Shown one piece after another: positions 1 to 64,000 of a DNA stretch of 64,000 nucleotides. The stretch lies in the NCBI GenBank assembly GCA_017618355.1, contig JAFZUL010000146.1, positions 4,704 to 68,703 on the forward strand. The letters run 5' to 3'. Origin of the DNA: Muribaculaceae bacterium (lineage in GTDB: Bacteria > Bacteroidota > Bacteroidia > Bacteroidales > Muribaculaceae). The notes under the pieces are model-generated. The model was not told the origin of the DNA and made no database searches. It worked only from the letters and a program-made list of their open reading frames with translations. A program made the position numbers and the translations under genes. The stretch's first letter is position 1, and each line of letters starts with the position of its first letter.

Positions 1-2327
1 AACGCCGCGCCGTTGGCATTCAGCCCCTCGGCCTGGATAGCGGTGTTGGCGGCAAAGCTGTCGGCAATCGCGCCGGTTGTAAGGTTGTAACGGGTGAGCT
101 GAATATTGGCGCCCTTCACCCACGCGCTAGTGGCGCTCATGGGATAGATGCGAGGCGCGATGCCAAAGGTTGACGCACCGCTGGGATAGAAATTGGCAAT
201 CGAAGTGTGGCTGCTGCTTACTGTAGCGCCGTTTCTCACCTTCCACTGGTAGATGTTAGTGCCGCTGGCGGCTGCCGCCATCACGATGAACTCGGTGTCA
301 TCCACGTTGCCCAGCACGTTGCAGTGGTCGATGCGCGAGGTGTAGTCGCTCAGGCTCACACACGCCTTCTGCGTGACAGCGCCAGTGATGGTATCCACCT
401 TAAATATATAAATGGGTGTGGTCTTGATATTGAGCGACAGGTTGCTCACGAGCACATTGCCGGCGGCATCGGTAAACACGTCATTGACAGGCGCGAAATC
501 TACCTGAGCCTCACTGCCAAGCGACAAAGTCTTCAGTTTCTTGCCGTTGGCCTTGCTGTAAACGTCGAGGTAGATGTCGGCGGTGCTGCTGTTGGCGCTG
601 CGGCGGGTCACATATACATTGTCATTGCCCACTGCCATGCCACGCTGGTACAGACCGTTGTTCTCGAAGGTGATGTTGTCGTATTCCGACTTCACCGATC
701 GAATCCAGTTGCTGGTCAAGGTGTAGCCCTGAGCCTCATCGTAGGTGTCGATGTCAATCAATGGCTCGTAGCCGGTTGCCTCGCCAGTGAAAGCCGCTGG
801 CCACTCGTTGTCGAAGCCATCGACCACACACACGGCATAGTAACAGCCGCTCTGGTAAGCTTCGGGCACAACGTAGTAGTTGTTGTAGCTCACGGCAATG
901 AGATAGTCGCTCTTGATGCCGTCGCCCGAGGCTGTCATCGCCTCTTCCTCGTCAACCGTTGTGGGAATGGCGTAAACCGAATATTTCACAAGAGTGCCTT
1001 CCTGCGCCTCCCACGACAAGCGGTTGCCGGTGAGCTTGAGATTGGCTGGCGCGGCATGAGGGGTAGCCGCTTTCCATGTCACTGCGGGTAGCAGCGCCTT
1101 GTGCTGGAACACGTTGGCGGCGAGGTAGTTGCCAAGGCCGCTCACTCCGCCGTTGTCGCCGTTGATGTTCTTAGCCGAGTAGATGTTCACGCCTGGCGCG
1201 TTGTTCTCGGTGTACTGGCGCGAGAGCCTGATCTGCGCAGCCACCTCGGCCCAGTCGCTCTGTGTGTTAGACGAGGTGAGGAACGAGATGCTGTGGCTGG
1301 CGTAGTGGTGACGGCCAAAATGGTTGGCGACATAGCTCCACCACTGGGTCAATGGCCCGAAGGGGTTGGTCGAGTGGTTGGTCTTCCAGTAAAGCTGGGG
1401 AGAAATATAGTCGATAGTGCCGTCGTCAAGCCATGCCAGCGGGTCGCTGAAGATGCCATTATACTGCCAGTCGCTGCCTGTGGGGCAGGGAGTGACGCCG
1501 TGAGCCGACGCGCCGGTCGATGCTGTTCCCGCCACGCCAGCGGGGCCTATGCCGAAGCGCACTTCGGGCTTGGTCTCCTGAAGCATGTCCCACACCGCCT
1601 GCACCATGCGGTTCACATTGTCGCGGCGCCAGTTGGCGAAGCTCAGCGATGTGCCGCTGCTCTGCCACAGCTGGTAGTCGTCGGCGCTGCTGTTGGTGGG
1701 TATGCCGCTGGGATAGAAGTAGTCGTCAAAAATGATGCCGTCAATATTGTAGTTCTCGGCAAGCTCCCTGCACACGTTCACGATGCGGTCTATAGACTGC
1801 TGCAAACCGGGGTTGAGAATGGTAGTGACGGTGGAGCCGCTTGTGTAGGTGAGCAACATTCCCGCGTTTATCAGCTGCTGGTCTTGGCTAGTGTTCCAAC
1901 CAGCGCTGCTGGTGGCCCAGCGGTAAGGGTTCACCCACGCATGGAGCTCCATGCCGCGCTTGTGGCACTCCTCCACGGCAAACGCCAACGGGTCCCAACC
2001 CGGGTTCACGCCGCGGGTGCCGGTGAGGTAGCTCGACCAGGGCTCATAGCTCGACTGGTAGAACGCGTCGCACATGGAACGCACCTGCAAGCACACGGCA
2101 TTCATGTTCATGGCCTCGAGTTTGTTGAGGTAGTTGACCAGATCCTGCTTTTGTTGAGCTATCGTGCTCGAAGAGGTTCCTGCCACGCTGGGCCAGTCGA
2201 TGCGCCACACCGTAGCCATCCAGGTGGCGCGGTATTCGCGCTTAATCGCCTCCTGCGCTTGGCACCAGTTCCCAAAGCCACTCAAGAGAGAGGCAATCGT
2301 GATTAATGATACGATTATCTTTTTCAT
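1..2327 (-). CDS. GHL10 (YddW/DigH-like) glycosyl hydrolase with C-terminal beta-propeller-like region; 3' end runs off the window
   Basis: Not in the ORF track because there is no stop in the window. Manual translation from ATG at 2327 gives MKKIIVSLITIASLLSGFGNWCQAQEAIKREYRATWMATVWRIDWPS...CLQVRSMCDAFYQSSYEPWS...HAWVNPYR...IIFDDYFYP, a clear paralog of 2459..5851. Confidence 0.9.
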   Translation of the reverse strand, partial: MKKIIVSLITIASLLSGFGNWCQAQEAIKREYRATWMATVWRIDWPSVAGTSSSTIAQQKQDLVNYLNKLEAMNMNAVCLQVRSMCDAFYQSSYEPWSSYLTGTRGVNPGWDPLAFAVEECHKRGMELHAWVNPYRWATSSAGWNTSQDQQLINAGMLLTYTSGSTVTTILNPGLQQSIDRIVNVCRELAENYNIDGIIFDDYFYPSGIPTNSSADDYQLWQSSGTSLSFANWRRDNVNRMVQAVWDMLQETKPEVRFGIGPAGVAGTASTGASAHGVTPCPTGSDWQYNGIFSDPLAWLDDGTIDYISPQLYWKTNHSTNPFGPLTQWWSYVANHFGRHHYASHSISFLTSSNTQSDWAEVAAQIRLSRQYTENNAPGVNIYSAKNINGDNGGVSGLGNYLAANVFQHKALLPAVTWKAATPHAAPANLKLTGNRLSWEAQEGTLVKYSVYAIPTTVDEEEAMTASGDGIKSDYLIAVSYNNYYVVPEAYQSGCYYAVCVVDGFDNEWPAAFTGEATGYEPLIDIDTYDEAQGYTLTSNWIRSVKSEYDNITFENNGLYQRGMAVGNDNVYVTRRSANSSTADIYLDVYSKANGKKLKTLSLGSEAQVDFAPVNDVFTDAAGNVLVSNLSLNIKTTPIYIFKVDTITGAVTQKACVSLSDYTSRIDHCNVLGNVDDTEFIVMAAAASGTNIYQWKVRNGATVSSSHTSIANFYPSGASTFGIAPRIYPMSATSAWVKGANIQLTRYNLTTGAIADSFAANTAIQAEGLNANGAA

Positions 2328-2382
2328 TGTTTAGTGTTGGTGCTTCGCACCGATTAGTGAATTAATGATTAAGGTTTTTTTT

Positions 2383-2427
2383 GCTAGATTGACTAGAAGT
2401 TCTAGATTGGCTAGATTGGCTAGATTT
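2383..2427. repeat. Imperfect 9-mer tandem array (CTAGATTGG-like)
   Basis: gctagattgactagaagttctagattggctagattggctagatt. Confidence 0.75.
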
Positions 2428-2458
2428 TCAAGAACTTCCAGAAGCCCCTAGCGAAAAA

Positions 2459-5400
2459 CTACTTTCTACTCAACAGAATGTTATAAATCGCGGTGATGTC
2501 GGCAGCGGTAATTTCGCCGTCGCCATTCTGGTCGCCATTGACAACATGTGAGTAGTCGTCGTTGAGCAGCACGTTATAGAGAGCAGTGACATCGGCTGCA
2601 GTCACATTGCCGTCACCGTTCACGTCGCCTGGCATAGCCTGGGCTACTGTCAAAGTATATTTGGCGATGCCGTTGCCAGGAACATACAAATAGATAAGAA
2701 TCTCGTTGCTCTTGTCGCCCGGCACTGCGAGGCAGGGAGTGCTCATGGTGGTGCTGTTCACCACGCCCATGCCGTTCTCGGGCAGGGTCCACAGCACATT
2801 CATGCCAGCGAAATTGTCGCCGTCGGCGTTCATCGCCAAGCGGTAATTGTGCCCTTGGGCGGTCTGATAGTCGCCACTGGAATAGAGCAGGAAATGCTTG
2901 CCGCACAACTCAAAGGCGTCAATGCCATCACTGTTAGTGCCCTGTTTCATGAGCGCGCTATTGCCGTCAAAACTGTCGATAATAGCTCCAGTCTCAATGC
3001 TATATTTGGTGGGCTGAATGTTAGAGCCATGCACTATCACTTTGTCAGAATCTAACGCCTTGATGCGTGGTGAAGTGCCGAAATTGGCGGCACTGCCGGG
3101 ATAAAACGTCGCTACAGTAGTCACCTTGGTATCGGTGACGGTGCCGTTATGCAAGGTCCAGCGGATAATCACATTGTTGCGCGAAAGAGCGGCAAACACC
3201 TCGAAGTTTCCTGCCACCACGTCGCCACGCACGTCGATATGGTCAATGCGGCCCGACGCCTCGCTGGTCGAGAGTGTGGCGCGGAGTGTAACCGCACCAT
3301 CGCTGGGGTTCACGCTGTAAATCACAAGCGGAGTATTGTTGATTTTGAGCAACATGTTGCTGATGAGCAGATTGCCCGCGTCATCAACCAGCACGTTGTT
3401 GCAGGGAAAATAGTCGCCCTTAACCTCGGCAGGCAATTCGATGTCGCGTTGCCATTCTCCTGTCTTAGTGCTGTAGGCACGCAGGTAGCAGTCGGCGTCA
3501 GAGCTGTTGGCCGAACGCCCAGCCAAGTACAGGAGGTCGCCAAGCACCGTAAATGAGCGGTTGAACGAGCCATAATTCTCCTGCTCGAAGTTGCCGTAGT
3601 TGTTCTTCACCGAGCGTATCCAATTATTCGTAATCGACACACCGTCGATGGGAGCGTAGGTGTCGTTGTCCACATCTACCTTCTGGACATAGCCAGTCTC
3701 GGTGCTGCCAGTGGTAATGTTGGTGATGGTGAACGAGCGAGTCTCGCTAACGTTGGGGTCGCAGCCAGCTTTGGTAGTGCTCACGCGCCAGTAGTAAGTG
3801 CCTAAGCCAATGAGCGATATCACGCACTGGCTGGTAAGGTTTCCGTTCTCGCTCTGGAGATAGTTGACGGTCTTGACAATGTTGGTGAATGCCGCATCGC
3901 GGGCCACCTCAAGCTTGTAGGTATCGGCACCCACGTCGGTGATGACAAACTTGAAGTTGTCTTCAATCTCGGCGCCGTTTTCGGGATAGAGCAGCGTGGG
4001 CTGCGGAGCAAGGTCGCGCTGAATGGTCATGAACGACGCCACGTCGCTGAGCTTGTCGAACTTGCCAGTCTCGACCGTTGTCACACGCCAGTAGTAGCGG
4101 GTGGCCGAGGCGAGGCTGCTGAGGTCGAGCGTAATATGATTCTCGCTAATACCGCGCTCGGTGATTAGCACGTTGTTGAAATTCTCATCGCTGGCGACCT
4201 CTATCCTGAAGGTGGCGCCTTCGACAGCACTCCACGAGAACTCCTGAGACCACTCTGCCAGGGCATCGCCAACGGGAGCGATAAGCGTCACCTGCTGGGC
4301 CTCGCCAGCGGGTGCGTTGAGGTAGGCGGGAGTGTATTCGAAGTTATAGCCATCAACACTCGACACGGCAAACCAGTAACCTGTCAAATACTCACTGGCA
4401 AGGGTCACACTGGTGTTGTAGGTCACAGCCATCAGATAGTCGCTCTTGATGCCCTCGAACTGCTCGCTGGTGATGGTGCTCACGTCAACGCTGGTGGGAA
4501 TGGCGTAAACGGCATATTTCACCAGTTCGCCATCAACGAAATCCCACGACAGGGTGTTTCCGTTCAAAGCAAGGTTCTCGGGCGTGTCGAGGTTGTCTTT
4601 GGGTTTCCATTCGAGTGCTGGCGGCAGAGCCTTCTTCGGGAAGATGGTCTGCACCAAATAGTTACCGAGTCCTGTCATGCGCGGACCGTTGATGTAGCGC
4701 GACGAGTAGAAGTTCACGCCTGGCGCGTTGTTCTCGGTGTATTGACGGCTGAGCTGCACCTGAGCCACAATCTCCTGCCAACTGGCGGTGGTGTTGCCGT
4801 CGTTGTCCATGAAGTAGATGTTCTGGCTGGCGTAATGGTGACGCCCGAAGTGCTTGGCGATGTAGCTCCACCACTGGGTCAAGGGCCCGAAGGGGTTGGT
4901 CGTGTGGTTACGCTTCCAGTAGAGCTGTGGCGAGATGTAGTCGATGGTGCCTTCCTCGAGCCATGCCAACGGGTCGCTGAAGAGCGACGAGTACTGCCAG
5001 TCACTACCAGTGGGGCAAGGTGTCACGCCATGCTGCGACGCGCTGGTCGAGGCCGTTCCTGCCACACCTGCGGGGCCTATCGCAAAACGTACCTGAGGCT
5101 TAGTCATCTGAACCATATTAAACACGTCGGCAACCATCTGATTGACTTGAGCGCGGCGCCAGTTGGCAAAGCTCAGCGTGGTGCCGCTGTTGCGCCACAG
5201 CTGGTAGTCGCCAGCGCTGCTGTTGGTGGGTATGCCACTGGGATAGAAGTAGTCGTCGAAGATGATTCCGTCGATGTCGTAGTTCTCTATCATCTCGCGG
5301 CACACGTTCACTATGCGCTCTCGCGACTCCGGCAAGCCGGGGTTGAGCACCGTGGTGGTGGTTCCCGAACTGTTGGTGTAGGTGAGCAATATGCCCGAGT

Positions 5401-5851
5401 CACGCAACGCCTGATCCTGAGGGGTGTTCCATGTGTTTGGCCCGCCGTTGGCATAGCGGTAGGGGTTAACCCAGGCATGGCACTCGATGCCGCGCTTGTG
5501 GCACTCCTCCACGGCAAACGCCAATGGGTCCCAGCCAGGGTTAGTGCCGCGGCTGCCTGTAAGATAGCTCGACCAGGGCTCGTAGCTCGACTGATACATG
5601 GCGTCGCACATCGACCGCACCTGTATGCACACTGCATTCATGTTGGTGTTGGCGAAACCGTTGAGATAGTCTATCAGACCCTGTTTTTGGCGTGCTATCA
5701 CGCTTGCGTCAGTGCCTCGCTCGCTGGGCCAGTCGATGTTGGAAACGGTGGCGAGCCACGCGGCACGCATCTCTCGCTTCTGCTCCTCGGCCCTCAAGGC
5801 AGGAAACACCAGCGCAAGCATCATAATGAGAATTGTCAGTTTTTTTGCCAT
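2459..5851 (-). CDS. Secreted GHL10 glycosyl hydrolase + Fn3-like domains + beta-propeller-like region + C-terminal dockerin
   Basis: Signal peptide; REMRAAW, HAWVNPY, DGIIFDDYFYP and IDYISPQLYW motifs; YYWRV Fn3-like units; duplicated GDVNGDG/GDQNGDG dockerin at 2462-2629. Confidence 0.88.
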   Translation of the reverse strand: MAKKLTILIMMLALVFPALRAEEQKREMRAAWLATVSNIDWPSERGTDASVIARQKQGLIDYLNGFANTNMNAVCIQVRSMCDAMYQSSYEPWSSYLTGSRGTNPGWDPLAFAVEECHKRGIECHAWVNPYRYANGGPNTWNTPQDQALRDSGILLTYTNSSGTTTTVLNPGLPESRERIVNVCREMIENYDIDGIIFDDYFYPSGIPTNSSAGDYQLWRNSGTTLSFANWRRAQVNQMVADVFNMVQMTKPQVRFAIGPAGVAGTASTSASQHGVTPCPTGSDWQYSSLFSDPLAWLEEGTIDYISPQLYWKRNHTTNPFGPLTQWWSYIAKHFGRHHYASQNIYFMDNDGNTTASWQEIVAQVQLSRQYTENNAPGVNFYSSRYINGPRMTGLGNYLVQTIFPKKALPPALEWKPKDNLDTPENLALNGNTLSWDFVDGELVKYAVYAIPTSVDVSTITSEQFEGIKSDYLMAVTYNTSVTLASEYLTGYWFAVSSVDGYNFEYTPAYLNAPAGEAQQVTLIAPVGDALAEWSQEFSWSAVEGATFRIEVASDENFNNVLITERGISENHITLDLSSLASATRYYWRVTTVETGKFDKLSDVASFMTIQRDLAPQPTLLYPENGAEIEDNFKFVITDVGADTYKLEVARDAAFTNIVKTVNYLQSENGNLTSQCVISLIGLGTYYWRVSTTKAGCDPNVSETRSFTITNITTGSTETGYVQKVDVDNDTYAPIDGVSITNNWIRSVKNNYGNFEQENYGSFNRSFTVLGDLLYLAGRSANSSDADCYLRAYSTKTGEWQRDIELPAEVKGDYFPCNNVLVDDAGNLLISNMLLKINNTPLVIYSVNPSDGAVTLRATLSTSEASGRIDHIDVRGDVVAGNFEVFAALSRNNVIIRWTLHNGTVTDTKVTTVATFYPGSAANFGTSPRIKALDSDKVIVHGSNIQPTKYSIETGAIIDSFDGNSALMKQGTNSDGIDAFELCGKHFLLYSSGDYQTAQGHNYRLAMNADGDNFAGMNVLWTLPENGMGVVNSTTMSTPCLAVPGDKSNEILIYLYVPGNGIAKYTLTVAQAMPGDVNGDGNVTAADVTALYNVLLNDDYSHVVNGDQNGDGEITAADITAIYNILLSRK

Positions 5852-5890
5852 CTTTTATAGTAGTTTTTGATTAATATTCTTATCACCCCA

Positions 5891-5898
5891 CAAAGGTA
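5891..5898 (-). promoter_or_regulatory. Bacteroidota -7 promoter element for the GHL10 pair
   Basis: TACCTTTG on the minus strand (TAnnTTTG consensus), about 40 nt upstream of the start. Confidence 0.6.
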
Positions 5899-6014
5899 AA
5901 ACAATAATTCCAAAATTTATGTTCTTAATCATTAAAAAAGATTAATGACAACAAAAATACCTCTCAATTAGAAACAATTAGATAAAAATATGAGCAATTA
6001 CTCAAATCAGTTCC

Positions 6015-6092
6015 TGGCAAAATATATAGGGATAAATTGCCACGAAGGCCTATTTTTATGCTTCGTGGCAGATTATGGGCTATATTTTGCCA
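6015..6092. repeat. 78-bp imperfect palindrome in the divergent promoter region
   Basis: TGGCAAAATATA (6015-6026)/TATATTTTGCCA (6081-6092) and TGCCACGAAG (6038-6047)/CTTCGTGGCA (6061-6070) are exact inverted pairs. Confidence 0.8.
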
Positions 6093-6237
6093 CAATGTGC
6101 CACAATGCGGTTTCATTGATTCATATAAGGCATTTGCATAAAAATGCTGACAAAAAACAATCACATATCATTTTAATATTTGCACAGTTAATATAAATTC
6201 CTTACTTTTGCACAATAAAACCAATAACGACGACAAT

Positions 6238-7734
6238 ATGAAAAAGACATTTTTTGCCGCACTGCTCATTGTGGCAGCAACGATAGGATATAACGCCAGT
6301 GCGATTAATGGCGACGTGAATGGTGATGGAGTGGTGACTGCCGCCGACGTGACGGCACTCTATAACTACCTCCTCAACGACGACACCAGCGACCTCGTCA
6401 ATGGCGATCAGAACGGCGATGGCGAAATCACCGCTGCCGACGTGACGGCTGTATATAACATTCTGCTCAATGGCGACCCCGACCCAGGGCTGCCCGATTT
6501 CACCATCAACGTGGTGTATAACGGCAACGAGGCGACTGTCACCGTAGCCAAGAACATACAGAGCCAGATGACAGTGGCGGTAAACGGCGCGCATGTCAAT
6601 ATCGTGGCCGATCCAGCTCTGCAAGACTCGTTAATCTACAACCTTAGCGGTTCAACCACCAACGGCTCATTCTATATGAATGGCGACTATAAGTGCTTTG
6701 TGAACCTCACTGACCTAAGCATACACAACCCCGACAGCGCAGCCATCAACATCGACAACGGTAAGCGCATAGACGTCACAATCAACGGCAACAACACACT
6801 CACCGATGCCACAGGCGGAGCGCAGAAGGCTTGCTTCTTCATCAACGGCCATGCCGTGATAGCAGGTTCGGGAACACTCACAATCACAGGCAACAGCAAG
6901 CACGCCTACTTCAGCGATGAATACACGCGCATCACTAGCGGCACCATCAACGTGACCAACTCGGTGAGCGACGGCTTCCATATCAACCAGTATTTCCAGA
7001 TGGATAACGGCACCGTGACCATCAACACTACCGGAGGCGACGGCGTTGACGTGGGGTGCACCAAAGACCCCACCGACACTAAGAACGGCGAGTTCATCAT
7101 GAACAACGGCACGCTCAACGTCACCACTACCGCCAATACCGTCAAGGCCATCAAGTGCGAGTCAATAATGACCATCGCTGGCGGCTCAATCACCGCAAGT
7201 ACTAGCGGAAACGCCGTTTATGACGCGACAGCAGACGACGTGAGCAGCTGTGCGGCAATCAAGTGCGACAGCACCTTCAATATGACTGCCGGCACCATTT
7301 ACCTCACCAGCACTGGTTTGGGCGGAAAGGGTCTGAACTCCGACGGCAGCGTGAACATCAGCGGTGGCACATTCACAGCCGTCACCACTGGCGACGTGTA
7401 TGAGTACTCCTCTACCCACGACACTAAAGCTGGCGGTGTCAAGGCCGACGGCGCCATCACCATCAGCGGCGGCACTGTGCGTGTGGCAGCAAGCAAATAC
7501 GATGCCCGAGCCTTCAACGGCGAGTGCGGATTCTTCACCAACGGCGGATACATCCTCGGCATTGGTGGCAAGTCTTCGACAGTGAGCCCGGGCTACACCC
7601 AGAAGTACAGGTACCTGCGCAACCAAGTTGTCACCGCCGGCAGCACCTACACCTGTGAGGGCATCTCATTCGAAATACCATCGATCTACAACAATGCCGC
7701 AGCACTGGTGGTGGTTTCTACCCCTAATATGTAA
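6238..7734 (+). CDS. N-terminal dockerin + DUF4353 (Cthe_2159-like) beta-helix carbohydrate-binding protein
   Basis: Signal peptide MKKTFF; dockerin at about 6310-6474; repeated 'GGTI.I.T....DGI' beta-helix motifs; TACTTTTG -7 box at 6203-6210. Confidence 0.85.
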   Translation: MKKTFFAALLIVAATIGYNASAINGDVNGDGVVTAADVTALYNYLLNDDTSDLVNGDQNGDGEITAADVTAVYNILLNGDPDPGLPDFTINVVYNGNEATVTVAKNIQSQMTVAVNGAHVNIVADPALQDSLIYNLSGSTTNGSFYMNGDYKCFVNLTDLSIHNPDSAAINIDNGKRIDVTINGNNTLTDATGGAQKACFFINGHAVIAGSGTLTITGNSKHAYFSDEYTRITSGTINVTNSVSDGFHINQYFQMDNGTVTINTTGGDGVDVGCTKDPTDTKNGEFIMNNGTLNVTTTANTVKAIKCESIMTIAGGSITASTSGNAVYDATADDVSSCAAIKCDSTFNMTAGTIYLTSTGLGGKGLNSDGSVNISGGTFTAVTTGDVYEYSSTHDTKAGGVKADGAITISGGTVRVAASKYDARAFNGECGFFTNGGYILGIGGKSSTVSPGYTQKYRYLRNQVVTAGSTYTCEGISFEIPSIYNNAAALVVVSTPNM

Positions 7735-7739
7735 TCGCG

Positions 7740-8513
7740 ATGACCAATTTACCAGCATTAGCTGTTGATATTGATAGGGATAAACTTTTTTATCTCATTT
7801 ATGCTCATGGCGTTAAGCCAACGATGGCGACCATTGAGCTCAACAAGAGTGACGACCTCAAGCAGGCTATAGAAAACGCTGTCTATGACACGCCACTGCT
7901 GCTTGAGGAATACAGCCACACCACCATTGCGTTGCACTCGCAGCACTTTGTGGTGATGCCGGCGGAACTCACGCCTTCGGCAAAACAAGTTTTTCAAGCG
8001 TCATTCTCAAGTCTTGAAGGCGAGTTGATGACATGCCCGGTCAAGAACACCGATGCCACTATCGCCTGCGACGTGCCACAGGGAGTGACGGCGTTCCTCA
8101 GCCGCACCTTCGGCAACCCCGAGCTGCTGCACCACCTCGCGCCGCTCATCGCCTACTGCGCCGAGGCCTATGCCGACGAGAACGGCTGCCTGCACATCAA
8201 CATAAACGACCATGAGGCTCACCTCGTGGCGACGCTGGGCGGCAAGCTCCAAATCGCCAACACCTACCCCTATCGCTCGCTCAACGACGTCATCTACTTC
8301 GCTCTCGCAGCGTTTAAGGAATGCCGTTTCGACAACCGAGCCGATAAGATTCTGCTCACGGGCGACAACGATTTGCTTTCACAGCTTGCCGAACAGCTGC
8401 GCCAGCGCATCGCCTACGTCATGCCCGAAGTATTCCCCGCCCAGGCCCTCACCACCCTAGGCAACGAGGCTATCACCTACCCATTCAACCTAATTACAAC
8501 AGCACTGTATTAG
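7740..8513 (+). CDS. DUF3822 family protein
   Basis: Size, motifs (HFVVMP, LQIANTY, DVIYF) and the usual position upstream of rsmD in Bacteroidales. Confidence 0.75.
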   Translation: MTNLPALAVDIDRDKLFYLIYAHGVKPTMATIELNKSDDLKQAIENAVYDTPLLLEEYSHTTIALHSQHFVVMPAELTPSAKQVFQASFSSLEGELMTCPVKNTDATIACDVPQGVTAFLSRTFGNPELLHHLAPLIAYCAEAYADENGCLHININDHEAHLVATLGGKLQIANTYPYRSLNDVIYFALAAFKECRFDNRADKILLTGDNDLLSQLAEQLRQRIAYVMPEVFPAQALTTLGNEAITYPFNLITTALY

Positions 8514-8629
8514 TGGAGAGGAGAGAGTGGAGAGTGAAGAGTGCCTAGAGAATTTAGATTATCTAGAACTTTTAGATTCTACTCTCAACGATAAACGAAG
8601 AACGATAAACGAAGAACGATAAACGAACG
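8514..8629. repeat. Composite 7-mer/9-mer oligomer arrays
   Basis: GTGGAGA-like units, then CTAGA/TTAGA 9-mers, then AACGATA/AACGAAG heptamers. Confidence 0.75.
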
Positions 8630-9163
8630 ATGAGAATCATCAGCGGAAAATATGGCAGGCGGCGTTTTGACGTGCCAACCAACATCACTGCGCGACCAAC
8701 TACCGACATGGCGCGCGAGAACCTCTTCAACGTGCTCAATAACCTCGTGGATTTCGACGGCATGACAGCCCTTGACCTCTTCTCGGGCACTGGCGCCATA
8801 AGCTTCGAACTCCTCTCGCGTGGTTGTGCCAGCGTGACGAGTGTGGAGAAAGCCTCCACGCAGTACAATTTCATACGCAAGGTCAAACAGATACTCAAAG
8901 AGGAGAACCTAGTGCAGGTGAAGGGCGACGTGTTCAAGTTCATCGCCTCATGCTCTCGCAAGTTCGACCTCATCTTCGCCGACCCACCTTACGACCTGCC
9001 ACAACTCCCCCAACTGCCCGAACTCATCCTCAACAGCCAGATGGTGCAACCCGGCACCCTCGTCATCGTCGAGCACTCCAAAGCCAACGACTTCAGCCAC
9101 CTCCCCCACTTCACCCAACAACGCGTCTATGGCAAAGTGCATTTCTCATTTTTCCAAGTGTAA
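8630..9163 (+). CDS. rsmD: 16S rRNA m2G966 methyltransferase RsmD family
   Basis: MRIISG, RPTTD, LDLFSGTG and DPPY motifs. Confidence 0.92.
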   Translation: MRIISGKYGRRRFDVPTNITARPTTDMARENLFNVLNNLVDFDGMTALDLFSGTGAISFELLSRGCASVTSVEKASTQYNFIRKVKQILKEENLVQVKGDVFKFIASCSRKFDLIFADPPYDLPQLPQLPELILNSQMVQPGTLVIVEHSKANDFSHLPHFTQQRVYGKVHFSFFQV

Positions 9164-9577
9164 ACTCCACCACCCCACTCTGTTATAGACAAACAACTTA
9201 AAACAACACACCAACAACTCACACAGCAATTCTCGCCTCACGCAGCAAAGGTTGCCTAGAAAAACAGCTCTCTGTTTTTCTGTCATTTTTTATGTTCTTC
9301 TGTCTCAAAAAGTTTATGACTGAAGAGCAGAAATTAACGTCCTGAATCACCCCAAAAATATCCAAAAACTCAGTTACTCCTTATTTTATATATAAAATAT
9401 TTGGCTGTTCAAAAAATTGACATTATATTTGCAGGTTGTAAAAGATTAATATAACATCATTATTCACAACAAATTAACAATTATGCACTTTTGAGAATAA
9501 GCAAAAACCTATTCAAAAAGAAAAAAGACATTTTAAAAACAATTAATTTATAACTAATTCATCATTACTAAATCATT

Positions 9578-12500
9578 ATGAGGAAGATTTTTACTTTCAT
9601 GGTGACGCTACTTGTGGCGATAGTTGGGCTAACTGCAATGGCTCAGGCTCCACAGACCGGCGTTTACCGCATTCAGAATGTCGGTGGCAATGATTATATC
9701 CAAGTCACTGGCAAGTATGATGCCCAACTTGTTTCTTCTCAGAGCGAAGCCAGTTACATCACTGTTGGCATCGAGAAGAAACTCAGCGATGGCACCTACA
9801 AAGTGAACTCGTTGTACTCAACCTACGATGGAGGAGAAGTCGAGGTGTACGACTATTTGACAAAAGCTCTGACACTTGGAGAGATTGAGCTTCGCCGTGA
9901 GCTTGAAGGCTCTTCGGGTGAGAATGTTCAAACTGCCATCAATCGTATGCATGAGCTTGCTCAAGAGTATGGTTTTATGCGCATGATGCCCGTTGACGGC
10001 CAGGCCGACACTTATCATGCAATAGCTGTACTTCCCACTATCCCAAGTGATATCGTAGAAGTTTGGCAAGCCAAGAAGAACCCTAACAATGACTACGAGT
10101 CTGAGATTACACATGGCAACACCATGTGGGACTGGTGCATAGACATTGTTTACCGTTATCTTGACGAGCACAGTGGTGAAGGCGGAACTAACGCTGCATT
10201 GGCAGCCAAGATTCGCAACAACCTTGCCAATATTCAGGAGGGATACACCTATATGCTCACCGAAGATACTGACGGTTCATTTGGCTACATCGAAACTGGA
10301 AAAAACATCAAAGATCCTGTAACTGGCGAGACTACAGTCAATCCTGCCACCCTAACTAGCGACAACAACCGCTCTTATTGGAAACTCACCCCCAAGGTGA
10401 ACAACGAGAACGTTAAAGACGGAACTTACAAAATTCGCAACATTGGTCAAAAGACATACGTTCGCATCCGCGGCAGATATTACGCTACTCCCGATGCCGA
10501 AGAGAGCGCTGCCAGCGACATCCGCATCACCTTCGACGGCAAGGCCAATGGCGGCCAGAAGATCATCAATCTGGGTGGAAAGTATGGTGACACAGACATC
10601 GATATCTACAAATACATAGAGAAGGCTATTTTCATTGGAAAGATGGCAATTTATGACGTGCTCACCGAAGGCACTGAGGCCAATCCCGCCAGTGGTGGGA
10701 ACATCGAGTATGCCCAGGAATATTTCGAGACCGAAGTCAAGAATGCCGCCTTTATGTGCATCAAACCAGTAGAGGGCAACGATGAGGCAGTTTATGCCTA
10801 TTTCACCCTTCCCCACATCCCCGAAGAGGCTATTTATCAGATGGCGCAACATGGCGCTATCGACCCGGATAATCCGACCGAGAAGGCTGCTTGGGAGTTT
10901 GGAGTAGGCAAGGTTATGCAATACCTCCAACAGCACAGCGGGCAAGGTGGCACCGACAACACACTCGCCAGCTATATCACTGCCAACATCGGCAAGCTTC
11001 GTCCCGGTGTGACCTACTATCTGGGCGCTGAGAATAACGGCACATTCGATTACTATCCCAAGTTTGAGAACCCCGATGAAGGCTGGAGCACCAGAAGCAA
11101 CGAAAACATCATCGACAAGTTCGACGACATCAAAGCTAACATCGATTACCAGTGGGGCTTCGACGTTAAGGACGTTGAGGAAGACAACCTCACTTCAGGC
11201 ACCTACAAAGTGCGCAACGTTGAGACTGGAGACTACGTTGAGGTGCTCAGCAAGTACTATGCTAAGCCCGACACTACCGAGGCTGGTGCTACTGAGATTC
11301 ATATAACTTATAGCGGCAAGCTCGACGATGGCAGCTACAAGGTTACCAATATGAGCGCGGTTGCTAAAGACGGCAGCATGTGCGACATCCAGAGCTATGT
11401 TGACAAGGCCATCAAGCTCGGCAAGATCGCTATCGCAGATGCACTTAAGGACATGTCTGATCCAGAGGACATCGCTTATGCCCAGCAATATATGGAAGAC
11501 TTCATTCGCGCCGCTGCTTTCATGCGCGTGAAGCCAGTTGTTGGCACTAACTATGTATATGCCATTGCCACTATTCCCGAGATTCCTTACGAGGTTTATC
11601 ATGAGATGTATCGCCATGGTGTAATTGAACATGACACCAAGGAGGATGCATGGGACTATGGCGTTCAAGTGGTTCAGGATTATCTTGGTAGTCACAACAC
11701 TGATGGCACACTTGCACAACTCATTAATAATCTCATTAATGATTCTGGCATTATTCAAGGCCACACCTATTATCTGAAAGAAGACGCCAACAAAACCTTT
11801 GGCTATGTTGATGCCGCAAACTTTAGTGCTGATGACAAGACTATTCAATGGGGTATCGATCTTGAGGAGGAAGACCAGCCAGTTGAGAGCGACTTCTACA
11901 AGATTCACAACGTGGGCAATGACAAGTATGTTAAGGTTTATGACCGTTACTATGCTAAGCCCGATGTTGATGAAGCCAACGCAACTCCAATCGCCGTGAC
12001 TATCGACGGCATGCTCGAGGACGGCTCAATGAAGGTCACCAACCTCGTGGGCGACGGACGCAACATCCAGAGTTATGTAGATCATGCGATTGAACTTGGC
12101 AATGCTCTTATTGATCAGCTTCTTGCTGGTGAGAACTCTCAATATGGACCATCTGATCCAGATAATATAGCAAGGGCTAAAGCCGCTATGGAATCGTTTA
12201 TTCGCGAGAACGCTTATATGCGTGTGAAACTCGTTCCTGGCGAGACCGATGCTTACTATGCTTATGTAACACTCCCAACCGTTCCCGATAGCATTGTTAC
12301 TGAATGGAGAAAGAAAGTGCCAGAAAGCGTATTCCCAGGTTCAATGCGCGATTGGGCAGTGCAGCAGGTTCTTAATTATCTCAACAACCATCCACAGGTT
12401 GACAATACACTTGCCGCTATGGTTCGCGCTAATATCAACCGCCTATATGAGGGTCACACCTACTACCTACGCGCCGACGGCGACGGCACATTCGGCTTTG

Positions 12501-14386
12501 CCGATGCCACTCTTAATGAGATGGACTTCAGCAACAGCAAAGCTGCCCAGCATTACTGGTGGGGCTTCGCCGATGCCATCAAGGCTGAGCCTGTAAGCGG
12601 ATACTTCCGCGTTAAGGGCGCTGACGGCAAGTATGTGAACGTCACTGGCAAGTTTGCCGCTACTCCTAACTTGGATGCAACTGCAGCCAAGACAGCAGCT
12701 GGTTCTGTAATCTACATCGGCACTGGCGAGACTAAGAACACCAAGACCTTGCCTCTCGACACTCTGCGCTCGCAAGGCGTTGATGTAGGTCAATACATGA
12801 CAATGCTTAATGATGTTCTTGGTGTTGTGGCCGGAACTGCAATTCAAGTAGCAACTGAGAAACTTGAAGACTCTAATTACAGCCAGTATGCTGGCTTGGT
12901 AGAGCCTCTGGCTCAGACTCTCCTTGAAAGCGTTGACCTCAACCTTTATGTTGAGCCAACTCTCACTAGCGATGGCAAAGAGGCCTATATGCTCGAGGTT
13001 AACATTCCTGACTTGGCTGAGTACTGCGACTTAGCACTCGATGCTCTAGAACTTATGGGCAAGACCCAAGCTGATCTCGTTCGCAAACTTGGCGAATTGG
13101 AGGCTGAAGCACAAGGAACAATGAAGACCCTCCTGGGTATTGCCAAGCGTGCTGCGCAATATCTTGATGATCCCGATACGATGTGGGAGAAACTTAAAGA
13201 GAACGCTATACCATACGTTCAAACCTACTTTATCGACAACTCATATGATGAGCAACTTGGTGTTTCAGGTGGGGTAATGAGTCAAGTTGGCCAGTTTATC
13301 CTCAATGCTCTGAACAATCCCGACTTCAACTATGGCACTACTTACTGCTTGCGTCAAGATGCCGACGGCACCTTTGGTTACGCTAGCCGTGAAAGTCTGG
13401 CAGATGTAGATGACGGCAAGTGGATACTCGAGCCATTCGATGAGCAAGATCCCAACTATGATGCCGAGAATTATATTCCATTCGTGGTTTCTACTGATTT
13501 CACACAGGAAACTTACACAAATGAACAAAATGTGGGTGTAACCAACGTAGGACCATCATACAACTTCACAACCACCTATCTTGACTTTGATGCCAAGATT
13601 GAGACTCAGAATGTGAAAGCATATAAAGTATCGAGTACCGAGAGAGTTGAGTCTTATGTTAAAGAGAATGGTCAAGTAGTACGTACTAATGTTTACTATA
13701 TTGCCCATCTTGAAGATGTAGATGTTACAAATGGCATTCCTGCTGCTACTCCAGTGGTTCTTAGGTCTGATGAGGGCGACACAGAGATTCAACTCCGCCC
13801 AATCAACAAGCCCGAGCATCCTGCAGTAGAAAGTGGCGAACTTGAAGCTGTGAAGGACAAAATCATTGAGTTGTTCCAGAATAAGGTTAATGGCATGACT
13901 ACACAAGGTGCACCATCGCCAAGAGCAATTTCAGAGGCAACAAACGACAGTCCACTCGTTGGCTCATACTTCAACGAAGAGGTTGATGCAAGTGACGCAA
14001 ATATTTATATGCCTCTTGCTAGCAAAACAAAACGTGAAGATGACTCATTTGCCCTTGACATGGAAGGTCTTGGATTCTGGAAAGACGGCATAACAGAGCT
14101 TGAAGGCAATAAGGCTTATATGTATGGTGTTGGCCAAGAGGAGTTTATGCCCAGAGAAACTTTTGAACAGGGAACAGTTGGAAGTGCTCCAGGTTATATT
14201 TTCCAGTATCCTGATGGAGATAACACCTTCACTCGCATTGAGAATGTGAGCACCATTAAGGAAGTGAAGTCTGTTCGCTACTACAACACTCTTGGTGTTG
14301 AGAGCAATACTCCTTTCGATGGCGTTAATGTTATCGTGACCACCTTTACTGATGGCACTCGTTCCACTGTCAAGGTTATAAAATAA
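9578..14386 (+). CDS. Large secreted protein with five ~240-aa internal repeats and a T9SS-type CTD
   Basis: Signal peptide; repeats begin near 9653, 10418, 11195, 11888 and 12596; ends YYNTLGVESNTPFDGVNVIVTTFTDGTRSTVKVIK; TATATTTG box at 9424-9431. Confidence 0.85.
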   Translation: MRKIFTFMVTLLVAIVGLTAMAQAPQTGVYRIQNVGGNDYIQVTGKYDAQLVSSQSEASYITVGIEKKLSDGTYKVNSLYSTYDGGEVEVYDYLTKALTLGEIELRRELEGSSGENVQTAINRMHELAQEYGFMRMMPVDGQADTYHAIAVLPTIPSDIVEVWQAKKNPNNDYESEITHGNTMWDWCIDIVYRYLDEHSGEGGTNAALAAKIRNNLANIQEGYTYMLTEDTDGSFGYIETGKNIKDPVTGETTVNPATLTSDNNRSYWKLTPKVNNENVKDGTYKIRNIGQKTYVRIRGRYYATPDAEESAASDIRITFDGKANGGQKIINLGGKYGDTDIDIYKYIEKAIFIGKMAIYDVLTEGTEANPASGGNIEYAQEYFETEVKNAAFMCIKPVEGNDEAVYAYFTLPHIPEEAIYQMAQHGAIDPDNPTEKAAWEFGVGKVMQYLQQHSGQGGTDNTLASYITANIGKLRPGVTYYLGAENNGTFDYYPKFENPDEGWSTRSNENIIDKFDDIKANIDYQWGFDVKDVEEDNLTSGTYKVRNVETGDYVEVLSKYYAKPDTTEAGATEIHITYSGKLDDGSYKVTNMSAVAKDGSMCDIQSYVDKAIKLGKIAIADALKDMSDPEDIAYAQQYMEDFIRAAAFMRVKPVVGTNYVYAIATIPEIPYEVYHEMYRHGVIEHDTKEDAWDYGVQVVQDYLGSHNTDGTLAQLINNLINDSGIIQGHTYYLKEDANKTFGYVDAANFSADDKTIQWGIDLEEEDQPVESDFYKIHNVGNDKYVKVYDRYYAKPDVDEANATPIAVTIDGMLEDGSMKVTNLVGDGRNIQSYVDHAIELGNALIDQLLAGENSQYGPSDPDNIARAKAAMESFIRENAYMRVKLVPGETDAYYAYVTLPTVPDSIVTEWRKKVPESVFPGSMRDWAVQQVLNYLNNHPQVDNTLAAMVRANINRLYEGHTYYLRADGDGTFGFADATLNEMDFSNSKAAQHYWWGFADAIKAEPVSGYFRVKGADGKYVNVTGKFAATPNLDATAAKTAAGSVIYIGTGETKNTKTLPLDTLRSQGVDVGQYMTMLNDVLGVVAGTAIQVATEKLEDSNYSQYAGLVEPLAQTLLESVDLNLYVEPTLTSDGKEAYMLEVNIPDLAEYCDLALDALELMGKTQADLVRKLGELEAEAQGTMKTLLGIAKRAAQYLDDPDTMWEKLKENAIPYVQTYFIDNSYDEQLGVSGGVMSQVGQFILNALNNPDFNYGTTYCLRQDADGTFGYASRESLADVDDGKWILEPFDEQDPNYDAENYIPFVVSTDFTQETYTNEQNVGVTNVGPSYNFTTTYLDFDAKIETQNVKAYKVSSTERVESYVKENGQVVRTNVYYIAHLEDVDVTNGIPAATPVVLRSDEGDTEIQLRPINKPEHPAVESGELEAVKDKIIELFQNKVNGMTTQGAPSPRAISEATNDSPLVGSYFNEEVDASDANIYMPLASKTKREDDSFALDMEGLGFWKDGITELEGNKAYMYGVGQEEFMPRETFEQGTVGSAPGYIFQYPDGDNTFTRIENVSTIKEVKSVRYYNTLGVESNTPFDGVNVIVTTFTDGTRSTVKVIK

Positions 14387-14414
14387 GATAATTCTTACGT
14401 TTGCTAAATTAAAA

Positions 14415-14459
14415 AAGAAGTCCATAGGTTATTGGGATTTTGAAATCTATGGACTTCTT
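14415..14459 (+). terminator. Inverted repeat, probable terminator or processing stem
   Basis: AAGAAGTCCATAG ... CTATGGACTTCTT. Confidence 0.55.
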
Positions 14460-14483
14460 GTAATTTAAAATTTTGATGTAAAT

Positions 14484-17243
14484 ATGAAAAAGTTATTCTT
14501 TTTATTTATTTGTATATCATATTACACAATTTCTTTCGCTAATTATAGTGGATATGTCAAAGTGAATGTATCATCCACTCCCACGGGTGAAGGCACAGTG
14601 TATGCAACAATAGAAACGCCAACCAATAATCCAAATTATGCCCTTAACGAATATCACACTAATACTACACAAATTAGTGCCGGCGCTACGTCTTCCGCCA
14701 ATTCAATAGCATATCTCTATGCTCAAAAGTCGGAGAATCAAACATCAAATTATATATTTGAGAAATGGACAGCTACGTCGCCAACGGGTTGGACTTCATA
14801 TAAGTCTAAGGCATCAGTACCTGTTTCAGCAACGAGTAGAGGCGACGGCGCCACATCTTCAAGTTCACCTAAAGAGTATTCTCTCATAGCAAGTTTTAAA
14901 GAAGCAGGCGCTGTAATAGCAGTGTCCTCTGATGAAACCAAGGGCGTTGTTATTAACAGCAAAATTGACAATACTGTTAATGAGACAATTACTCTAACTG
15001 CTATTGAAAATATTTTTAAGGGCGAGTTCAAATATTGGCTTGATCCTTCAAATAAAAAAATATATGATAAGTCATTTACTTTAAAAGTCAGTGATAATAA
15101 TGCAGGTATTTATACTGCAGTTTTTGATGATAGAGATTTGACTCAGGGCATGTATATAATGCTATATAATGAACAAACTTCAAAATATTTGGGATTATTA
15201 GGAAATAATGATGACGTTAGTGATAATCAACGTTATTTTCATAATTCTATACTGCTTGCCGACGGTCAATTTGCGCATTCATCACCTGCATTTGTTTTGA
15301 AGATTTCTGGCTCTCCAGACGATTATTTTAATTTAACGAACATAGATTTTGCAGCTCAAGGAACTAGTATAAAGGAAAATCCCTCAGCTAGTTCTGGAGT
15401 ACTGAATTTTTATAGGATTAAAGATGGTTCTTATCATATCAGAGGAGAATTCTTTAGTAACATAGGATTTATGTGTTATTCTACCACTAGTGGTAGTAAT
15501 TATGGTACTCCTACAACAGTAGAAGAGCATTATGGTACAGTTTATCATCCTGGCGCATATAATGGTGCAGGATGGAATACTCCAGCTCATTTTTGGAAAA
15601 TTGCTATATTGACCGAAGATGAACAGACCCATTGTTTTGGCGCAGAACCTAAAAGTACGCAAGTTTTTGATGGGAAGTATTATACCACAATGTACACTGC
15701 ATTTCCCTACAGATGTCTTGATGGTGTAAACGCATTTATTGTTGACCGTATCAACAATGATGGGACAATTCATCTCAAAAAGATTAGTAGTGGAATAGTT
15801 CCTGCCGAGACACCAGTTATTTTACAGTGCAACACAACAGCAGCGAAGACCAATCGCCTGTTGCCATTAATGGAAGTACCAAATAGCATTTCTGAGACAA
15901 ATTATTTAAAGGGAGAGATTTGGATTAAGAATTACAAAAATCAAGAGTCATCTTACCGTACAGCTTTCAATAATAGCACGATGCGCGTCTTGAATAATAA
16001 CGAGTGTAAATTCAAGAATGTCAATAATGAAGACATCTTAGCAAGCACAGGAGAAGTGGGCACATTGACTTACATCCAGAATAACACATGTTATTTAAAC
16101 TTATCTAAGATTTCAGCTAGCGACAAGAAAGACGAATATACTTTTGAGATTCCAAAGGCTCCAGAAATCACGCCAGAGTCACAGGCTTATACAAGCGGGG
16201 AGTCTGTCCCTGTTACTATTTCTTGTACTTCTCAAGGAGTGTCAATTAAATATTCCTTTGATGAAGGTGAGACATGGCTTGATTATGCTTCTGGTGCGTC
16301 AATTGACATTTTAGATAATACAACAATCTGGGCCAAAGCAATTGATCCTGAAAATGATTTTGAAAGCGAAATCACTACTGCTACCTACTCATTTAATCCC
16401 AAATCCATTCACTTGGATGAACTTCCAACAACAGCAGATCAAATCACGTATAATATAGTTGATCCTCTGACTGTGGCTTATGTTGACAAAAACGGCATCA
16501 TTTATGCTAAGGATGATGATGGTGCAGACGAGCAATCTCCTGGAATTAATGAAACTGACTTTATGGATGAGCATTATGGCCAGAACACTTATATTGATCA
16601 CAGCAATTGGGTAGCAATAGATGCTAGTTCGATTGACTTACCAAAGATTACGGCAGGTAATAGCCGAATTGATGTGACTGGTAAGGTGCTAGCTCTTGAA
16701 GCATCGCCTAATCATACAATAAAAGCAACTAGGATTGAGAAGATTGATGATCTTGGCGGTTTTGTTCCTAACACTTACTGTGTAGTAAACTTTATTGGTT
16801 CTCATTTCCAGATTGATCAAACAAATTACTTCTTTGCTGCTCCACAAGCCAATGAGATTGCTGAGGTTATATGGGCACAATACAATGGAAACGACACCTT
16901 TGTCGTTCCATATGGCACAGGTTTTACAGGTACGTTAAATGCTAACTTCGACTTGTACGCTGATGAGGATAATTACATTCTGAAACCTGGTAGTCAGTAT
17001 CGATTCATTGGCCTTGTAAATAAGTTGGTCACCAAAGACGGAGGCTATAAGGTATATCCACTTGAAGGGCTTAAAGATATGACAATTACTGGTGTTCAGA
17101 CTGTTGAAACCACAGGCAACATTGTTAGCGTGAAGTACTACAACATGATGGGCATTGAGAGTAACGTGCCGTTCAAGGGTGTGAATATCGTTGTGACCAC
17201 CTACAATGATGGCTCTCGCACTACTACCAAAGTGCTCCGTTAA
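14484..17243 (+). CDS. Secreted multidomain protein with an Fn3-associated/chitobiase-C-like domain and a T9SS-type CTD
   Basis: Signal peptide; APEITP...VTISC...IKYSFD...TIWAKA...SEITTATY module; CTD YYNMMGIESNVPFKGVNIVVTTYNDGSRTTTKVLR. Confidence 0.8.
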   Translation: MKKLFFLFICISYYTISFANYSGYVKVNVSSTPTGEGTVYATIETPTNNPNYALNEYHTNTTQISAGATSSANSIAYLYAQKSENQTSNYIFEKWTATSPTGWTSYKSKASVPVSATSRGDGATSSSSPKEYSLIASFKEAGAVIAVSSDETKGVVINSKIDNTVNETITLTAIENIFKGEFKYWLDPSNKKIYDKSFTLKVSDNNAGIYTAVFDDRDLTQGMYIMLYNEQTSKYLGLLGNNDDVSDNQRYFHNSILLADGQFAHSSPAFVLKISGSPDDYFNLTNIDFAAQGTSIKENPSASSGVLNFYRIKDGSYHIRGEFFSNIGFMCYSTTSGSNYGTPTTVEEHYGTVYHPGAYNGAGWNTPAHFWKIAILTEDEQTHCFGAEPKSTQVFDGKYYTTMYTAFPYRCLDGVNAFIVDRINNDGTIHLKKISSGIVPAETPVILQCNTTAAKTNRLLPLMEVPNSISETNYLKGEIWIKNYKNQESSYRTAFNNSTMRVLNNNECKFKNVNNEDILASTGEVGTLTYIQNNTCYLNLSKISASDKKDEYTFEIPKAPEITPESQAYTSGESVPVTISCTSQGVSIKYSFDEGETWLDYASGASIDILDNTTIWAKAIDPENDFESEITTATYSFNPKSIHLDELPTTADQITYNIVDPLTVAYVDKNGIIYAKDDDGADEQSPGINETDFMDEHYGQNTYIDHSNWVAIDASSIDLPKITAGNSRIDVTGKVLALEASPNHTIKATRIEKIDDLGGFVPNTYCVVNFIGSHFQIDQTNYFFAAPQANEIAEVIWAQYNGNDTFVVPYGTGFTGTLNANFDLYADEDNYILKPGSQYRFIGLVNKLVTKDGGYKVYPLEGLKDMTITGVQTVETTGNIVSVKYYNMMGIESNVPFKGVNIVVTTYNDGSRTTTKVLR

Positions 17244-17256
17244 AACATTAATAATT

Positions 17257-17296
17257 AGTAAAAGGTGCATCATCATTGACGCACCTTTTACTTTTT
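17257..17296 (+). terminator. Intrinsic terminator
   Basis: AGTAAAAGGTGC...GCACCTTTTACT followed by T tract. Confidence 0.7.
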
Positions 17297-17312
17297 ACTT
17301 TATTTTGTTGTT

Positions 17313-18587
17313 ATGATGTTATATAGGAAAATTCTTTTTTTGATTGTTGCGTTTTTGCCTTGTGTGGCTACCGCTCAGATGGCAGAAGATGTGAACCGTG
17401 ACAATTTCATCAATAGTGGCGACATCACCACGATTTATCGCTATATGCTTCACGGCGCAGACCAGTTTGCCGATAACTGCGATGTGAACGGTGACGGTGT
17501 AGTTACAGCGAGAGACATCACTTCCATTTACGACTACATGTTGTGGCGTGACACCAGCAATGACCGCCGCATGAGTTTCCTGCACATAAGCGACACCCAC
17601 AGTGTTGACGTGACTCTCGCTCCTGCTCTTGAGATTCTCAATAGCGACCCCACCTTCAGCTTCATGATACTCACTGGCGACTTTTTACCCACCGAGACGA
17701 TGATTCAAGAGGTGCTAGCAAGCGAGAAACCAGTATTTGTCATTCCTGGCAACCACGATGCATGGAACGAAGGAGATGTCACTTATTCTTATGGGCAACA
17801 AGGCTTCCGTGAACAGGTACTGAACCGCCTCTATCCCAATGGTGAGGTAAACTTTGGTGACGACATTGCCAACTTTTTCTATGCCGACGTGACGCAAAAC
17901 GACTGCACTATACGCGTAATTGGCCTCGACCTCTACGATTTTGCCAATATGGGCAAACCTGTTGTGATGAATAGCGTGGTGTTCTCGCAAAAGCAGATTG
18001 ACTGGCTGATTGATGTGCTTGAAAACAGCGGTGACAAAGACGGAGTGATAATAATGACCCACAACGGGTTTGGAAATTCTCTTCAGAACACAAGAGACCC
18101 CAACTATGTAAATGAATTCATCTCAATTAATGCTTACGCTTGGTGGGATACTTATAACTATTTTGGTGACGGTGATGCAATACTTATTCCAAGCATTGTA
18201 GAGGCCTATATGACCGGGGATGACCTTACTGATGCTCAATTCAAAAGCGGTCACAAAGTAAATAAGGTGTCACAAATGATTAATGTGACAACCCATTTCA
18301 ATGAGCCTCACAACAATTTCATCGCTTACTATGGCGGGCATGTGCATTTTGATGTAGTGGAGTACCTTAGTGAATACCCCAATCAATTAATGAGCATTAT
18401 TGCTTATGGTGGGCGTGGTAAAGGCAATAATTTGAACGACCTTATCAAAACCAATACTGGCGTGGACAGCTACACCATCAATGCCAGCAATATCAACTTT
18501 ACTACTCATGAACACAAAATTGTTCGTTTGGGTTCACAAAGGAAAGATGATGGCACCCTGCGTGAAAGCATCCTATTCAACTTTTGA
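17313..18587 (+). CDS. N-terminal dockerin + calcineurin-like metallophosphoesterase
   Basis: DVNRDNFINSGD/DVNGDGVVTARD loops; HISDTH, TGDF, GNHD and GHVH motifs. Confidence 0.85.
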   Translation: MMLYRKILFLIVAFLPCVATAQMAEDVNRDNFINSGDITTIYRYMLHGADQFADNCDVNGDGVVTARDITSIYDYMLWRDTSNDRRMSFLHISDTHSVDVTLAPALEILNSDPTFSFMILTGDFLPTETMIQEVLASEKPVFVIPGNHDAWNEGDVTYSYGQQGFREQVLNRLYPNGEVNFGDDIANFFYADVTQNDCTIRVIGLDLYDFANMGKPVVMNSVVFSQKQIDWLIDVLENSGDKDGVIIMTHNGFGNSLQNTRDPNYVNEFISINAYAWWDTYNYFGDGDAILIPSIVEAYMTGDDLTDAQFKSGHKVNKVSQMINVTTHFNEPHNNFIAYYGGHVHFDVVEYLSEYPNQLMSIIAYGGRGKGNNLNDLIKTNTGVDSYTINASNINFTTHEHKIVRLGSQRKDDGTLRESILFNF

Positions 18588-18640
18588 CGGCTAATTTGGC
18601 TAATTATACAAATAATCATTAATTTAAAAGCATATTAAAT

Positions 18641-19819
18641 ATGAAAAAGATTTTTACATTATTTATTGTTGCTGCTGTTGCATTCTTAGCAATGGCAGGG
18701 GATATCACAACTAATGTGTCCCAGACCACAAACTCTGCTAAAGAGTTCTCAATGTCAAAGAGTTCAGAGGGGAGTAATCCTATGAATGTGTATTCTGAGT
18801 TGGCAATTCAATACATTGGCACAATACAACGTAAATATTATTTTGTCGAATGTATGATTCATCCAGAAGACATGGACAACGTGCCCATTGGAGCAAAAGT
18901 AACCTCAATCGCTTGTGGTGGAGAAAAAAGAGTAGGACTAGATGGTTCAGAAAGTGCCGATAGTCTCTATCTTGCTGCGTACATTCAAAATGATGTTGAT
19001 CCAGAGACCGACTCTTATACTGAAGGTGGCTATGAAGCTGCAAAAGCTTCTTATGCTGAAGATGAACTATATGGTCCCATGACAAAGATTGGGCTTACGG
19101 CTCCTGAAGGTGAAGAAGCTCAAGTTATTCACTCTGATTTTAATATTACTAAACCCTTCCATTACACAGGCAATATCTTTAAGGTAGGTATGGACATGTA
19201 TCTTCCTGATGCTGTATTCTTTCGTTATTATACTACAATAGCAGCTGAAGAGGTTGCAACGACTTATCATCTTGAACCTGTAAGTAGCATGAATAACATT
19301 TGCTTATATTACGGGTGTGAATATCAATATTTGATAAACATGATGAACAACAATGGGGTTGACATGTATTTTGAACCCAATACTTTGCCTGCGTTCACTT
19401 TATCTTATTTCACCAATGACGTGAAGGGTAATGTGACAGGCGCTAATGGCGAACTTACACTTAGCGACGGCGAGGAGACCTTTACTGCTGCTGTTGATGA
19501 AAATGGCGACTTTGCCTTTGAGAATGTGGACTATACCAAGACCTACACTCTGAGTCTAAATGGCGAGGTTGTTGCCGAAGGTCTGGCTTTTGAAGACATC
19601 ACCAAGGACATCTATGTTGAAATTGAGGCTGGAGGCAGCACTCCAATTGTTGGCGACGTTAACGGCGACGGTGTGGTTACAGCAACTGATGTGACTTTGC
19701 TCTACAATGTAATGCTCAACAACAACTATGAGGGAGTGGTTAATGGCGATCAAGATGGCGATGGCAATATCACTGCTGGTGATGTTACCACTGTTTACAA
19801 TGTCCTCCTTGGCAACTAA
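18641..19819 (+). CDS. Secreted hypothetical protein with prealbumin/CnaB-like segment and C-terminal dockerin
   Basis: Signal peptide; VDENGDFAFENV...YTL segment; dockerin at about 19652-19816. Confidence 0.8.
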   Translation: MKKIFTLFIVAAVAFLAMAGDITTNVSQTTNSAKEFSMSKSSEGSNPMNVYSELAIQYIGTIQRKYYFVECMIHPEDMDNVPIGAKVTSIACGGEKRVGLDGSESADSLYLAAYIQNDVDPETDSYTEGGYEAAKASYAEDELYGPMTKIGLTAPEGEEAQVIHSDFNITKPFHYTGNIFKVGMDMYLPDAVFFRYYTTIAAEEVATTYHLEPVSSMNNICLYYGCEYQYLINMMNNNGVDMYFEPNTLPAFTLSYFTNDVKGNVTGANGELTLSDGEETFTAAVDENGDFAFENVDYTKTYTLSLNGEVVAEGLAFEDITKDIYVEIEAGGSTPIVGDVNGDGVVTATDVTLLYNVMLNNNYEGVVNGDQDGDGNITAGDVTTVYNVLLGN

Positions 19820-19844
19820 TCAGGCAGAATAACCGACTAAAGCT

Positions 19845-19882
19845 AAAAAAGTGCGCTTCCCTTAACGGCAGCGCACTTTTTT
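19845..19882 (+). terminator. Intrinsic terminator (bidirectional shape)
   Basis: AAAAAAGTGCGCT...AGCGCACTTTTTT. Confidence 0.75.
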
Positions 19883-20005
19883 GTTATGTCCATGCCCTAT
19901 GCCGAGGTAAAAAACAAAAACACCATGCTTGCGAGGCTTTGCGACAATGATAGGTATAAACTTTGTGAGAAAAAACACCGCGCCTGTGCAGCAAGATTCC
20001 GCATT

Positions 20006-20042
20006 AAAAAAGGTCGCCCCACATTCGGAGCGACCTTTTTTT
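20006..20042 (-). terminator. Intrinsic terminator for the S8 protease gene
   Basis: AAAAAAGGTCGC...GCGACCTTTTTT. Confidence 0.75.
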
Positions 20043-20106
20043 GATTATTGTTGCAGGCGAAATACGTTCCTCGTTCTACGATTCACGTTTCTCGCGCCAC
20101 AGGCGC

Positions 20107-23100
20107 TTATTTGAAAATTTTCTTCACGGCGGTGTGAGTGCCGTCGCTGTAGCGGGTAACCACAATGTTCAAGCCCTGGAATGGCTTATCGCTAGTCATA
20201 CCCATGCCGTTGACATACTCAACACCAACCACCTCACGATATCCGTCGGTAAAGATTCCGTTGATGGATGTGATAGTGCCATCGTCGTCCACGTCCATGC
20301 GCACCCAGTTGTCAAGCGGATAAACCACAAAGCCAGTAGGCGCCTCCTCATCGAGTGGCATAACGTTTTTGGTGGTATTGTTCACTTTGTTTACATTGAG
20401 GTGACCAAAGCCTGTGAAGTTATACACTCCACCATCCTCAAGTGTTCCAACAGCATGAGATGGGTCATTGTACAATGAGAAGTCGGCGTAGAACGCACCA
20501 TCGATTGTACCAACGCTATTGTAAACTGGAGATGCAACAACGAATTGGTCTTTACCGGCATCCCACATAGCCCACCAAACATTGACAACCTCCATTGGTT
20601 TGGCTGGAACGAAGAAATAGTCACCAGTGAGAGCCATCATTGACGGATCGAAGTTTGTAGCGAGGTAATCATTCAGGCTAACCGAAGTCATTTCGCCATT
20701 AGTTGGCAACTTCGTAAGATTCAATGTTGGATTCACCTTGTTGACAAGAACACCTCTCACGCCCTTGAGTTTGTGTTTTATTGGCACTTGGGTGAGATCC
20801 TTACCTTCGGGAACATTGAGTACAATCCAGTTACTCTGATCCCAGCTGCCAGTGTGCCACCCATGACTCTTCATGAAGTCGGTCTGTCCAGCCTGCATCT
20901 CGACAGGGTTGTTATATCCATTGTCATCCTTACAATAGATTGTTTTCTCATCATTGCCAACATAGGCCGCAATGAGATTCTCATCAACAATGCGATACTC
21001 CTTACCCACTACAATGCTCGGTTCATTGGCAATCTGCGCCAGGGTCACCTTAGTAGGCAACGGAGTGCAGAAACCTATCTCTAAGAAGTCGGGATAAGAG
21101 CCTCCACCTGTCAATCTTACCATATAAATCATGCGAGGATCGAGAGTCGCCGAGGCAATTACTCCTGTAGTGCCTTGCTTACTATCGACAGCAGATGTTG
21201 AGACAGTTATTGTGCCATCGGCATTCTCGGCACACTCATAGATTGCCAAAGTTGCATTTGAAGTAGAGTTATTACCACCCTTAACATAAGCCTTAACCTG
21301 GGTGCAATTGGTAACATAGAAGGTTTGGTTACCACTACCGTAGATTGAATAAGCTTGACTACTACCAAAGTATGATGATTGGCCTTGGAACACATCGTTT
21401 GCGTTCCATGAATTGTTATATTGCGACAACGATGTGGTTGTCAACCAGTTCTGATTAGCGTCAGCCTTCATTGCGCCATAGCTTGACAGTGTGAGCCAAC
21501 CAACATTGTCGTCCTCATACTCAATATATTTATAAATAGTGCTCATACCGCTTACTGTAGCACCTGCCTCGTCGATGGTGGCGCACTTGGCAATATCCAA
21601 GTAGAGGTCGCTTGCTGTACCTCCAGCAGCACAAACACCCTTGAGACTAACAGTTGTAGTAAGAGTTCCACTTGTTAAAGTAACAGTACCAGTGAAAGTT
21701 CCCTCATATTCTGGCGCACTAAATGTAACTGTGATGTCAGTTCCACTCTCAGCCTCAGCCATTGCTATACTTTGAGCAGATACAGCAAACACATTGCTCG
21801 GATCACTGAGTGTTACTGTGACATTGTCGGACAACATCCTAGCCTTCACATTTACAGTAGTGCTATAAGTCTCGCCAGGATTAGCTCGCATAGCCACCTG
21901 TGCTGGCGAAACCGTCAAAATAGGCTTGTTGAGTGGAGTCTTAAAACCTATCTCATAAACCCTTGACTTGGTAGTTGATACAACCACCTTATAAATCTTA
22001 CTCTCATCAAGAGCTATCGAAGTAAGAGTGAAATTGCTGCTCTTTGTTGAGAATGATTCCTGGTCGGTGGTTGCATTTGCTGCGGTGATTGTTCCATCGG
22101 CATTCTTGGTGCACTCGTAAATATACAAATAGGCTGGATAAGTTCTATTACCACTAGCACTCTCGTTATATCCATAGACTTTCACTTGTGTGCAGTTTGT
22201 CACAAAGTATGTCATGGTTTGAGTTGTATAGCTAGTACCATTGCGCACATAATAAGTAGCTCCATTTGTGCCATATTCAGTATTGCCTTTGAATATATCG
22301 GTTGCTGACCAAGAGCCATAAGTGGTCGTTACAGCTGTTACCCCCGAAGTAATCCAACCTTGATCAGCGGCAGCTAAGTGAGCACCATAGGCAGGCAGTG
22401 TCAACCATGCAACACCATCATTGTCATATTCTGTATATTTATATAAGTAAGTGCCAGTGTAATCGCCCATGCCCGCCTCATCGATAGTGGCATATTTGGC
22501 TACATTAAGGTAATCATCACTAGCTGTTCCACCATCACTAGCTGTAGCACTGAGAGTTACAGTAATAGGATCAACACCTTCGGTCGTAAATGTGACAGAG
22601 CCTGTATAAATGCCATCAGTTGCACTTTGGAAAGTGACGTTGACCATTGCACCCTCCTCGGCATCTTCTGCTGTGATTGTTTCAGGATTTATCGTAAACA
22701 CTCCGCTTGGGTCGTTGAGCGTTACAGTAACGTTGCCAACCAGGTCGGCACCAAGAACATCAATAGTTTTCGTTGTTGATGTGTTGATATCGGTACTGAA
22801 AATCAGAGACTCAGGATCAACTACCATCTCTGGTTCATTGACCTTACCAATGAGTGATACGGTCTGAGAGTCGCCTGAAGGGGTTGATAGGGTTATTGTG
22901 CCAGTGTAATTACTCTCAGAATAAACCGTTGGGGTAAATGTCACAGTAGCAGTATAACCATCTTCATTCTCGGCCTGCTCAATGCTAATGTTGTTGTTGT
23001 CAATAGAGAACACCCCGTTGGCGTCACTCAGTGTAGCGGTAACAGGCCCAGCAAGATACTGACCCATAACAGTAAATGTGGCGGTCTTGGGTTTATTGAC

Positions 23101-26100
23101 TCCAGTAGTGATTGTCAATTGTGTTGGCTCAACCAGCAATGTTGGATTCAACACTTCACCATAAACAATTACTGAGGTAGCTGCCTCTCCACTAGTAAGA
23201 TTTATTTCACCAATGTAGCTGTCCTTTGCAGGTGGAGTGAAAGTAACTGTTACCACATAGCCATCGGCTGCTTCGGCTTCTTCAATGGTAATGCTGTTGT
23301 GGTCAATTGAGAATGCATTATCCTCATTTTCGCCAAATGTTGCAGTAATACCAGTTGCTAGGTATTGGCCTTTAACTGTGAATGTAGCAGTTGCCGAACG
23401 ACCAATTCCCGTTTGTATGGTAAGCTCGCTGGGGGTAGCAGTAATTGATGGAGGCATAACATGTCCACTGAGGTTTACCACAACACTTTCGGCCTTATTG
23501 CTCGACAGTGTCACACTGCCTGTGTATTCACCTGTCGCTTGCGGTGCAAAGGTAACGTTCACGGTATAACCATTATCACCCTCAGCTTGCTCTATTGTGA
23601 TGTTTGTTGGATTAATGGTAAACACTCCATTAGCATCGGCAAGCGTCGCCGTGATTGGGGATATCAGATTCTCGCCCGCAACTATAAAACTTGCAGTTGC
23701 AGTGCCGCCCACTTTCGACTCTAGTCTCAGCGTGGTTGGGTCGGCAATGAGTTCTGGAGCGAGAACAGCACCAGTAATTGGAATATTTACCGAGCTTGCT
23801 TCACTGCTACTCAATTTTATTTGACCTGAATAGGAACCCAAATCCGTTGGGATATAGGTCACAGTAATATTATAGCCATTATTGCTTTGGGCCTGACTAA
23901 CGGTAATATTTGTTGTGTTTATTGAGAACACATTATCGCCAGTGAGAGTTGCTGTAATGTTACCCTTTAGGTTCGCACCCTTGACATTAATGGTCTTGGT
24001 TAAAGTTTGACCTATCTTGCCCTCAAATGACAGGCTTGTGGGATTGGCTGTTATAACAGGAACTATAGTCGTCGATGTACCTGTTATTGCTACCGAAGCA
24101 GTGCCGGCACCAGTGCCAACAGTAGTAAAGTTCAGAGTAGCAGTTGTTGTTCCTGCCGCTGTTGGGTTGTAAGTCACAGTTACGGTGTAACCTTGTGTGG
24201 CTTGACTGGCAGTTATGGTCGTTGGCGACACCGAGTACATACCATTGCCACCGCTTATTGATGCAGAAACATTTCCCTGCAAGTTGGTTCCTGTAATGGT
24301 AACTGTTTTAGTATAAGTCTCTCCAGTGTTACCTGTGAATGTCAAACTTGTTGGGCTAGCAGTCAACGCTGGAGCATTGTATTTACCCTTACCAGTGAGC
24401 GAAACAGTCACGGTTGTGGCATTGGTGCTTGTCAAGGTTACTGTGCCGTTATAGGTAGCACTGGTGTTGGCAGTAGGGCTAAATGTGACAGTCACAGTAG
24501 CACTTGCTGTTCCATTGCTATTTTTAGTGATTGAGGTCTTATCAATCGTAAAATTGTTGCCACTCTTGGATAATGAAATATTGCCCTCAAGGTTCTGGCC
24601 TGTAACAGTAAATGTCTTTGTTGTAGTAGTCCCTGCCGTTATCTCTCCAAAATCAAGACTTGTGGGATTGGCCGCAATAACTGGAACATTCTGAGGACAG
24701 ATATAAGCTATACCAGCCAGAGCGTCGATTTTGCCGTTACCAAAGTGGCTAGCATTTGCGCCACCGTCAGTATAATTGTCATGGATGGCTGTTTCAGCCA
24801 TGATGGTCTTAACATCGTTTACAGTAAGACCATTGGGATAGTTTTGCTTGCCAGCGTCGGTGTTAGCAGCCTGCATCCACAATGCAACTATACCTGCAGC
24901 GGTCGGGGTAGCCATTGAGGTGCCTTCCATATAAGCATATGGGTTGGTAGAGCTATTTACTACCAAGTCGCCACTGTAATTACTGCCATAATAGCTATAG
25001 TTATCAACTGATGCAGTATGATTATGGTTCACACCGGCGATGAGGCGAGCTCCAGGAGCGGTAATCCATGGGTAGTACTGTCCTGTGAGGCTAGTGGAAG
25101 TTGTGCCCCAACTTGAGAAATCGGCAATGTCACCAATGGTGTAGCTGGTGTTCATGCCGCCATTTTTGGTCGCGTATGCACCAATAGAAATCACATTAGA
25201 TATAGTTGCCTCGTCACTGTAGCAGCCATCATCGGTACCAGCCGTCCAAGTATAACCACTTGTCGAGAGGTAATTGGTAAAGTAACCATAAGAACCTCCC
25301 CAAACATCAATCACAGAGCTACCACTTGATGGCGCAAACTCTACAGCGAGAGTGTAATTACTCTTATAGTAGGTACTCCCATTCTGTGTCGTAGTAGAAG
25401 TACTACGTGATGTAAGACCAGAGGTATAAAGCATTATCTGGGTTTTGTTAGAACTTACATAGTTCTTGTAGGCATAAAGCGAACCACTGAAATAAGAACT
25501 CAGCCCAGAAACACTTGCACCATTAGTGGTAGGATTAACAGTCACCGTTGTTAAAACTGCTCCAGTGTTTGCATTAAGAACATATATTTTACAAGTCATA
25601 TTGCTCACACTCGTTGAGCGTGCCCAAGCGTTAGCTATTATACCATAGTAATAATATCCCGCATCAGTGTTGGTATAGGATGCTGAACGCAAGATAGATC
25701 TTAACGGGCTTGAACTTGAGGCGGTACCTGTTAAGTGATAACCACCACCCTCGTTGTCCTTGCTCTTGCCGCCATCATTTGATGCAGCGAAAAGAACCAC
25801 ACGATTAGGATGGCTGGCACCAAAGTAGCTATTATAAATGTCGGCAATGTCACCAGTGCCATCATGGGGACCAAACTGTGATCCCCAGCTGTTGCTTACC
25901 ACAAGAGGTTTGCCTTGCTGGTCAGCGTAAGTAATAATTTTGCTGAGAGCGTTCGACAGATAAGTGTCGTTCAAGCCATTGATGCCAGCAAGATAGAGGT
26001 CGGCACCAGGCGCCATGCCGCCGTACGTGGCATTGGCGTGATTGTCGGTGACGGTGACATTGCTTCCACTAACAATCACACTTGAACCACCAGCGGTAGA

Positions 26101-26823
26101 ACTGGTGTGAGTGCCGTGGTCTTCGCTTTTGTCATCAGTAAGAGTAGAGCTTGAGATAGATGAATACTCTTGAGCCGAGCTACCATTATACACATACGCC
26201 TTCTTGATGCGGCTGTTGCCATCTTTGTCCTTAAAGGCAATGTGGTTGAAGTCGATACCAGTGTCTATCACGCCTAGCACCACTCCGCTACCGTCGAAGG
26301 CGCTGGGCAGACCTGCCGACTGGGCATCGGCACTGTAGGTGAGAACATCATCCACATTGGTCTTCTGACGAGCAGTGTTAGTAGATTTCCGCATCAAGGT
26401 AGCAGCTTTCACACTCTTTACCGAGGCAATGGCTGCCACTTCCTCAATCTTATCAACAGGGATAAGGGCAGTAACGAGCTTGCCGTCAAGGAACTGTTCT
26501 TGAATTTCAACACCCAGCGACTCAAGTTTACCTATCGCTGCAGGGTCTTCCAAACGCACGAAAGCCGACATGTAGTTCTGACCGTTGACAACAACAGGAT
26601 CGGCCACAAACTGGCTCTCTTTCTCTGCAGCCTCAAAGGTTCCTGCAACTGGCTTCAAACCAGCAGCTTTAGCTTTTCTGAGGTTTTCTTGATCCACTTG
26701 GATTGTTCCGTTCAGTTTGTCCAGGAAAATCTGTGTGGAAATCGACAGCTTGCTGACATCTTGTCCTAAAGCTATCGCTGTCGCCGAGATAGCGACAATG
26801 AAAAACAATAAAATTTTCTTCAT
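20107..26823 (-). CDS. S8 subtilisin-like protease with tandem choice-of-anchor-D/ASH-like Ig repeats and a T9SS-type CTD
   Basis: Catalytic triad VIDTG, HGTHT, GTSMA; about 8 repeats 'P.I.A.PTSL.F...TF.V.G.NL...VTF.P...Y.G.VTL'; CTD; -7 box TACTTTTG at 26886-26893. Confidence 0.92.
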   Translation of the reverse strand: MKKILLFFIVAISATAIALGQDVSKLSISTQIFLDKLNGTIQVDQENLRKAKAAGLKPVAGTFEAAEKESQFVADPVVVNGQNYMSAFVRLEDPAAIGKLESLGVEIQEQFLDGKLVTALIPVDKIEEVAAIASVKSVKAATLMRKSTNTARQKTNVDDVLTYSADAQSAGLPSAFDGSGVVLGVIDTGIDFNHIAFKDKDGNSRIKKAYVYNGSSAQEYSSISSSTLTDDKSEDHGTHTSSTAGGSSVIVSGSNVTVTDNHANATYGGMAPGADLYLAGINGLNDTYLSNALSKIITYADQQGKPLVVSNSWGSQFGPHDGTGDIADIYNSYFGASHPNRVVLFAASNDGGKSKDNEGGGYHLTGTASSSSPLRSILRSASYTNTDAGYYYYGIIANAWARSTSVSNMTCKIYVLNANTGAVLTTVTVNPTTNGASVSGLSSYFSGSLYAYKNYVSSNKTQIMLYTSGLTSRSTSTTTQNGSTYYKSNYTLAVEFAPSSGSSVIDVWGGSYGYFTNYLSTSGYTWTAGTDDGCYSDEATISNVISIGAYATKNGGMNTSYTIGDIADFSSWGTTSTSLTGQYYPWITAPGARLIAGVNHNHTASVDNYSYYGSNYSGDLVVNSSTNPYAYMEGTSMATPTAAGIVALWMQAANTDAGKQNYPNGLTVNDVKTIMAETAIHDNYTDGGANASHFGNGKIDALAGIAYICPQNVPVIAANPTSLDFGEITAGTTTTKTFTVTGQNLEGNISLSKSGNNFTIDKTSITKNSNGTASATVTVTFSPTANTSATYNGTVTLTSTNATTVTVSLTGKGKYNAPALTASPTSLTFTGNTGETYTKTVTITGTNLQGNVSASISGGNGMYSVSPTTITASQATQGYTVTVTYNPTAAGTTTATLNFTTVGTGAGTASVAITGTSTTIVPVITANPTSLSFEGKIGQTLTKTINVKGANLKGNITATLTGDNVFSINTTNITVSQAQSNNGYNITVTYIPTDLGSYSGQIKLSSSEASSVNIPITGAVLAPELIADPTTLRLESKVGGTATASFIVAGENLISPITATLADANGVFTINPTNITIEQAEGDNGYTVNVTFAPQATGEYTGSVTLSSNKAESVVVNLSGHVMPPSITATPSELTIQTGIGRSATATFTVKGQYLATGITATFGENEDNAFSIDHNSITIEEAEAADGYVVTVTFTPPAKDSYIGEINLTSGEAATSVIVYGEVLNPTLLVEPTQLTITTGVNKPKTATFTVMGQYLAGPVTATLSDANGVFSIDNNNISIEQAENEDGYTATVTFTPTVYSESNYTGTITLSTPSGDSQTVSLIGKVNEPEMVVDPESLIFSTDINTSTTKTIDVLGADLVGNVTVTLNDPSGVFTINPETITAEDAEEGAMVNVTFQSATDGIYTGSVTFTTEGVDPITVTLSATASDGGTASDDYLNVAKYATIDEAGMGDYTGTYLYKYTEYDNDGVAWLTLPAYGAHLAAADQGWITSGVTAVTTTYGSWSATDIFKGNTEYGTNGATYYVRNGTSYTTQTMTYFVTNCTQVKVYGYNESASGNRTYPAYLYIYECTKNADGTITAANATTDQESFSTKSSNFTLTSIALDESKIYKVVVSTTKSRVYEIGFKTPLNKPILTVSPAQVAMRANPGETYSTTVNVKARMLSDNVTVTLSDPSNVFAVSAQSIAMAEAESGTDITVTFSAPEYEGTFTGTVTLTSGTLTTTVSLKGVCAAGGTASDLYLDIAKCATIDEAGATVSGMSTIYKYIEYEDDNVGWLTLSSYGAMKADANQNWLTTTSLSQYNNSWNANDVFQGQSSYFGSSQAYSIYGSGNQTFYVTNCTQVKAYVKGGNNSTSNATLAIYECAENADGTITVSTSAVDSKQGTTGVIASATLDPRMIYMVRLTGGGSYPDFLEIGFCTPLPTKVTLAQIANEPSIVVGKEYRIVDENLIAAYVGNDEKTIYCKDDNGYNNPVEMQAGQTDFMKSHGWHTGSWDQSNWIVLNVPEGKDLTQVPIKHKLKGVRGVLVNKVNPTLNLTKLPTNGEMTSVSLNDYLATNFDPSMMALTGDYFFVPAKPMEVVNVWWAMWDAGKDQFVVASPVYNSVGTIDGAFYADFSLYNDPSHAVGTLEDGGVYNFTGFGHLNVNKVNNTTKNVMPLDEEAPTGFVVYPLDNWVRMDVDDDGTITSINGIFTDGYREVVGVEYVNGMGMTSDKPFQGLNIVVTRYSDGTHTAVKKIFK

Positions 26824-27198
26824 TTCTTGTCGTAATATTTAGTTATATATTCTTCTTGAGGTTAATTTATTTTTAAAATAAACCGCAAAAGTACATAAAA
26901 AACATTGACATTAAGCAACAGATTCCACATTTTTAAACCAAACAGCATCTTTTTTCAACGAATTTCAACGAATTTATCAAAATAAATAGGGCATAAGCAC
27001 TAAAATATTCATAAGACCATAAAACACATTTATGATGTGAAATACAGGAGTTTGCTAAATTGTTTTTTGTTCTTGTGATAATTTCAGTCTTGAATTGCGT
27101 GGAAAATGAAAAAATAATTCTTATCTTTGCGCTTGTTTACAAGACAACCTATTAACTACTCTACTATTAAACTACTCAACTATCAAAATATACACATC

Positions 27199-27894
27199 AT
27201 GAAACAGAAACGCATTACTGTAGCCATCGACGGCCATTCGTCTTGTGGTAAAAGCACAATGGCAAAGGCTCTTGCAAAGCGCGTGGGCTATGCCTACATC
27301 GACACTGGCGCCATGTACCGCGCCGTGACGCTCTACTGCCTGGAGCACGACATGATTAAGGGCGAGGAGGTGAACAAACCCCGCCTGCGCCGCCACATTC
27401 CTAAAATTGAAATCACCTTCCAGGTAAACGAGGAAGGGAAGAGCGACACCTACCTCAACGGCAAGAACGTGGAGAAGGAGATACGCGGTATGGAGGTGAG
27501 CAACAAGGTGAGCCTCGTGTCAGCAATAGGCTTCGTGCGCCGCGCCATGGTAGCCCAGCAACAAGCTATGGGCAAGAACAAAGGCATTGTGATGGATGGC
27601 CGAGACATAGGCACCGTGGTGTTCCCCGACGCCGAGCTCAAAGTGTTCATTACCGCCAGCGCACAAGTACGCGCCGAACGCCGCTTCAAAGAACTTCAGA
27701 GCAAAGGCGACACCACCACAACCTTTGAGGACGTGCTTGCCAACGTGCAAGAGCGCGACCTGCTCGACTCTACCCGCAAGGAAAGCCCTCTGCGCCAAGC
27801 CGAAGACGCCCTGCTCCTCGATAATTCCAACCTAACACTCGAACAGCAAGATAAATGGCTGTATGAGCAGTTTATGCAGCGTGTAAAAGGTTAA
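27199..27894 (+). CDS. cmk: Cytidylate kinase
   Basis: [12 protein letters not shown]-loop, [19 protein letters not shown]; start corrected to the ATG at 27199. Confidence 0.96.
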
Positions 27895-28006
27895 TTTCAA
27901 GAGGTTAGAGGTTAGTGTTTAGAGGTAAGAGATTTATGCTTTCTTCAAAGTTTGAGATAAAGGATTTTTGGGGAGCTTCGACACTAAACATTGAACTTTT
28001 TTAAAA

Positions 28007-28891
28007 ATGGACATCGAAATTGACAATGGCTCTGGGTTCTGCTTTGGAGTGACGACAGCCATCCACAAAGCCGAGGAGGAACTCAACAAGACAGGACACT
28101 TGTTCTGCCTTGGTGACATTGTGCACAATAGTAACGAGGTGGAACGCCTCAAGCAGAAAGGCCTCGTGACCATCACCCACGAGCAATTTAAGGAGCTGCA
28201 CGACGTGAAGGTGTTATTGCGAGCCCATGGCGAGCCGCCCGAGACCTATGAGATTGCTCGTCGCAATAATATCGAAATTATCGACGCCACCTGCCCCGTG
28301 GTGCTGCAGCTGCAACGCCGCATCCGCAAGAGCTACAACGAGACCAAAGATGAAACTCCACCGCAAATCGTCATTTATGGCAAGCGCGGACATGCCGAAG
28401 TCAATGGCTTAGTGGGTCAAACTGATGGCTCGGCGATTGTCATCGAGAGTCTCGATGAGATTGACCGCATTGACTTTGGCAGAGACATATATCTCTACTC
28501 GCAGACCACCAAATCGTTACAGGAATTTCTTGCCCTTGTTAAGGAGATAGAACAGCGCGCCGGCAGCGACGTGAAGTTCAAGAGCTTCGACACCATCTGC
28601 CGCTCGGTTGCGAACCGCATCCCACAAATCCGTGCCTTCGCTGCCCGCCATGAGCTGGTGCTCTTCGTGTGCGGAAAGAAGTCGAGCAACGGCCGCAACC
28701 TCTTCAACGAGTGCGTAGATGCCAACCCCAACTCCCACCTTATCAGCAACGAGAACGACATCGACCCATGTTGGCTCGAGGGCATCAACAGTGTGGGCAT
28801 CTGTGGAGCCACATCTACCCCACGCTGGCTCATGACACAAGTAAAAGATCATATTGATGGAATAGGGAAAAGGAGAGAGGAAAGTGATTAG
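28007..28891 (+). CDS. ispH: 4-hydroxy-3-methylbut-2-enyl diphosphate reductase
   Basis: GFCFGV, IVHN, RAHG, DATCP, DTIC, SSN and GATSTP motifs. Confidence 0.96.
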   Translation: MDIEIDNGSGFCFGVTTAIHKAEEELNKTGHLFCLGDIVHNSNEVERLKQKGLVTITHEQFKELHDVKVLLRAHGEPPETYEIARRNNIEIIDATCPVVLQLQRRIRKSYNETKDETPPQIVIYGKRGHAEVNGLVGQTDGSAIVIESLDEIDRIDFGRDIYLYSQTTKSLQEFLALVKEIEQRAGSDVKFKSFDTICRSVANRIPQIRAFAARHELVLFVCGKKSSNGRNLFNECVDANPNSHLISNENDIDPCWLEGINSVGICGATSTPRWLMTQVKDHIDGIGKRREESD

Positions 28892-28959
28892 AGATGTTTC
28901 CTCTTTTGATAGATTCTCTAGAATGGTTAATGACAAACGAACAACGATAAACGAAACAC

Positions 28960-29862
28960 ATGACCAAACGCACGCTATTTATAATCATTGGACTGTTGGT
29001 GCTACTCGATGTGGCAGCGATAATAATCTACCTCTCTGCACCTAATCGCGAGGGAAAGAGTCCTCTCGACACCACCTACGACAACATCAACAAAGGCACT
29101 CACACCCAAGCCGATGTACTGCCCGATAAGGCCTCGCTCGACGAGTTTGAGACAATAGGAGACAGCGTGAACTTCATCTCTACCGACAAGGTGGAAGACG
29201 GCGGGGAGATGAAACGCATGTCGTCAACGGTGATTATTAACCTACAATGGCCCAAGAAAATCAACGGTAGCAATCAGTTCATGGAATTGCAGAATGCTTT
29301 GATGACCAAGCTCACAGGCAAAACATACCCCAGCGTCAAGCAGATGATGGCAGACCTAACCAATCACCCGAAATTTGTAAAACCCACCACACACTTTACT
29401 CGCATCAACAAGGACTTCAGTGCCAGCCGCAGCGCCAGCCACACCACGCGGCGCTACTCCGTGCAGCCACATTTTGGCACACACTTCCGTCTGGAGATTA
29501 TGGTAGTGACCGAGACCCTCGACGGCGGCCAAGAGTCGCGCACATTCAGCATTATTCACTACGACCGCACACACGGAAAAATCATCACCATCGACCAAAT
29601 TTTTGACACCTCATCGACTAGAGATGTCTTAGCCCTGATAAACCAGAGCATCGAAAACAAAATGATAAAGCAAAACATCGACATGCATGAAGTGGAGAGC
29701 ATACCCAAAGAGTTTGTGCTCGGTGAGAAACACGTAATTTTCTATGTGGAACAAGACTCTAAGCAATATGAGGTAAAAGTGAGCAACGAAGACCTAACCC
29801 CCTATTTTACAGACTATTATAACGACCTAATCATCAACGACACAAAACTGGTTTTATACTAA
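28960..29862 (+). CDS. Hypothetical membrane-anchored protein
   Basis: 300-aa ORF with a single N-terminal TM helix, co-oriented in an operon. Confidence 0.7.
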   Translation: MTKRTLFIIIGLLVLLDVAAIIIYLSAPNREGKSPLDTTYDNINKGTHTQADVLPDKASLDEFETIGDSVNFISTDKVEDGGEMKRMSSTVIINLQWPKKINGSNQFMELQNALMTKLTGKTYPSVKQMMADLTNHPKFVKPTTHFTRINKDFSASRSASHTTRRYSVQPHFGTHFRLEIMVVTETLDGGQESRTFSIIHYDRTHGKIITIDQIFDTSSTRDVLALINQSIENKMIKQNIDMHEVESIPKEFVLGEKHVIFYVEQDSKQYEVKVSNEDLTPYFTDYYNDLIINDTKLVLY

Positions 29863-29919
29863 GATTAAGCGTGAAATTTTAAGTTCTATTTTTTAGCCGT
29901 TCAACTTAAACTGCGAACT

Positions 29920-30681
29920 ATGAACTACGAACAACTGAAGGAATTGCTCGACCGTGAGGCGGCGAGGATCAATACCACCGAATTTATCGCTAATGACCCG
30001 GTGCAGTTTCCGAGGCGATTCTCGTCGTTGCCCGACATCGAAATCACGGCGCTGCTTTCAGCTACCATAGCATGGGGCAACCGCAAAATGATATGCAACA
30101 ATTGCGAGAAGATGCTCACCATAATGGGCAATGAGCCTGCACATTTCGTTAAGAATCAAGGTTATGAGTCTCTACCTGATGAACTGAACATCCACCGCAC
30201 ATTCTTCGCACGCAATTTCAAGTACATGCTGCGGGGACTATATCGCATCTACCAGCACCATAGTTCACTCAATGAATTTGCCGCCACTCACCACGTGGGC
30301 GAGAGTGAGGAGCCTGCTTGGCGACTTGTCTCTCTGATGCAGCACGAACTGGCAGCAGCCAACGGCGGCACCAGCGACTCGCGCTGCCTACCCACAAACC
30401 TTTACAACACGGCCCTTAAGCGCATCAACATGGCATTGAGGTGGCTCGTGCGTGACGACGGCATCGTCGATCTAGGCGTGTGGAACGCCATCAAGCCGTC
30501 GCAGCTTTTTATCCCACTAGATGTGCATGTGGGCAACACCGCGCGAGAACTGGGCATGACCACACGCCGTGCCAACGACAAAAAAACGGTGCTTGAAATC
30601 ACAAGACAGCTCAGCCAACTGCGCCCCAACGACCCCATCATCTACGACTTCGCCCTGTTTGGAATAGGAATTAGTAGCTAA
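29920..30681 (+). CDS. TIGR02757/DUF2400 family protein
   Basis: DPVQFP, KRINMALRWLVR, IPLDVH and DPIIYDFALFG motifs. Confidence 0.88.
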   Translation: MNYEQLKELLDREAARINTTEFIANDPVQFPRRFSSLPDIEITALLSATIAWGNRKMICNNCEKMLTIMGNEPAHFVKNQGYESLPDELNIHRTFFARNFKYMLRGLYRIYQHHSSLNEFAATHHVGESEEPAWRLVSLMQHELAAANGGTSDSRCLPTNLYNTALKRINMALRWLVRDDGIVDLGVWNAIKPSQLFIPLDVHVGNTARELGMTTRRANDKKTVLEITRQLSQLRPNDPIIYDFALFGIGISS

Positions 30682-30834
30682 TTTTTTGTTTTTAGTTTTT
30701 CTAGTAACTCTAGATTCTCCATATTTGTGCATTTTTCAAAAAAATCACATAAAATTTTGTCATTTAAATATTAATGTGTAGTTTTGTAAGATGAAAAAGA
30801 ATAATTTTTAATTAATCCACTAATAATTGCTACT

Positions 30835-31713
30835 ATGAAACAGTTTTTCATTATCCAGAACAATCAGAATGTGGGCCCTATGCCAGCCGACCAGTTGGCG
30901 CAACACGGGTTAGGACCAAACTCACTGGTGTGGTGCGAAGGCATGGCTAATTGGCAACCAGCGAGCCAAGTGCCTGAGCTTGCGCAATATCTAGCTCCCG
31001 CACCGCCTGCCGCCCCAGTACCTCCAGCAGCACCCGTTCCTCCTGCCGCACCAGCGCAACCCCAGTACTCTCAGCCCTATCAACAGCCTGCTCAACAACC
31101 CTATCAGCAGCCTGCTCAACAACCCTATCAGCAACCTGCTCAACAACCCTATCAGCAACCTTACCAACAGCCTTATCAGCAGCCAGGTCAACCTGCTCAG
31201 AACCCATTTGGCAATATGGACACACAAGGCATTTTCAAGCTGATTCTTTTCCTTGTTTTGGGATATACCGCTATTGCAGCCTTGATTAATTTCATTGATT
31301 CTTTCGACCTCTTTGACATTCGCAAGGGTACAATGGCTGGACTATTCATGCTGTTCAGCTCACTAGCCACAATAGGAATTTGTGTCATAATAATCCTGCG
31401 CATTATCAAGAATGAGAAATACGGCTTCCTTGCTTTGGGGTTCTTTGTCCTTTCCTTCATTTTTGGCCTGCTAAACATGATACTAATCACATCAAGTTCT
31501 AATTTCATCATGCCATTTATAGCAGGAATTATGGGTATTGTCATCACATTGCTTGCTATCATGCCAATGGAGAAAATCAGCGACCCTAACAGCTACAAAC
31601 AACTCATGGCAGAAGCTCAACAAATAGACTATATCTTGCTGGGTGTCTATGCCGTGCTCATGATAGGCTTCCTTGTCTTTTTCAAAGTCATGATTAAGGG
31701 GTTTAGACTCTAG
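30835..31713 (+). CDS. GYF_2 (DUF4339) domain membrane protein with Pro/Gln-rich linker
   Basis: GP....L....LVWCEGMANWQPASQVPEL; QQPYQQPA repeats; about 5 TM helices. Confidence 0.82.
   Translation: MKQFFIIQNNQNVGPMPADQLAQHGLGPNSLVWCEGMANWQPASQVPELAQYLAPAPPAAPVPPAAPVPPAAPAQPQYSQPYQQPAQQPYQQPAQQPYQQPAQQPYQQPYQQPYQQPGQPAQNPFGNMDTQGIFKLILFLVLGYTAIAALINFIDSFDLFDIRKGTMAGLFMLFSSLATIGICVIIILRIIKNEKYGFLALGFFVLSFIFGLLNMILITSSSNFIMPFIAGIMGIVITLLAIMPMEKISDPNSYKQLMAEAQQIDYILLGVYAVLMIGFLVFFKVMIKGFRL
31071..31200 (+). repeat. In-frame 24-bp/12-bp coding tandem repeat (QQPYQQPA)
   Basis: cagcctgctcaacaaccctatcag-like units repeated. Confidence 0.85.
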
Positions 31714-31739
31714 GGAACGCTTATTCACATGATATAATT

Positions 31740-31769
31740 CAGGGGCAACGCTAGTTGGCGTTGCCCCTG
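31740..31769. terminator. Hairpin between convergent genes
   Basis: CAGGGGCAACGC...GCGTTGCCCCTG. Confidence 0.7.
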
Positions 31770-31805
31770 GTTTTCTCATGACAGTAATGGGTTATGGGAA
31801 AAGAA

Positions 31806-32345
31806 TTACATGCCTACAGGCGAGCTGCTCACTTGGGTGATTTTGTAAGCGCCATCGGCACCTTCCACCTTGATGTAGCACTTAAAACCTTTAGAGTCGC
31901 TCACCTCAAAGCATTTCTCACCACAACGCTTGATATTGAAATTCTGTGGTGTAACACCTTCAGAGTCATCGGTGCGGCCAGTAATCATCGACCAATTGTA
32001 ACCCTCATCATCAGCCAGCTGAGAAAGTGCGGCAGGGGTGAATTTGGTCTTAACATAAGGGAAATGAGCCTCGTTATAGATATTTCCGTTGAAGACATAC
32101 TGTCCGTAGAAGTTCTGGAGGAAAGCCATCTCGAGATCCGAAACGTCACCGTTATCCAGACGATAAGCATCCTCGGCGGTGTACATGCCCTGGTCAACCT
32201 TCATGTTCTGGTTGTTGCTTTTGACAGTCTTAGTGGTTTGAGCTTTAACTTTTTTGCCCTTACCCTTCTTTACCTTAGCACTGGCATCAACAGCAGTGCC
32301 CATAATCAATGCTACGATAGCAGCAATAAATAAAAACTTCTTCAT
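31806..32345 (-). CDS. Secreted hypothetical protein
   Basis: Signal peptide, Lys-rich N-terminus, host-like codon usage. Confidence 0.7.
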   Translation of the reverse strand: MKKFLFIAAIVALIMGTAVDASAKVKKGKGKKVKAQTTKTVKSNNQNMKVDQGMYTAEDAYRLDNGDVSDLEMAFLQNFYGQYVFNGNIYNEAHFPYVKTKFTPAALSQLADDEGYNWSMITGRTDDSEGVTPQNFNIKRCGEKCFEVSDSKGFKCYIKVEGADGAYKITQVSSSPVGM

Positions 32346-32450
32346 AGTAAAAAACGTTTTTTGTAATGAAAAAAATGGTTTATAGAATATTGACTAATTA
32401 AATGTTGCAAAGTTTAATTGTGTCCAATAACGTTCCATCGTTCTCCAAAC

Positions 32451-33431
32451 TCACAATACAAACCACAGGCTGGTGTCGTAGCGAGGTAGGGCATAGACCT
32501 GAATTGCCTTGCAGCGCGAGTCGGGCGAGTTGCTGCCGTCACCCACGCTCACACCCCGTGCCTCGAGAGCTGCGGTCATCTCGCCAAGAGCCTTTTCGGG
32601 AGTGTTGTTGTCGTTGCTCAAGTGACACAAGAACACCCATTTCAATCCCTCGTGGTAGTTGGCAGCCACATATTGTGCCGCAACCGAGTTGTCGAGGTGC
32701 CCCAAATTGCCCCTCACGCGCGCCTTGAGATACTCAGGATATCGCCCGCTGTCAAGCATCTTGCGATCGTAGTTGCTCTCAATCATCAGGAAATTGGCTT
32801 GGCTCATATAGTGAGCAGCGCGCTCAGTAATGATACCCATATCGGTTGCGATGACAAACTTGTTGTCACCCACCTCAATGCTGAATCCCATGTTGTCGAT
32901 AGCGTCGTGCGACGTTTCAAAGGCAGTAAATTTCATGCCCGCAAGAAAGAACGGAATCTCCTTGAAGATGCTCACCTGATAGTCTTTGATGCGCCGCGAG
33001 ATATTGTGATGCCGCAGCAGACCTCCCATCAGGCGTGGAGTGCAATAAATGCGCAAGTGCCTGTGCTCTCGCACTAGTTTGTAGGCATAGCGTATGTGGT
33101 CGGCATGGTCATGCGTGAGCAAAATACCTTTCACCTTTCTAATGTCTATGCCATTGGCGGCGAGGTCTCGACACACATGCTGCGGGTCAATACCTGCGTC
33201 AATAAGCACACCTCCGTTCTCAGTACCCAGAAACGCACAGTTTCCACTGCTTCCGCTTCCGAAACTCACAAACTGCAAACCGCTCCACTGATCGCCATTG
33301 TCATGTGACACAATGGGTTGCTCAGCTTGTGAGTCATCATTGTCAAAATCATTGTCGTCGATGGCAATTTTATCTATCCATCGGCTGTCGCCAAGCCTCC
33401 GCTGGCGATACTTATCATTATATTTACTCAT
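32451..33431 (-). CDS. MBL-fold metallo-hydrolase (YycJ/WalJ-like)
   Basis: GSGSSGNC, THDHADH, SHDA, ESNYD, GHL and HLS motifs. Confidence 0.88.
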   Translation of the reverse strand: MSKYNDKYRQRRLGDSRWIDKIAIDDNDFDNDDSQAEQPIVSHDNGDQWSGLQFVSFGSGSSGNCAFLGTENGGVLIDAGIDPQHVCRDLAANGIDIRKVKGILLTHDHADHIRYAYKLVREHRHLRIYCTPRLMGGLLRHHNISRRIKDYQVSIFKEIPFFLAGMKFTAFETSHDAIDNMGFSIEVGDNKFVIATDMGIITERAAHYMSQANFLMIESNYDRKMLDSGRYPEYLKARVRGNLGHLDNSVAAQYVAANYHEGLKWVFLCHLSNDNNTPEKALGEMTAALEARGVSVGDGSNSPDSRCKAIQVYALPRYDTSLWFVL

Positions 33432-33507
33432 TTTTCGGTTTAAAGGACATGAAATAGAGCATCAACCAGGCACTCAATTCATAATCCTTATTTAGTGCAA
33501 ATCACTC

Positions 33508-34215
33508 CTACTTGTAAAGCAGAAATATGGTTGGCACCTTATTGAGATCGGGCAGTTGTTTGAGCCACTGCTTCACACCTCGTGTGATGATGCGCTCGCC
33601 AGATCCAGTGATGTCGGTGGCGATGCAAAGCTTGATGTGTGGCGGCATAGTCTTGCAAATCTCACAGACTAAAGCATTGTTGCGATAAGGCGTCTCGATG
33701 AAAATCTGCGTCTGATCCTCGCGCATGATGCGCAGCTCCATCTCCTTAAGCTTTCGAGAGCGTTGAGCCGAGTCGATAGGCAGATATCCCAAGAAGGCGA
33801 AACTCTGACCATTGAAGCCCGAGCCCATAAGCCCCATGAGTATGCTCGATGGCCCCACCAGTGGCTTAACCTTTAGCCCACGGCTTTGGGCTATCGCCAC
33901 CACGTCAGCTCCAGGGTCGGCAACGGCAGGGCATCCAGCTTCGCTGATTACACCCATTGGCTCGCCACCCATAAGTGGCATAAGCATCGCTGGGATATCC
34001 TCCGACTTAGTGTGTCGGTTGAGCTCATAGAAGGTGAGCGTGTCGATGTCGATGCTCCGGTCGCACTTCTTTAGAAACCGCCGAGCCGAGCGCACGTTCT
34101 CTACGATAAAGTGCTTAATCTCTTTAACGATTTGAACGTTGCTCTGCGGTAACACGGTGTCGAGCTCAACATCGCTGAGCTGCACAGGAATCAAATATAG
34201 AGCCGCCTCGATCAT
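33508..34215 (-). CDS. Tetrapyrrole-methylase family SAM-dependent methyltransferase (RsmI-like)
   Basis: SEAGCPAVADPG, GPSSI and FIETPYRN motifs. Confidence 0.85.
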   Translation of the reverse strand: MIEAALYLIPVQLSDVELDTVLPQSNVQIVKEIKHFIVENVRSARRFLKKCDRSIDIDTLTFYELNRHTKSEDIPAMLMPLMGGEPMGVISEAGCPAVADPGADVVAIAQSRGLKVKPLVGPSSILMGLMGSGFNGQSFAFLGYLPIDSAQRSRKLKEMELRIMREDQTQIFIETPYRNNALVCEICKTMPPHIKLCIATDITGSGERIITRGVKQWLKQLPDLNKVPTIFLLYK

Positions 34216-34367
34216 ATCATCAAATATAAATGTGTTGAGAAGGTCGTTACTGCAATTTGCAAAGTTAATGCTTTTAGTTGGAAATTTCAGTAATTACCCA
34301 CTAAAAAATGAAAAAAATCAGGCGACCCTCTATAGGAGCACCTGATCTATAAGTATATTTTTATTTA

Positions 34368-36599
34368 TTAACTTCCCAGAAGGATGTTGTAAATGAATGT
34401 CACATCGGCAGCAGTAATCTGGCCATCGCCGTCAACATCACCATTAACTATGCCCTCGTCATTATTGTTGAGCATGTAGTTGTAAAGCAATGTCACATCG
34501 GTAGCCGTCACCTCACCATCGCCGTTAACGTCGCCAGGGATTATAACTATTGGGCTGAGCTCACCGTTGTGATAGATAGTGAAGTCATCGAGATAGCCCG
34601 CCAAGCTAGTAGAACCTGCGGTGCATGCCACACGGTAGCGCGCAGGCACCTGAACTGTGATGGGGAAGCAAATGGTGCTTTTCTTATTTGGCGCTGCAAC
34701 CACAGTGGTGTTGTTCAAAGCGTTGGGTTGTACGGTCCAAGTCTGTCCCTGGTCGGTTGACATGTAAAGCTGAAGGTTGGTGTTGATGTTGGTCGGGTTA
34801 TAGAAATCGAAGGAGACCATATAAGTATCGTAAGCCACATCGCTTGTCATGGTGGCAGTGCTCGGCTTTTTCATAGCCACCGCAAGGTTGCCATTGCAGA
34901 GTGTATTGTCGGCAGGCGAGGCGGGGAAACACTTGGCGAGAGTCCAAGTGGCTAATGAACCTTCGTCACTTATAGTTGCGTTATTAGACGTTTTAGGAGT
35001 CATAGGCTCAAAGTCCTCGACTGCAGTAACAAAAGTACCATCTAACTTGACCGAGAACTTCACCACATCGCCTTCCTCATGTATATTGTAAAGGTTATAT
35101 TGATTGGGCTTGTTGCCCCAAGCCTTTAGGTTAGGCTGGGTCTCGTTTGTTATCATTGTCACACCACGAGTGCCGGGGAACGGGTCTGTGGGCGACTGCT
35201 GGGCGGACGAACCACCAGCACGCAGCAACTCGTAATAAAGTCGGTTGGCGTTGCCGTTAGGCTTATTGCCAGTCCACACACTAGTGTTAGTTGAGTCCAT
35301 ACGAGCGATAGTCATACCATGACCGGGTGCGTAGGCATCCCACTTGGTAGAAGTCTGACGATTGTCAATAAGGAACACCTCTTTGTTAGTGGGTGTCTTT
35401 AAGATATAGCCTTCACCGGTAGTACTTGTGGGATTAAGGGTGTATTCACCTTCAGCAGTAATAATCTGATAGTTGGCAAAGCCGGTGGAATAGCGGTCAT
35501 ATAGGCTGTAGGCCACTGGTGTGCGGGCATTGTTTTGATAGTTTCCTCCAGCCATAAGATCCCACTCTCCAGGGTGCTGTGCCTCGCCGTTGGTTCCATC
35601 GTCACTATCATCAGTGTCGTAAAGGTCGGGCAATCCTAGCACATGGCTGAACTCGTGGCAGATGGTACCGATGCCATCAAAGATACCATAGCTCTTGGCG
35701 TAAATATACTCGGCAGAGCAAGCATAGTCACGAATATACTTGCCGTCATATTTTGTGTAGGTATAGAAACTCGAACGGTGTGGCCAAATGTGATTAGGGC
35801 TACTGCTGTCACTGCTAGATGGAGTATCAGCATAGATAAAGTATATAAGGTCAACAGCACCGTTATTGTCAAGGTCATACTGGCTGAAATCTACTGTCGG
35901 GTTGGCTTTCTGAACTGCGTTTAAAAAAATGTTATAAGCATATTGATTGCCTTGATCAACATTATAGTTCACCTCAAAAGGACCCACCACATCAAACTGA
36001 GGCACGAAGATGCCGTTACTATTGTCGTTAAAATAGTCACGCACACTACCAGTGCAGGCACCGTATTGGTTGGGAGTACCATCCTCGTTGGTATAGCCAC
36101 TGTAGTTCTCTTGGTTAATCATGTTGCTGTAGAAATCCAGAACATCGCTACGTGTGAAATGCGAGTCTTTAAACTCAACAAGTATCACCAAACCGTGGAA
36201 ATTGTTGTAATTGATACTGTTGAGATGGGGCAACGCGTCGCGTTGCGCACGAGCACGGATACTTTGAGCCACCTGACGCTCTGAGCGCAGGTTCTTGCCA
36301 GTGGATAGCAGCCATGCATTGTCGCTAACTGAGCGCAGGTCGGCGTCACGAGCAACGATTGTAGAGGCTACGACCTCATCATTGACAAGAGTGCCATAGG
36401 TATAAAAACCTTGCTCGTTCTTGATGATTGTATAGCCATCAACGGTAGTCAAATAGTGAAAGAACTCATCACCCTTGATTCTCACGTCAAGTTCCTCGCC
36501 GTTGGGTTGAGTCACTTTCTGTGGAGTAGGAATTGCAGGCACTGCATTTGCTACCAAGCATGTCAGTGCACAAAATAAAGCAAAAAATAATTTCTTCAT
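34368..36599 (-). CDS. M6 (immune inhibitor A) family metalloprotease with C-terminal dockerin
   Basis: AVPA.P...QPNG....GDE propeptide; CHEFSHVLGLPDLYD; WDLM; dockerin at about 34371-34535; start corrected to MKKLFF. Confidence 0.92.
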   Translation of the reverse strand: MKKLFFALFCALTCLVANAVPAIPTPQKVTQPNGEELDVRIKGDEFFHYLTTVDGYTIIKNEQGFYTYGTLVNDEVVASTIVARDADLRSVSDNAWLLSTGKNLRSERQVAQSIRARAQRDALPHLNSINYNNFHGLVILVEFKDSHFTRSDVLDFYSNMINQENYSGYTNEDGTPNQYGACTGSVRDYFNDNSNGIFVPQFDVVGPFEVNYNVDQGNQYAYNIFLNAVQKANPTVDFSQYDLDNNGAVDLIYFIYADTPSSSDSSSPNHIWPHRSSFYTYTKYDGKYIRDYACSAEYIYAKSYGIFDGIGTICHEFSHVLGLPDLYDTDDSDDGTNGEAQHPGEWDLMAGGNYQNNARTPVAYSLYDRYSTGFANYQIITAEGEYTLNPTSTTGEGYILKTPTNKEVFLIDNRQTSTKWDAYAPGHGMTIARMDSTNTSVWTGNKPNGNANRLYYELLRAGGSSAQQSPTDPFPGTRGVTMITNETQPNLKAWGNKPNQYNLYNIHEEGDVVKFSVKLDGTFVTAVEDFEPMTPKTSNNATISDEGSLATWTLAKCFPASPADNTLCNGNLAVAMKKPSTATMTSDVAYDTYMVSFDFYNPTNINTNLQLYMSTDQGQTWTVQPNALNNTTVVAAPNKKSTICFPITVQVPARYRVACTAGSTSLAGYLDDFTIYHNGELSPIVIIPGDVNGDGEVTATDVTLLYNYMLNNNDEGIVNGDVDGDGQITAADVTFIYNILLGS

Positions 36600-36806
36600 T
36601 GTTATGGTATTTTTATGTTTAAATATTTTCAAAGTTTAAAGTAAAGTGCAAATATCGTCATTTTTTTTCAAAGTAGCAACAAGCAAGAGCTCTTTTCATC
36701 GAAATTTGCAATTTTCCACCTTAATTATTATTGTGGATAGGAAAAATATACTTAACTTTGCACGTTTAAAATAGAATTACGAACGAAACAATATAATATC
36801 TGGGAT

Positions 36807-39257
36807 ATGCAAGAGATAATTCAAGAATCATCGCCTAGTAATAGCGAGAAGAAAAAAAGTTTCAATACGTCAATACCCATCAAAGCGTTCTTCAACGCCT
36901 GCCTGCACAACTGGTATTGGTTTGTAATATCAGCGATAATCTGCACCTGTTTGGCCTTGCTCAAGAGCAAGTCGGAACCTAAGCTATACAGTTCCAATGC
37001 CACTATCCTACTAACCACTGCAACAAGTAAGCAGGCTGGTAGTCAGGCGCAGGTGTTTGGAGATCTGGGATTGAATGTGGGAACCACCGACATAGCCAAT
37101 GAGACCCATAAACTTAAATCCACTAAACTCATGGAAACTGTCGTGGAGCATCTTGGCCTCAACATTCAGTATTACGGTAAAGTGTATCTGCGTGAGATAA
37201 ACACCTATAAGCACTCACCAGTGCAAATCACACCGATGCGCGAAGCAACGACTAATTATTCAATATCTATTGCCCCAAAGAGCGAGACGAAATTTGAGTT
37301 TGCCATCAATGGCAGCAAGAACTGGAAAGAGGCAGAATTTGGCAACACCGTAGCAACACCTTATGGCCCAATTGCTGTCACAAAGACAAGATTATTCAAC
37401 AAACAGTATGTGGGCTATACGGTGATTGCCAAGGTTTATACCATCAACAGTGCTGCCAAAAAATACATAGGTTCTTTGAAGGTGAGTATGGCTGATAAGA
37501 TGAGTGACGTGCTTAAACTCTCGCTCACCACAGACAATCACGAGCTTGGCATTGACATTCTTAACGCTCTTATCGTGGCTTATAACCAAGATGGCATAGA
37601 GGATAAGAACCGCGTGGCACGCAACACCGAGGACTTTATTGCAGAGCGCATCGCAGCCATATCCCAAGACCTTAGTGGCGTGGACAGCCGAATCGCACAA
37701 CTAAAGTCGGCAAGCGCCAACGCGTCAATGTATGCCGACGCTTCATCGGGTATGAGGTTCCAAGAGAACGCCTCCGATGCTAGCCTGCAACTTAGCCTAG
37801 CAACAAGCATGCAAGGATATATTAATGGTGCTGATGACAAATCTCTGTTGCCAAGCAATATTGGCATTGCCGATGCTGTTATTGAGAGTCAAATCAAGGC
37901 TTATAACGACAACATGCTCAAATATCAGAAGATTGCAGCCACAGCTACTGGCGAAAACCCCGTGATTGCCCAATTGCAAAGTGAAATGAGCGCTCAGAGG
38001 GAAAACATTCAAAATTCCATCAGCAAATACATTAACAAACTCAGTGCCAAAACCTCACAAGCCCAAGCTCAAGCCTCGACAGCTCAAGCTGGACGACTAG
38101 TAATGCCTGAGCATGAGAAGTCGATCATTGAGGTCACTCGTCAGCAGAATGTGAAGGAACAACTCTTCCTCTACCTGCTCAATAAGCGCGAGGAAAATGC
38201 CTTGCAAATTGCTATCACCGAGCCCAACGCTAAGGTCATTGAGCGCGCTTCGGGCAGCAGCGCGCCCATCTCTCCAAACACCAGTCGTTTCCTTGCCATT
38301 GGTCTTCTCATTGGATTGCTCATTCCTGCCGCAATCCTTTATCTGATTTACTGGATTCTCTCGCTTGACACCAAGATTCACTCTCGCCACGATGTAGAAG
38401 AGAATTGCAAGATTCCTATCGTGGGAGAGATTCCTAGCAAGCCCAACAATCAAAAAAATGAAGAGATTGTCATTACAGAGGACTCTGTGGACAGAGTTTC
38501 GGAGGCGCTGAGAATTGTTAGAGCAAATCTCGACTTTATTGCCGAAAGCAAAGACGGTGTAGGAACGGTTATGCAGTTCACTTCTACCCGACCGGGTGAG
38601 GGAAAGAGCTTTATCGCGCTGAACCTCGCTCTAACCTACGCCTACGTAAACAAGAAGGTTGCTGTGGTTGATCTCGACTTACGCAAGGGACGATTCTCTG
38701 AATATGCTAATGCCGAGACCAACATTGGCGTGAGCTCATTCCTCTCAGGAAAGACTACTAACGTCGATGACATTATTGTCAAGGGAAGCATCCACGAGAA
38801 CCTCGACATCGTGCCACTGGGAGCAATTCCGCCTAACCCCACCAGTCTGCTTATGAACAAGCATCTTGAGGAGCTTATCACCGCTCTGCGTTCGAGATAT
38901 GACTACATCATCCTTGATACAGTGCCATTTGGACTTATCGCCGACGCCACGCTTATCAACCGCTATGTTGATTTCACCGTTTATGTGATACGTGACGGCT
39001 TTATCGACAAGAAGTTCTTGCTCGACCTTGAGAAAGCCAGCGACGAAAAGAAACTCAAGAACCTATCTATCCTCATCAACGACATCAAGATTGACAAGAA
39101 GAACTATGGCTATGGAGGATATGGTTATGGATACGGATACGGCTATGGCTATGGAACCTATGGATATGGCTATGGTTATGGCTATGGCAACACTCCTAAA
39201 AAGAAGAAATTAAGCCTCAAGAATTTAAACTTGAATTTGAAGAAGAAAAAATCTTGA
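36807..39257 (+). CDS. wzc: Polysaccharide biosynthesis tyrosine autokinase (Wzc-like)
   Basis: Two TM helices, coiled periplasmic region, PGEGKS Walker A, DLDLR, IILDT, C-terminal YG cluster. Confidence 0.9.
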   Translation: MQEIIQESSPSNSEKKKSFNTSIPIKAFFNACLHNWYWFVISAIICTCLALLKSKSEPKLYSSNATILLTTATSKQAGSQAQVFGDLGLNVGTTDIANETHKLKSTKLMETVVEHLGLNIQYYGKVYLREINTYKHSPVQITPMREATTNYSISIAPKSETKFEFAINGSKNWKEAEFGNTVATPYGPIAVTKTRLFNKQYVGYTVIAKVYTINSAAKKYIGSLKVSMADKMSDVLKLSLTTDNHELGIDILNALIVAYNQDGIEDKNRVARNTEDFIAERIAAISQDLSGVDSRIAQLKSASANASMYADASSGMRFQENASDASLQLSLATSMQGYINGADDKSLLPSNIGIADAVIESQIKAYNDNMLKYQKIAATATGENPVIAQLQSEMSAQRENIQNSISKYINKLSAKTSQAQAQASTAQAGRLVMPEHEKSIIEVTRQQNVKEQLFLYLLNKREENALQIAITEPNAKVIERASGSSAPISPNTSRFLAIGLLIGLLIPAAILYLIYWILSLDTKIHSRHDVEENCKIPIVGEIPSKPNNQKNEEIVITEDSVDRVSEALRIVRANLDFIAESKDGVGTVMQFTSTRPGEGKSFIALNLALTYAYVNKKVAVVDLDLRKGRFSEYANAETNIGVSSFLSGKTTNVDDIIVKGSIHENLDIVPLGAIPPNPTSLLMNKHLEELITALRSRYDYIILDTVPFGLIADATLINRYVDFTVYVIRDGFIDKKFLLDLEKASDEKKLKNLSILINDIKIDKKNYGYGGYGYGYGYGYGYGTYGYGYGYGYGNTPKKKKLSLKNLNLNLKKKKS

Positions 39258-39278
39258 CAAATCACTTGACATCACATA

Positions 39279-39327
39279 ACAACCGTCGCGTAATCAGCAA
39301 AATAACGGCACTTGCGCGACGGTTGTT
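39279..39327 (+). terminator. Inverted repeat after wzc
   Basis: AACAACCGTCGCG...CGCGACGGTTGTT. Confidence 0.55.
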
Positions 39328-39362
39328 TGGTGAATAAACATCACCTCAGAACACCCTCATAT

Positions 39363-40547
39363 ATGACCATCTTAAAAGGAAATGACCTGTTAAGCAAAAC
39401 GCAATGCGATGCCTTGCGAGGTATTGCCATTATAGGCATCGTCCTGCACAATTTCTGCCACTGGCTAAATCCCAAGGTTGTCATTCTTGAGAATGAGTAT
39501 AATTTCAACCTCTCTTTCAGCCAAAGGATGTGGGACTACCTTTGCGGTAGCATTGACATGTATTTTCCTGTTCAGTTCTTCTCTTTCTTTGGGCATTATG
39601 GAGTACCCATCTTTTTGTTTCTAAGCGGTTTTGGACTGGTAAGGAAATATGAGGGAGCAAAGAGCGAAAAAAGCACAGCCACACAGTTCATAATATATCA
39701 GTGGAAAAAGCTCTTCAGACTCATGCTGCTAGGACTGATAATTGGGCTTTTTGCTCACGCGGTGTATAATGCTTTCTATAAGGAAGATTGGCTAAAATAC
39801 CTAGTCGCCCAACTCTTATTGATCATCAATGTGCTGAAAAAACCCGAGCTGAACATCATGCCTGGCCCCTACTGGTTCTTTGGACTGATGTTGGAGGTGT
39901 ATGTGATTTATCGCCTCATCGTTTATCCCACTGGCAAAATCAAAAAAAAGTGCTGGAAATGGCTCGGATGGTTTATACCGTTGGCGCTAGTTCTTATAGC
40001 ATGGCTCATGCAGGTGCCGCTGACAAATCACGCAGTGTTCCTCCGATACCTGCGCTACAATGCCGTCGTCGCCATGCTGCCGTTTGCCATTGGAGTACTG
40101 ATGGCGAGATATGGATTCCCACGGCTCCCGAAATGGCTGCTGGCAACAATTGCCATTGCTGGGATGCCTGTGCTAATGCTCGCCAACCTTAACTTCTACG
40201 CATGGCTATGGGGGCAATTGATAGTGATTGCCGGCAGCGTGAGCTTCGTCAAACTCTTTGAAGCCAGAGACACAACCATCCAGAACCGCCTCAACTTTTC
40301 GCTCAAGCCACTGGTGTGGACTGGCGCTTTGTCGTCGTGCATCTTTGTTGTGCATCCCCTTGTCCGACTCCCAATCTATATGGAAGTGATATGGGGAGGA
40401 CAAAGGATAGGACTCTGCCCGCAGTTCTACTTTTGGATTACACTCTACTTCCTGCTCACACTGCTCCTCGCGATGGGATACAAATATTACCTCGAGCTCT
40501 ACCCCGCCCCACGCTTGAAGACAAAAAAAACAGCAGCCGCTGCTTGA
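39363..40547 (+). CDS. Acyltransferase family 3 membrane protein
   Basis: LRGIAI...HN, GVPIFLFLSGFGL, YWF; multiple TM helices. Confidence 0.85.
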   Translation: MTILKGNDLLSKTQCDALRGIAIIGIVLHNFCHWLNPKVVILENEYNFNLSFSQRMWDYLCGSIDMYFPVQFFSFFGHYGVPIFLFLSGFGLVRKYEGAKSEKSTATQFIIYQWKKLFRLMLLGLIIGLFAHAVYNAFYKEDWLKYLVAQLLLIINVLKKPELNIMPGPYWFFGLMLEVYVIYRLIVYPTGKIKKKCWKWLGWFIPLALVLIAWLMQVPLTNHAVFLRYLRYNAVVAMLPFAIGVLMARYGFPRLPKWLLATIAIAGMPVLMLANLNFYAWLWGQLIVIAGSVSFVKLFEARDTTIQNRLNFSLKPLVWTGALSSCIFVVHPLVRLPIYMEVIWGGQRIGLCPQFYFWITLYFLLTLLLAMGYKYYLELYPAPRLKTKKTAAAA

Positions 40548-40602
40548 GGGCTGCTTTTCTCTCTAAACACTAATTTCTAAACTTCAAGTTCACTTGTCGT
40601 CC

Positions 40603-41055
40603 TTACAGCCTGAAGGCTATTGGGATGATACAGCGCACATTGACTTTGGAGTTGCTCACCATGCCAGCTGCCCACTTTGGCATTTTGCTGATGACGCGCA
40701 TCGCCTCACGGTCGAGGCTGTCATCGCCCGAACCTTGAATCACCTGAATGTCAAACAGCTTGCCATCAGTTCCCACAACAAAGCTGCACAACACGCGTCC
40801 TTGTATATGGTTGTGGTAAGCGTCGTAAGGATACTCGCGAGTCTCGTTGATGAAGTTTATCATGCTGCGCTCGCCACCGGGGAACTGTGGACGCACGTCA
40901 ACGCTCTCGTAATCATATACCAACGTGTAACCGCTCTTGTTTGGTGACAATGGGTTGCAGGCAGTGACATTACGCATGTGCTGGGCCGAGGCATCAAACA
41001 TCAACGCACTCAGGGCAACAAGCAGCAATGATAATGATAAACGTGAGAGCTTCAT
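40603..41055 (-). CDS. TonB C-terminal domain protein
   Basis: PQFPGG, YP..A....IQGRV..SFVV..DG, LDREAMRVI. Confidence 0.85.
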   Translation of the reverse strand: MKLSRLSLSLLLVALSALMFDASAQHMRNVTACNPLSPNKSGYTLVYDYESVDVRPQFPGGERSMINFINETREYPYDAYHNHIQGRVLCSFVVGTDGKLFDIQVIQGSGDDSLDREAMRVISKMPKWAAGMVSNSKVNVRCIIPIAFRL

Positions 41056-41267
41056 AACAGCATTTTCAGTTAGTTTAAGCGGGTGTCAATTAGTGTGTAG
41101 TAACCCTTTTTTGGGTGTAATTTCACTTTTTCCATGCAAATATAGTAGTGATTTTATAAAAAACAACAACTACGGGCGTTCATTTTGGTAATGATTAATA
41201 AGGTTTTTGGTTTTTTTACAAAAAGATGCTTTTTTCTTCGCTAATGTAAGGAAAATTAAAGAATTAA

Positions 41268-41284
41268 TTGGCACAACTATAGCA
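41268..41284 (+). promoter_or_regulatory. Candidate sigma-54 -24/-12 promoter upstream of porQ
   Basis: TTGGCACAACTATAGCA has exact GG-N10-GC spacing. Confidence 0.45.
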
Positions 41285-41346
41285 TCAAATATAAATTTAT
41301 AGGAATCTCATTAATACTATAATCGCATTTTTCTCGTTATTAAATA

Positions 41347-42381
41347 ATGACAATGATATTTAAGACCAAAAATATAATCTCGTTACTGCTCTTGGCTGTT
41401 GGAGTTTTCGCAGCTAACGCCCAAGACGGCACCACGGCCTACCAGTTCTTGAATGTGCCTGTATCGTCGCATGTTTACGCCCTGGGTGGGCATAACATTA
41501 CTATCATCGACGACGACATCAACCTCGTCGAGCAGAACCCCGCGCTTCTGGGCAAGGAGTTTGATCACCAGGTGGGACTGAACTATATGCGTTATATTGG
41601 CGGCACCAACTTCATGGGGGCACGCTATGGTCAGGGAGTGGGCGCGCATGGAGCGGCGGGAGCTGCAATTCAGTATTTTGGCTATGGCAAGATGAATTCC
41701 ACCGATGCCAGCGGAGCTATCCTTGGCGAGTTCAGCGCCAGCGACTTGGCGTTCACACTCACCTACTCTCACGACATCAGCGACCGCCTGCGTGGTGGTA
41801 TCAACCTCAAGTATGTCCACTCCAGTTACGAGACCTACTCGGCTGGTGCCATCGCCGTAGATTTAGGTGTCAACTACTACAACCCCGACAAAGACCTCTC
41901 TCTCTCGCTCGTGTTAAAGAACCTGGGAGGTCAGGTCAAGAAATTCAACGACACGCGCGACAAGCTGCCGTGGGACATCCAACTGGGTTTCAGCAAGGGG
42001 CTAGGCTCAACACCGTTCCGACTCTCGGTCACAGCCTATAACCTCACAAAATGGAAGCTCCCCTACTACGAGCCTGCCGACAAGAACAACACATCGAGCG
42101 ATTTGGTTGAGAGAGACAAGTTTGCCAGCAATCTCTTCCGCCACCTTGTTTTCGGCATCGAATACCTGCCATCGAGCAACATCTACATCGCCGCGGGCTA
42201 CAACTACAAGACACGCACCGACATGAGCACCTACAAGCGCAACTTCCTGTCGGGATTCTCCATTGGCGGAGGCATGAAAGTCAAAGCCTTCGGCTTCGGA
42301 GTTGCCTTTGCACAACCCCACACAGGCGCCACCACATTCATGGTAAACCTCACCACCTCGATTGGAGAGCTGATGAGATGA
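41347..42381 (+). CDS. porQ: Type IX secretion system protein PorQ
   Basis: YQFLNVPVSSHVYALGG, NPALL, KNLGGQ and FRHLVFG motifs; PorV/PorQ-type barrel. Confidence 0.85.
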   Translation: MTMIFKTKNIISLLLLAVGVFAANAQDGTTAYQFLNVPVSSHVYALGGHNITIIDDDINLVEQNPALLGKEFDHQVGLNYMRYIGGTNFMGARYGQGVGAHGAAGAAIQYFGYGKMNSTDASGAILGEFSASDLAFTLTYSHDISDRLRGGINLKYVHSSYETYSAGAIAVDLGVNYYNPDKDLSLSLVLKNLGGQVKKFNDTRDKLPWDIQLGFSKGLGSTPFRLSVTAYNLTKWKLPYYEPADKNNTSSDLVERDKFASNLFRHLVFGIEYLPSSNIYIAAGYNYKTRTDMSTYKRNFLSGFSIGGGMKVKAFGFGVAFAQPHTGATTFMVNLTTSIGELMR

Positions 42382-42613
42382 TTTATTAAAATGCAGAATG
42401 CATAATTGGGCTACGCTTTAATTCACCCCCACACAGAAATTAGACAGAAGAACATAAGCCTTCACAAGAACATAATTTTGTTTTAAACGACCTTAATTAC
42501 CAAAAGAGCGCAAAAAAGTAGCGTGGGGGAATTGTCCTTAATCCCCCCACGCGTAGTGTTCCCTAATTACTAATCGTTGCGTAGCACCAACTAATCTCTT
42601 TAACCGAGATCGG

Positions 42614-43096
42614 TTATTCAAGTATGAATTTCACTGGGAGGGTGTATAGTACTCGCACTGCGGCATGGTCTTGGTCATAGCCTGGGATAAAGTGTTTCAT
42701 CCGCTTCACCACACGCACAGCCTCGTTGTCGAGGGCTTTATCAACGCTCTTTACTACTTTCACGTTGCTTATGGCACCCGATTTCTCCACAACAAACTGC
42801 AACACCACAGTTCCCTGAACGCCGTTCTTCTCGGCACTTTTAGGGTACTTGATATTCTCGGAGAGAAACTTCATAAGTCCTTCATTTCCGCCAGGATATT
42901 CGGGTGGGTACTTGGCATTATCATACTCCATAACGCCATCATAGTCACCCTCTAACGACTCAAATCCCTTTGGTTCGGGCTGCACGATAGTCTTCTTTGT
43001 TGCACGCTTGTAGGTGCGGCGTTTCTTCTTGGCGTCGGCATTAAATCCTGCCACGCACACCACAAGTGCAAGCAATATCAATATATATCGTTTCAT
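42614..43096 (-). CDS. TonB C-terminal domain protein
   Basis: PEYPGG, NIKYP, QGTVVLQFVVEKSG, LDNEAVRVV. Confidence 0.85.
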   Translation of the reverse strand: MKRYILILLALVVCVAGFNADAKKKRRTYKRATKKTIVQPEPKGFESLEGDYDGVMEYDNAKYPPEYPGGNEGLMKFLSENIKYPKSAEKNGVQGTVVLQFVVEKSGAISNVKVVKSVDKALDNEAVRVVKRMKHFIPGYDQDHAAVRVLYTLPVKFILE

Positions 43097-43101
43097 AAGA
43101 T

Positions 43102-43222
43102 GTTAGTTATTAGTTTTTAGTTATTAGTTATTAGTTTATCAAATGCTCTGTTTATAGTGGTTGTAGTGCATCAAATCCCACCACGGTATTCGATAAACGA
43201 TAAACCATAAACGATAAACGAA
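43102..43222. repeat. Heptamer arrays (TTAGTTA and AACGATA) with no gene between them
   Basis: gttagttattagtttttagttattagttattagtttatc ... cgataaacgataaaccataaacgataaacg. Confidence 0.75.
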
Positions 43223-44362
43223 TTAATAAATCTCGTCGTCTCCTGCTTGCTTGATTTCCTCGTCGGTGAGTTTGGTGTAGTCCATTTTGCGCCATACCCA
43301 CACGATGTAGGCAAGGACAAATGGCACAAGCAGCGACACATAGCTCATGGCTGTGAGCGTGAACTCCGAGGATGAGCTATTGGCAAGCGTGAGAGAGTGC
43401 TGCACGTCTTGCAACGAGGGATAATAGGCAGTGTGGTTGTAGCCCACTACCCAGAACAGACTCATCACCACAAGCACCACGCCGATGCCAGCCCACCAGA
43501 TGCCTTTCTTGTAGGTCTTCTTGAGCAGCGATTTGATGATGCCGTTGAGCACCATCGCCACGCCAAAGAGCAAAGCGCCAAGCGCCCACCACATCTGCAC
43601 ATAGTTGGTGAGATACTTGTTTGGCACCCAAATGGCATTTCCAGCATCGTCAACCTCCACTCCTTGCGAGGTGAGAATCACTGCCACCACAGCCAGGAAG
43701 AGCACCACAAAGATTGTAGAGTTGATAAACAGGCGCTTGTGCTGGTTGCGCTGCACCTCGTCGTCGTTGATGTTGTTGATGAAGTAGAGCGATGCCAGTG
43801 TGCGAGCCAGATAGAACACCATAAAGCCAAAGAGCAGGTTCTTCCAGCAGGCTATCGCCTCGAGGCCATGATGTGGACCCCATTTCGAGATTGTGGCGGC
43901 CTGAGCGTCGAGGATATTGGTCTTCTCAACGGTGAAATCGGCACCAAAGAACATTCCTGCCACTGCCACGCCGAGCAGCACAGGACCGGCAAAGCCATTT
44001 ATTAATAATAAGGTGTCATAGAACTTTGTACCATACACGTTGCCGTGCTTGGTGCGGTACTCATAGGCAACAGCCTGAACAACAAAGCTGAAAAGGATGA
44101 GAATCCACAGCCAGTAGGCACCGCCAAAGCTGGTGCTGTAGAACAGCGGGAACGAGGCGAAGAACGCTCCGCCAAAGGTCACAAGAGTGGTGAAGGTGAG
44201 TTCCCATTTGCGCCCAAGCGAGTTGATGAGCAATGGGCGTTTCTCTTTCTTGGTAGTGATGAGCATCGATTGGCCGCCCTGCACAAAGAGCAGGAACACC
44301 AGCAGTGCGCCAAGCACCGACATTATCAGCCACCAGTAGTTTTGTAACATTTCGTGTGTCAT
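43223..44362 (-). CDS. cydB: Cytochrome bd ubiquinol oxidase subunit II
   Basis: LQNYWW, FVQGGQ, GRKWELTFTTLVTFGGAFFASFP (Bacteroidales CydB). Confidence 0.95.
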   Translation of the reverse strand: MTHEMLQNYWWLIMSVLGALLVFLLFVQGGQSMLITTKKEKRPLLINSLGRKWELTFTTLVTFGGAFFASFPLFYSTSFGGAYWLWILILFSFVVQAVAYEYRTKHGNVYGTKFYDTLLLINGFAGPVLLGVAVAGMFFGADFTVEKTNILDAQAATISKWGPHHGLEAIACWKNLLFGFMVFYLARTLASLYFINNINDDEVQRNQHKRLFINSTIFVVLFLAVVAVILTSQGVEVDDAGNAIWVPNKYLTNYVQMWWALGALLFGVAMVLNGIIKSLLKKTYKKGIWWAGIGVVLVVMSLFWVVGYNHTAYYPSLQDVQHSLTLANSSSSEFTLTAMSYVSLLVPFVLAYIVWVWRKMDYTKLTDEEIKQAGDDEIY

Positions 44363-44380
44363 AGTTGTGTCCTCCTCTTT

Positions 44381-45967
44381 TTATTTTGTTTCTACTACAT
44401 TAAGGTCGGTCTTCGATTTCTTGGAAATCTGCTTGCAGATGATGCTGATGTCGGCTATGAGCAGTGCCGTGAACACCACAGCAAAGATCCAGAAGGTGGT
44501 CTGCACATACCCAGCCGAGAGGTCGCTGATGGCAACCTTGTTGGGCATCAGGTCTTGAATAGTCCATGGCTGGCGGCCCACTTCGGCGACTATCCAACCG
44601 CACATCGAGCACAAGTAAGTGAGCGGAATGGTGAGAATGGCGAGCCAATAAGCGGGTTTTGCCAGTTTCTCCTTCCAGGGAATCCACTTAGGCTTGTAGA
44701 TAAGCAGCAATACCACTATAAAGAACAGCACCAGATAACCGCCAATGGTCACCATCAGGTGGAAGGTGTAGAACGTCAAGGGCACGTTGGGCACCGCTTC
44801 CTCGGGCTTGTCGAGATAGGCATATCCCAGATACTTGAAGTTCTCATCTATATCTTTTGCCAGCCCCTGCATGGTGATGCTGTCGCCGATTTTTTGCGCC
44901 TCCTGATATACTCCGAGCGCGTCTTTCGCCTTCTTTCCTTGCTCTATGCGGTCGGCATAAGACTTGGTGTCAATCTCTTTACCATCGGCATCCATCGACT
45001 TTCCGTCGATAATATCCTCGATGCCAGGAACAAAGGCGTTGAAATCGTGAGTGGCAAGGAAGGCGAGGCCGTGAGGAATGGAGATGTCAAAGAGATAGGG
45101 GTCGATGCTGTCGCCAATCTCCTTCGATGGGTTGAGAATGCCAAACGCCACAATCGCCTGACCTTGCTCGCCCTTGTAGAGACCCTCCATAGCGGCGAGT
45201 TTCATGGGCTGATGCTTGGCGACCTGAACTGCCGAGGTGTCGCCGCTGATGCTGGTGAGGACTATGCCAATGAGTCCTACCCAGCCACCAACCTTGAGGC
45301 TACGCATCACATGGTCGCGGTTGCGCTTTTTCAGGAGCAGCCATCCGCACACGCCCACCACAAAGGCTCCACTGAGTGCCCAAGCGCTAGTCACGGTGTG
45401 GAACACCTTTGCCATAGCCATTGGTGAGAACGCCACTTCCCAGAAGTTGGTCATCTCGTTGCGCATGGTCTCGGGGTTGAAGGTACAGCCAGCGGGATAT
45501 TGCATCCAAGAGTTTGCGACAAGAATCCACAACGCCGAAATGCTGGCTCCTAAGGCCGTCAGCCATGTTGCTGCAAGGTGGAACTTGGGCGACACCTTCT
45601 TCCAACCGAAGAACATCACGGCGATGAACGTCGATTCCATGAAGAAGGCGAGAATACCCTCGATTGCCAGCGGAGCGCCGAAGATGTCGCCCACAAACCA
45701 GCTATAGTTTGACCAGTTAGTGCCAAACTCAAACTCGAGGATTATGCCCGTTGCCACGCCAATAGCGAAGTTCACGCCAAAGACGGTCATCCAAAACTTG
45801 GTGGTGGCGAGCCATTTCTCGTCGCGAGTGCGATAATAGATGGTCTCCATCACACCGATTATTACTCCCAGTCCTAAGGTCAACGGCACGAACAGCCAGT
45901 GGTAACAGGCTGTCAGCGCAAATTGCGCCCTCGACCAATCGACAACTGTCATTAATAAATCACCCAT
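44381..45967 (-). CDS. cydA: Cytochrome bd ubiquinol oxidase subunit I
   Basis: SRAQFA..YHWLFVPLT, EFEFGTNW, QPMKLAAMEG, EVGRQPW. Confidence 0.97.
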   Translation of the reverse strand: MGDLLMTVVDWSRAQFALTACYHWLFVPLTLGLGVIIGVMETIYYRTRDEKWLATTKFWMTVFGVNFAIGVATGIILEFEFGTNWSNYSWFVGDIFGAPLAIEGILAFFMESTFIAVMFFGWKKVSPKFHLAATWLTALGASISALWILVANSWMQYPAGCTFNPETMRNEMTNFWEVAFSPMAMAKVFHTVTSAWALSGAFVVGVCGWLLLKKRNRDHVMRSLKVGGWVGLIGIVLTSISGDTSAVQVAKHQPMKLAAMEGLYKGEQGQAIVAFGILNPSKEIGDSIDPYLFDISIPHGLAFLATHDFNAFVPGIEDIIDGKSMDADGKEIDTKSYADRIEQGKKAKDALGVYQEAQKIGDSITMQGLAKDIDENFKYLGYAYLDKPEEAVPNVPLTFYTFHLMVTIGGYLVLFFIVVLLLIYKPKWIPWKEKLAKPAYWLAILTIPLTYLCSMCGWIVAEVGRQPWTIQDLMPNKVAISDLSAGYVQTTFWIFAVVFTALLIADISIICKQISKKSKTDLNVVETK

Positions 45968-46020
45968 GATAGTTATTACATGATAGTTATTAGTTAATAG
46001 TTTATAGTTCTTAGTTTTTA

Positions 46021-46044
46021 GTAGGGACGAGACCTGTCTCGTCC
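46021..46044 (+). repeat. GTAG-type REP-like palindrome
   Basis: GTAG-GGACGAGAC-CT-GTCTCGTCC, flanked by heptamer arrays. Confidence 0.6.
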
Positions 46045-46068
46045 GTTCCTTGATTCACGATCCCCGAG

Positions 46069-46296
46069 TCACGATCCCCGCTCCACGAGCTGCTCTCGCA
46101 CGTATTGCGCTTTGCCTTCATCGGTGTCGCTTTTAGAGGAGAGGAAGTTGGGGAAGAACAGTATCTTGATGATTACAAAGAAAATAAAGAGCTTGATGGC
46201 AATGATGAGCCACAAAGTCTTGCCCACCGTCATCGAGCGGAAGCCATCAACATAAAGGTCCACCGCCCTTGCCCAAAAGCCCTTTTTTCCCTGCAT
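46069..46296 (-). CDS. DUF4492 protein (cydAB-associated)
   Basis: LYVDGFRSMTVGKTLW..I.IKLFI.F....FFPNFL; position upstream of cydA. Confidence 0.9.
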   Translation of the reverse strand: MQGKKGFWARAVDLYVDGFRSMTVGKTLWLIIAIKLFIFFVIIKILFFPNFLSSKSDTDEGKAQYVREQLVERGS

Positions 46297-46323
46297 ATAT
46301 TAGTTTTTAAAGAATGTAGTTTG

Positions 46324-46372
46324 CAAATATACTAAAAGTTACCCAAAGGTAAATTACCCTAAGGTAACTTTT
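46324..46372 (-). promoter_or_regulatory. cyd operon promoter with twin palindromic operator
   Basis: -7 box TATATTTG at 46324-46331; TTACC-N4-GGTAA boxes at 46339-46352 and 46354-46367. Confidence 0.6.
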
Positions 46373-46403
46373 TTTGAAAAATGTGAATCGAGACATCTAA
46401 TCC

Positions 46404-46465
46404 CTAATCGTTGCGCAGCAGCAACACCTAATCGTGCGAAGCACACCTTATCGTTGCGCAGCAAC
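46404..46465 (+). repeat. Triplet of CT(A/T)ATCG-(T)TGCGNAGCA mini-hairpin repeats
   Basis: Three copies; related copies at 2339-2357 (minus strand) and 42570-42588. Confidence 0.75.
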
Positions 46466-46478
46466 TAGATTCTCTAAC

Positions 46479-47459
46479 TTATTTCGAGAGACGCGATATT
46501 GTGTCAAGCAATTCGCGGTCGATAGACTTCTCGTATTTGATGGCTTTACTGAAAGGCACATAAACCATTTTTTCGTCATCGTCGCCAATCATCACGTTGC
46601 GCTGACCTTCGACAAGAGCGTTGACGGCAGCAGCACCCATACACGATGCGAGAATGCGGTCTTGTGCTGTGGGTGAACCACCACGCTGCAAGTGACCAAG
46701 AATAGTCACACGCACGTCATACTGAGGAAACTCTTTTCGCACGCGTTCAGCAAGCTGCATCGCTCCGCCAGTGACAGGGTTCTCGGCAACAAGCACTATC
46801 GACGACTTCTTGGTGGTGCGGAATCCGTGCTCGATGAGTTTCGCAAGCTGGTCCCCCTCTATAGCAAGTTCGGGGATAATGGCAGCCTCGGCTCCACCGG
46901 CAATGGCGCCATAAAGTGCGAGGAAGCTGGCTTCACGACCCATCACCTCGATGAAGAACAAGCGTTCGTGGCTGTTGGCGGTGTCGCGTATGCGATCCAC
47001 GCACCACATGATGGTGTTGAGAGCTGTGTCATAACCGATGGTGTGGTCGGTGCCGTAAAGGTCGTTGTCGATGGTACCTGGAATGCCCACGATGGGCACG
47101 TCAAACTCACTGGCAAACTGCTTAGCTCCTGTGAGAGTGCCATCGCCACCAATCACTATCAACGCGTCAATGCCATGCTTGCGCATGTTATCGTAAGCCT
47201 TCTGGCGACCTTCGGGGGTCATAAACTCCTTGCACCGTGCGGTGCGCAGGATAGTTCCGCCACGATGAATGATATTCGACACATCCTCGGCATGGAAATC
47301 GACAATCTCATCCTCAACTAGACCGCGATAACCACGATAGATGCCTTTCACGTTAAATTTGTTGTAAATTGCAGCGCGTGTCACCGCCCTGATAGCGGCA
47401 TTCATGCCAGGAGAATCCCCTCCCGAAGTCAACACGCCAATTGTCTTAATCTTTGCCAT
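46479..47459 (-). CDS. pfkA: ATP-dependent 6-phosphofructokinase
   Basis: [27 protein letters not shown] and GHLQRGG motifs; start corrected to MAKIK. Confidence 0.97.
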
Positions 47460-47466
47460 TTTTTCT

Positions 47467-47991
47467 AAAATGCATAATTCATAATGCACAATGCACAATC
47501 TCGAATGCGAAATGCAAAATGAATGGTTAATTATTTTTGTTTGTTATTCTCAAAGGTGGTTTTTACTATTGCCATGAGAATTCTTATTAACTCACGACAG
47601 TCGGCAAGCATTTCTTCGCCTTCGTCAAAAGGGATATACTCACTTTCTTGCATTAATTCAAGCCAATACTCTGTCTCGCTAGCTTCCTTTAAAGAAATAT
47701 TCATCTTCATACCAAAGTCAGCATCACTTTGACCTCTAATAGCTTCTTTCACATTTGCACCTATGCTTGTGGCAGAACGCAAAAACTGTTTAGACAACAC
47801 ATATTCGTGCTCTTCTTCAATCATATAACGATAAAGCTTTATCGAGCGCAAAGCAAAAGTTTTGCTCTTCATTACAATAATATTATCATTATCTTTTTTC
47901 ATTTTTTATTCATTCACGATTAAAGAATTAAACATTGTCCATTATTCATTATTTGTGCATTGTGCATTGTGCATTACGCATTGTGCATTTA
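47467..47991. mobile_element. Putative single-gene cassette: four-helix-bundle gene with inverted ATGCACA heptamer arms
   Basis: Left arm aatgcataattcataatgcacaatgcacaat (from 47469); right arm ttgtgcattgtgcattgtgcattacgcattgtgcattt (47953-47990); AT-rich ORF between; mobility is inferred. Confidence 0.5.
47531..47902 (-). CDS. Four helix bundle protein (23S rRNA IVP/TIGR02436 family)
   Basis: [43 protein letters not shown]. Confidence 0.93.
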
Positions 47992-48715
47992 TGCCAGTGT
48001 AGATTGAGCAGGTGCCAAAGGTCATGCGTTTCACTTTGCAGTTTTTGAAGCCTGCTTGCCGCATTATGGCGAGCATGTCATCGCCTTGGGGCACGGCGGC
48101 GATGCTCTGAGGCAGGTAGCGGTAAGCGCTCTTGTCGTGCGACTTCAACGCACCAAACCACGGGATTATGTGCAAAGTGTAGAGGTCGTAGAACCACCGC
48201 ACCACACGGTTGCGAGGCGTGGAAAGCTCTATCACGCAGAGCATTCCTCCTGGCGCTAGCACACGGCACATCTGCTCATAGCCTTGCTGCAGATGTTCGA
48301 AGTTACGCACGCCAAAAGCCACTGTAACCGCGTCAAACTCGCCGTCCTTGAATGGCAGAGCCAGACAGTCGCCCTGCTGCACGGTTATGGCATTGCCAAG
48401 TCCGCGCTTTGCAATCTTTTTGCGTGCCACGTCGAGCATTCCCTGTGACAGGTCGATGCCCACCACAACCTCTGGTTTCATCTTGTTATAAAGCCCAATA
48501 GCAAAGTCGCCAGTGCCTGTCGCCACGTCGAGAATGCGGCGCGGATGACACTTGCTCACCATTTTCACCGCCACGCGCCGCCACCACCGATCGATGCCCA
48601 GCGTCATGGCACGGTTCATGAAGTCGTAGGCAGGAGCAATGCTGTCAAACATCTCCTCCACCTGCCGGGCCTTCTCCCCCTCACTGCTATATGGCTTTAT
48701 CTCCTCAACCTTCAT
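47942..48715 (-). CDS. menG: Demethylmenaquinone methyltransferase UbiE/MenG
   Basis: MFDSIAPAYDFMN, LDVATGTGD, AFGVRNF and AYRYLP motifs; last ~15 aa are encoded by the heptamer array. Confidence 0.94.
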   Translation of the reverse strand: MKVEEIKPYSSEGEKARQVEEMFDSIAPAYDFMNRAMTLGIDRWWRRVAVKMVSKCHPRRILDVATGTGDFAIGLYNKMKPEVVVGIDLSQGMLDVARKKIAKRGLGNAITVQQGDCLALPFKDGEFDAVTVAFGVRNFEHLQQGYEQMCRVLAPGGMLCVIELSTPRNRVVRWFYDLYTLHIIPWFGALKSHDKSAYRYLPQSIAAVPQGDDMLAIMRQAGFKNCKVKRMTFGTCSIYTGINAQCVMHNAQCTNNE

Positions 48716-48733
48716 CTGTTCTTTTTTACCTAA

Positions 48734-49233
48734 TTAGACATAAGAACATAAGTTTTTACATAAGTTACATAATATAATAATTATTGTCAATCTTGTGTAA
48801 ATTATTCTTTTGGTCTATATACGCGATACTTTCGCCTAATCTGTATCTTATTTTCATTGCCAAAGTTTATCAGCAATCCGTTATCAATGCCTGTTGCAGT
48901 TAAATAGTTAACCAATTGTGCTTGATGCGCCTCATTGATATTTTGCACAGCTTTCAACTCTATTATGACACAGTTTTCAACAAAGATATCAGCAATAAAC
49001 TCACCAACCACTTTATCATCATATTTTACTATAATGGATGATTGTTGCTTTGCGCTAATCCCTGCTTTTGAAAGTTCAATCATCAACGCATTCTCATATA
49101 CTTTTTCGGTATATCCTGGTGACAGAGCCTTTCTTACAATATTAGCGCAATCTAATATATCACTTATTAAATTCTCAATATCCATAAAAAATTTATTTCT
49201 GTTCTTATGAAAATTTTATGTTCTTATGTCTAA
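48734..49233. mobile_element. Putative single-gene cassette: GxxExxY gene with perfect 18-bp terminal inverted repeats
   Basis: TTAGACATAAGAACATAA (48734-48751) and TTATGTTCTTATGTCTAA (49216-49233); mobility is inferred. Confidence 0.55.
48802..49185 (-). CDS. GxxExxY protein (PD-(D/E)xK nuclease-like)
   Basis: PGYTEKVY, ADIFVE..IIELKAV, QLVNYL and GLLINFG motifs. Confidence 0.93.
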   Translation of the reverse strand: MDIENLISDILDCANIVRKALSPGYTEKVYENALMIELSKAGISAKQQSSIIVKYDDKVVGEFIADIFVENCVIIELKAVQNINEAHQAQLVNYLTATGIDNGLLINFGNENKIQIRRKYRVYRPKE

Positions 49234-49240
49234 AAAAACA

Positions 49241-49323
49241 GCGGGCGCAGCCATTTAATATCTTTTGTTCTTTTGTCTAAAAAAGCGGGCGCAGCCATTT
49301 GATATCTTTTGTTCTTTTGTCTA
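49241..49323. repeat. 39-bp direct repeat x2 (44-bp period) containing TIR-like unit and GGC-GCA-GCC hairpin
   Basis: gcgggcgcagccattt(a/g)atatcttttgttcttttgtcta at 49241-49279 and 49285-49323. Confidence 0.9.
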
Positions 49324-49328
49324 TTAAG

Positions 49329-50285
49329 TCATTCATTCTGCATTGAGAGAAGCACATCGTGCCTCTCATAAGCTTCGACTATGCGTTGCACGAGTTGGTG
49401 GCGCACGATGTCTTTCTTGCCGAACTCAATTTTGCCGATGCCTTTCACTCCTTCGAGCACTTTGAGGGCTTGAATAAGTCCTGAAGTCACGCTGCGAGGG
49501 AGGTCAATCTGCGTGGTGTCGCCTGTTACTACCATCTTCGAGCCCATTCCCAAGCGGGTGAGGAACATCTTAATCTGGTGAGTGGTGGTGTTCTGCGCCT
49601 CGTCGAGGACAATTATGGCGTCGTTGAGAGTGCGGCCGCGCATAAAGGCGAGCGGGGCAATCTGTATGACGTTGGTGTCCATATATTCCTTGAGCTTGGC
49701 GCCGGGAATCATATCCTCGAGAGCGTCGTATAGCGGCTGCAAATAAGGGTCAATCTTATCGCGCATATCGCCAGGGAGGAAGCCTAGTTTCTCACCTGCC
49801 TCAACTGCTGGTCGCGACAGGATAATCTTGCGTGCCTCACGGTTCTTCAGAGCACGCACGGCTAGCGCCACAGCTAGGTAGGTCTTACCAGTTCCAGCAG
49901 GACCAAGAGCAAAGGTCAGGTCATTCTCGTTGAAGGTCTTGACCATAAGCTGCTGGTTGGGTGTGCGACCCTTGATGGGCTTGCCGTTCACTCCATAGAT
50001 TATCACGTCGTCCATCTTAAGCTCCTTGGGAGGCAAGCCTTTGATGGTGTCGAGGATAACATCCTCGGGCAAAGTGTTGTAAGTAGCGCAATATTCCTCG
50101 AGCTGCTTGATGTTCTGCTCAAACTTCTCGGTCTCGGCCTCATCGCCAATAACGGTGATTACCGAGCCTCGAGCCGCCATACGCAGCTTTGGAAACAAAT
50201 TACGGATAAGTTGAATATTACTGTTGTTCACCCCGTAAAACACCACAGGGTCAACGTTGTCAATTATTACGTGTCGTTCTATCAT
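49329..50285 (-). CDS. phoH: PhoH family ATPase
   Basis: GPAGTGKT, RPAVEAGE.LGFLPG, MRGRTL and DEAQN motifs. Confidence 0.95.
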   Translation of the reverse strand: MIERHVIIDNVDPVVFYGVNNSNIQLIRNLFPKLRMAARGSVITVIGDEAETEKFEQNIKQLEEYCATYNTLPEDVILDTIKGLPPKELKMDDVIIYGVNGKPIKGRTPNQQLMVKTFNENDLTFALGPAGTGKTYLAVALAVRALKNREARKIILSRPAVEAGEKLGFLPGDMRDKIDPYLQPLYDALEDMIPGAKLKEYMDTNVIQIAPLAFMRGRTLNDAIIVLDEAQNTTTHQIKMFLTRLGMGSKMVVTGDTTQIDLPRSVTSGLIQALKVLEGVKGIGKIEFGKKDIVRHQLVQRIVEAYERHDVLLSMQNE

Positions 50286-50345
50286 TAATATTATTTTAGT
50301 AAACGGAAATTCAATAGAAAAAGAAAACCAGCGAAACGGAAAACT

Positions 50346-50879
50346 CTATTTCACCAGTATTTTATGCGCTGTGCCGTCGCTCATCAGCACGATGTTCACA
50401 CCAGGCTGGGGAGAGTCGATGCGCTGGCCCTCGACATTGAAGCGCGCCAGCTCGGTGGCGTTGGGGTCGGCTGTGATGCCTGGCGCCGATTCCACCGGTG
50501 TCTCGCCAGTAAAGAACACCACGCGCGACATCATGAAAGCATCGGGTGCTATCCACTGCACCGAACTCGGAATCACGACGGCATAAAGCCAGTTGTAGCC
50601 CGTAGCAGCCTCGCCAGCAGGGTTGTAGAGGAAATTGCTGGGAATCACCTCGGCCCCCGACGGTATCTCGATGAGTTTCTCTACAAGATAGTGCTGATCC
50701 CAGTCGTCGCGGCCATACCAGCCAGTCCTCACCAGAGTCTTCATGTCTTTGGTGTAGATGTGGCCATGCTTGCACTTGAAGCCATCGGGGCTATAGAAGT
50801 AGCCCTTGTCGGTAATCATGTACTGCGCACTTGCAGATAGCGACACCACCGCAAAGAGTAGTAATAGTATCTTTTTCAT
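50346..50879 (-). CDS. Small secreted protein with degenerate BspA-like LRR fragments and a T9SS-type CTD
   Basis: Signal peptide MKKILL; IEIPSGAEVI and VVIPSSVQWIAPDAF; CTD RFNVEGQRIDSPQPGVNIVLMSDGTAHKILVK. Confidence 0.7.
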   Translation of the reverse strand: MKKILLLLFAVVSLSASAQYMITDKGYFYSPDGFKCKHGHIYTKDMKTLVRTGWYGRDDWDQHYLVEKLIEIPSGAEVIPSNFLYNPAGEAATGYNWLYAVVIPSSVQWIAPDAFMMSRVVFFTGETPVESAPGITADPNATELARFNVEGQRIDSPQPGVNIVLMSDGTAHKILVK

Positions 50880-51028
50880 TGTTAGAAGAGTTTTATAGGT
50901 GACAAAAATACTCAAAAATAATTGTGTTAACAAAATTTGCTCATTATTTTCTTCCTAATTTTGATTTTTTCGGCAAAAAAGAAGTAATTTTGCACATTCA
51001 CTACATAATTACTATAAAATCAACTAAC

Positions 51029-52333
51029 ATGGCAACTACCAAAAAGACTAAACCAACTTGTTGCAAAAAAACTGCAACCTGCAAAAAGACAACTACAAAG
51101 AAAACTACTAACGCCGCAAGCAAGCGTTGCATGGACATGGAAGCACGCTATGGCGCTCACAACTACCACCCACTGCCAGTAGTGCTCCACAAGGGCAAAG
51201 GCATCTATGTGTGGGACGTTGAGGGCAAGAAGTACTTCGATTTCCTCTCGTCGTACAGCGCTGTGAACCAGGGACACTGCCATCCACGCATCGTGAAAGT
51301 GCTCAAGGAGCAAGCCGACACGCTGTGCCTCACCTCGCGTGCTTTCTACAACGACGTTCTTTGCGAGTATGAGAAATTCATGCATCAGTTCTTCGGCTAT
51401 GACAAAGTGCTCCCAATGAACACTGGTGCCGAGGGCGTAGAGACTGCTCTTAAGCTCGCTCGCCGTTGGGGTGTAGCCAAAAAAGGTATTCCCAACGACA
51501 AAGTAAAGATTATCTGCTGCGAAGGCAACTTCCACGGACGCACCGTGACCATCATCACCATGAGCGACGACCCAAGTTCATTTGCAGATTATGGCCCACT
51601 TACCCCTGGTTTCATCCGTATTCCTTACAACGACCCTAAGGCTCTTGAGAAAGCACTCAAGAAATATGGCGACGAGGTGTGCGCCTTTATAGCTGAGCCT
51701 ATCCAGGGCGAGGCTGGCGTATTCGTGCCCGATGACGGCTATCTGAAAAAATGCTTCGACCTCTGCCACGAGCACAACGTGCTCTTCATTGCCGATGAGG
51801 TGCAGACAGGTATCGCCCGCACCGGTAAGATGCTCTGCTCTATGCACGACGGCATCCGTCCCGATATCGTAATTTTGGGCAAGGCCCTCGGTGGTGGTGT
51901 ACTTCCTGTTTCGGCTTGCCTTGCTGATGACGACATCATGCTCAACGTGAAACCCGGCGAGCACGGCTCAACATTCGGCGGCTTCCCACTGGCTGCACGC
52001 GTGGCTATTGAGGCCCTCAAGGTTGTGAAAGATGAGAAACTCACTCAGAACGCCGAGAAGATGGGTAAGATTTTCCGCGAGGAAATCAAGAAAATCAACT
52101 CGCCATTCATCGTGCAGGTGCGCGGACGTGGCTTGCTCAATGCCATCGTCACAACTCCTATCAAGGGCAAGACAGCTTGGGACATCTGCCTCAAGCTGCG
52201 TGACAACGGTCTGCTGGCTAAACCCACCCACGACCACATCATCCGCTTCGCTCCCCCCTTGTGCATCAACAAGGAAGAAATCATGGAGGCTGTCAATATC
52301 ATCAAGAAGACCTTCGAAGAAATGTCGGAGTAA
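51029..52333 (+). CDS. rocD: Ornithine-oxo-acid aminotransferase
   Basis: [43 protein letters not shown] and HGSTFGG motifs; start corrected to 51029. Confidence 0.96.
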
Positions 52334-52453
52334 TATTGCTCTAACAATCATATGATAAAACCAGGCGACCTACACAGGCCGCCTGTTTTTTCATGTTCCC
52401 CCATTAATGAAGTTCCCTATATGACGGCTCTGCCGTCGTCCGCCATCGTCACA

Positions 52454-53557
52454 TTACACCTTATCCATTATCTTCTTATACCCCCACGCCAAGGCTAAGG
52501 TAAGCACGATATAGAGGGCTAGCCAGGCGTAGTCGATGAGCATTAGGTCAGAGTGGGTTTTGAGGACAAACTCGTAAATGGGCATCCTTGGGATAGAATG
52601 CACGACGAAAATCATTGACGACATCACGCCCAGTTGGCGCAAAGGCGAGACGACAAACTTGCCGCATAACCCTCGGCAGGATTCAAGCAGCTTTACAAAC
52701 GCCACACTACCGGCAATCACTAATACGGGAGCCCAAAGCCATAGCTGATAATTGAGACTAAAGACCGCCAGCAACGGCAGCCCCACCAATGCCACCACAG
52801 CAAGCACCCATCTAGGCAACTTAGGGAAGCCATAGCGCGCCGCCAGTACGCCCAAAGCAAACGGCAACATCGCTATCGCCGCATTGTGCCTCACATACAC
52901 GAGCATATTGCGGTGATGCTCCATAAACACCTGCGGCAGCCATGCTAGCACCACCAGCAGCAACGGCATAAGCCATCGCCACAGCGACTTGTGCTTATCG
53001 TGAAAAGGATATATCAAGAAACGATAAACCACATAGATCTCAACCATCACGCCAAAGAACCAATAGGGCGATGGCGTGTGTGAGTGCGAAAGGCTTGGTA
53101 TGACATTCGACAGCATAGTTGCTTGAGCAAAATACTCAAAGATGCCATGCCACCGCAAGCCTATCGACAAGTAGGTTACAACTGTCAACACAAAGCCCAA
53201 AATCATCAACTTGAAAAGCTTGAGCCAATGTGAGCCCAGAAAACGCCAAGCATTACCACTCGCTCCGTCACGCTCATATTTCATCACCAGCCCAAAGCCA
53301 CTCAAGAAAAAGAAGATGGGCACACCATAATGCCCGAAAAATGCAAACAACTGAATAGGTGCAAACACGTCAATGCCTGTAGTCCAATAGTTCCACATGT
53401 TGCTGGCGCGCTCGGCGATAAACTCAAACTCGTTCTCCTCGTTGCTGCCACGCAGGAGATGACAGAAGTTGTGCAGGAATATGCCTGTAATGGCTATCCC
53501 ACGCAACACCTGGCACTGAGCCGAGCTGAGAAATTTTTCGCCTTTCAATATCTCCAT
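52454..53557 (-). CDS. Acyltransferase family 3 membrane protein (paralog of 39363..40547)
   Basis: LRGIAI...HNFCH, FFGHYGVPIFFFLSGFGL, PYWFFG. Confidence 0.85.
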   Translation of the reverse strand: MEILKGEKFLSSAQCQVLRGIAITGIFLHNFCHLLRGSNEENEFEFIAERASNMWNYWTTGIDVFAPIQLFAFFGHYGVPIFFFLSGFGLVMKYERDGASGNAWRFLGSHWLKLFKLMILGFVLTVVTYLSIGLRWHGIFEYFAQATMLSNVIPSLSHSHTPSPYWFFGVMVEIYVVYRFLIYPFHDKHKSLWRWLMPLLLVVLAWLPQVFMEHHRNMLVYVRHNAAIAMLPFALGVLAARYGFPKLPRWVLAVVALVGLPLLAVFSLNYQLWLWAPVLVIAGSVAFVKLLESCRGLCGKFVVSPLRQLGVMSSMIFVVHSIPRMPIYEFVLKTHSDLMLIDYAWLALYIVLTLALAWGYKKIMDKV

Positions 53558-53787
53558 CTTCCTAAAAAATGAAGTGCAAAAATAGTAATAATTTTCCAAT
53601 TTCAGCGCATATAAAATGAGCATTAACAAATTGCTAGTTAAACCAAACACGAATAAAAATGTCTAAAAAATGTTAGATTTGGCGATATTTTATGCCTTTT
53701 GGTCTAATTAATTTGGCATAGTTTTTGATTATTACTACTTTAGCAACGTGAAATAAATCGAGAGATAACAAAAAAATAATAGCTATT

Positions 53788-54435
53788 ATGAAAAAGACTT
53801 TGATTTCAGTTTTGAGTGCCGCTTTGATAGTGCTGAGCGGCTGCCAATCGGCTAACCAGTTTTATGGGGTAGCCACTGGCGCTTCGGTAGGCGGCATGTT
53901 TGGCTCTGCAATCGGCAGCATCAGCGGCGGATGGCGTGGCAGCAGTGTAGGCCGGCTGGCAGGCATGGTCGTGGGCGGTGTTATTGGTGCAGCAGCCACA
54001 ACTCCTAAGGTTAAAGGAGAGAATCGCACCAGCGATTACTACAATGGTTATGACTACGATGACTATCATCAAAACAACTCCTACAGCCCTTACTCAAGCA
54101 TTTACGTTGAGAACATTCGTCTCGCCGAGAGCATGAGCAACAACTGCATCGACGCTGGTGAGCATGCAAAGCTTATCTTCGAGATTCGCAATATGGGTGA
54201 TGACTATGTTTATGACATCGCTCCAGTAATAACAGTGTCGGGCACTAAGGAAATCTACCTCTCCCCCACTGCCATTATCAGCGAGTTAGGCCCAGGTCGC
54301 GCAGTGCGCTATCAAGCCGAAGTAGTGGCAACCAAGAAACTTAAAAACGGTGTCGCCGACTTCAACATCAGCTTCTCTAACGGCGACCAACTCTATACTG
54401 TTAGCTCCTTCCAAATCAGAACAAGGAAGAGATAA
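53788..54435 (+). CDS. Glycine-zipper lipoprotein with C-terminal Ig-like domain
   Basis: Lipobox LSGC; GxxxG repeats; C-terminal beta-rich domain. Confidence 0.75.
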   Translation: MKKTLISVLSAALIVLSGCQSANQFYGVATGASVGGMFGSAIGSISGGWRGSSVGRLAGMVVGGVIGAAATTPKVKGENRTSDYYNGYDYDDYHQNNSYSPYSSIYVENIRLAESMSNNCIDAGEHAKLIFEIRNMGDDYVYDIAPVITVSGTKEIYLSPTAIISELGPGRAVRYQAEVVATKKLKNGVADFNISFSNGDQLYTVSSFQIRTRKR

Positions 54436-54570
54436 GAACTAGTTCATAGTTCACAGTTAAGAGTTCATAGTTGCTACTGAAACAACGTAACACACCCGAG
54501 TCGTTTAGTTTACGGCTCGAGTGTGTTTTTGTCTTCAATAACAAATAAGGGAGTTGTCCTTAATTGTCTT

Positions 54571-55821
54571 TTAAACGTCGCGCAAGATTGGCATTGTCAT
54601 GCAGCGGGCGCCGCCGCCGGCGCGGGGAAGCTCGCTGCCAGGGAAGGCTGCCACAAACTTCTCATAGTCATTCATATTGACCTTGCCACTTACGATATCC
54701 TCAGCGTTTAGCACAGCGAAACCTGCCTTGTCGAGAGCCTCGATGGTGTGGGTATTGCGACGGTAGCCAAGCACTTTTCCGTCGCCTAGCGAGAAGAAGT
54801 TAGCGCCACTGTGCCACTGCTCACGCAGCTGCGTCCAGGGGTCGCTGCCACCGCCAATAACCGGCTCAATGTCCCATCCCAGCTGGGTAAGACCTTCAAT
54901 GATATTGCCAATGCGCTTGTAGCTGATATTCCCGTGGTCTATGGTTATCAGCGTGGTATCCTTGCCTGCAAATAGTCCCTGCTTCTTGAGCATAGGCTCA
55001 AATACCATGCACTGGTGCTTGCCCAGGAAGGTGAACACCATGTCGAGGTGAATGAACGACTCGGGCTCCATAGGCAACTCCTGCGCAATGATGTTGAAAT
55101 GGTCGCGCTCGCGGGCGAAAGTCTGCGCCAGATACTCGATGCCCTTACGGTTGGTGCGTATGCCCTGACCTATGCATAGCGTGTCGGCACTGGCAATCTG
55201 CACATCGCCGCCCTCGGTGCGTGCATAGGGGTTCCACGCCATAGCGTTGAGAGTGTCAACCCCGAAGAAATGCTTGAAGATCGCCTCATAAATCAGCGAC
55301 TCACGCTCGCGCACCTCAAAACTCATCGAGTTGATGAGCACGCGGTTATACACCGTTGATGAGGCATCACGAGTGAAAAACAGGTTATAGAGCGGCTTGA
55401 GCAGGAAACGATGCTCGCTCACGCCGTCCCATTTGGGGTCTTCGCAGCCTTCGATAAGCACCTGTGCAAGCTTTTTAGGGTCGTCGCCAGTGATTTCGGC
55501 AATCACTCTTGCCGTCTTCTGGTTGCAGCCGCGCAGACTGTCGGCGAGAAGTTTCTCCTTCACCGCCTCGTCCTTGAGGAGCTCTTCGAGAATGTCCTGC
55601 ACATAATATACATGCGTCCAGCGCTCAAGCACACCGCTGAAGTTGTGGTATTCCTCGTCAACGATGGGCTTGTTGAGGATGTCGCTATAGAGCGCGGCAT
55701 TGGCGTTGAGCGGCGTCATGCGCTCAATCTCCACGCCTGGTCGATGCAGCAACACAGCCCGCAGCCTACCAGTCTCGGAACTCACATTTACTTCACAAGG
55801 CTTTAGTTGTTTCTTGTCCAT
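54571..55821 (-). CDS. arcA: Arginine deiminase
   Basis: SETGRLRAVLLHRPG.E, FTRD, EGGD, HLD and GGGARCMT motifs; start corrected to MDKK. Confidence 0.92.
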   Translation of the reverse strand: MDKKQLKPCEVNVSSETGRLRAVLLHRPGVEIERMTPLNANAALYSDILNKPIVDEEYHNFSGVLERWTHVYYVQDILEELLKDEAVKEKLLADSLRGCNQKTARVIAEITGDDPKKLAQVLIEGCEDPKWDGVSEHRFLLKPLYNLFFTRDASSTVYNRVLINSMSFEVRERESLIYEAIFKHFFGVDTLNAMAWNPYARTEGGDVQIASADTLCIGQGIRTNRKGIEYLAQTFARERDHFNIIAQELPMEPESFIHLDMVFTFLGKHQCMVFEPMLKKQGLFAGKDTTLITIDHGNISYKRIGNIIEGLTQLGWDIEPVIGGGSDPWTQLREQWHSGANFFSLGDGKVLGYRRNTHTIEALDKAGFAVLNAEDIVSGKVNMNDYEKFVAAFPGSELPRAGGGARCMTMPILRDV

Positions 55822-55991
55822 AAATTGTTTCTCTCTCCCATCTCCGCAACCACTCAAAAAAGAGCAGTTGCGGAACATGAGATTGAAATAAGTTGTTTTA
55901 TAGAAACTTTGTATATGTTTTTAGTTGTCAGTTATTAGTTATTAGTTTTCCTAGAAACTCTAAACACTAACCTCTGAACTGCGCTAAGCGC

Positions 55992-57617
55992 TTATTTCAT
56001 ATAAGTGTAGCGGTAGTCGGTTGGCGACACGAGTGTCTCCTTGATCACGCGTGGGATAATCCAGCGGATAAGGTTGAACTCGCCACCTGCCTTGTCGTTG
56101 GTACCGCTGGCGCGGGCGCCACCGAAGGGCTGCATACCTACCACAGCGCCTGTTGGCTTGTCGTTGATGTAGAAGTTACCGGCGGCATAGCACAGAATGT
56201 CGGTAATCTTCTCCACTGCCATGCGGTCGCGGCCAAATACAGCACCTGTCAAGCCGTAAGGCGAGGTCTCGTTGCACTTGTGAGCAACCTCTTCCCACTT
56301 CTCGTCGTCGTAGGGATAAACGGTGAGCACGGGAGCGAAGATTTCCTCTTCCATCGACTTGAAGTTAGCATTGCTGGTCTCGATAACGGTAGGCTCAACA
56401 AACCAGCCCTTGCTGCAATCGCACTTGCCACCCATCACAATCTCGGCATCTTTAGCATCCTTAGCGAAGTCAATATAAGATTTAGCCTTGTCGAACGAGG
56501 CCTTGTCGATAACAGCGTTGATGAAGTTGCTTGGATCCATCACATCGCCCATCTTAACCTCGGCTGCCATAGCCTTCATGTCGTCGAGAACGCCAGCCCA
56601 CATGCTCTTGGGGATATACATGCGAGATGCTGCCGAGCACTTCTGACCCTGGAACTCAAAAGCTCCGCAGAAAGCTGCTGTTGCAACGGCCTTAGGATCG
56701 GCACTGGGGTGAACGAAGATGAAGTCCTTGCCACCAGTCTCACCCACGAGGCGTGGATAAGAGATGTATTTGTCAACATTCATGCTCGCCTGTTTCCACA
56801 GCGACTGGAAGGTTGCGGTGCTGCCTGTGAAGTGGATTCCTGAGAAGTACTTCGACTGAGTGGCAACCTCGCCAATGAGAGCGCCGCTGCCTGGCAGGAA
56901 GTTAACTACGCCGTCGGGCAGACCAGCCTCTTTGTAGAGCTGCATCAGGTAGTAGTTGCTCAGCAATGCGGTGGTCGATGGCTTCCACAGTGCAACGTTA
57001 CCCATGAGCACGGGAGTCATGCACAGGTTGCTGGCGATAGAGGTGAAGTTGAATGGTGTCACAGCGAGGATAAAGCCCTCGAGTGGGCGATACTCGGTGT
57101 GGTTGAGTTGTGCCACGCCGTCCTTGGGCTGCATGGCATATATCTTAGATGCATAGTGTACATTGTAACGGAAGAAGTCGATAGTCTCGCAAGCCGAGTC
57201 AATCTCTGCCTGGAAGAAGTTCTTGCTTTGGCCAAGCATGGTGGCTGCGTTCATGATGGGGCGATACTTGGTGGCAAGCAGCTCAGCCATCTTCATCACG
57301 ATAGCGGCGCGGGTGGTCCAAGGGGTGCGGCTCCACTCTTGCCAAGCCTTCATAGCGGCCTCAACAGCCATCTCAACCTCTTTTTTGCCCACCTTGTGGT
57401 AACGGGCAATCACGTGCTGGTGGTCGTGTGGACAAGTCACCTCGCCCATATCGCCGGTGCGAATTTCTTTGCCGCCAATAATGATGGGAATTTCTACCAC
57501 CATCTTGCTTTGGCGCTCAAGTTCTTTCTCTAATGCTACACGCTCGGGAGATCCAGGCATATAAGCCTTAACTGGCTCATTAGCTGGAAGGGGAAAATTG
57601 ATAATTGAATTGTTCAT
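55992..57617 (-). CDS. pruA: L-glutamate gamma-semialdehyde (P5C) dehydrogenase
   Basis: NEPV..Y.PGSPER, QAEID, PFNFT, GETGGKDF, FQGQKCSA and PFGGARASGTNDK motifs. Confidence 0.96.
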   Translation of the reverse strand: MNNSIINFPLPANEPVKAYMPGSPERVALEKELERQSKMVVEIPIIIGGKEIRTGDMGEVTCPHDHQHVIARYHKVGKKEVEMAVEAAMKAWQEWSRTPWTTRAAIVMKMAELLATKYRPIMNAATMLGQSKNFFQAEIDSACETIDFFRYNVHYASKIYAMQPKDGVAQLNHTEYRPLEGFILAVTPFNFTSIASNLCMTPVLMGNVALWKPSTTALLSNYYLMQLYKEAGLPDGVVNFLPGSGALIGEVATQSKYFSGIHFTGSTATFQSLWKQASMNVDKYISYPRLVGETGGKDFIFVHPSADPKAVATAAFCGAFEFQGQKCSAASRMYIPKSMWAGVLDDMKAMAAEVKMGDVMDPSNFINAVIDKASFDKAKSYIDFAKDAKDAEIVMGGKCDCSKGWFVEPTVIETSNANFKSMEEEIFAPVLTVYPYDDEKWEEVAHKCNETSPYGLTGAVFGRDRMAVEKITDILCYAAGNFYINDKPTGAVVGMQPFGGARASGTNDKAGGEFNLIRWIIPRVIKETLVSPTDYRYTYMK

Positions 57618-57755
57618 GATTAGTTTTGTTATTATTTTATAGATAGATAAGTTTCTGCTATGGTTCTGCGTGCAAAATTACAAATTATTACTTAAATCAC
57701 CAAAACAAATAGACATAAATCTCAACGTAATTCTGCCTAAACTTAGTCAAACCTT

Positions 57756-57805
57756 GACAGACAAAGGTCGGACACTGTCAGACCAACGTCGGACCAAGTC
57801 GGACT
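57756..57805. repeat. GTCGGAC-like array with 10-11 bp period
   Basis: gacagacaaag gtcggacact gtcagaccaac gtcggaccaa gtcggact. Confidence 0.65.
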
Positions 57806-57884
57806 GCACATCTATAGGCAAGACACAAAAAAGTGCTGCATGATAGAAAGACAGCACTCTATGCGAGAAAAACATCAACAGAAA

Positions 57885-58235
57885 TCACTTATTATTCTGT
57901 AATTGTCGATGTGTTTTGGTATGTGCGACATACTTCTCAAGATACCATTTCTTGAACTGTTCAGCATCAGCAGGATAGTAACTCCAATGGTCTAGCCTAT
58001 TCCAAAGAATCGCCTTTATACCAACAGGAGTGCCATCTTCTTCATAAGGTAAAATAGATGGCAAATCATACCTCTCAGTATAAAAATCTAGACATTTCTG
58101 CGGAATAGGGTTATTCTCCAAGACCATTCTCACCCACGCTTCCTAATACCCCCACATAAGGCTATCTATTCCTTCAGGGGGATATTCCTCGCCATTATAA
58201 TAGCGACAGTCTAATATCAGTTCTTCACGTGTCAT
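57885..58235 (-). pseudogene. 116-codon hypothetical gene interrupted by one in-frame TAG
   Basis: MTREELILDCRYYNGEEYPPEGIDSLMWGY*EAWVRMVLENN...; TAG at 58143-58145 is in frame with ORF 57885..58133; -7 box TATCTTTG at 58244-58251. Confidence 0.7.
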
Positions 58236-58408
58236 AACGGATGCAAAGATAAGCAATTATGGTCATTTAGCAAAACATTTTCAAAGCAAGTCTGACAAAA
58301 ATAGAGTTTCTTTTAAATTCCAACTAACGTTAATTTATCACAACGAAACATCTAATATTTGGCAAGCAAACAGTCAAATCATTAACTTTGTGACGTAAAA
58401 CGATAATT

Positions 58409-59047
58409 ATGAAAATGAAAAAATTAAATAATAAAAGAATAAGGAAATACGCATTATGGATAGTTGCTCTGTGCATTGCATGCATGGCATTGTTGTTGAC
58501 ATGCAATCTCATTGTTGAGAATAACGCAAAAAACAAGTTGTACTCCGACATCAACAGTGTAACTCCCACAGAATATGGTTTGCTGCTAGGAACAACTCCA
58601 CAGACAAAAATCGGAAGAAAACCAAACACGTTCTTCAAGTACCGCATTGACGCAGCCGAGCAACTTTACAAAACTGGAAAAATAAAAAAAATTCTAATCA
58701 GCGGCGATGAAAACAGTCTTGATAATGTCAATGAAGTAGAGTGCATGAGAGATTCGCTCGTTGCCCGTGGCGTGGATGCCAAAGACATCATTCTAGATGG
58801 AAAGGGTTATAGCACCATCAATTCCGTTGAAAATGCCGTGAAAATTCACAATATCCACAGCTTCATTGTCATATCACAAAAGTTCCATAACGAGAGAGCC
58901 ATATACCTTGCTGAGCATTTGAATCTTGACACCAACGACATCTCGGGATTTAATGCTGCCGACGCCACATCCAGCACTGCGATAATGACATATATCCGTG
59001 AATATTTTGCTAGAGTAAAAATGTTTATTGATATATTATTCTATTGA
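58409..59047 (+). CDS. sanA: SanA/ElyC (DUF218) family protein
   Basis: LLGT, YRIDAA.QLY..GK, ISGD, ISQKFHNERAIY and REYFARVK motifs. Confidence 0.85.
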   Translation: MKMKKLNNKRIRKYALWIVALCIACMALLLTCNLIVENNAKNKLYSDINSVTPTEYGLLLGTTPQTKIGRKPNTFFKYRIDAAEQLYKTGKIKKILISGDENSLDNVNEVECMRDSLVARGVDAKDIILDGKGYSTINSVENAVKIHNIHSFIVISQKFHNERAIYLAEHLNLDTNDISGFNAADATSSTAIMTYIREYFARVKMFIDILFY

Positions 59048-59229
59048 TAGCCACATAAATACCACCATCAAGAATAGCCTCAGCACATCTTTATAAATTA
59101 TTAGTGAAAATTAGTGGTCAAAAACGTTCGTTAGTTGAAGTAAAATGCTTACCTTTGCGCCCGAAAAAGAGTAAGACACATTTTTAATTAACTATACAAA
59201 TATCAACTTTTAAAAAACTTTTTACTACT

Positions 59230-60222
59230 ATGCCAAGAAGTTTATCAGGAAGAAATTTCTTGAAGTTGTTAGACTTCACCACCGAGGAAATTCAGTATTT
59301 ACTTGAGCTCGCAAAAGATTTCAAACGTCTTAAACGCACCAACACCCCTCACAAGTATTTAACCGGCAAGAACATCGTGCTGTTGTTTGAGAAGACCTCA
59401 ACCCGCACACGCTGCTCGTTTGAGGTAGCAGGCAACGACCTGGGCATGGGCGTTACCTACCTCGACCCAGCATCATCGCAAATGGGCAACAAAGAGTCGC
59501 TCGAAGACACCGCTAAGGTGCTTGGCCGCATGTATGACGGTATCGAGTATCGTGGCTTTGACCAGAATATCGTTGAGGACCTGGGCCGCTATGCAGGCGT
59601 GCCCGTGTGGAATGGTCTCACCACCGAGTTCCACCCCACTCAGATGCTTGCCGACGTGCTTACCATCGAGGAGAACTTCGGCCGCTACAAAGGCTTGAAG
59701 ATGGTCTTCATGGGCGATGCCCGCAACAACGTTGCCAACTCGCTGATGGTAGTTTCGGCAAAACTCGGCATCAACTTCGTGGCTTGCGGTCCTAAGGACA
59801 ACATGCCCGAAGAGAAGCTCGTTGCCACCTGCCGCGAGATTGCCAAGGAGAACGGATGCACTATTACCCTTACCGACGACGTGAAGGAAGGCACCAAGAA
59901 TGCCGACGTTATCTATACCGACATCTGGGTATCGATGGGTGAGCCTGCCGAGCTCTGGGAGAAGCGCATCAAATTGCTGAGTCCATATCAGGTGAACGAC
60001 GAGGTTATGGCCAATGCCAACCCCGACGCTATCTTCCTGCACTGCCTGCCTTCGTTCCACGACCTTGAGACTTCTATCGGTCGTGAGATTCACGAGAAAT
60101 TTGGCTTGAAGGAGATGGAGGTTACCGACAAGGTGTTCCGCAGCTCTCAGTCCAAAGTCTTTGACGAGGCCGAGAACCGCATGCACACCATCAAGGCGGT
60201 GATGTACGCAACACTTAAGTAA
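59230..60222 (+). CDS. arcB: Ornithine carbamoyltransferase (probably catabolic)
   Basis: STRTR, HPTQ, DIWVSMG and HCLP motifs; adjacent to carbamate kinase. Confidence 0.92.
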
Positions 60223-60228
60223 GAGTAT

Positions 60229-60334
60229 AATAGTAGAGCAGTGAAATAGTAGAGCAGTGAAATAGTGAAACTGTTCAACTTACTATTCATTTTCCCCACT
60301 TAACTATTCTACTACTTTACTACTCTACTACTTA
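60229..60334. repeat. Inverted 8-mer arrays with no intervening gene
   Basis: (AATAGTAGAGCAGTGA)x2 + AATAGTGA, then ACTATTCT ACTACTTT ACTACTCT ACTACTTA. Confidence 0.8.
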
Positions 60335-60347
60335 ACTAACCATAATC

Positions 60348-61289
60348 ATGAGCAAACGACTAGTTATAGCCTTGGGCGGTAACGCTCTGGGCAAGACTCC
60401 TCAGGAGCAACTCGAGTTGGTTAAGGGCACTGCCTCAACCATCGTTGACCTCGTTGAGGAAGGATATGACGTAGTGATTGGTCACGGCAACGGACCACAG
60501 GTGGGAATGGTGAACCTCGCTTTTGAGTACAGCGCCAACAATGGCGGCGGCACTCCAGCGATGCCCTTCCCCGAGTGCGGTGCCATGACTCAAGGCTACA
60601 TCGGTTATCACCTGCAGCAGGCAGTGGAGCGCGAGCTCGCACGCCGTGGCATCAACAAGCCATGCGCCGCTGTGGTTACTCAGGTGGTTGTTGACCCTGC
60701 CGACGCAGCTTTCCAGAATCCTACCAAGCCAGTGGGCATGTTCTATAGCAAGGAAGACGCCGACCGCATCGTTGCCGAGACTGGCTACACCTTTGTTGAA
60801 GATGCTGGCCGTGGCTACCGCCGCGTAGTGCCCTCGCCCATCCCTGTGAAGATTGTGGAGCTTCCCATCGTGGAGCAGCTCGTGGGTCTTCACAGCGTGG
60901 TTATCACTGTGGGCGGTGGCGGCATTCCTGTAATGGAAAAGGGTCCTGGCGACTATGAGGGTGTGGCAGCTGTCATCGACAAAGACCGCGCCAGCGCAAA
61001 ACTCGCGCTTGACCTCAATGCCGATATGCTGGTAATTCTGACCGCTGTTGAGAAGGTTTCAATCAACTTCAACAAGCCCGACCAGAAAGACCTCGACCGC
61101 ATGACCATCGCCGAGGCACGCCAGTACATCGCCGAGGGTCACTTCGCTCCTGGCAGCATGCTGCCAAAGGTGGAGTCGTGCATCAGCTTCGTGGAGAACA
61201 CCACTGGCGGCACAGCCCTCATCACCTCGCTCGAAAAAGCCCGTGAAGCCCTCAAAGGCAATACCGGCACAATCCTCGTGAAAGAGTAA
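60348..61289 (+). CDS. arcC: Carbamate kinase
   Basis: ALGGNA, HGNGPQVG, PTKPVG, RRVVPSP, VIDKD and GSMLPKV motifs. Confidence 0.96.
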   Translation: MSKRLVIALGGNALGKTPQEQLELVKGTASTIVDLVEEGYDVVIGHGNGPQVGMVNLAFEYSANNGGGTPAMPFPECGAMTQGYIGYHLQQAVERELARRGINKPCAAVVTQVVVDPADAAFQNPTKPVGMFYSKEDADRIVAETGYTFVEDAGRGYRRVVPSPIPVKIVELPIVEQLVGLHSVVITVGGGGIPVMEKGPGDYEGVAAVIDKDRASAKLALDLNADMLVILTAVEKVSINFNKPDQKDLDRMTIAEARQYIAEGHFAPGSMLPKVESCISFVENTTGGTALITSLEKAREALKGNTGTILVKE

Positions 61290-61307
61290 TAAACTCTATA
61301 TCATACC

Positions 61308-61340
61308 TCAGTGCGGACATCGGTTTGGTGTCCGCACTGA
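61308..61340 (+). terminator. Hairpin after arcC
   Basis: TCAGTGCGGACA...TGTCCGCACTGA. Confidence 0.65.
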
Positions 61341-61368
61341 TTTGCAACTAATATCTTGCAATGCACCG

Positions 61369-63195
61369 ATGTCAATTCTCACGAAAAAAGACATAGAAGG
61401 CAAACTACGCTCTGCAATAAGTTATCTCATGCGGCCTGTGCTGTGTGAGTTCAACTTCTTCCTGGCTGTGTGGCTCATCAACAGCAGCGCCACACTGGTC
61501 TATCTCGTGGGATGCTTCTACTTGCCAAACCACAACGCTTGGACAGGGTTGAGATGCCTGGCATTAGGCACTTTAATAGCCTATCTGCTCGCACTCATTC
61601 TGCACCTGCTGCAGCCACGATGGGCTCGCATCACCTTCAAGGTTCTATGCTACACCATACTCCTGACACTAGAGCTGATATATGTTTTCATTGCCCTTAA
61701 CTTCAACATGACGCTCGGTCCTCGAGTGTTAATACTCCTCGCCGAGACCAATGCGCAGGAATCATCGGAGTTTATCAAGACCTATTTTCTGAGTGTAATG
61801 AGTCAGTGGGCTTACGTCATTGACGTGGCAATATTGGCAGCAGTCACCGCTCTTGAATGGAAAAGAAAGTGGATCAACAAATTTGCCGCCAACAAGAAAT
61901 CCAAGATAATCATCACAGCTATAACATTGCCGCTATTGCTGTATGGTGCTTTTCTTTCCCCCAACTACGTCAAACTCCCTCTTTGCGAGCATTCCAAGCA
62001 GTTGAGCCAGTGGGAACAGGGCTTCAGTGTCAATGCTTTTGACCACCTGACCAGCACTTACTATTCTATGTGCTACATCAATGTGAGCGAGGCCGATATA
62101 AATCAGGCTATAGTGATGACACAAGCGGTAGCCTCCACTCCAGTCTCGGTCGCCGAGCCCGACTCTCTCAACGTGGTATTTGTGCTTGGCGAGAGCTACA
62201 TCAAGAGCCACTGCGCCCTCTATGGCTATGAGCATAACACCACCCCTAACATGCTTGCCGAGCGCGACCGTGGAAACCTCATCGTCTTCACCGACATGAT
62301 TTCCCCCTACAACTCTACCTATCAAGTTGAGAAGAACTGCTTCTCACTCAACGACATGTCGAGTGGCGAGATGTGGTATGAGAAACCCATTTTCCCCACA
62401 GTGTTCCGCCACGCGGGATTTAAAGTCTTTTTCTGGGACAATCAGCGCAACTACTCTAAGTCAGAACTTTACACTATCACCGTCAATGCTTTCCTTTATA
62501 ACGACGTTATCGCCAGCCTCAGCTACGACGAGACCTCAAGCGGAGAAATGGAAATCGACGGAAACCTGATAACTTATTTCCAGACCAAATCAAAGGTGCA
62601 ACCAGGAAAATACAACCTTTATATCTTCCATCTTATGGGACAGCACGTCAACCCGATAGGAAGATATCCCAGTAGCGGAGAATATAACGTATTCAATGCT
62701 GACTCGGTGAAGCGCGATGACGCATATCTCGACAAAGACAAACGCAGCTACATCGCCACCTACGACAATGCAACCTATTACAACGACGCTGTGATGAAAC
62801 GCATCTTCAACCTGTGGCGCAACAAGAACACCGTGGTGGTATATTTCCCCGACCATGGTGATGAAGCCTACGACTATCGCGACCACTGCGGACGACGCAC
62901 CGTAACCGACCCTGACGCACAACTCCTACACTGCCAGAACGACGTGCCATTCATCGTGTGGTGCAGCGACTATTACATTGCCCACCATCAAGAACTATAC
63001 AACCAACTCAAAGCTGCCGCCACGCGTCCAGGAATGATACAAGATGCCAAGCATCTACTGCTGCGACTCGCTGGCATTACTACTCCCTACTACCTGCCCC
63101 AGCGCGATATGTCAAGCCCACACTACAATCCACAAAGGCGCCTCGTCTATGGCAAATATGACTATGATGAGATAATAAAGCAGGGAAAACAATAA
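61369..63195 (+). CDS. Phosphoethanolamine transferase (EptA/CptA-like)
   Basis: N-terminal TM helices; VLGES, LYGY..NTTP, HLMGQH, YDNA..YND and DHG motifs. Confidence 0.88.
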   Translation: MSILTKKDIEGKLRSAISYLMRPVLCEFNFFLAVWLINSSATLVYLVGCFYLPNHNAWTGLRCLALGTLIAYLLALILHLLQPRWARITFKVLCYTILLTLELIYVFIALNFNMTLGPRVLILLAETNAQESSEFIKTYFLSVMSQWAYVIDVAILAAVTALEWKRKWINKFAANKKSKIIITAITLPLLLYGAFLSPNYVKLPLCEHSKQLSQWEQGFSVNAFDHLTSTYYSMCYINVSEADINQAIVMTQAVASTPVSVAEPDSLNVVFVLGESYIKSHCALYGYEHNTTPNMLAERDRGNLIVFTDMISPYNSTYQVEKNCFSLNDMSSGEMWYEKPIFPTVFRHAGFKVFFWDNQRNYSKSELYTITVNAFLYNDVIASLSYDETSSGEMEIDGNLITYFQTKSKVQPGKYNLYIFHLMGQHVNPIGRYPSSGEYNVFNADSVKRDDAYLDKDKRSYIATYDNATYYNDAVMKRIFNLWRNKNTVVVYFPDHGDEAYDYRDHCGRRTVTDPDAQLLHCQNDVPFIVWCSDYYIAHHQELYNQLKAAATRPGMIQDAKHLLLRLAGITTPYYLPQRDMSSPHYNPQRRLVYGKYDYDEIIKQGKQ

Positions 63196-63280
63196 ACCTG
63201 AGCCGTCATTTCTTACACCTAGGACACAAAAACAAAAGCCCGACAACCGTTGAAAATCAACCGATTATCGGACTTTGGGG

Positions 63281-63362
63281 TGCCCAAGAAAGGACTCGAA
63301 CCTTCACGCCTCGCGGCACACGCACCTGAAACGTGCGCGTCTACCAATTCCGCCACTTGGGC
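63281..63362 (-). tRNA. tRNA-Leu(CAG)
   Basis: GCCCAAGTGGCGGAATTGGTAGACGCGCACGTTTCAGGTGCGTGTGCCGCGAGGCGTGAAGGTTCGAGTCCTTTCTTGGGCA; long variable arm; -7 box TACCTTTG at 63509-63516. Confidence 0.96.
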
Positions 63363-63400
63363 TTTTTAATAAAATGCTCTCGCTCGGAAGACATTGCGCA

Positions 63401-63464
63401 AAATTAGTGCAAACCGAGAGCAAAGTCAAGCTTGCTTGGGCTTTGCCAAGGTGCCGCCTAATTT
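63401..63464. repeat. Palindromic dispersed-repeat (REP/MITE-like) element in the tRNA leader
   Basis: AAATTAG...GCAAAGTCAAGC-TT-GCTTGGGCTTTGC...CTAATTT. Confidence 0.55.
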
Positions 63465-63674
63465 ATCTAACCGCAGCCTTCTCTCGCTTAATCGCATTTT
63501 TGCGGTTGCAAAGGTAGTGATAATTTTTAAACTGGCAATATTTTTTGTGAAAAATCACGAAAAAAATGTTCCTAACGCCATTTTTTGCCTCATCATTAAG
63601 CATAATTGGCTAGAAAAGTAGTATCTTTGTAGGTTATTTCTCCCACAACGTGGGGTAATAATGATTATACTTTT

Positions 63675-64000
63675 ATGAGCGAAAACGAAATAAATAAAAA
63701 GAAGCAAGACGATGAGTCGATTATAGAGCAAGCGGCGAGTGAAGAGTATCGCTATGGCTTTGTGAGCGACTTTGAGACCGAAGTCATCCCCAAGGGCCTT
63801 AACGAAGACGTGGTGCGACGCATCAGCTCTCTCAAGAACGAGCCTGAGTGGATGCTGGAGTTCCGTCTCAAAGCGTTCCGCCATTGGCAGACGCTGAAAC
63901 TGCCCAAATGGGGCAAGGTGAATATGCCCGACATCGACTTCCAGGCCATTAGCTACTATGCCGCGCCACAGACCAAGACCAACGACAAAAAGGAGATAGA
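63675..64000 (+). CDS. sufB: Fe-S cluster assembly protein SufB, 5' part (runs off the window)
   Basis: Manual translation MSENEINKK...EYRYGFVSDFETEVIPKGLNEDVVRRIS..KNEPEWMLEFRLKAF...IDFQAISYYAAP. Confidence 0.93.
   Translation, partial: MSENEINKKKQDDESIIEQAASEEYRYGFVSDFETEVIPKGLNEDVVRRISSLKNEPEWMLEFRLKAFRHWQTLKLPKWGKVNMPDIDFQAISYYAAPQTKTNDKKEI

What the first reader, a model, noticed from the sequence alone, without database searches (positions are those of the whole stretch)
2459..36599. Non-cellulosomal dockerin system in a Bacteroidales genome: dockerin and T9SS CTD are mutually exclusive
Seen: five signal-peptide proteins carry a duplicated Ca-loop dockerin: GHL10 (2462-2629), DUF4353 (6310-6474), metallophosphoesterase (17385-17546), an unknown protein (19652-19816) and the M6 protease (34371-34535). 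None has a recognisable T9SS CTD, whereas four neighbours (9578, 14484, 20107, 50346) have a CTD and no dockerin. No cohesin or cellulase is visible. Known: dockerins bind cohesins in Clostridia/Ruminococcus cellulosomes, T9SS cargo normally needs a CTD, and E. coli DigH (GHL10) cleaves peptidoglycan. Inference: the dockerin is either an alternative sorting or piggy-back tag or assembles a protease/lytic-enzyme complex (for scavenging or lysing microbial biomass) on an unidentified receptor.
Basis: partly seen in the sequence, partly recalled or inferred. Interest (0 to 1): 0.8.

Follow-up and report, generated by a model that had tools for sequence, protein, structure and literature searches.

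The report
Dockerin tags replace T9SS export tails
This gut bacterium (family Muribaculaceae) carries 109 proteins with a cellulosome-type dockerin plug, often exactly where relatives carry the type IX export tail or a lipid anchor, plus two cohesin socket proteins that keep the export tail, so the plugs likely dock a protease-, amylase- and adhesin-rich coat onto the cell surface and would need an undescribed way across the outer membrane, most likely by riding on the sockets.

Summary
Observation confirmed: five dockerin proteins without a CTD, four neighbours with a short CTD. Genome-wide there are 109 dockerin and about 68 CTD proteins; only 3 have both. The receptor is not missing: outside the window lie two LRR-dockerin-cohesin-CTD proteins and one cohesin-dockerin protein; the cohesin fold is confirmed (Z 16). 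In the genus, cohesins occur in exactly the 22 of 24 genomes that have dockerins; some encode 2-6-cohesin scaffoldins. The dockerin substitutes for other surface signals: homologues of the window's GHL10, M6 and unknown protein end in dockerin or CTD, never both, and a SusD carries either dockerin or lipobox (22 vs 98 of 120). No dockerin cellulases. Best reading: a T9SS-anchored cohesin-dockerin surface display system (0.55); cargo export by hitch-hiking through the T9SS is inferred (about 0.4). Against: 109 plugs for 3 sockets, and each anchor cohesin lies 9-10 residues behind its own dockerin. A similar design was proposed for Ca. Stygibacter; the swap and export question were not found in print. 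The scan noted this system before on other DNA (e1-5245564, e1-5193014).

The parts
2459..5851 (-). GHL10 (DigH-like) hydrolase, 1130 aa, signal peptide, C-terminal dockerin at 2462-2629; no CTD
   Evidence: homologues end in dockerin or CTD at the same junction
1..2327 (-). 5' part of a second GHL10 protein (927 aa, G000:C66:4247-7030) whose C-terminal dockerin lies just outside the window
6208..7734 (+). Cthe_2159 (DUF4353) carbohydrate-binding protein, likely start ATG at 6238, N-terminal dockerin at 6310-6474; no CTD
   Evidence: homologues in dockerin-free congeners mostly have neither tag
17313..18587 (+). metallophosphoesterase with N-terminal dockerin at 17385-17546; no CTD
   Evidence: only 1 homologue in 150 family genomes
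18641..19819 (+). unknown 392-aa protein (weak CarboxypepD_reg-like lead), C-terminal dockerin at 19652-19816
   Evidence: of 5 homologues, 4 end in a CTD-like tail and 1 in a dockerin
34368..36632 (-). M6 metalloprotease, likely start ATG at 36599, C-terminal dockerin at 34371-34535
   Evidence: paralogue C41:6658 (49% identical) ends in a CTD
9578..14386 (+). 1602-aa protein with short T9SS CTD, no dockerin
14484..17243 (+). 919-aa protein with short T9SS CTD, no dockerin
20107..26823 (-). 2238-aa S8 protease with Ig (choice-of-anchor D) repeats and short T9SS CTD, no dockerin
50346..50933 (-). small protein with short T9SS CTD, no dockerin
41347..42381 (+). PorQ, T9SS attachment-complex barrel. 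The likely anchors lie outside the window: G000:C150:29871-31877 and 31973-33985 (LRR-dockerin-cohesin-CTD) and C19:11600-13486 (cohesin-X-dockerin)
   Evidence: NF033711 E 3e-116

Best explanation
[quoted passage not shown] Shown: dockerin and cohesin folds, the LRR-Doc-Coh-CTD architecture, T9SS genes, co-occurrence in the genus, and the dockerin/CTD and dockerin/lipobox swaps. Inferred: (1) Sec export and Ca-dependent folding in the periplasm; (2) dockerin-cohesin binding; (3) passage of the CTD-less cargo across the outer membrane as a passenger of a cohesin-CTD carrier (about 0.4 on its own); (4) PorU cleavage of the carrier CTD and linkage to LPS; (5) amplification through the carriers' own dockerins and, in relatives, 1-6-cohesin adaptors; (6) a role in digesting protein, starch and microbial cell material and in adhesion.
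For: Census: 109 dockerin ORFs (82 C-terminal, 18 N-terminal, 9 internal); 90 of 99 with an intact 5' end fit a signal-peptide pattern. Three cohesin proteins, two with CTD; cohesin fold Z 16.0, rmsd 1.9 A over 130 residues to a type I cohesin. Genus: 22 of 24 genomes have dockerins (24 to about 120 matches, capped), and the same 22 have cohesins. An LRR-Doc-Coh-tail protein stands in 19 of 20 cohesin loci fetched (18 with a scored CTD) and in G003 and G014; G014 (99% complete) has 115 dockerin matches and only these 2 cohesins. Swaps: of 84 GHL10 ORFs, 66 dockerin, 9 CTD, 0 both, 6 cut off, 3 unscored. In four dockerin-free congeners, GHL10 ends in a CTD in 8 of 8 (7 scored, 1 by eye) and M6 in 16 of 16 complete of 18. 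The GHL10 tree needs at least 3 switches. 41 of 109 dockerin proteins have a CTD-only paralogue in the genome, up to 78% identical over 1004 aa. SusD: 22 of 120 homologues carry an N-terminal dockerin and no lipobox; 98 of 120 carry no dockerin and a lipobox (79 by pattern, 19 by eye). T9SS present: SprA, PorV, PorQ, PorP and three PorU; SprA in 24 of 24 congeners. The T9SS is described as moving folded, very large proteins (PMC9251779, passages).
Against: 109 dockerin proteins face 3 cohesin domains in this assembly. The multi-cohesin scaffoldin of relatives is not found here (tblastn; genome 89.5% complete). In every anchor examined the cohesin before the CTD follows a dockerin of the same chain after a short linker (9-10 residues in G000), and these cohesins form their own group in the tree, so they may be occupied in cis. 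The Cthe_2159 homologues in dockerin-free genomes give no swap: 3 complete ones have a signal peptide but neither CTD nor lipobox, 1 is cut off, 1 has a CTD. The four dockerin-free congeners are one lineage, so they count as about one event. The exclusivity is not significant against the whole proteome. Across the family, cohesins occur in 35 of 120 genomes whose dockerin counts outside this genus are 6 or fewer, so cohesins do not imply a cargo system. I found no published case of passenger export through the T9SS.
Confidence: 0.55

Rival explanations
1. The dockerin is itself an export or sorting signal read by an unidentified receptor or T9SS shuttle; the cohesins are occupied by the dockerin of their own chain or serve only a small sub-assembly.
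For: One-for-one replacement of the CTD at the same junction. Very few cohesins per genome (2 in G012, G014, G022). Dockerin and cohesin adjacent in all anchors. Dockerins are uniform within the genome: median 65% identity to the window GHL10 dockerin, against 44-45% for dockerins on distant GHL10 homologues.
Against: 27 of 109 dockerins are N-terminal or internal, unlike a C-terminal signal. The dockerin is helical and type A CTDs are beta-sheets (PMC11969387). Cohesins track dockerins in 24 of 24 congeners. Cohesin-only adaptors without CTD exist in relatives. The second PorV-family gene is an ordinary PorQ.
Confidence: 0.17
2. The cargo does not pass the T9SS: it stays in the periplasm or leaves in outer-membrane vesicles or by lysis, and cohesins capture part of it afterwards.
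For: Signal peptides alone end in the periplasm (established knowledge). Three complete Cthe_2159 homologues have a signal peptide only.
Against: The homologues of the cargo are surface classes: CTD proteins and a SusD lipoprotein. 13 proteases, 3 amidases and 3 GHL10 hydrolases would be risky in the periplasm (inference). LRR adhesins and CBM26 amylases act on outside substrates (established knowledge).
Confidence: 0.15
3. The dockerin is a Ca-binding, self-associating or substrate-binding module without a protein receptor, spread by recombination.
For: Large excess over cohesins; near-identical DNA cassettes could spread on their own (uniform sequences).
Against: It does not explain the loss of the CTD or lipobox. 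Both Ca loops and the two helices are invariant as in cohesin-binding dockerins. Cohesins co-occur in the genus.
Confidence: 0.1
4. A canonical cellulosome or amylosome for plant fibre.
For: True cohesin and dockerin folds; 6-cohesin scaffoldins in relatives; 4 dockerin GH13 amylases and 2 further CBM26 proteins.
Against: No GH5, GH9 or GH48 family among 105 dockerin proteins scanned. No GH5 over cut-off in the genome, and the single GH9 has no dockerin. Amylases are a small minority of the cargo.
Confidence: 0.03

Closest known systems
Cellulosome-like complex proposed for Ca. Stygibacter (Cloacimonadota; PMC8542988, section 7 read)
   Same: Diderm organism; signal-peptide enzymes with C-terminal dockerin (GH18, amylase, S8 and C25 peptidases); cohesin protein with a CTD for surface attachment; non-cellulose substrates; inferred from MAGs only.
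   Different: There: one 3,755-aa CBM-bearing scaffoldin and a few enzymes. Here: about 110 cargo proteins, single-cohesin LRR anchors, separate CTD-less adaptors, and demonstrable swaps of dockerin for CTD or lipobox. The section does not address how CTD-less cargo crosses the outer membrane.
Clostridium/Acetivibrio and Ruminococcus flavefaciens cellulosomes; R. bromii amylosome (recalled; PMC4611034 seen as search listing only)
   Same: Type I-like cohesin and dockerin folds; anchor plus adaptor hierarchy; about a hundred dockerin proteins; at least two dockerin and three cohesin sequence classes.
   Different: Gram-negative envelope; anchor is a T9SS CTD, not SLH or sortase; no dockerin cellulases; no CBM3 on the scaffoldin-like proteins (P0060 carries only cohesin and dockerin families).
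Canonical T9SS cargo with type A, B or C CTD (PMC10202324 and PMC11969387, passages)
   Same: Same cargo families (proteases, LRR adhesins, amylases), same machine, short CTDs on the anchors and neighbours.
   Different: 106 of 109 dockerin proteins have no CTD of their own; none of the described signal types is a dockerin.
Dockerin-rich rumen Muribaculaceae C941 noted in MAG surveys (PMC9863278, passages)
   Same: Same family; prevalence of dockerin with GH13.
   Different: Reported there as lacking cohesin. Pfam PF00963 finds 1 of the 3 cohesins here, which may explain such misses; its Table S10 was not read.

Membership tests
Dockerin type I (PF00404) | Duplicated Ca-binding loop plus helix, over the curated cut-off, dockerin fold | tested here: met
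Cohesin | Cohesin beta-sandwich fold and family match | tested here: met
   PF00963 over cut-off for C150:29871; Foldseek E 6e-10 and Z 16.0 to solved cohesins; the other two by own HMM only
Cohesin-dockerin system | Ca-dependent high-affinity binding of dockerin to cohesin | not testable with these tools
   needs a bench assay
Cohesin-dockerin system | Cell-anchoring cohesin protein | tested here: met
   LRR-Doc-Coh-CTD; TIGR04183 over cut-off in both anchors; conserved in the genus
Cellulosome | Multi-cohesin scaffoldin | tested here: inconclusive
   not found in this 89.5% complete assembly; present in congeners with 2, 3 or 6 cohesins
Cellulosome | Dockerin-bearing cellulases (GH5, GH9, GH48) | tested here: not met
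   none among 105 of 109 dockerin proteins scanned; single GH9 lacks a dockerin
Cellulosome | GH48 gene in the genome | tested here: inconclusive
   no match, but no control genome rang either
Amylosome | Dockerin cargo dominated by GH13 amylases | tested here: not met
   4 GH13 among 105 scanned
Canonical T9SS substrate (the five window proteins) | N-terminal Sec signal peptide | tested here: met
   read from the sequence and by pattern, not SignalP
Canonical T9SS substrate (the five window proteins) | C-terminal CTD | tested here: not met
   no TIGR04183 and no score with own CTD models; type B and C models were covered only through the NCBIfam and Pfam scans
T9SS host | SprA, PorV, PorQ, PorU, PorP present | tested here: met
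   PorK, L, M, N not searched

The most novel reading that the evidence does not exclude
A fourth way into the type IX secretion pathway: more than a hundred folded proteins without any CTD are carried through the SprA translocon as non-covalent passengers, each plugged by its dockerin into a cohesin-CTD carrier that then becomes their LPS-linked surface anchor. The dockerin has replaced both the T9SS tail and the lipoprotein anchor across a whole secretome.
Probability: 0.4. Interest if true: 0.88.

Novelty: new variant of a known kind. Interest (0 to 1): 0.72.

Why it matters
T9SS cargo is held to need its own C-terminal signal. A lineage that rewired about 110 surface proteins (7.7% of the assembly) from CTD or lipid anchor to dockerin makes passenger export through SprA directly testable. 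It would also explain the 'orphan' dockerins reported in rumen Bacteroidota MAGs, correct their reading as cellulosomes, and offer a plug-and-socket display tool for Gram-negative gut bacteria.

Tried and rejected
Complex prediction of the C150 anchor cohesin with the window M6 dockerin plus calcium gave no verdict (score 0.19, mark 0.32, controls not folded); it is not used for or against binding. No RNA run was listed for the anchor locus, so expression was not examined. Cryptic CTDs in the five proteins: rejected. The second PorV-family gene in the window as a dedicated dockerin shuttle: rejected, it is PorQ. A two-sequence cohesin HMM found only its seeds; a richer one found a third cohesin. 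A sequence search of the cohesin profile against PDB was uninformative (best cohesin E 0.0025 among DARPin noise); the fold searches settled it. The GH48 search was inconclusive. The metallophosphoesterase had too few homologues for a swap test. The Atlas search of the unknown protein gave only leads under 0.9. The idea that every N-terminal dockerin replaced a lipid anchor: holds for SusD, fails for the window's Cthe_2159 protein. Peer et al. 2009 and the moose-rumen MAG paper are not held. PMC5830445 and PMC9763041 (passages) gave nothing on this system, and PMC10994853 gave one irrelevant passage.
Full report
OBSERVATION. The five ORFs and their modules are as described. All five pass PF00404. 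A profile of eight dockerins hits solved type I dockerins, and the modelled M6 dockerin ranks dockerins 1-14 among 48,161 chains. Their tails do not score with CTD models. The four neighbours end in a short tail missed by TIGR04183 but homologous to TIGR04183-type tails of the genome (probability 95%). Short CTDs of 43-55 residues are experimentally cleaved and glycosylated in Prevotella intermedia (PMC11969387, passages). Homologue names place the organism in the Muribaculaceae; the closest GHL10 loci come mostly from ruminant gut MAGs, some titled Sodaliphilus. The genus name is my inference, and the equation C941 = Sodaliphilus is recalled.

GENOME CENSUS (G000, 2.9 Mb, 89.5% complete). 109 ORFs carry a dockerin (112 PF00404 matches with 150 of 179 candidates scored): 82 C-terminal, 18 N-terminal, 9 internal. 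68 ORFs carry a CTD-like tail by two own HMMs at E 0.05 or less, a few borderline. Three have both. Against all 2,221 genes this equals chance (3.2 expected). Against 557 signal-peptide-like genes 9.1 are expected (P 0.01), and against the 291 of 400 aa or more 11.8 (P 4e-4); the sets come from a rough pattern. I scanned 105 of 109 with Pfam: 5 S8, 6 C10 and 2 M6 proteases, 3 amidases, 3 GHL10, 4 GH13, 2 GH53, 1 GH18, 4 NAGPA, 8 CotH, about 20 LRR proteins, one SusD, one endonuclease, and no cellulase family. The genome has no GH5 over cut-off and one GH9 without dockerin. SprA, PorV, PorQ (in the window), PorP and three PorU are present.

THE RECEPTOR CANDIDATES. PF00963 finds one cohesin; a richer model finds three: two tandem LRR-dockerin-cohesin-CTD proteins on C150 and a cohesin-X-dockerin protein on C19. 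The C-terminal 258 residues of the first anchor fold with pLDDT 92.9. The cohesin matches solved cohesins (Foldseek E 6e-10; Z 16.0, rmsd 1.9 A, 130 residues). Homologue search returned scaffoldin-like proteins of signal peptide, 3, 4 or 6 cohesins and one C-terminal dockerin, without CTD. These are not found in G000.

DISTRIBUTION. In 120 family genomes, 35 have a cohesin and 37 a dockerin, but outside this genus never more than 6 dockerins. I fetched 40 cohesin loci, chosen from the hit table. In the second set of 20, chosen for ORFs of about 650-730 aa, 19 hold an LRR-Doc-Coh-tail protein; with G003 and G014 that is 21 of the 22 dockerin-rich congeners. The first set shows anchor-adaptor gene pairs. 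In a tree of 71 cohesins, those before the CTD, those in the middle and those of adaptors cluster by class (3 changes against 28.8 in shuffles; 140 columns only), and anchor dockerins mostly differ from cargo dockerins. This resembles the specificity classes of cellulosomes (comparison recalled).

THE SWAP. Among 84 GHL10 ORFs from 79 loci (best 80 of 94 kept), 66 end in a dockerin, 9 in a CTD, none in both; 6 are cut off and 3 unscored (by eye one dockerin, one CTD-like, one short ORF). The body runs to the same junction in both forms. In four dockerin-free congeners the GHL10 homologues end in a CTD in 8 of 8 and the M6 homologues in 16 of 16 complete of 18. These four genomes are one lineage; in the tree of 87 GHL10 domains starred branches force at least 3 switches, in both paralogue groups (midpoint root, so direction is open). 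For the unknown 392-aa protein, 4 of 5 homologues end in a CTD-like tail, one of them in a dockerin-rich genome. Within G000, 41 of 109 dockerin proteins have a CTD-only paralogue at E 1e-10 or better, many through shared repeats but some over most of the body (M6 49%, S8 78%). For the N-terminal class, the 120 best SusD homologues (of 699) split into 22 with dockerin and no lipobox and 98 with lipobox and no dockerin. The window's Cthe_2159 protein does not follow: of 5 homologues in dockerin-free genomes, 3 complete ones have neither tag.

MECHANISM. The cargo descends from surface proteins and has lost its own route and anchor, while the lineage keeps a T9SS and one or two cohesin-CTD proteins. 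The simplest account is that cargo and carrier meet in the periplasm and cross together. The T9SS is described as transporting folded and very large proteins, and hitch-hiking is known for Tat (PMC9251779, passages). PorU then would link the carrier to LPS (PMC11969387). The weak points are the 109: 3 ratio, the possible occupation of the anchor cohesin by its own dockerin, and the lack of a precedent. I give 0.55 to display on the cohesin-CTD anchors and about 0.4 to passenger export.

LITERATURE. Ten searches. Dockerins in rumen Bacteroidetes are noted and read as cellulosome potential (PMC6071333, passages); Muribaculaceae C941 are reported with dockerin and GH13 but no cohesin (PMC9863278, passages; Table S10 not read and may bear on this). 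A CTD scaffoldin with dockerin enzymes was proposed for Ca. Stygibacter (PMC8542988, section 7). The described T9SS signals are types A, B and C (PMC10202324, passages). I found no paper on dockerin-for-CTD replacement or T9SS passenger export in these searches; the library lacks most subscription journals and two relevant papers. The scan's own notes hold the same idea for other genomes; my reading was recorded before I saw them, and they are not counted as evidence.

VERDICT. Real feature; new variant of the cohesin-dockerin kind; not a cellulosome by the cellulase test. Interest 0.72; 0.88 if passenger export is shown.

Noticed in passing
G000:C150:12519 to about 24457 (L103, L001): Three PorU sortase genes (all over the NF033707 cut-off) lie almost in tandem, 5.4 kb upstream of the two cohesin-CTD anchors. 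Whether this triplication is tied to the dockerin system was not tested.
   Followed up: partly
G000:C134:57072-59804 (L142): SusD fused behind an N-terminal dockerin with no lipobox, with SusF/SusE-like domains in homologues; no SusC gene was seen among the neighbouring ORFs printed.
   Followed up: yes
G000:C15, C38, C117, C142, C150: Eight CotH-kinase-family proteins carry dockerins, one of them a double dockerin; an extracellular kinase set of unknown role.
   Followed up: no
G000:C83:1-4484 (L116): Three adjacent dockerin proteins carry a different dockerin subtype (DIADVN-like instead of TAADVT-like), as seen in more distant genomes; possibly acquired, and possibly of another specificity.
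   Followed up: no
L004-L015, L018, L020, L022: Conserved gene pair in congeners: passenger-(cohesin)-dockerin-cohesin-CTD followed by signal peptide-(cohesin)n-dockerin with n = 1, 2, 3 or 6; the anchor dockerins form their own sequence class.
   Followed up: partly
G314 (same order, other family): 21 cohesin matches, several in ORFs of 1,200-3,800 aa; 12 of 200 other genomes of the order had a match.
   Followed up: no
G000:C44:4318-4644 and C151:20011-20331: Two proteins of about 107 aa that consist of little more than signal peptide and CTD.
   Followed up: no
G000:C68:5004-7610 (L003): Amidase_3 protein with dockerin and CTD together, the only exception to exclusivity that has no cohesin.
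   Followed up: partly
window 54571-61289: Arginine deiminase, aldehyde dehydrogenase, ornithine carbamoyltransferase and an amino-acid-kinase-family gene, with an aminotransferase III at 50924: amino-acid catabolism that fits a proteolytic lifestyle.
   Followed up: no

Follow-up and report, generated by a model that had tools for sequence, protein, structure and literature searches.

What are two unrelated single genes, each framed by its own inverted repeats, doing at consecutive junctions of phoH, menG and pfkA? The question is raised by the minus strand of the window (the whole stretch of 64,000 nucleotides analyzed here), along which the order is phoH, GxxExxY, menG, 4HB (four-helix bundle) and pfkA. 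In window positions, the features are as follows.

49329..50285, minus strand: phoH (PF02562), host gene upstream of the GxxExxY cassette (cassette 1)
49195..49328, minus strand: GxxExxY upstream arm, GACATAAGAACATAAG words with an 8-nt period plus a 44-nt duplication (49235-49322)
48802..49185, minus strand: GxxExxY gene, 127 aa (TIGR04256, PF13366)
48730..48768, minus strand: GxxExxY downstream (inverted) arm, ending ~15 nt short of the menG start
47942..48715, minus strand: menG/ubiE, 257 aa, its last 16 codons being the translated upstream arm of cassette 2
47941..47990, minus strand: 4HB upstream arm, an AATGCAC/T heptamer array
47531..47902, minus strand: 4HB gene (cassette 2), 123 aa (PF05635/TIGR02436; close to PDB 2RLD)
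47468..47527, minus strand: 4HB downstream (inverted) heptamer arm, ending 8 nt short of the pfkA ATG
46479..47459, minus strand: pfkA (TIGR02482), host gene downstream of cassette 2, start set from relatives

These coordinates and the arm pairs confirm what a first-pass annotation had read from the letters, namely two one-gene inserts with inverted arms at consecutive phoH-menG-pfkA junctions. The 4HB arms pair over 32 nt with 91% complementarity (47468-47499/47959-47990) and the GxxExxY arms over 24 nt with 92% (48734-48757/49210-49233). The annotation was also right that the inserts are AT-richer than their neighbors (33.6% and 34.7% GC against 51-56%) and that they come with no transposase or integrase, none being found from phoH to pfkA among the window's ORFs and profile matches. 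Its description of the arms as inverted stands for both cassettes, as does the 7-mer of the 4HB arms; the ~9-mer given for GxxExxY does not, the period there being 8 nt (GACATAAG-AACATAAG). In both cassettes, the arms span the interval from the upstream stop to 8-15 nt short of the downstream start. The menG stop, which normally lies within the first arm unit, is lost in this genome, and the 4HB upstream arm is therefore translated: positions 47942-47990 encode a 16-residue C-terminal extension of MenG. In several relatives, menG ends with one AATGCATAA unit, perhaps a target site, perhaps a relic.

Ranked by a flank inverted-repeat score, the window's two genes stand 3rd and 6th among the genome's 2205 ORFs. 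A profile search finds 7 TIGR02436 and 3 TIGR04256 matches in this genome, and the flank survey that the annotation had called for shows inverted arms, by eye, at nine of these ten genes, with a word that differs from gene to gene; only a long 4HB with a suffix lacks arms. Eight of the nine scorable genes fall within the top 38 of the 2205 ORFs. Other family members are armed as well. Periodic inverted arms surround 4HB genes at 52 of 58 loci in the genus and at 50 of 56 distinct metagenome loci (some of these 56 rows are near-duplicates), always with a period of 7, compared with only 1 of 500 sampled control ORFs. GxxExxY arms are less regular, and 10 of 30 genus loci pass the periodic test. 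An inverted-repeat score of at least 27 is reached by 27 of 30 GxxExxY loci in the genus, by 17 of 29 order-wide (12 of 29 fall under this threshold), and by 11 of 500 controls.

The 4HB protein scores 101.7 bits against TIGR02436 (cut-off 24) and 91.5 against PF05635 (cut-off 33.8). It matches PDB 2RLD, an entry of five chains, with an E value of 5e-33, and 2GSC weakly. Members of PF05635 are described as homopentameric (PMC4990558) and as resembling the DGR protein Avd (PMC10053308). The 4HB protein has no nuclease domain and no known catalytic center. GxxExxY scores 132 bits against TIGR04256 (cut-off 35), and residues G24, E27, Y30, D66, E76, K78, Q90 and Y94 are invariant in 28 sequences. 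The best fold matches of its model (pLDDT 93) are Cas4 and lambda exonuclease (E 2e-4, TM 0.59), and because this fold is of the Cas4/lambda-exonuclease-like PD-(D/E)xK type, GxxExxY is predicted to be a nuclease. Both proteins are under purifying selection, with dN of 0.03-0.06 and dS of 0.2-1.2. A single-protein query, which has low sensitivity, found no viral copy of 4HB.

Within each family, the word carried by the arms goes with the clade of the protein. AATGCAY characterizes a single 19-row clade (support 91/87) in a tree of 59 4HB proteins, and this clade occupies at least six junctions: menG-pfkA, peptidase M24-hexapeptide, both sides of cysS, and two more. Other 4HB clades have other words, and the word drifts within the folD clade. 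Arms of the GACATAAG type recur in the window's GxxExxY clade at phoH-menG, at sufB-sufC, at a mur-ligase junction and at others, and a more distant GxxExxY clade has 9-mer arms. The sufB-sufC junction holds 4HB in one genome and GxxExxY in six. Genomes G143 and G228 share a near-identical cassette but have only 1-2 matches to the word, so the arms arrived with the gene. Gene and arms travel as a unit to different junctions.

The phoH-menG-pfkA alignment that the annotation had suggested, run on the 22 closest loci (L041-L062), shows mostly empty junctions. Every relative is represented by a metagenome assembly, where contigs break at repeats. At menG-pfkA, the window's 4HB is present in 1 of 20 scorable loci. 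Another holds a different GxxExxY (29% identical) with different arms, hairpin arrays for which contig C16 of the window's genome has a matching copy. Two have AATGCAY arms enclosing 100-150 nt and no gene, with no trace of a decayed 4HB gene between the arms in either relative, and 16 have a plain spacer of 18-110 nt. At phoH-menG, the window's GxxExxY is found in 4 of 19 loci, two of the four being duplicates within one assembly. Neither vertical fixation of both genes at these sites nor a lack of inverted arms in other family members is seen. Many of the "empty" junctions are filled by 9-nt-period CTAGA arrays (phoH-menG spacers of L043-L055; G000:C90:14835-14928), a repeat family for which no cognate gene was found.

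Comparison of filled and empty junctions shows that a cassette replaces the old spacer and does not split it; sometimes the last codons of the upstream gene are replaced too. There is no consistent target-site duplication, only direct matches of 4-5 nt, one of which (ATGAA) is suggestive. At 4HB loci, a same-strand open frame of at least 80 codons ends near the upstream arm in 56 of 58 cases from the genus and in 51 of 56 from metagenomes; the distance from its stop to the beginning of the arm is no more than 12 nt in 45 of 51. The cassette genes therefore appear to rely on host transcription. A sigma-70 promoter and terminator scan, of a kind unsuited to Bacteroidota promoters, stayed at chance level. 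At two convergent junctions, relatives have 4HB genes in either orientation with arm polarity unchanged.

The clearest sign of recent movement comes from the window's own 4HB cassette. Compared with genome G152, 18% of synonymous sites differ in the cassette against 52-55% in the flanks, and dS is 0.20 for 4HB against 0.85-1.15 for phoH, menG and pfkA. Mismatch between the two is 4-8% over the cassette and mostly 15-24% beside it, a difference too large for assembly collapse; pairs with 2-3 differences are less safe. The nearest host kin by dS (G120, ~0.55-0.65) has no 4HB and has kept the old spacer. On the menG side, the window agrees with G120 right to the cassette edge, and on the pfkA side the sharing with G152 reaches at most ~65 nt. 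Among 97 same-junction 4HB pairs, cassettes mostly diverge as fast as their flanks or faster. In five pairs, at five junctions, the cassette pS is less than half that of both flanks, and identity stops ~10-65 nt outside the arms. The cleanest pair (L137/L138) differs at 3 of ~480 cassette bases, with identity ending ~22 and ~37 nt outside. To judge from such sequence comparisons, this looks like homing-like spacer replacement of 4HB cassettes, likely at the DNA level. The same test gives no lateral signal in 37 same-junction GxxExxY pairs, and the window's GxxExxY diverges at the pace of its flanks.

Two metagenome sets (L257-L284 and L240-L259), in which the cassette is invariant but the DNA upstream of it highly divergent, were considered as further sweeps and rejected. 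The first consists of many gut metagenome contigs in which a 4HB cassette lies between the mod and res genes of a type III restriction system, with almost no variation over the 300 nt that adjoin the cassette. The target-recognition regions of mod are hypervariable. The second set has, by eye, the same type of flank sequence.

Arms also occur without genes. The window's genome contains 332 heptamer arrays of score at least 10, only 14 of which lie within long ORFs. For cassette-derived words, arms of the upstream type are nearer a stop in 54 of 56 cases and arms of the downstream type nearer a start in 69 of 89, a polarity that would be expected if each lone arm is one half of an inverted pair. 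Pairs of arms without a gene are frequent, as are mixed stacks, and single arms persist at many junctions. Across 133 genus genomes, AATGCAY arrays of at least 10 matches are found in 15 of the 18 that have the clade of this word and in 12 of the 115 that lack it; the corresponding counts for GACA-type words are 15 of 20 and 8 of 113. Kinship confounds this co-occurrence, AATGCAY arrays being present in 21 of 22 genomes of the window's subclade. The cognate word is favored in 8 of 10 genomes with 4HB only and in 7 of 12 with GxxExxY only; in 3 of those 12, the other family's repeat dominates.

Several gene-less arrays can be seen in the window itself. Arrays of 7- or 8-mers lie at gene ends or starts at 43103-43136, 43191-43221, 45984-46022, 54440-54472, 55923-55947 and 60303-60332. 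The one at 43191-43221 is the upstream-arm word of a 4HB cassette on contig C113, and the one at 60303-60332 resembles the 8-mer of a cassette on C15. Past the stop of a plus-strand gene that ends at 42381, the spacer at 42385-42480 carries an AATGCAG arm and then a GACAGAAGAACATAAG word, so that gene-less arms of both of the window's cassette types are stacked there. Arms of the hairpin-array type of the C16 GxxExxY occur in at least 12 places (among them G000:C165:3245-4098, C66:3712-4110, C100, C131 and C61). They form gene-less pairs, are nested among other repeats, or flank a small lipoprotein-like gene on either side. The 6-nt-period arrays (TATGGA/TATGGC) at 39120-39188 are probably coding repeats.

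We therefore have two unrelated small genes with clade-specific inverted arms that are gained, lost and swapped at gene junctions. The first-pass annotation had taken them for minimal mobile cassettes. Empty junctions, armed family members, the same gene and arms at several junctions, and a recent lateral copy all support that view, and the mobility of these repeat-armed one-gene cassettes is well supported: that gene and arms form mobile units is, in our judgment, very probable. How they move is a separate matter. The mechanism we favor, with about even confidence, is a protein-assisted replacement of spacers at the DNA level. The cassette would spread as selfish DNA by replacing the stop-to-start spacer at the same junction in related species, a step that would need only tens of bases of flanking match. 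It would have no promoter of its own and be carried by host transcription. The arms would fold in single-stranded or cruciform DNA and be bound by the cognate protein; GxxExxY might nick or resect at the folded arms, and the noncatalytic 4HB pentamer might hold them and make use of the host's repair enzymes. New junctions would be founded by rare ectopic events, and the intergenic repeat arrays would be what remains once the gene or one arm is lost. Counting against this scheme, it is the 4HB, which has no known catalytic center, that gives the lateral signal, whereas the predicted nuclease GxxExxY gives none.

Alternatively, the cassettes could be passive accessory genes of benefit to the host, for instance in defense, that are moved by ordinary homologous recombination and selection, with the repeats serving as handles or drifting along. 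The host genes are indeed mosaic, the pfkA tree disagreeing with those of menG and phoH, and because host genes recombine between species in this way, ordinary recombination plus selection could move cassettes too. Strong purifying selection, the lack of any recent lateral GxxExxY pair, and the excess of same-junction over different-junction cases among recent 4HB pairs (105 against 2, most of the 105 coming from a few redundant sets) all fit such passive genes. They would not account for an arm word that tracks the protein across junctions and genera. Moreover, the flanks shared by L137 and L138 are so short that trimming by back-crossing in the time available seems unlikely, and the cassette genes match no PADLOC defense family, giving only faint Cas4 and PDC hits. 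We consider this explanation unlikely.

The first-pass annotation had offered, beside pairing in ssDNA, a reading at the RNA level, in which the arms pair in the polycistronic mRNA and loop out the ORF like an intervening sequence, keeping the operon functional; RNase III would then cut the cassette out as in 23S rRNA intervening sequences (IVSs). Folding the transcript shows that the arms are able to pair (an unbroken helix of 22 bp is predicted, with whole-fold z scores of -2.9 and -1.7), the host has RNase III (rnc), and arrays lie mostly after stops and before starts. In Coxiella, an IVS with a gene of the same family behind tandem heptamers is described as being cut by RNase III (PMC4990558). 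Yet looping out as the purpose of the arms finds no support. The inserts lie between genes and interrupt none, so nothing needs restoring by excision, and RNase III excision is described as leaving fragments (PMC4990558). Sense-strand arm mismatches (63 G-T against 106 A-C, in related rows and with a possible contribution of strand composition) reveal no G-U excess, in this genome the upstream 4HB arm is read as part of MenG, and lone arms are common. Excision would also leave the clade-specific words and the lateral copying unexplained. Two bovine-gut RNA runs contained 5% of the words, as 151-nt contigs only, too thin a representation to judge expression or cleavage. We regard excision as the arms' purpose as improbable.

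It is equally hard to credit a route through RNA, in which the 4HB pentamer, being Avd-like, would bind its own transcript and enlist a reverse transcriptase (RT) encoded elsewhere, the cDNA integrating by short homology as in DGR retrohoming: PF05635 is Avd-like (PMC10053308), DGR cDNA is reported to integrate with 8-19 bp of identity (PMC3240598) and shared flanks are short here too, and an RT is present in 13 of 18 AATGCAY-clade genomes against 64 of 133 overall, but no RT gene lies from phoH to pfkA, both RT genes of the genome sit on different contigs and match mixed defense-type and intron families below cut-off, 15 close pairs show no adenine bias (84 fourfold-site changes involve A and 85 T), and GxxExxY cassettes have the same design with no link to Avd. 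The cassettes thus differ from DGRs both in having no adjacent RT and in showing no adenine-specific mutagenesis.

DNA-level spacer replacement, the mechanism we prefer, has partial counterparts in several known systems. The layout is that of RAYT/REPIN and Ssn/SRM systems, the same-site spread, as far as it is seen for 4HB, resembles that of homing endonucleases, and 4HB with heptamers is found in 23S IVSs; the cassettes depart from each in a defining trait. Insertion sequences and MITEs differ in that the cassettes have neither a transposase nor a consistent target-site duplication, and replace the spacer without splitting it. Ssn nucleases are described as small single-domain nuclease genes with their own flanking repeats (NTS/SRM), many dispersed copies, and co-varying nuclease-repeat pairs (PMC11893778), all of which the cassettes resemble. 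Ssn, however, is a GIY-YIG nuclease, whereas GxxExxY is a predicted PD-(D/E)xK nuclease and 4HB is no nuclease, and SRMs are described as hairpins of 20-50 nt, not as tandem arms enclosing a gene (PMC11893778). The free-standing homing endonucleases of phage T4 are promoterless single genes between conserved genes that spread at the same site in relatives by gene conversion (PMC2988022), as the cassettes may do. They cut hundreds to thousands of bases away, and the account in PMC2988022 describes no repeat arms; here flanks are shared over tens of bases, and 4HB, which moves most clearly, lacks a nuclease domain.

The ORF-bearing IVSs of 23S rRNA in Coxiella and Leptospira share the most detail with cassette 2. 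They are described as a PF05635 gene that is bounded by terminal inverted repeats and preceded by tandem heptamers, and as patchy and horizontally acquired (PMC4990558); their terminal repeats, like the arms, are able to form a long stem. Here, however, the unit sits between the protein genes menG and pfkA and not in rRNA, its ORF is under purifying selection, many junctions are occupied, and gene-less copies of the arms are scattered genome-wide. An Rfam search gave no match near the gathering score and one chance hit. We offer, tentatively, a broader possibility: 4HB and GxxExxY genes may be the engines of transposase-free mobile elements, each reading its own arm word, using tens of bases of homology to copy its cassette into the same junction of another species, and seeding intergenic 7-10-mer arrays. 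On this view, the ORF-bearing 23S rRNA IVSs might stem from copies that ended up in rRNA, and DGR Avd might be an offshoot that became domesticated.

A full-text search, with subscription journals and supplements outside its reach, returned no paper linking PF05635 or PF13366 genes to flanking repeat arms, and the association is apparently unpublished. First, it gives these two large families of unknown function a testable substrate, the flanking repeat word. Second, if short-flank replacement is protein-driven, a protein of 120 residues would steer the insertion of genes to specific sites with no transposase involved, which, if true, would be relevant both to mobile-DNA biology and to genome engineering. 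Finally, it suggests how intergenic heptamer repeats might have come to be in excess and to show their stop/start polarity. In Xanthomonas and Nostoc, such repeats are described as sense-strand arrays after stops and in the opposite orientation before starts, often as inverted pairs, as they are here, and their origin is left unexplained (PMC4692102). That account treats them as quadruplex-forming and links them to no gene family, whereas the arrays here are mostly not G-rich.

REPIN/RAYT systems combine a low-copy gene in inverted repeats with cognate copies scattered between genes, often as gene-less pairs (bioRxiv 2021.07.10.451892; RAREFAN), and the cassettes share this arrangement. They differ in having no HUH/Y1 transposase and in arms that are tandem 7-10-mers rather than palindromes. 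In addition, RAYTs are described as non-jumping and vertically inherited in these sources, whereas cassette genes change junction and move laterally. The genome's single Y1 transposase gene (Y1_Tnp, IS200/RAYT-like; L184, G000:C96:13434-14180) lies beside a tRNA-like sequence, between 120-nt inverted repeats that have only two partial copies elsewhere. It is not an obvious helper, its repeats being unrelated to the arms.
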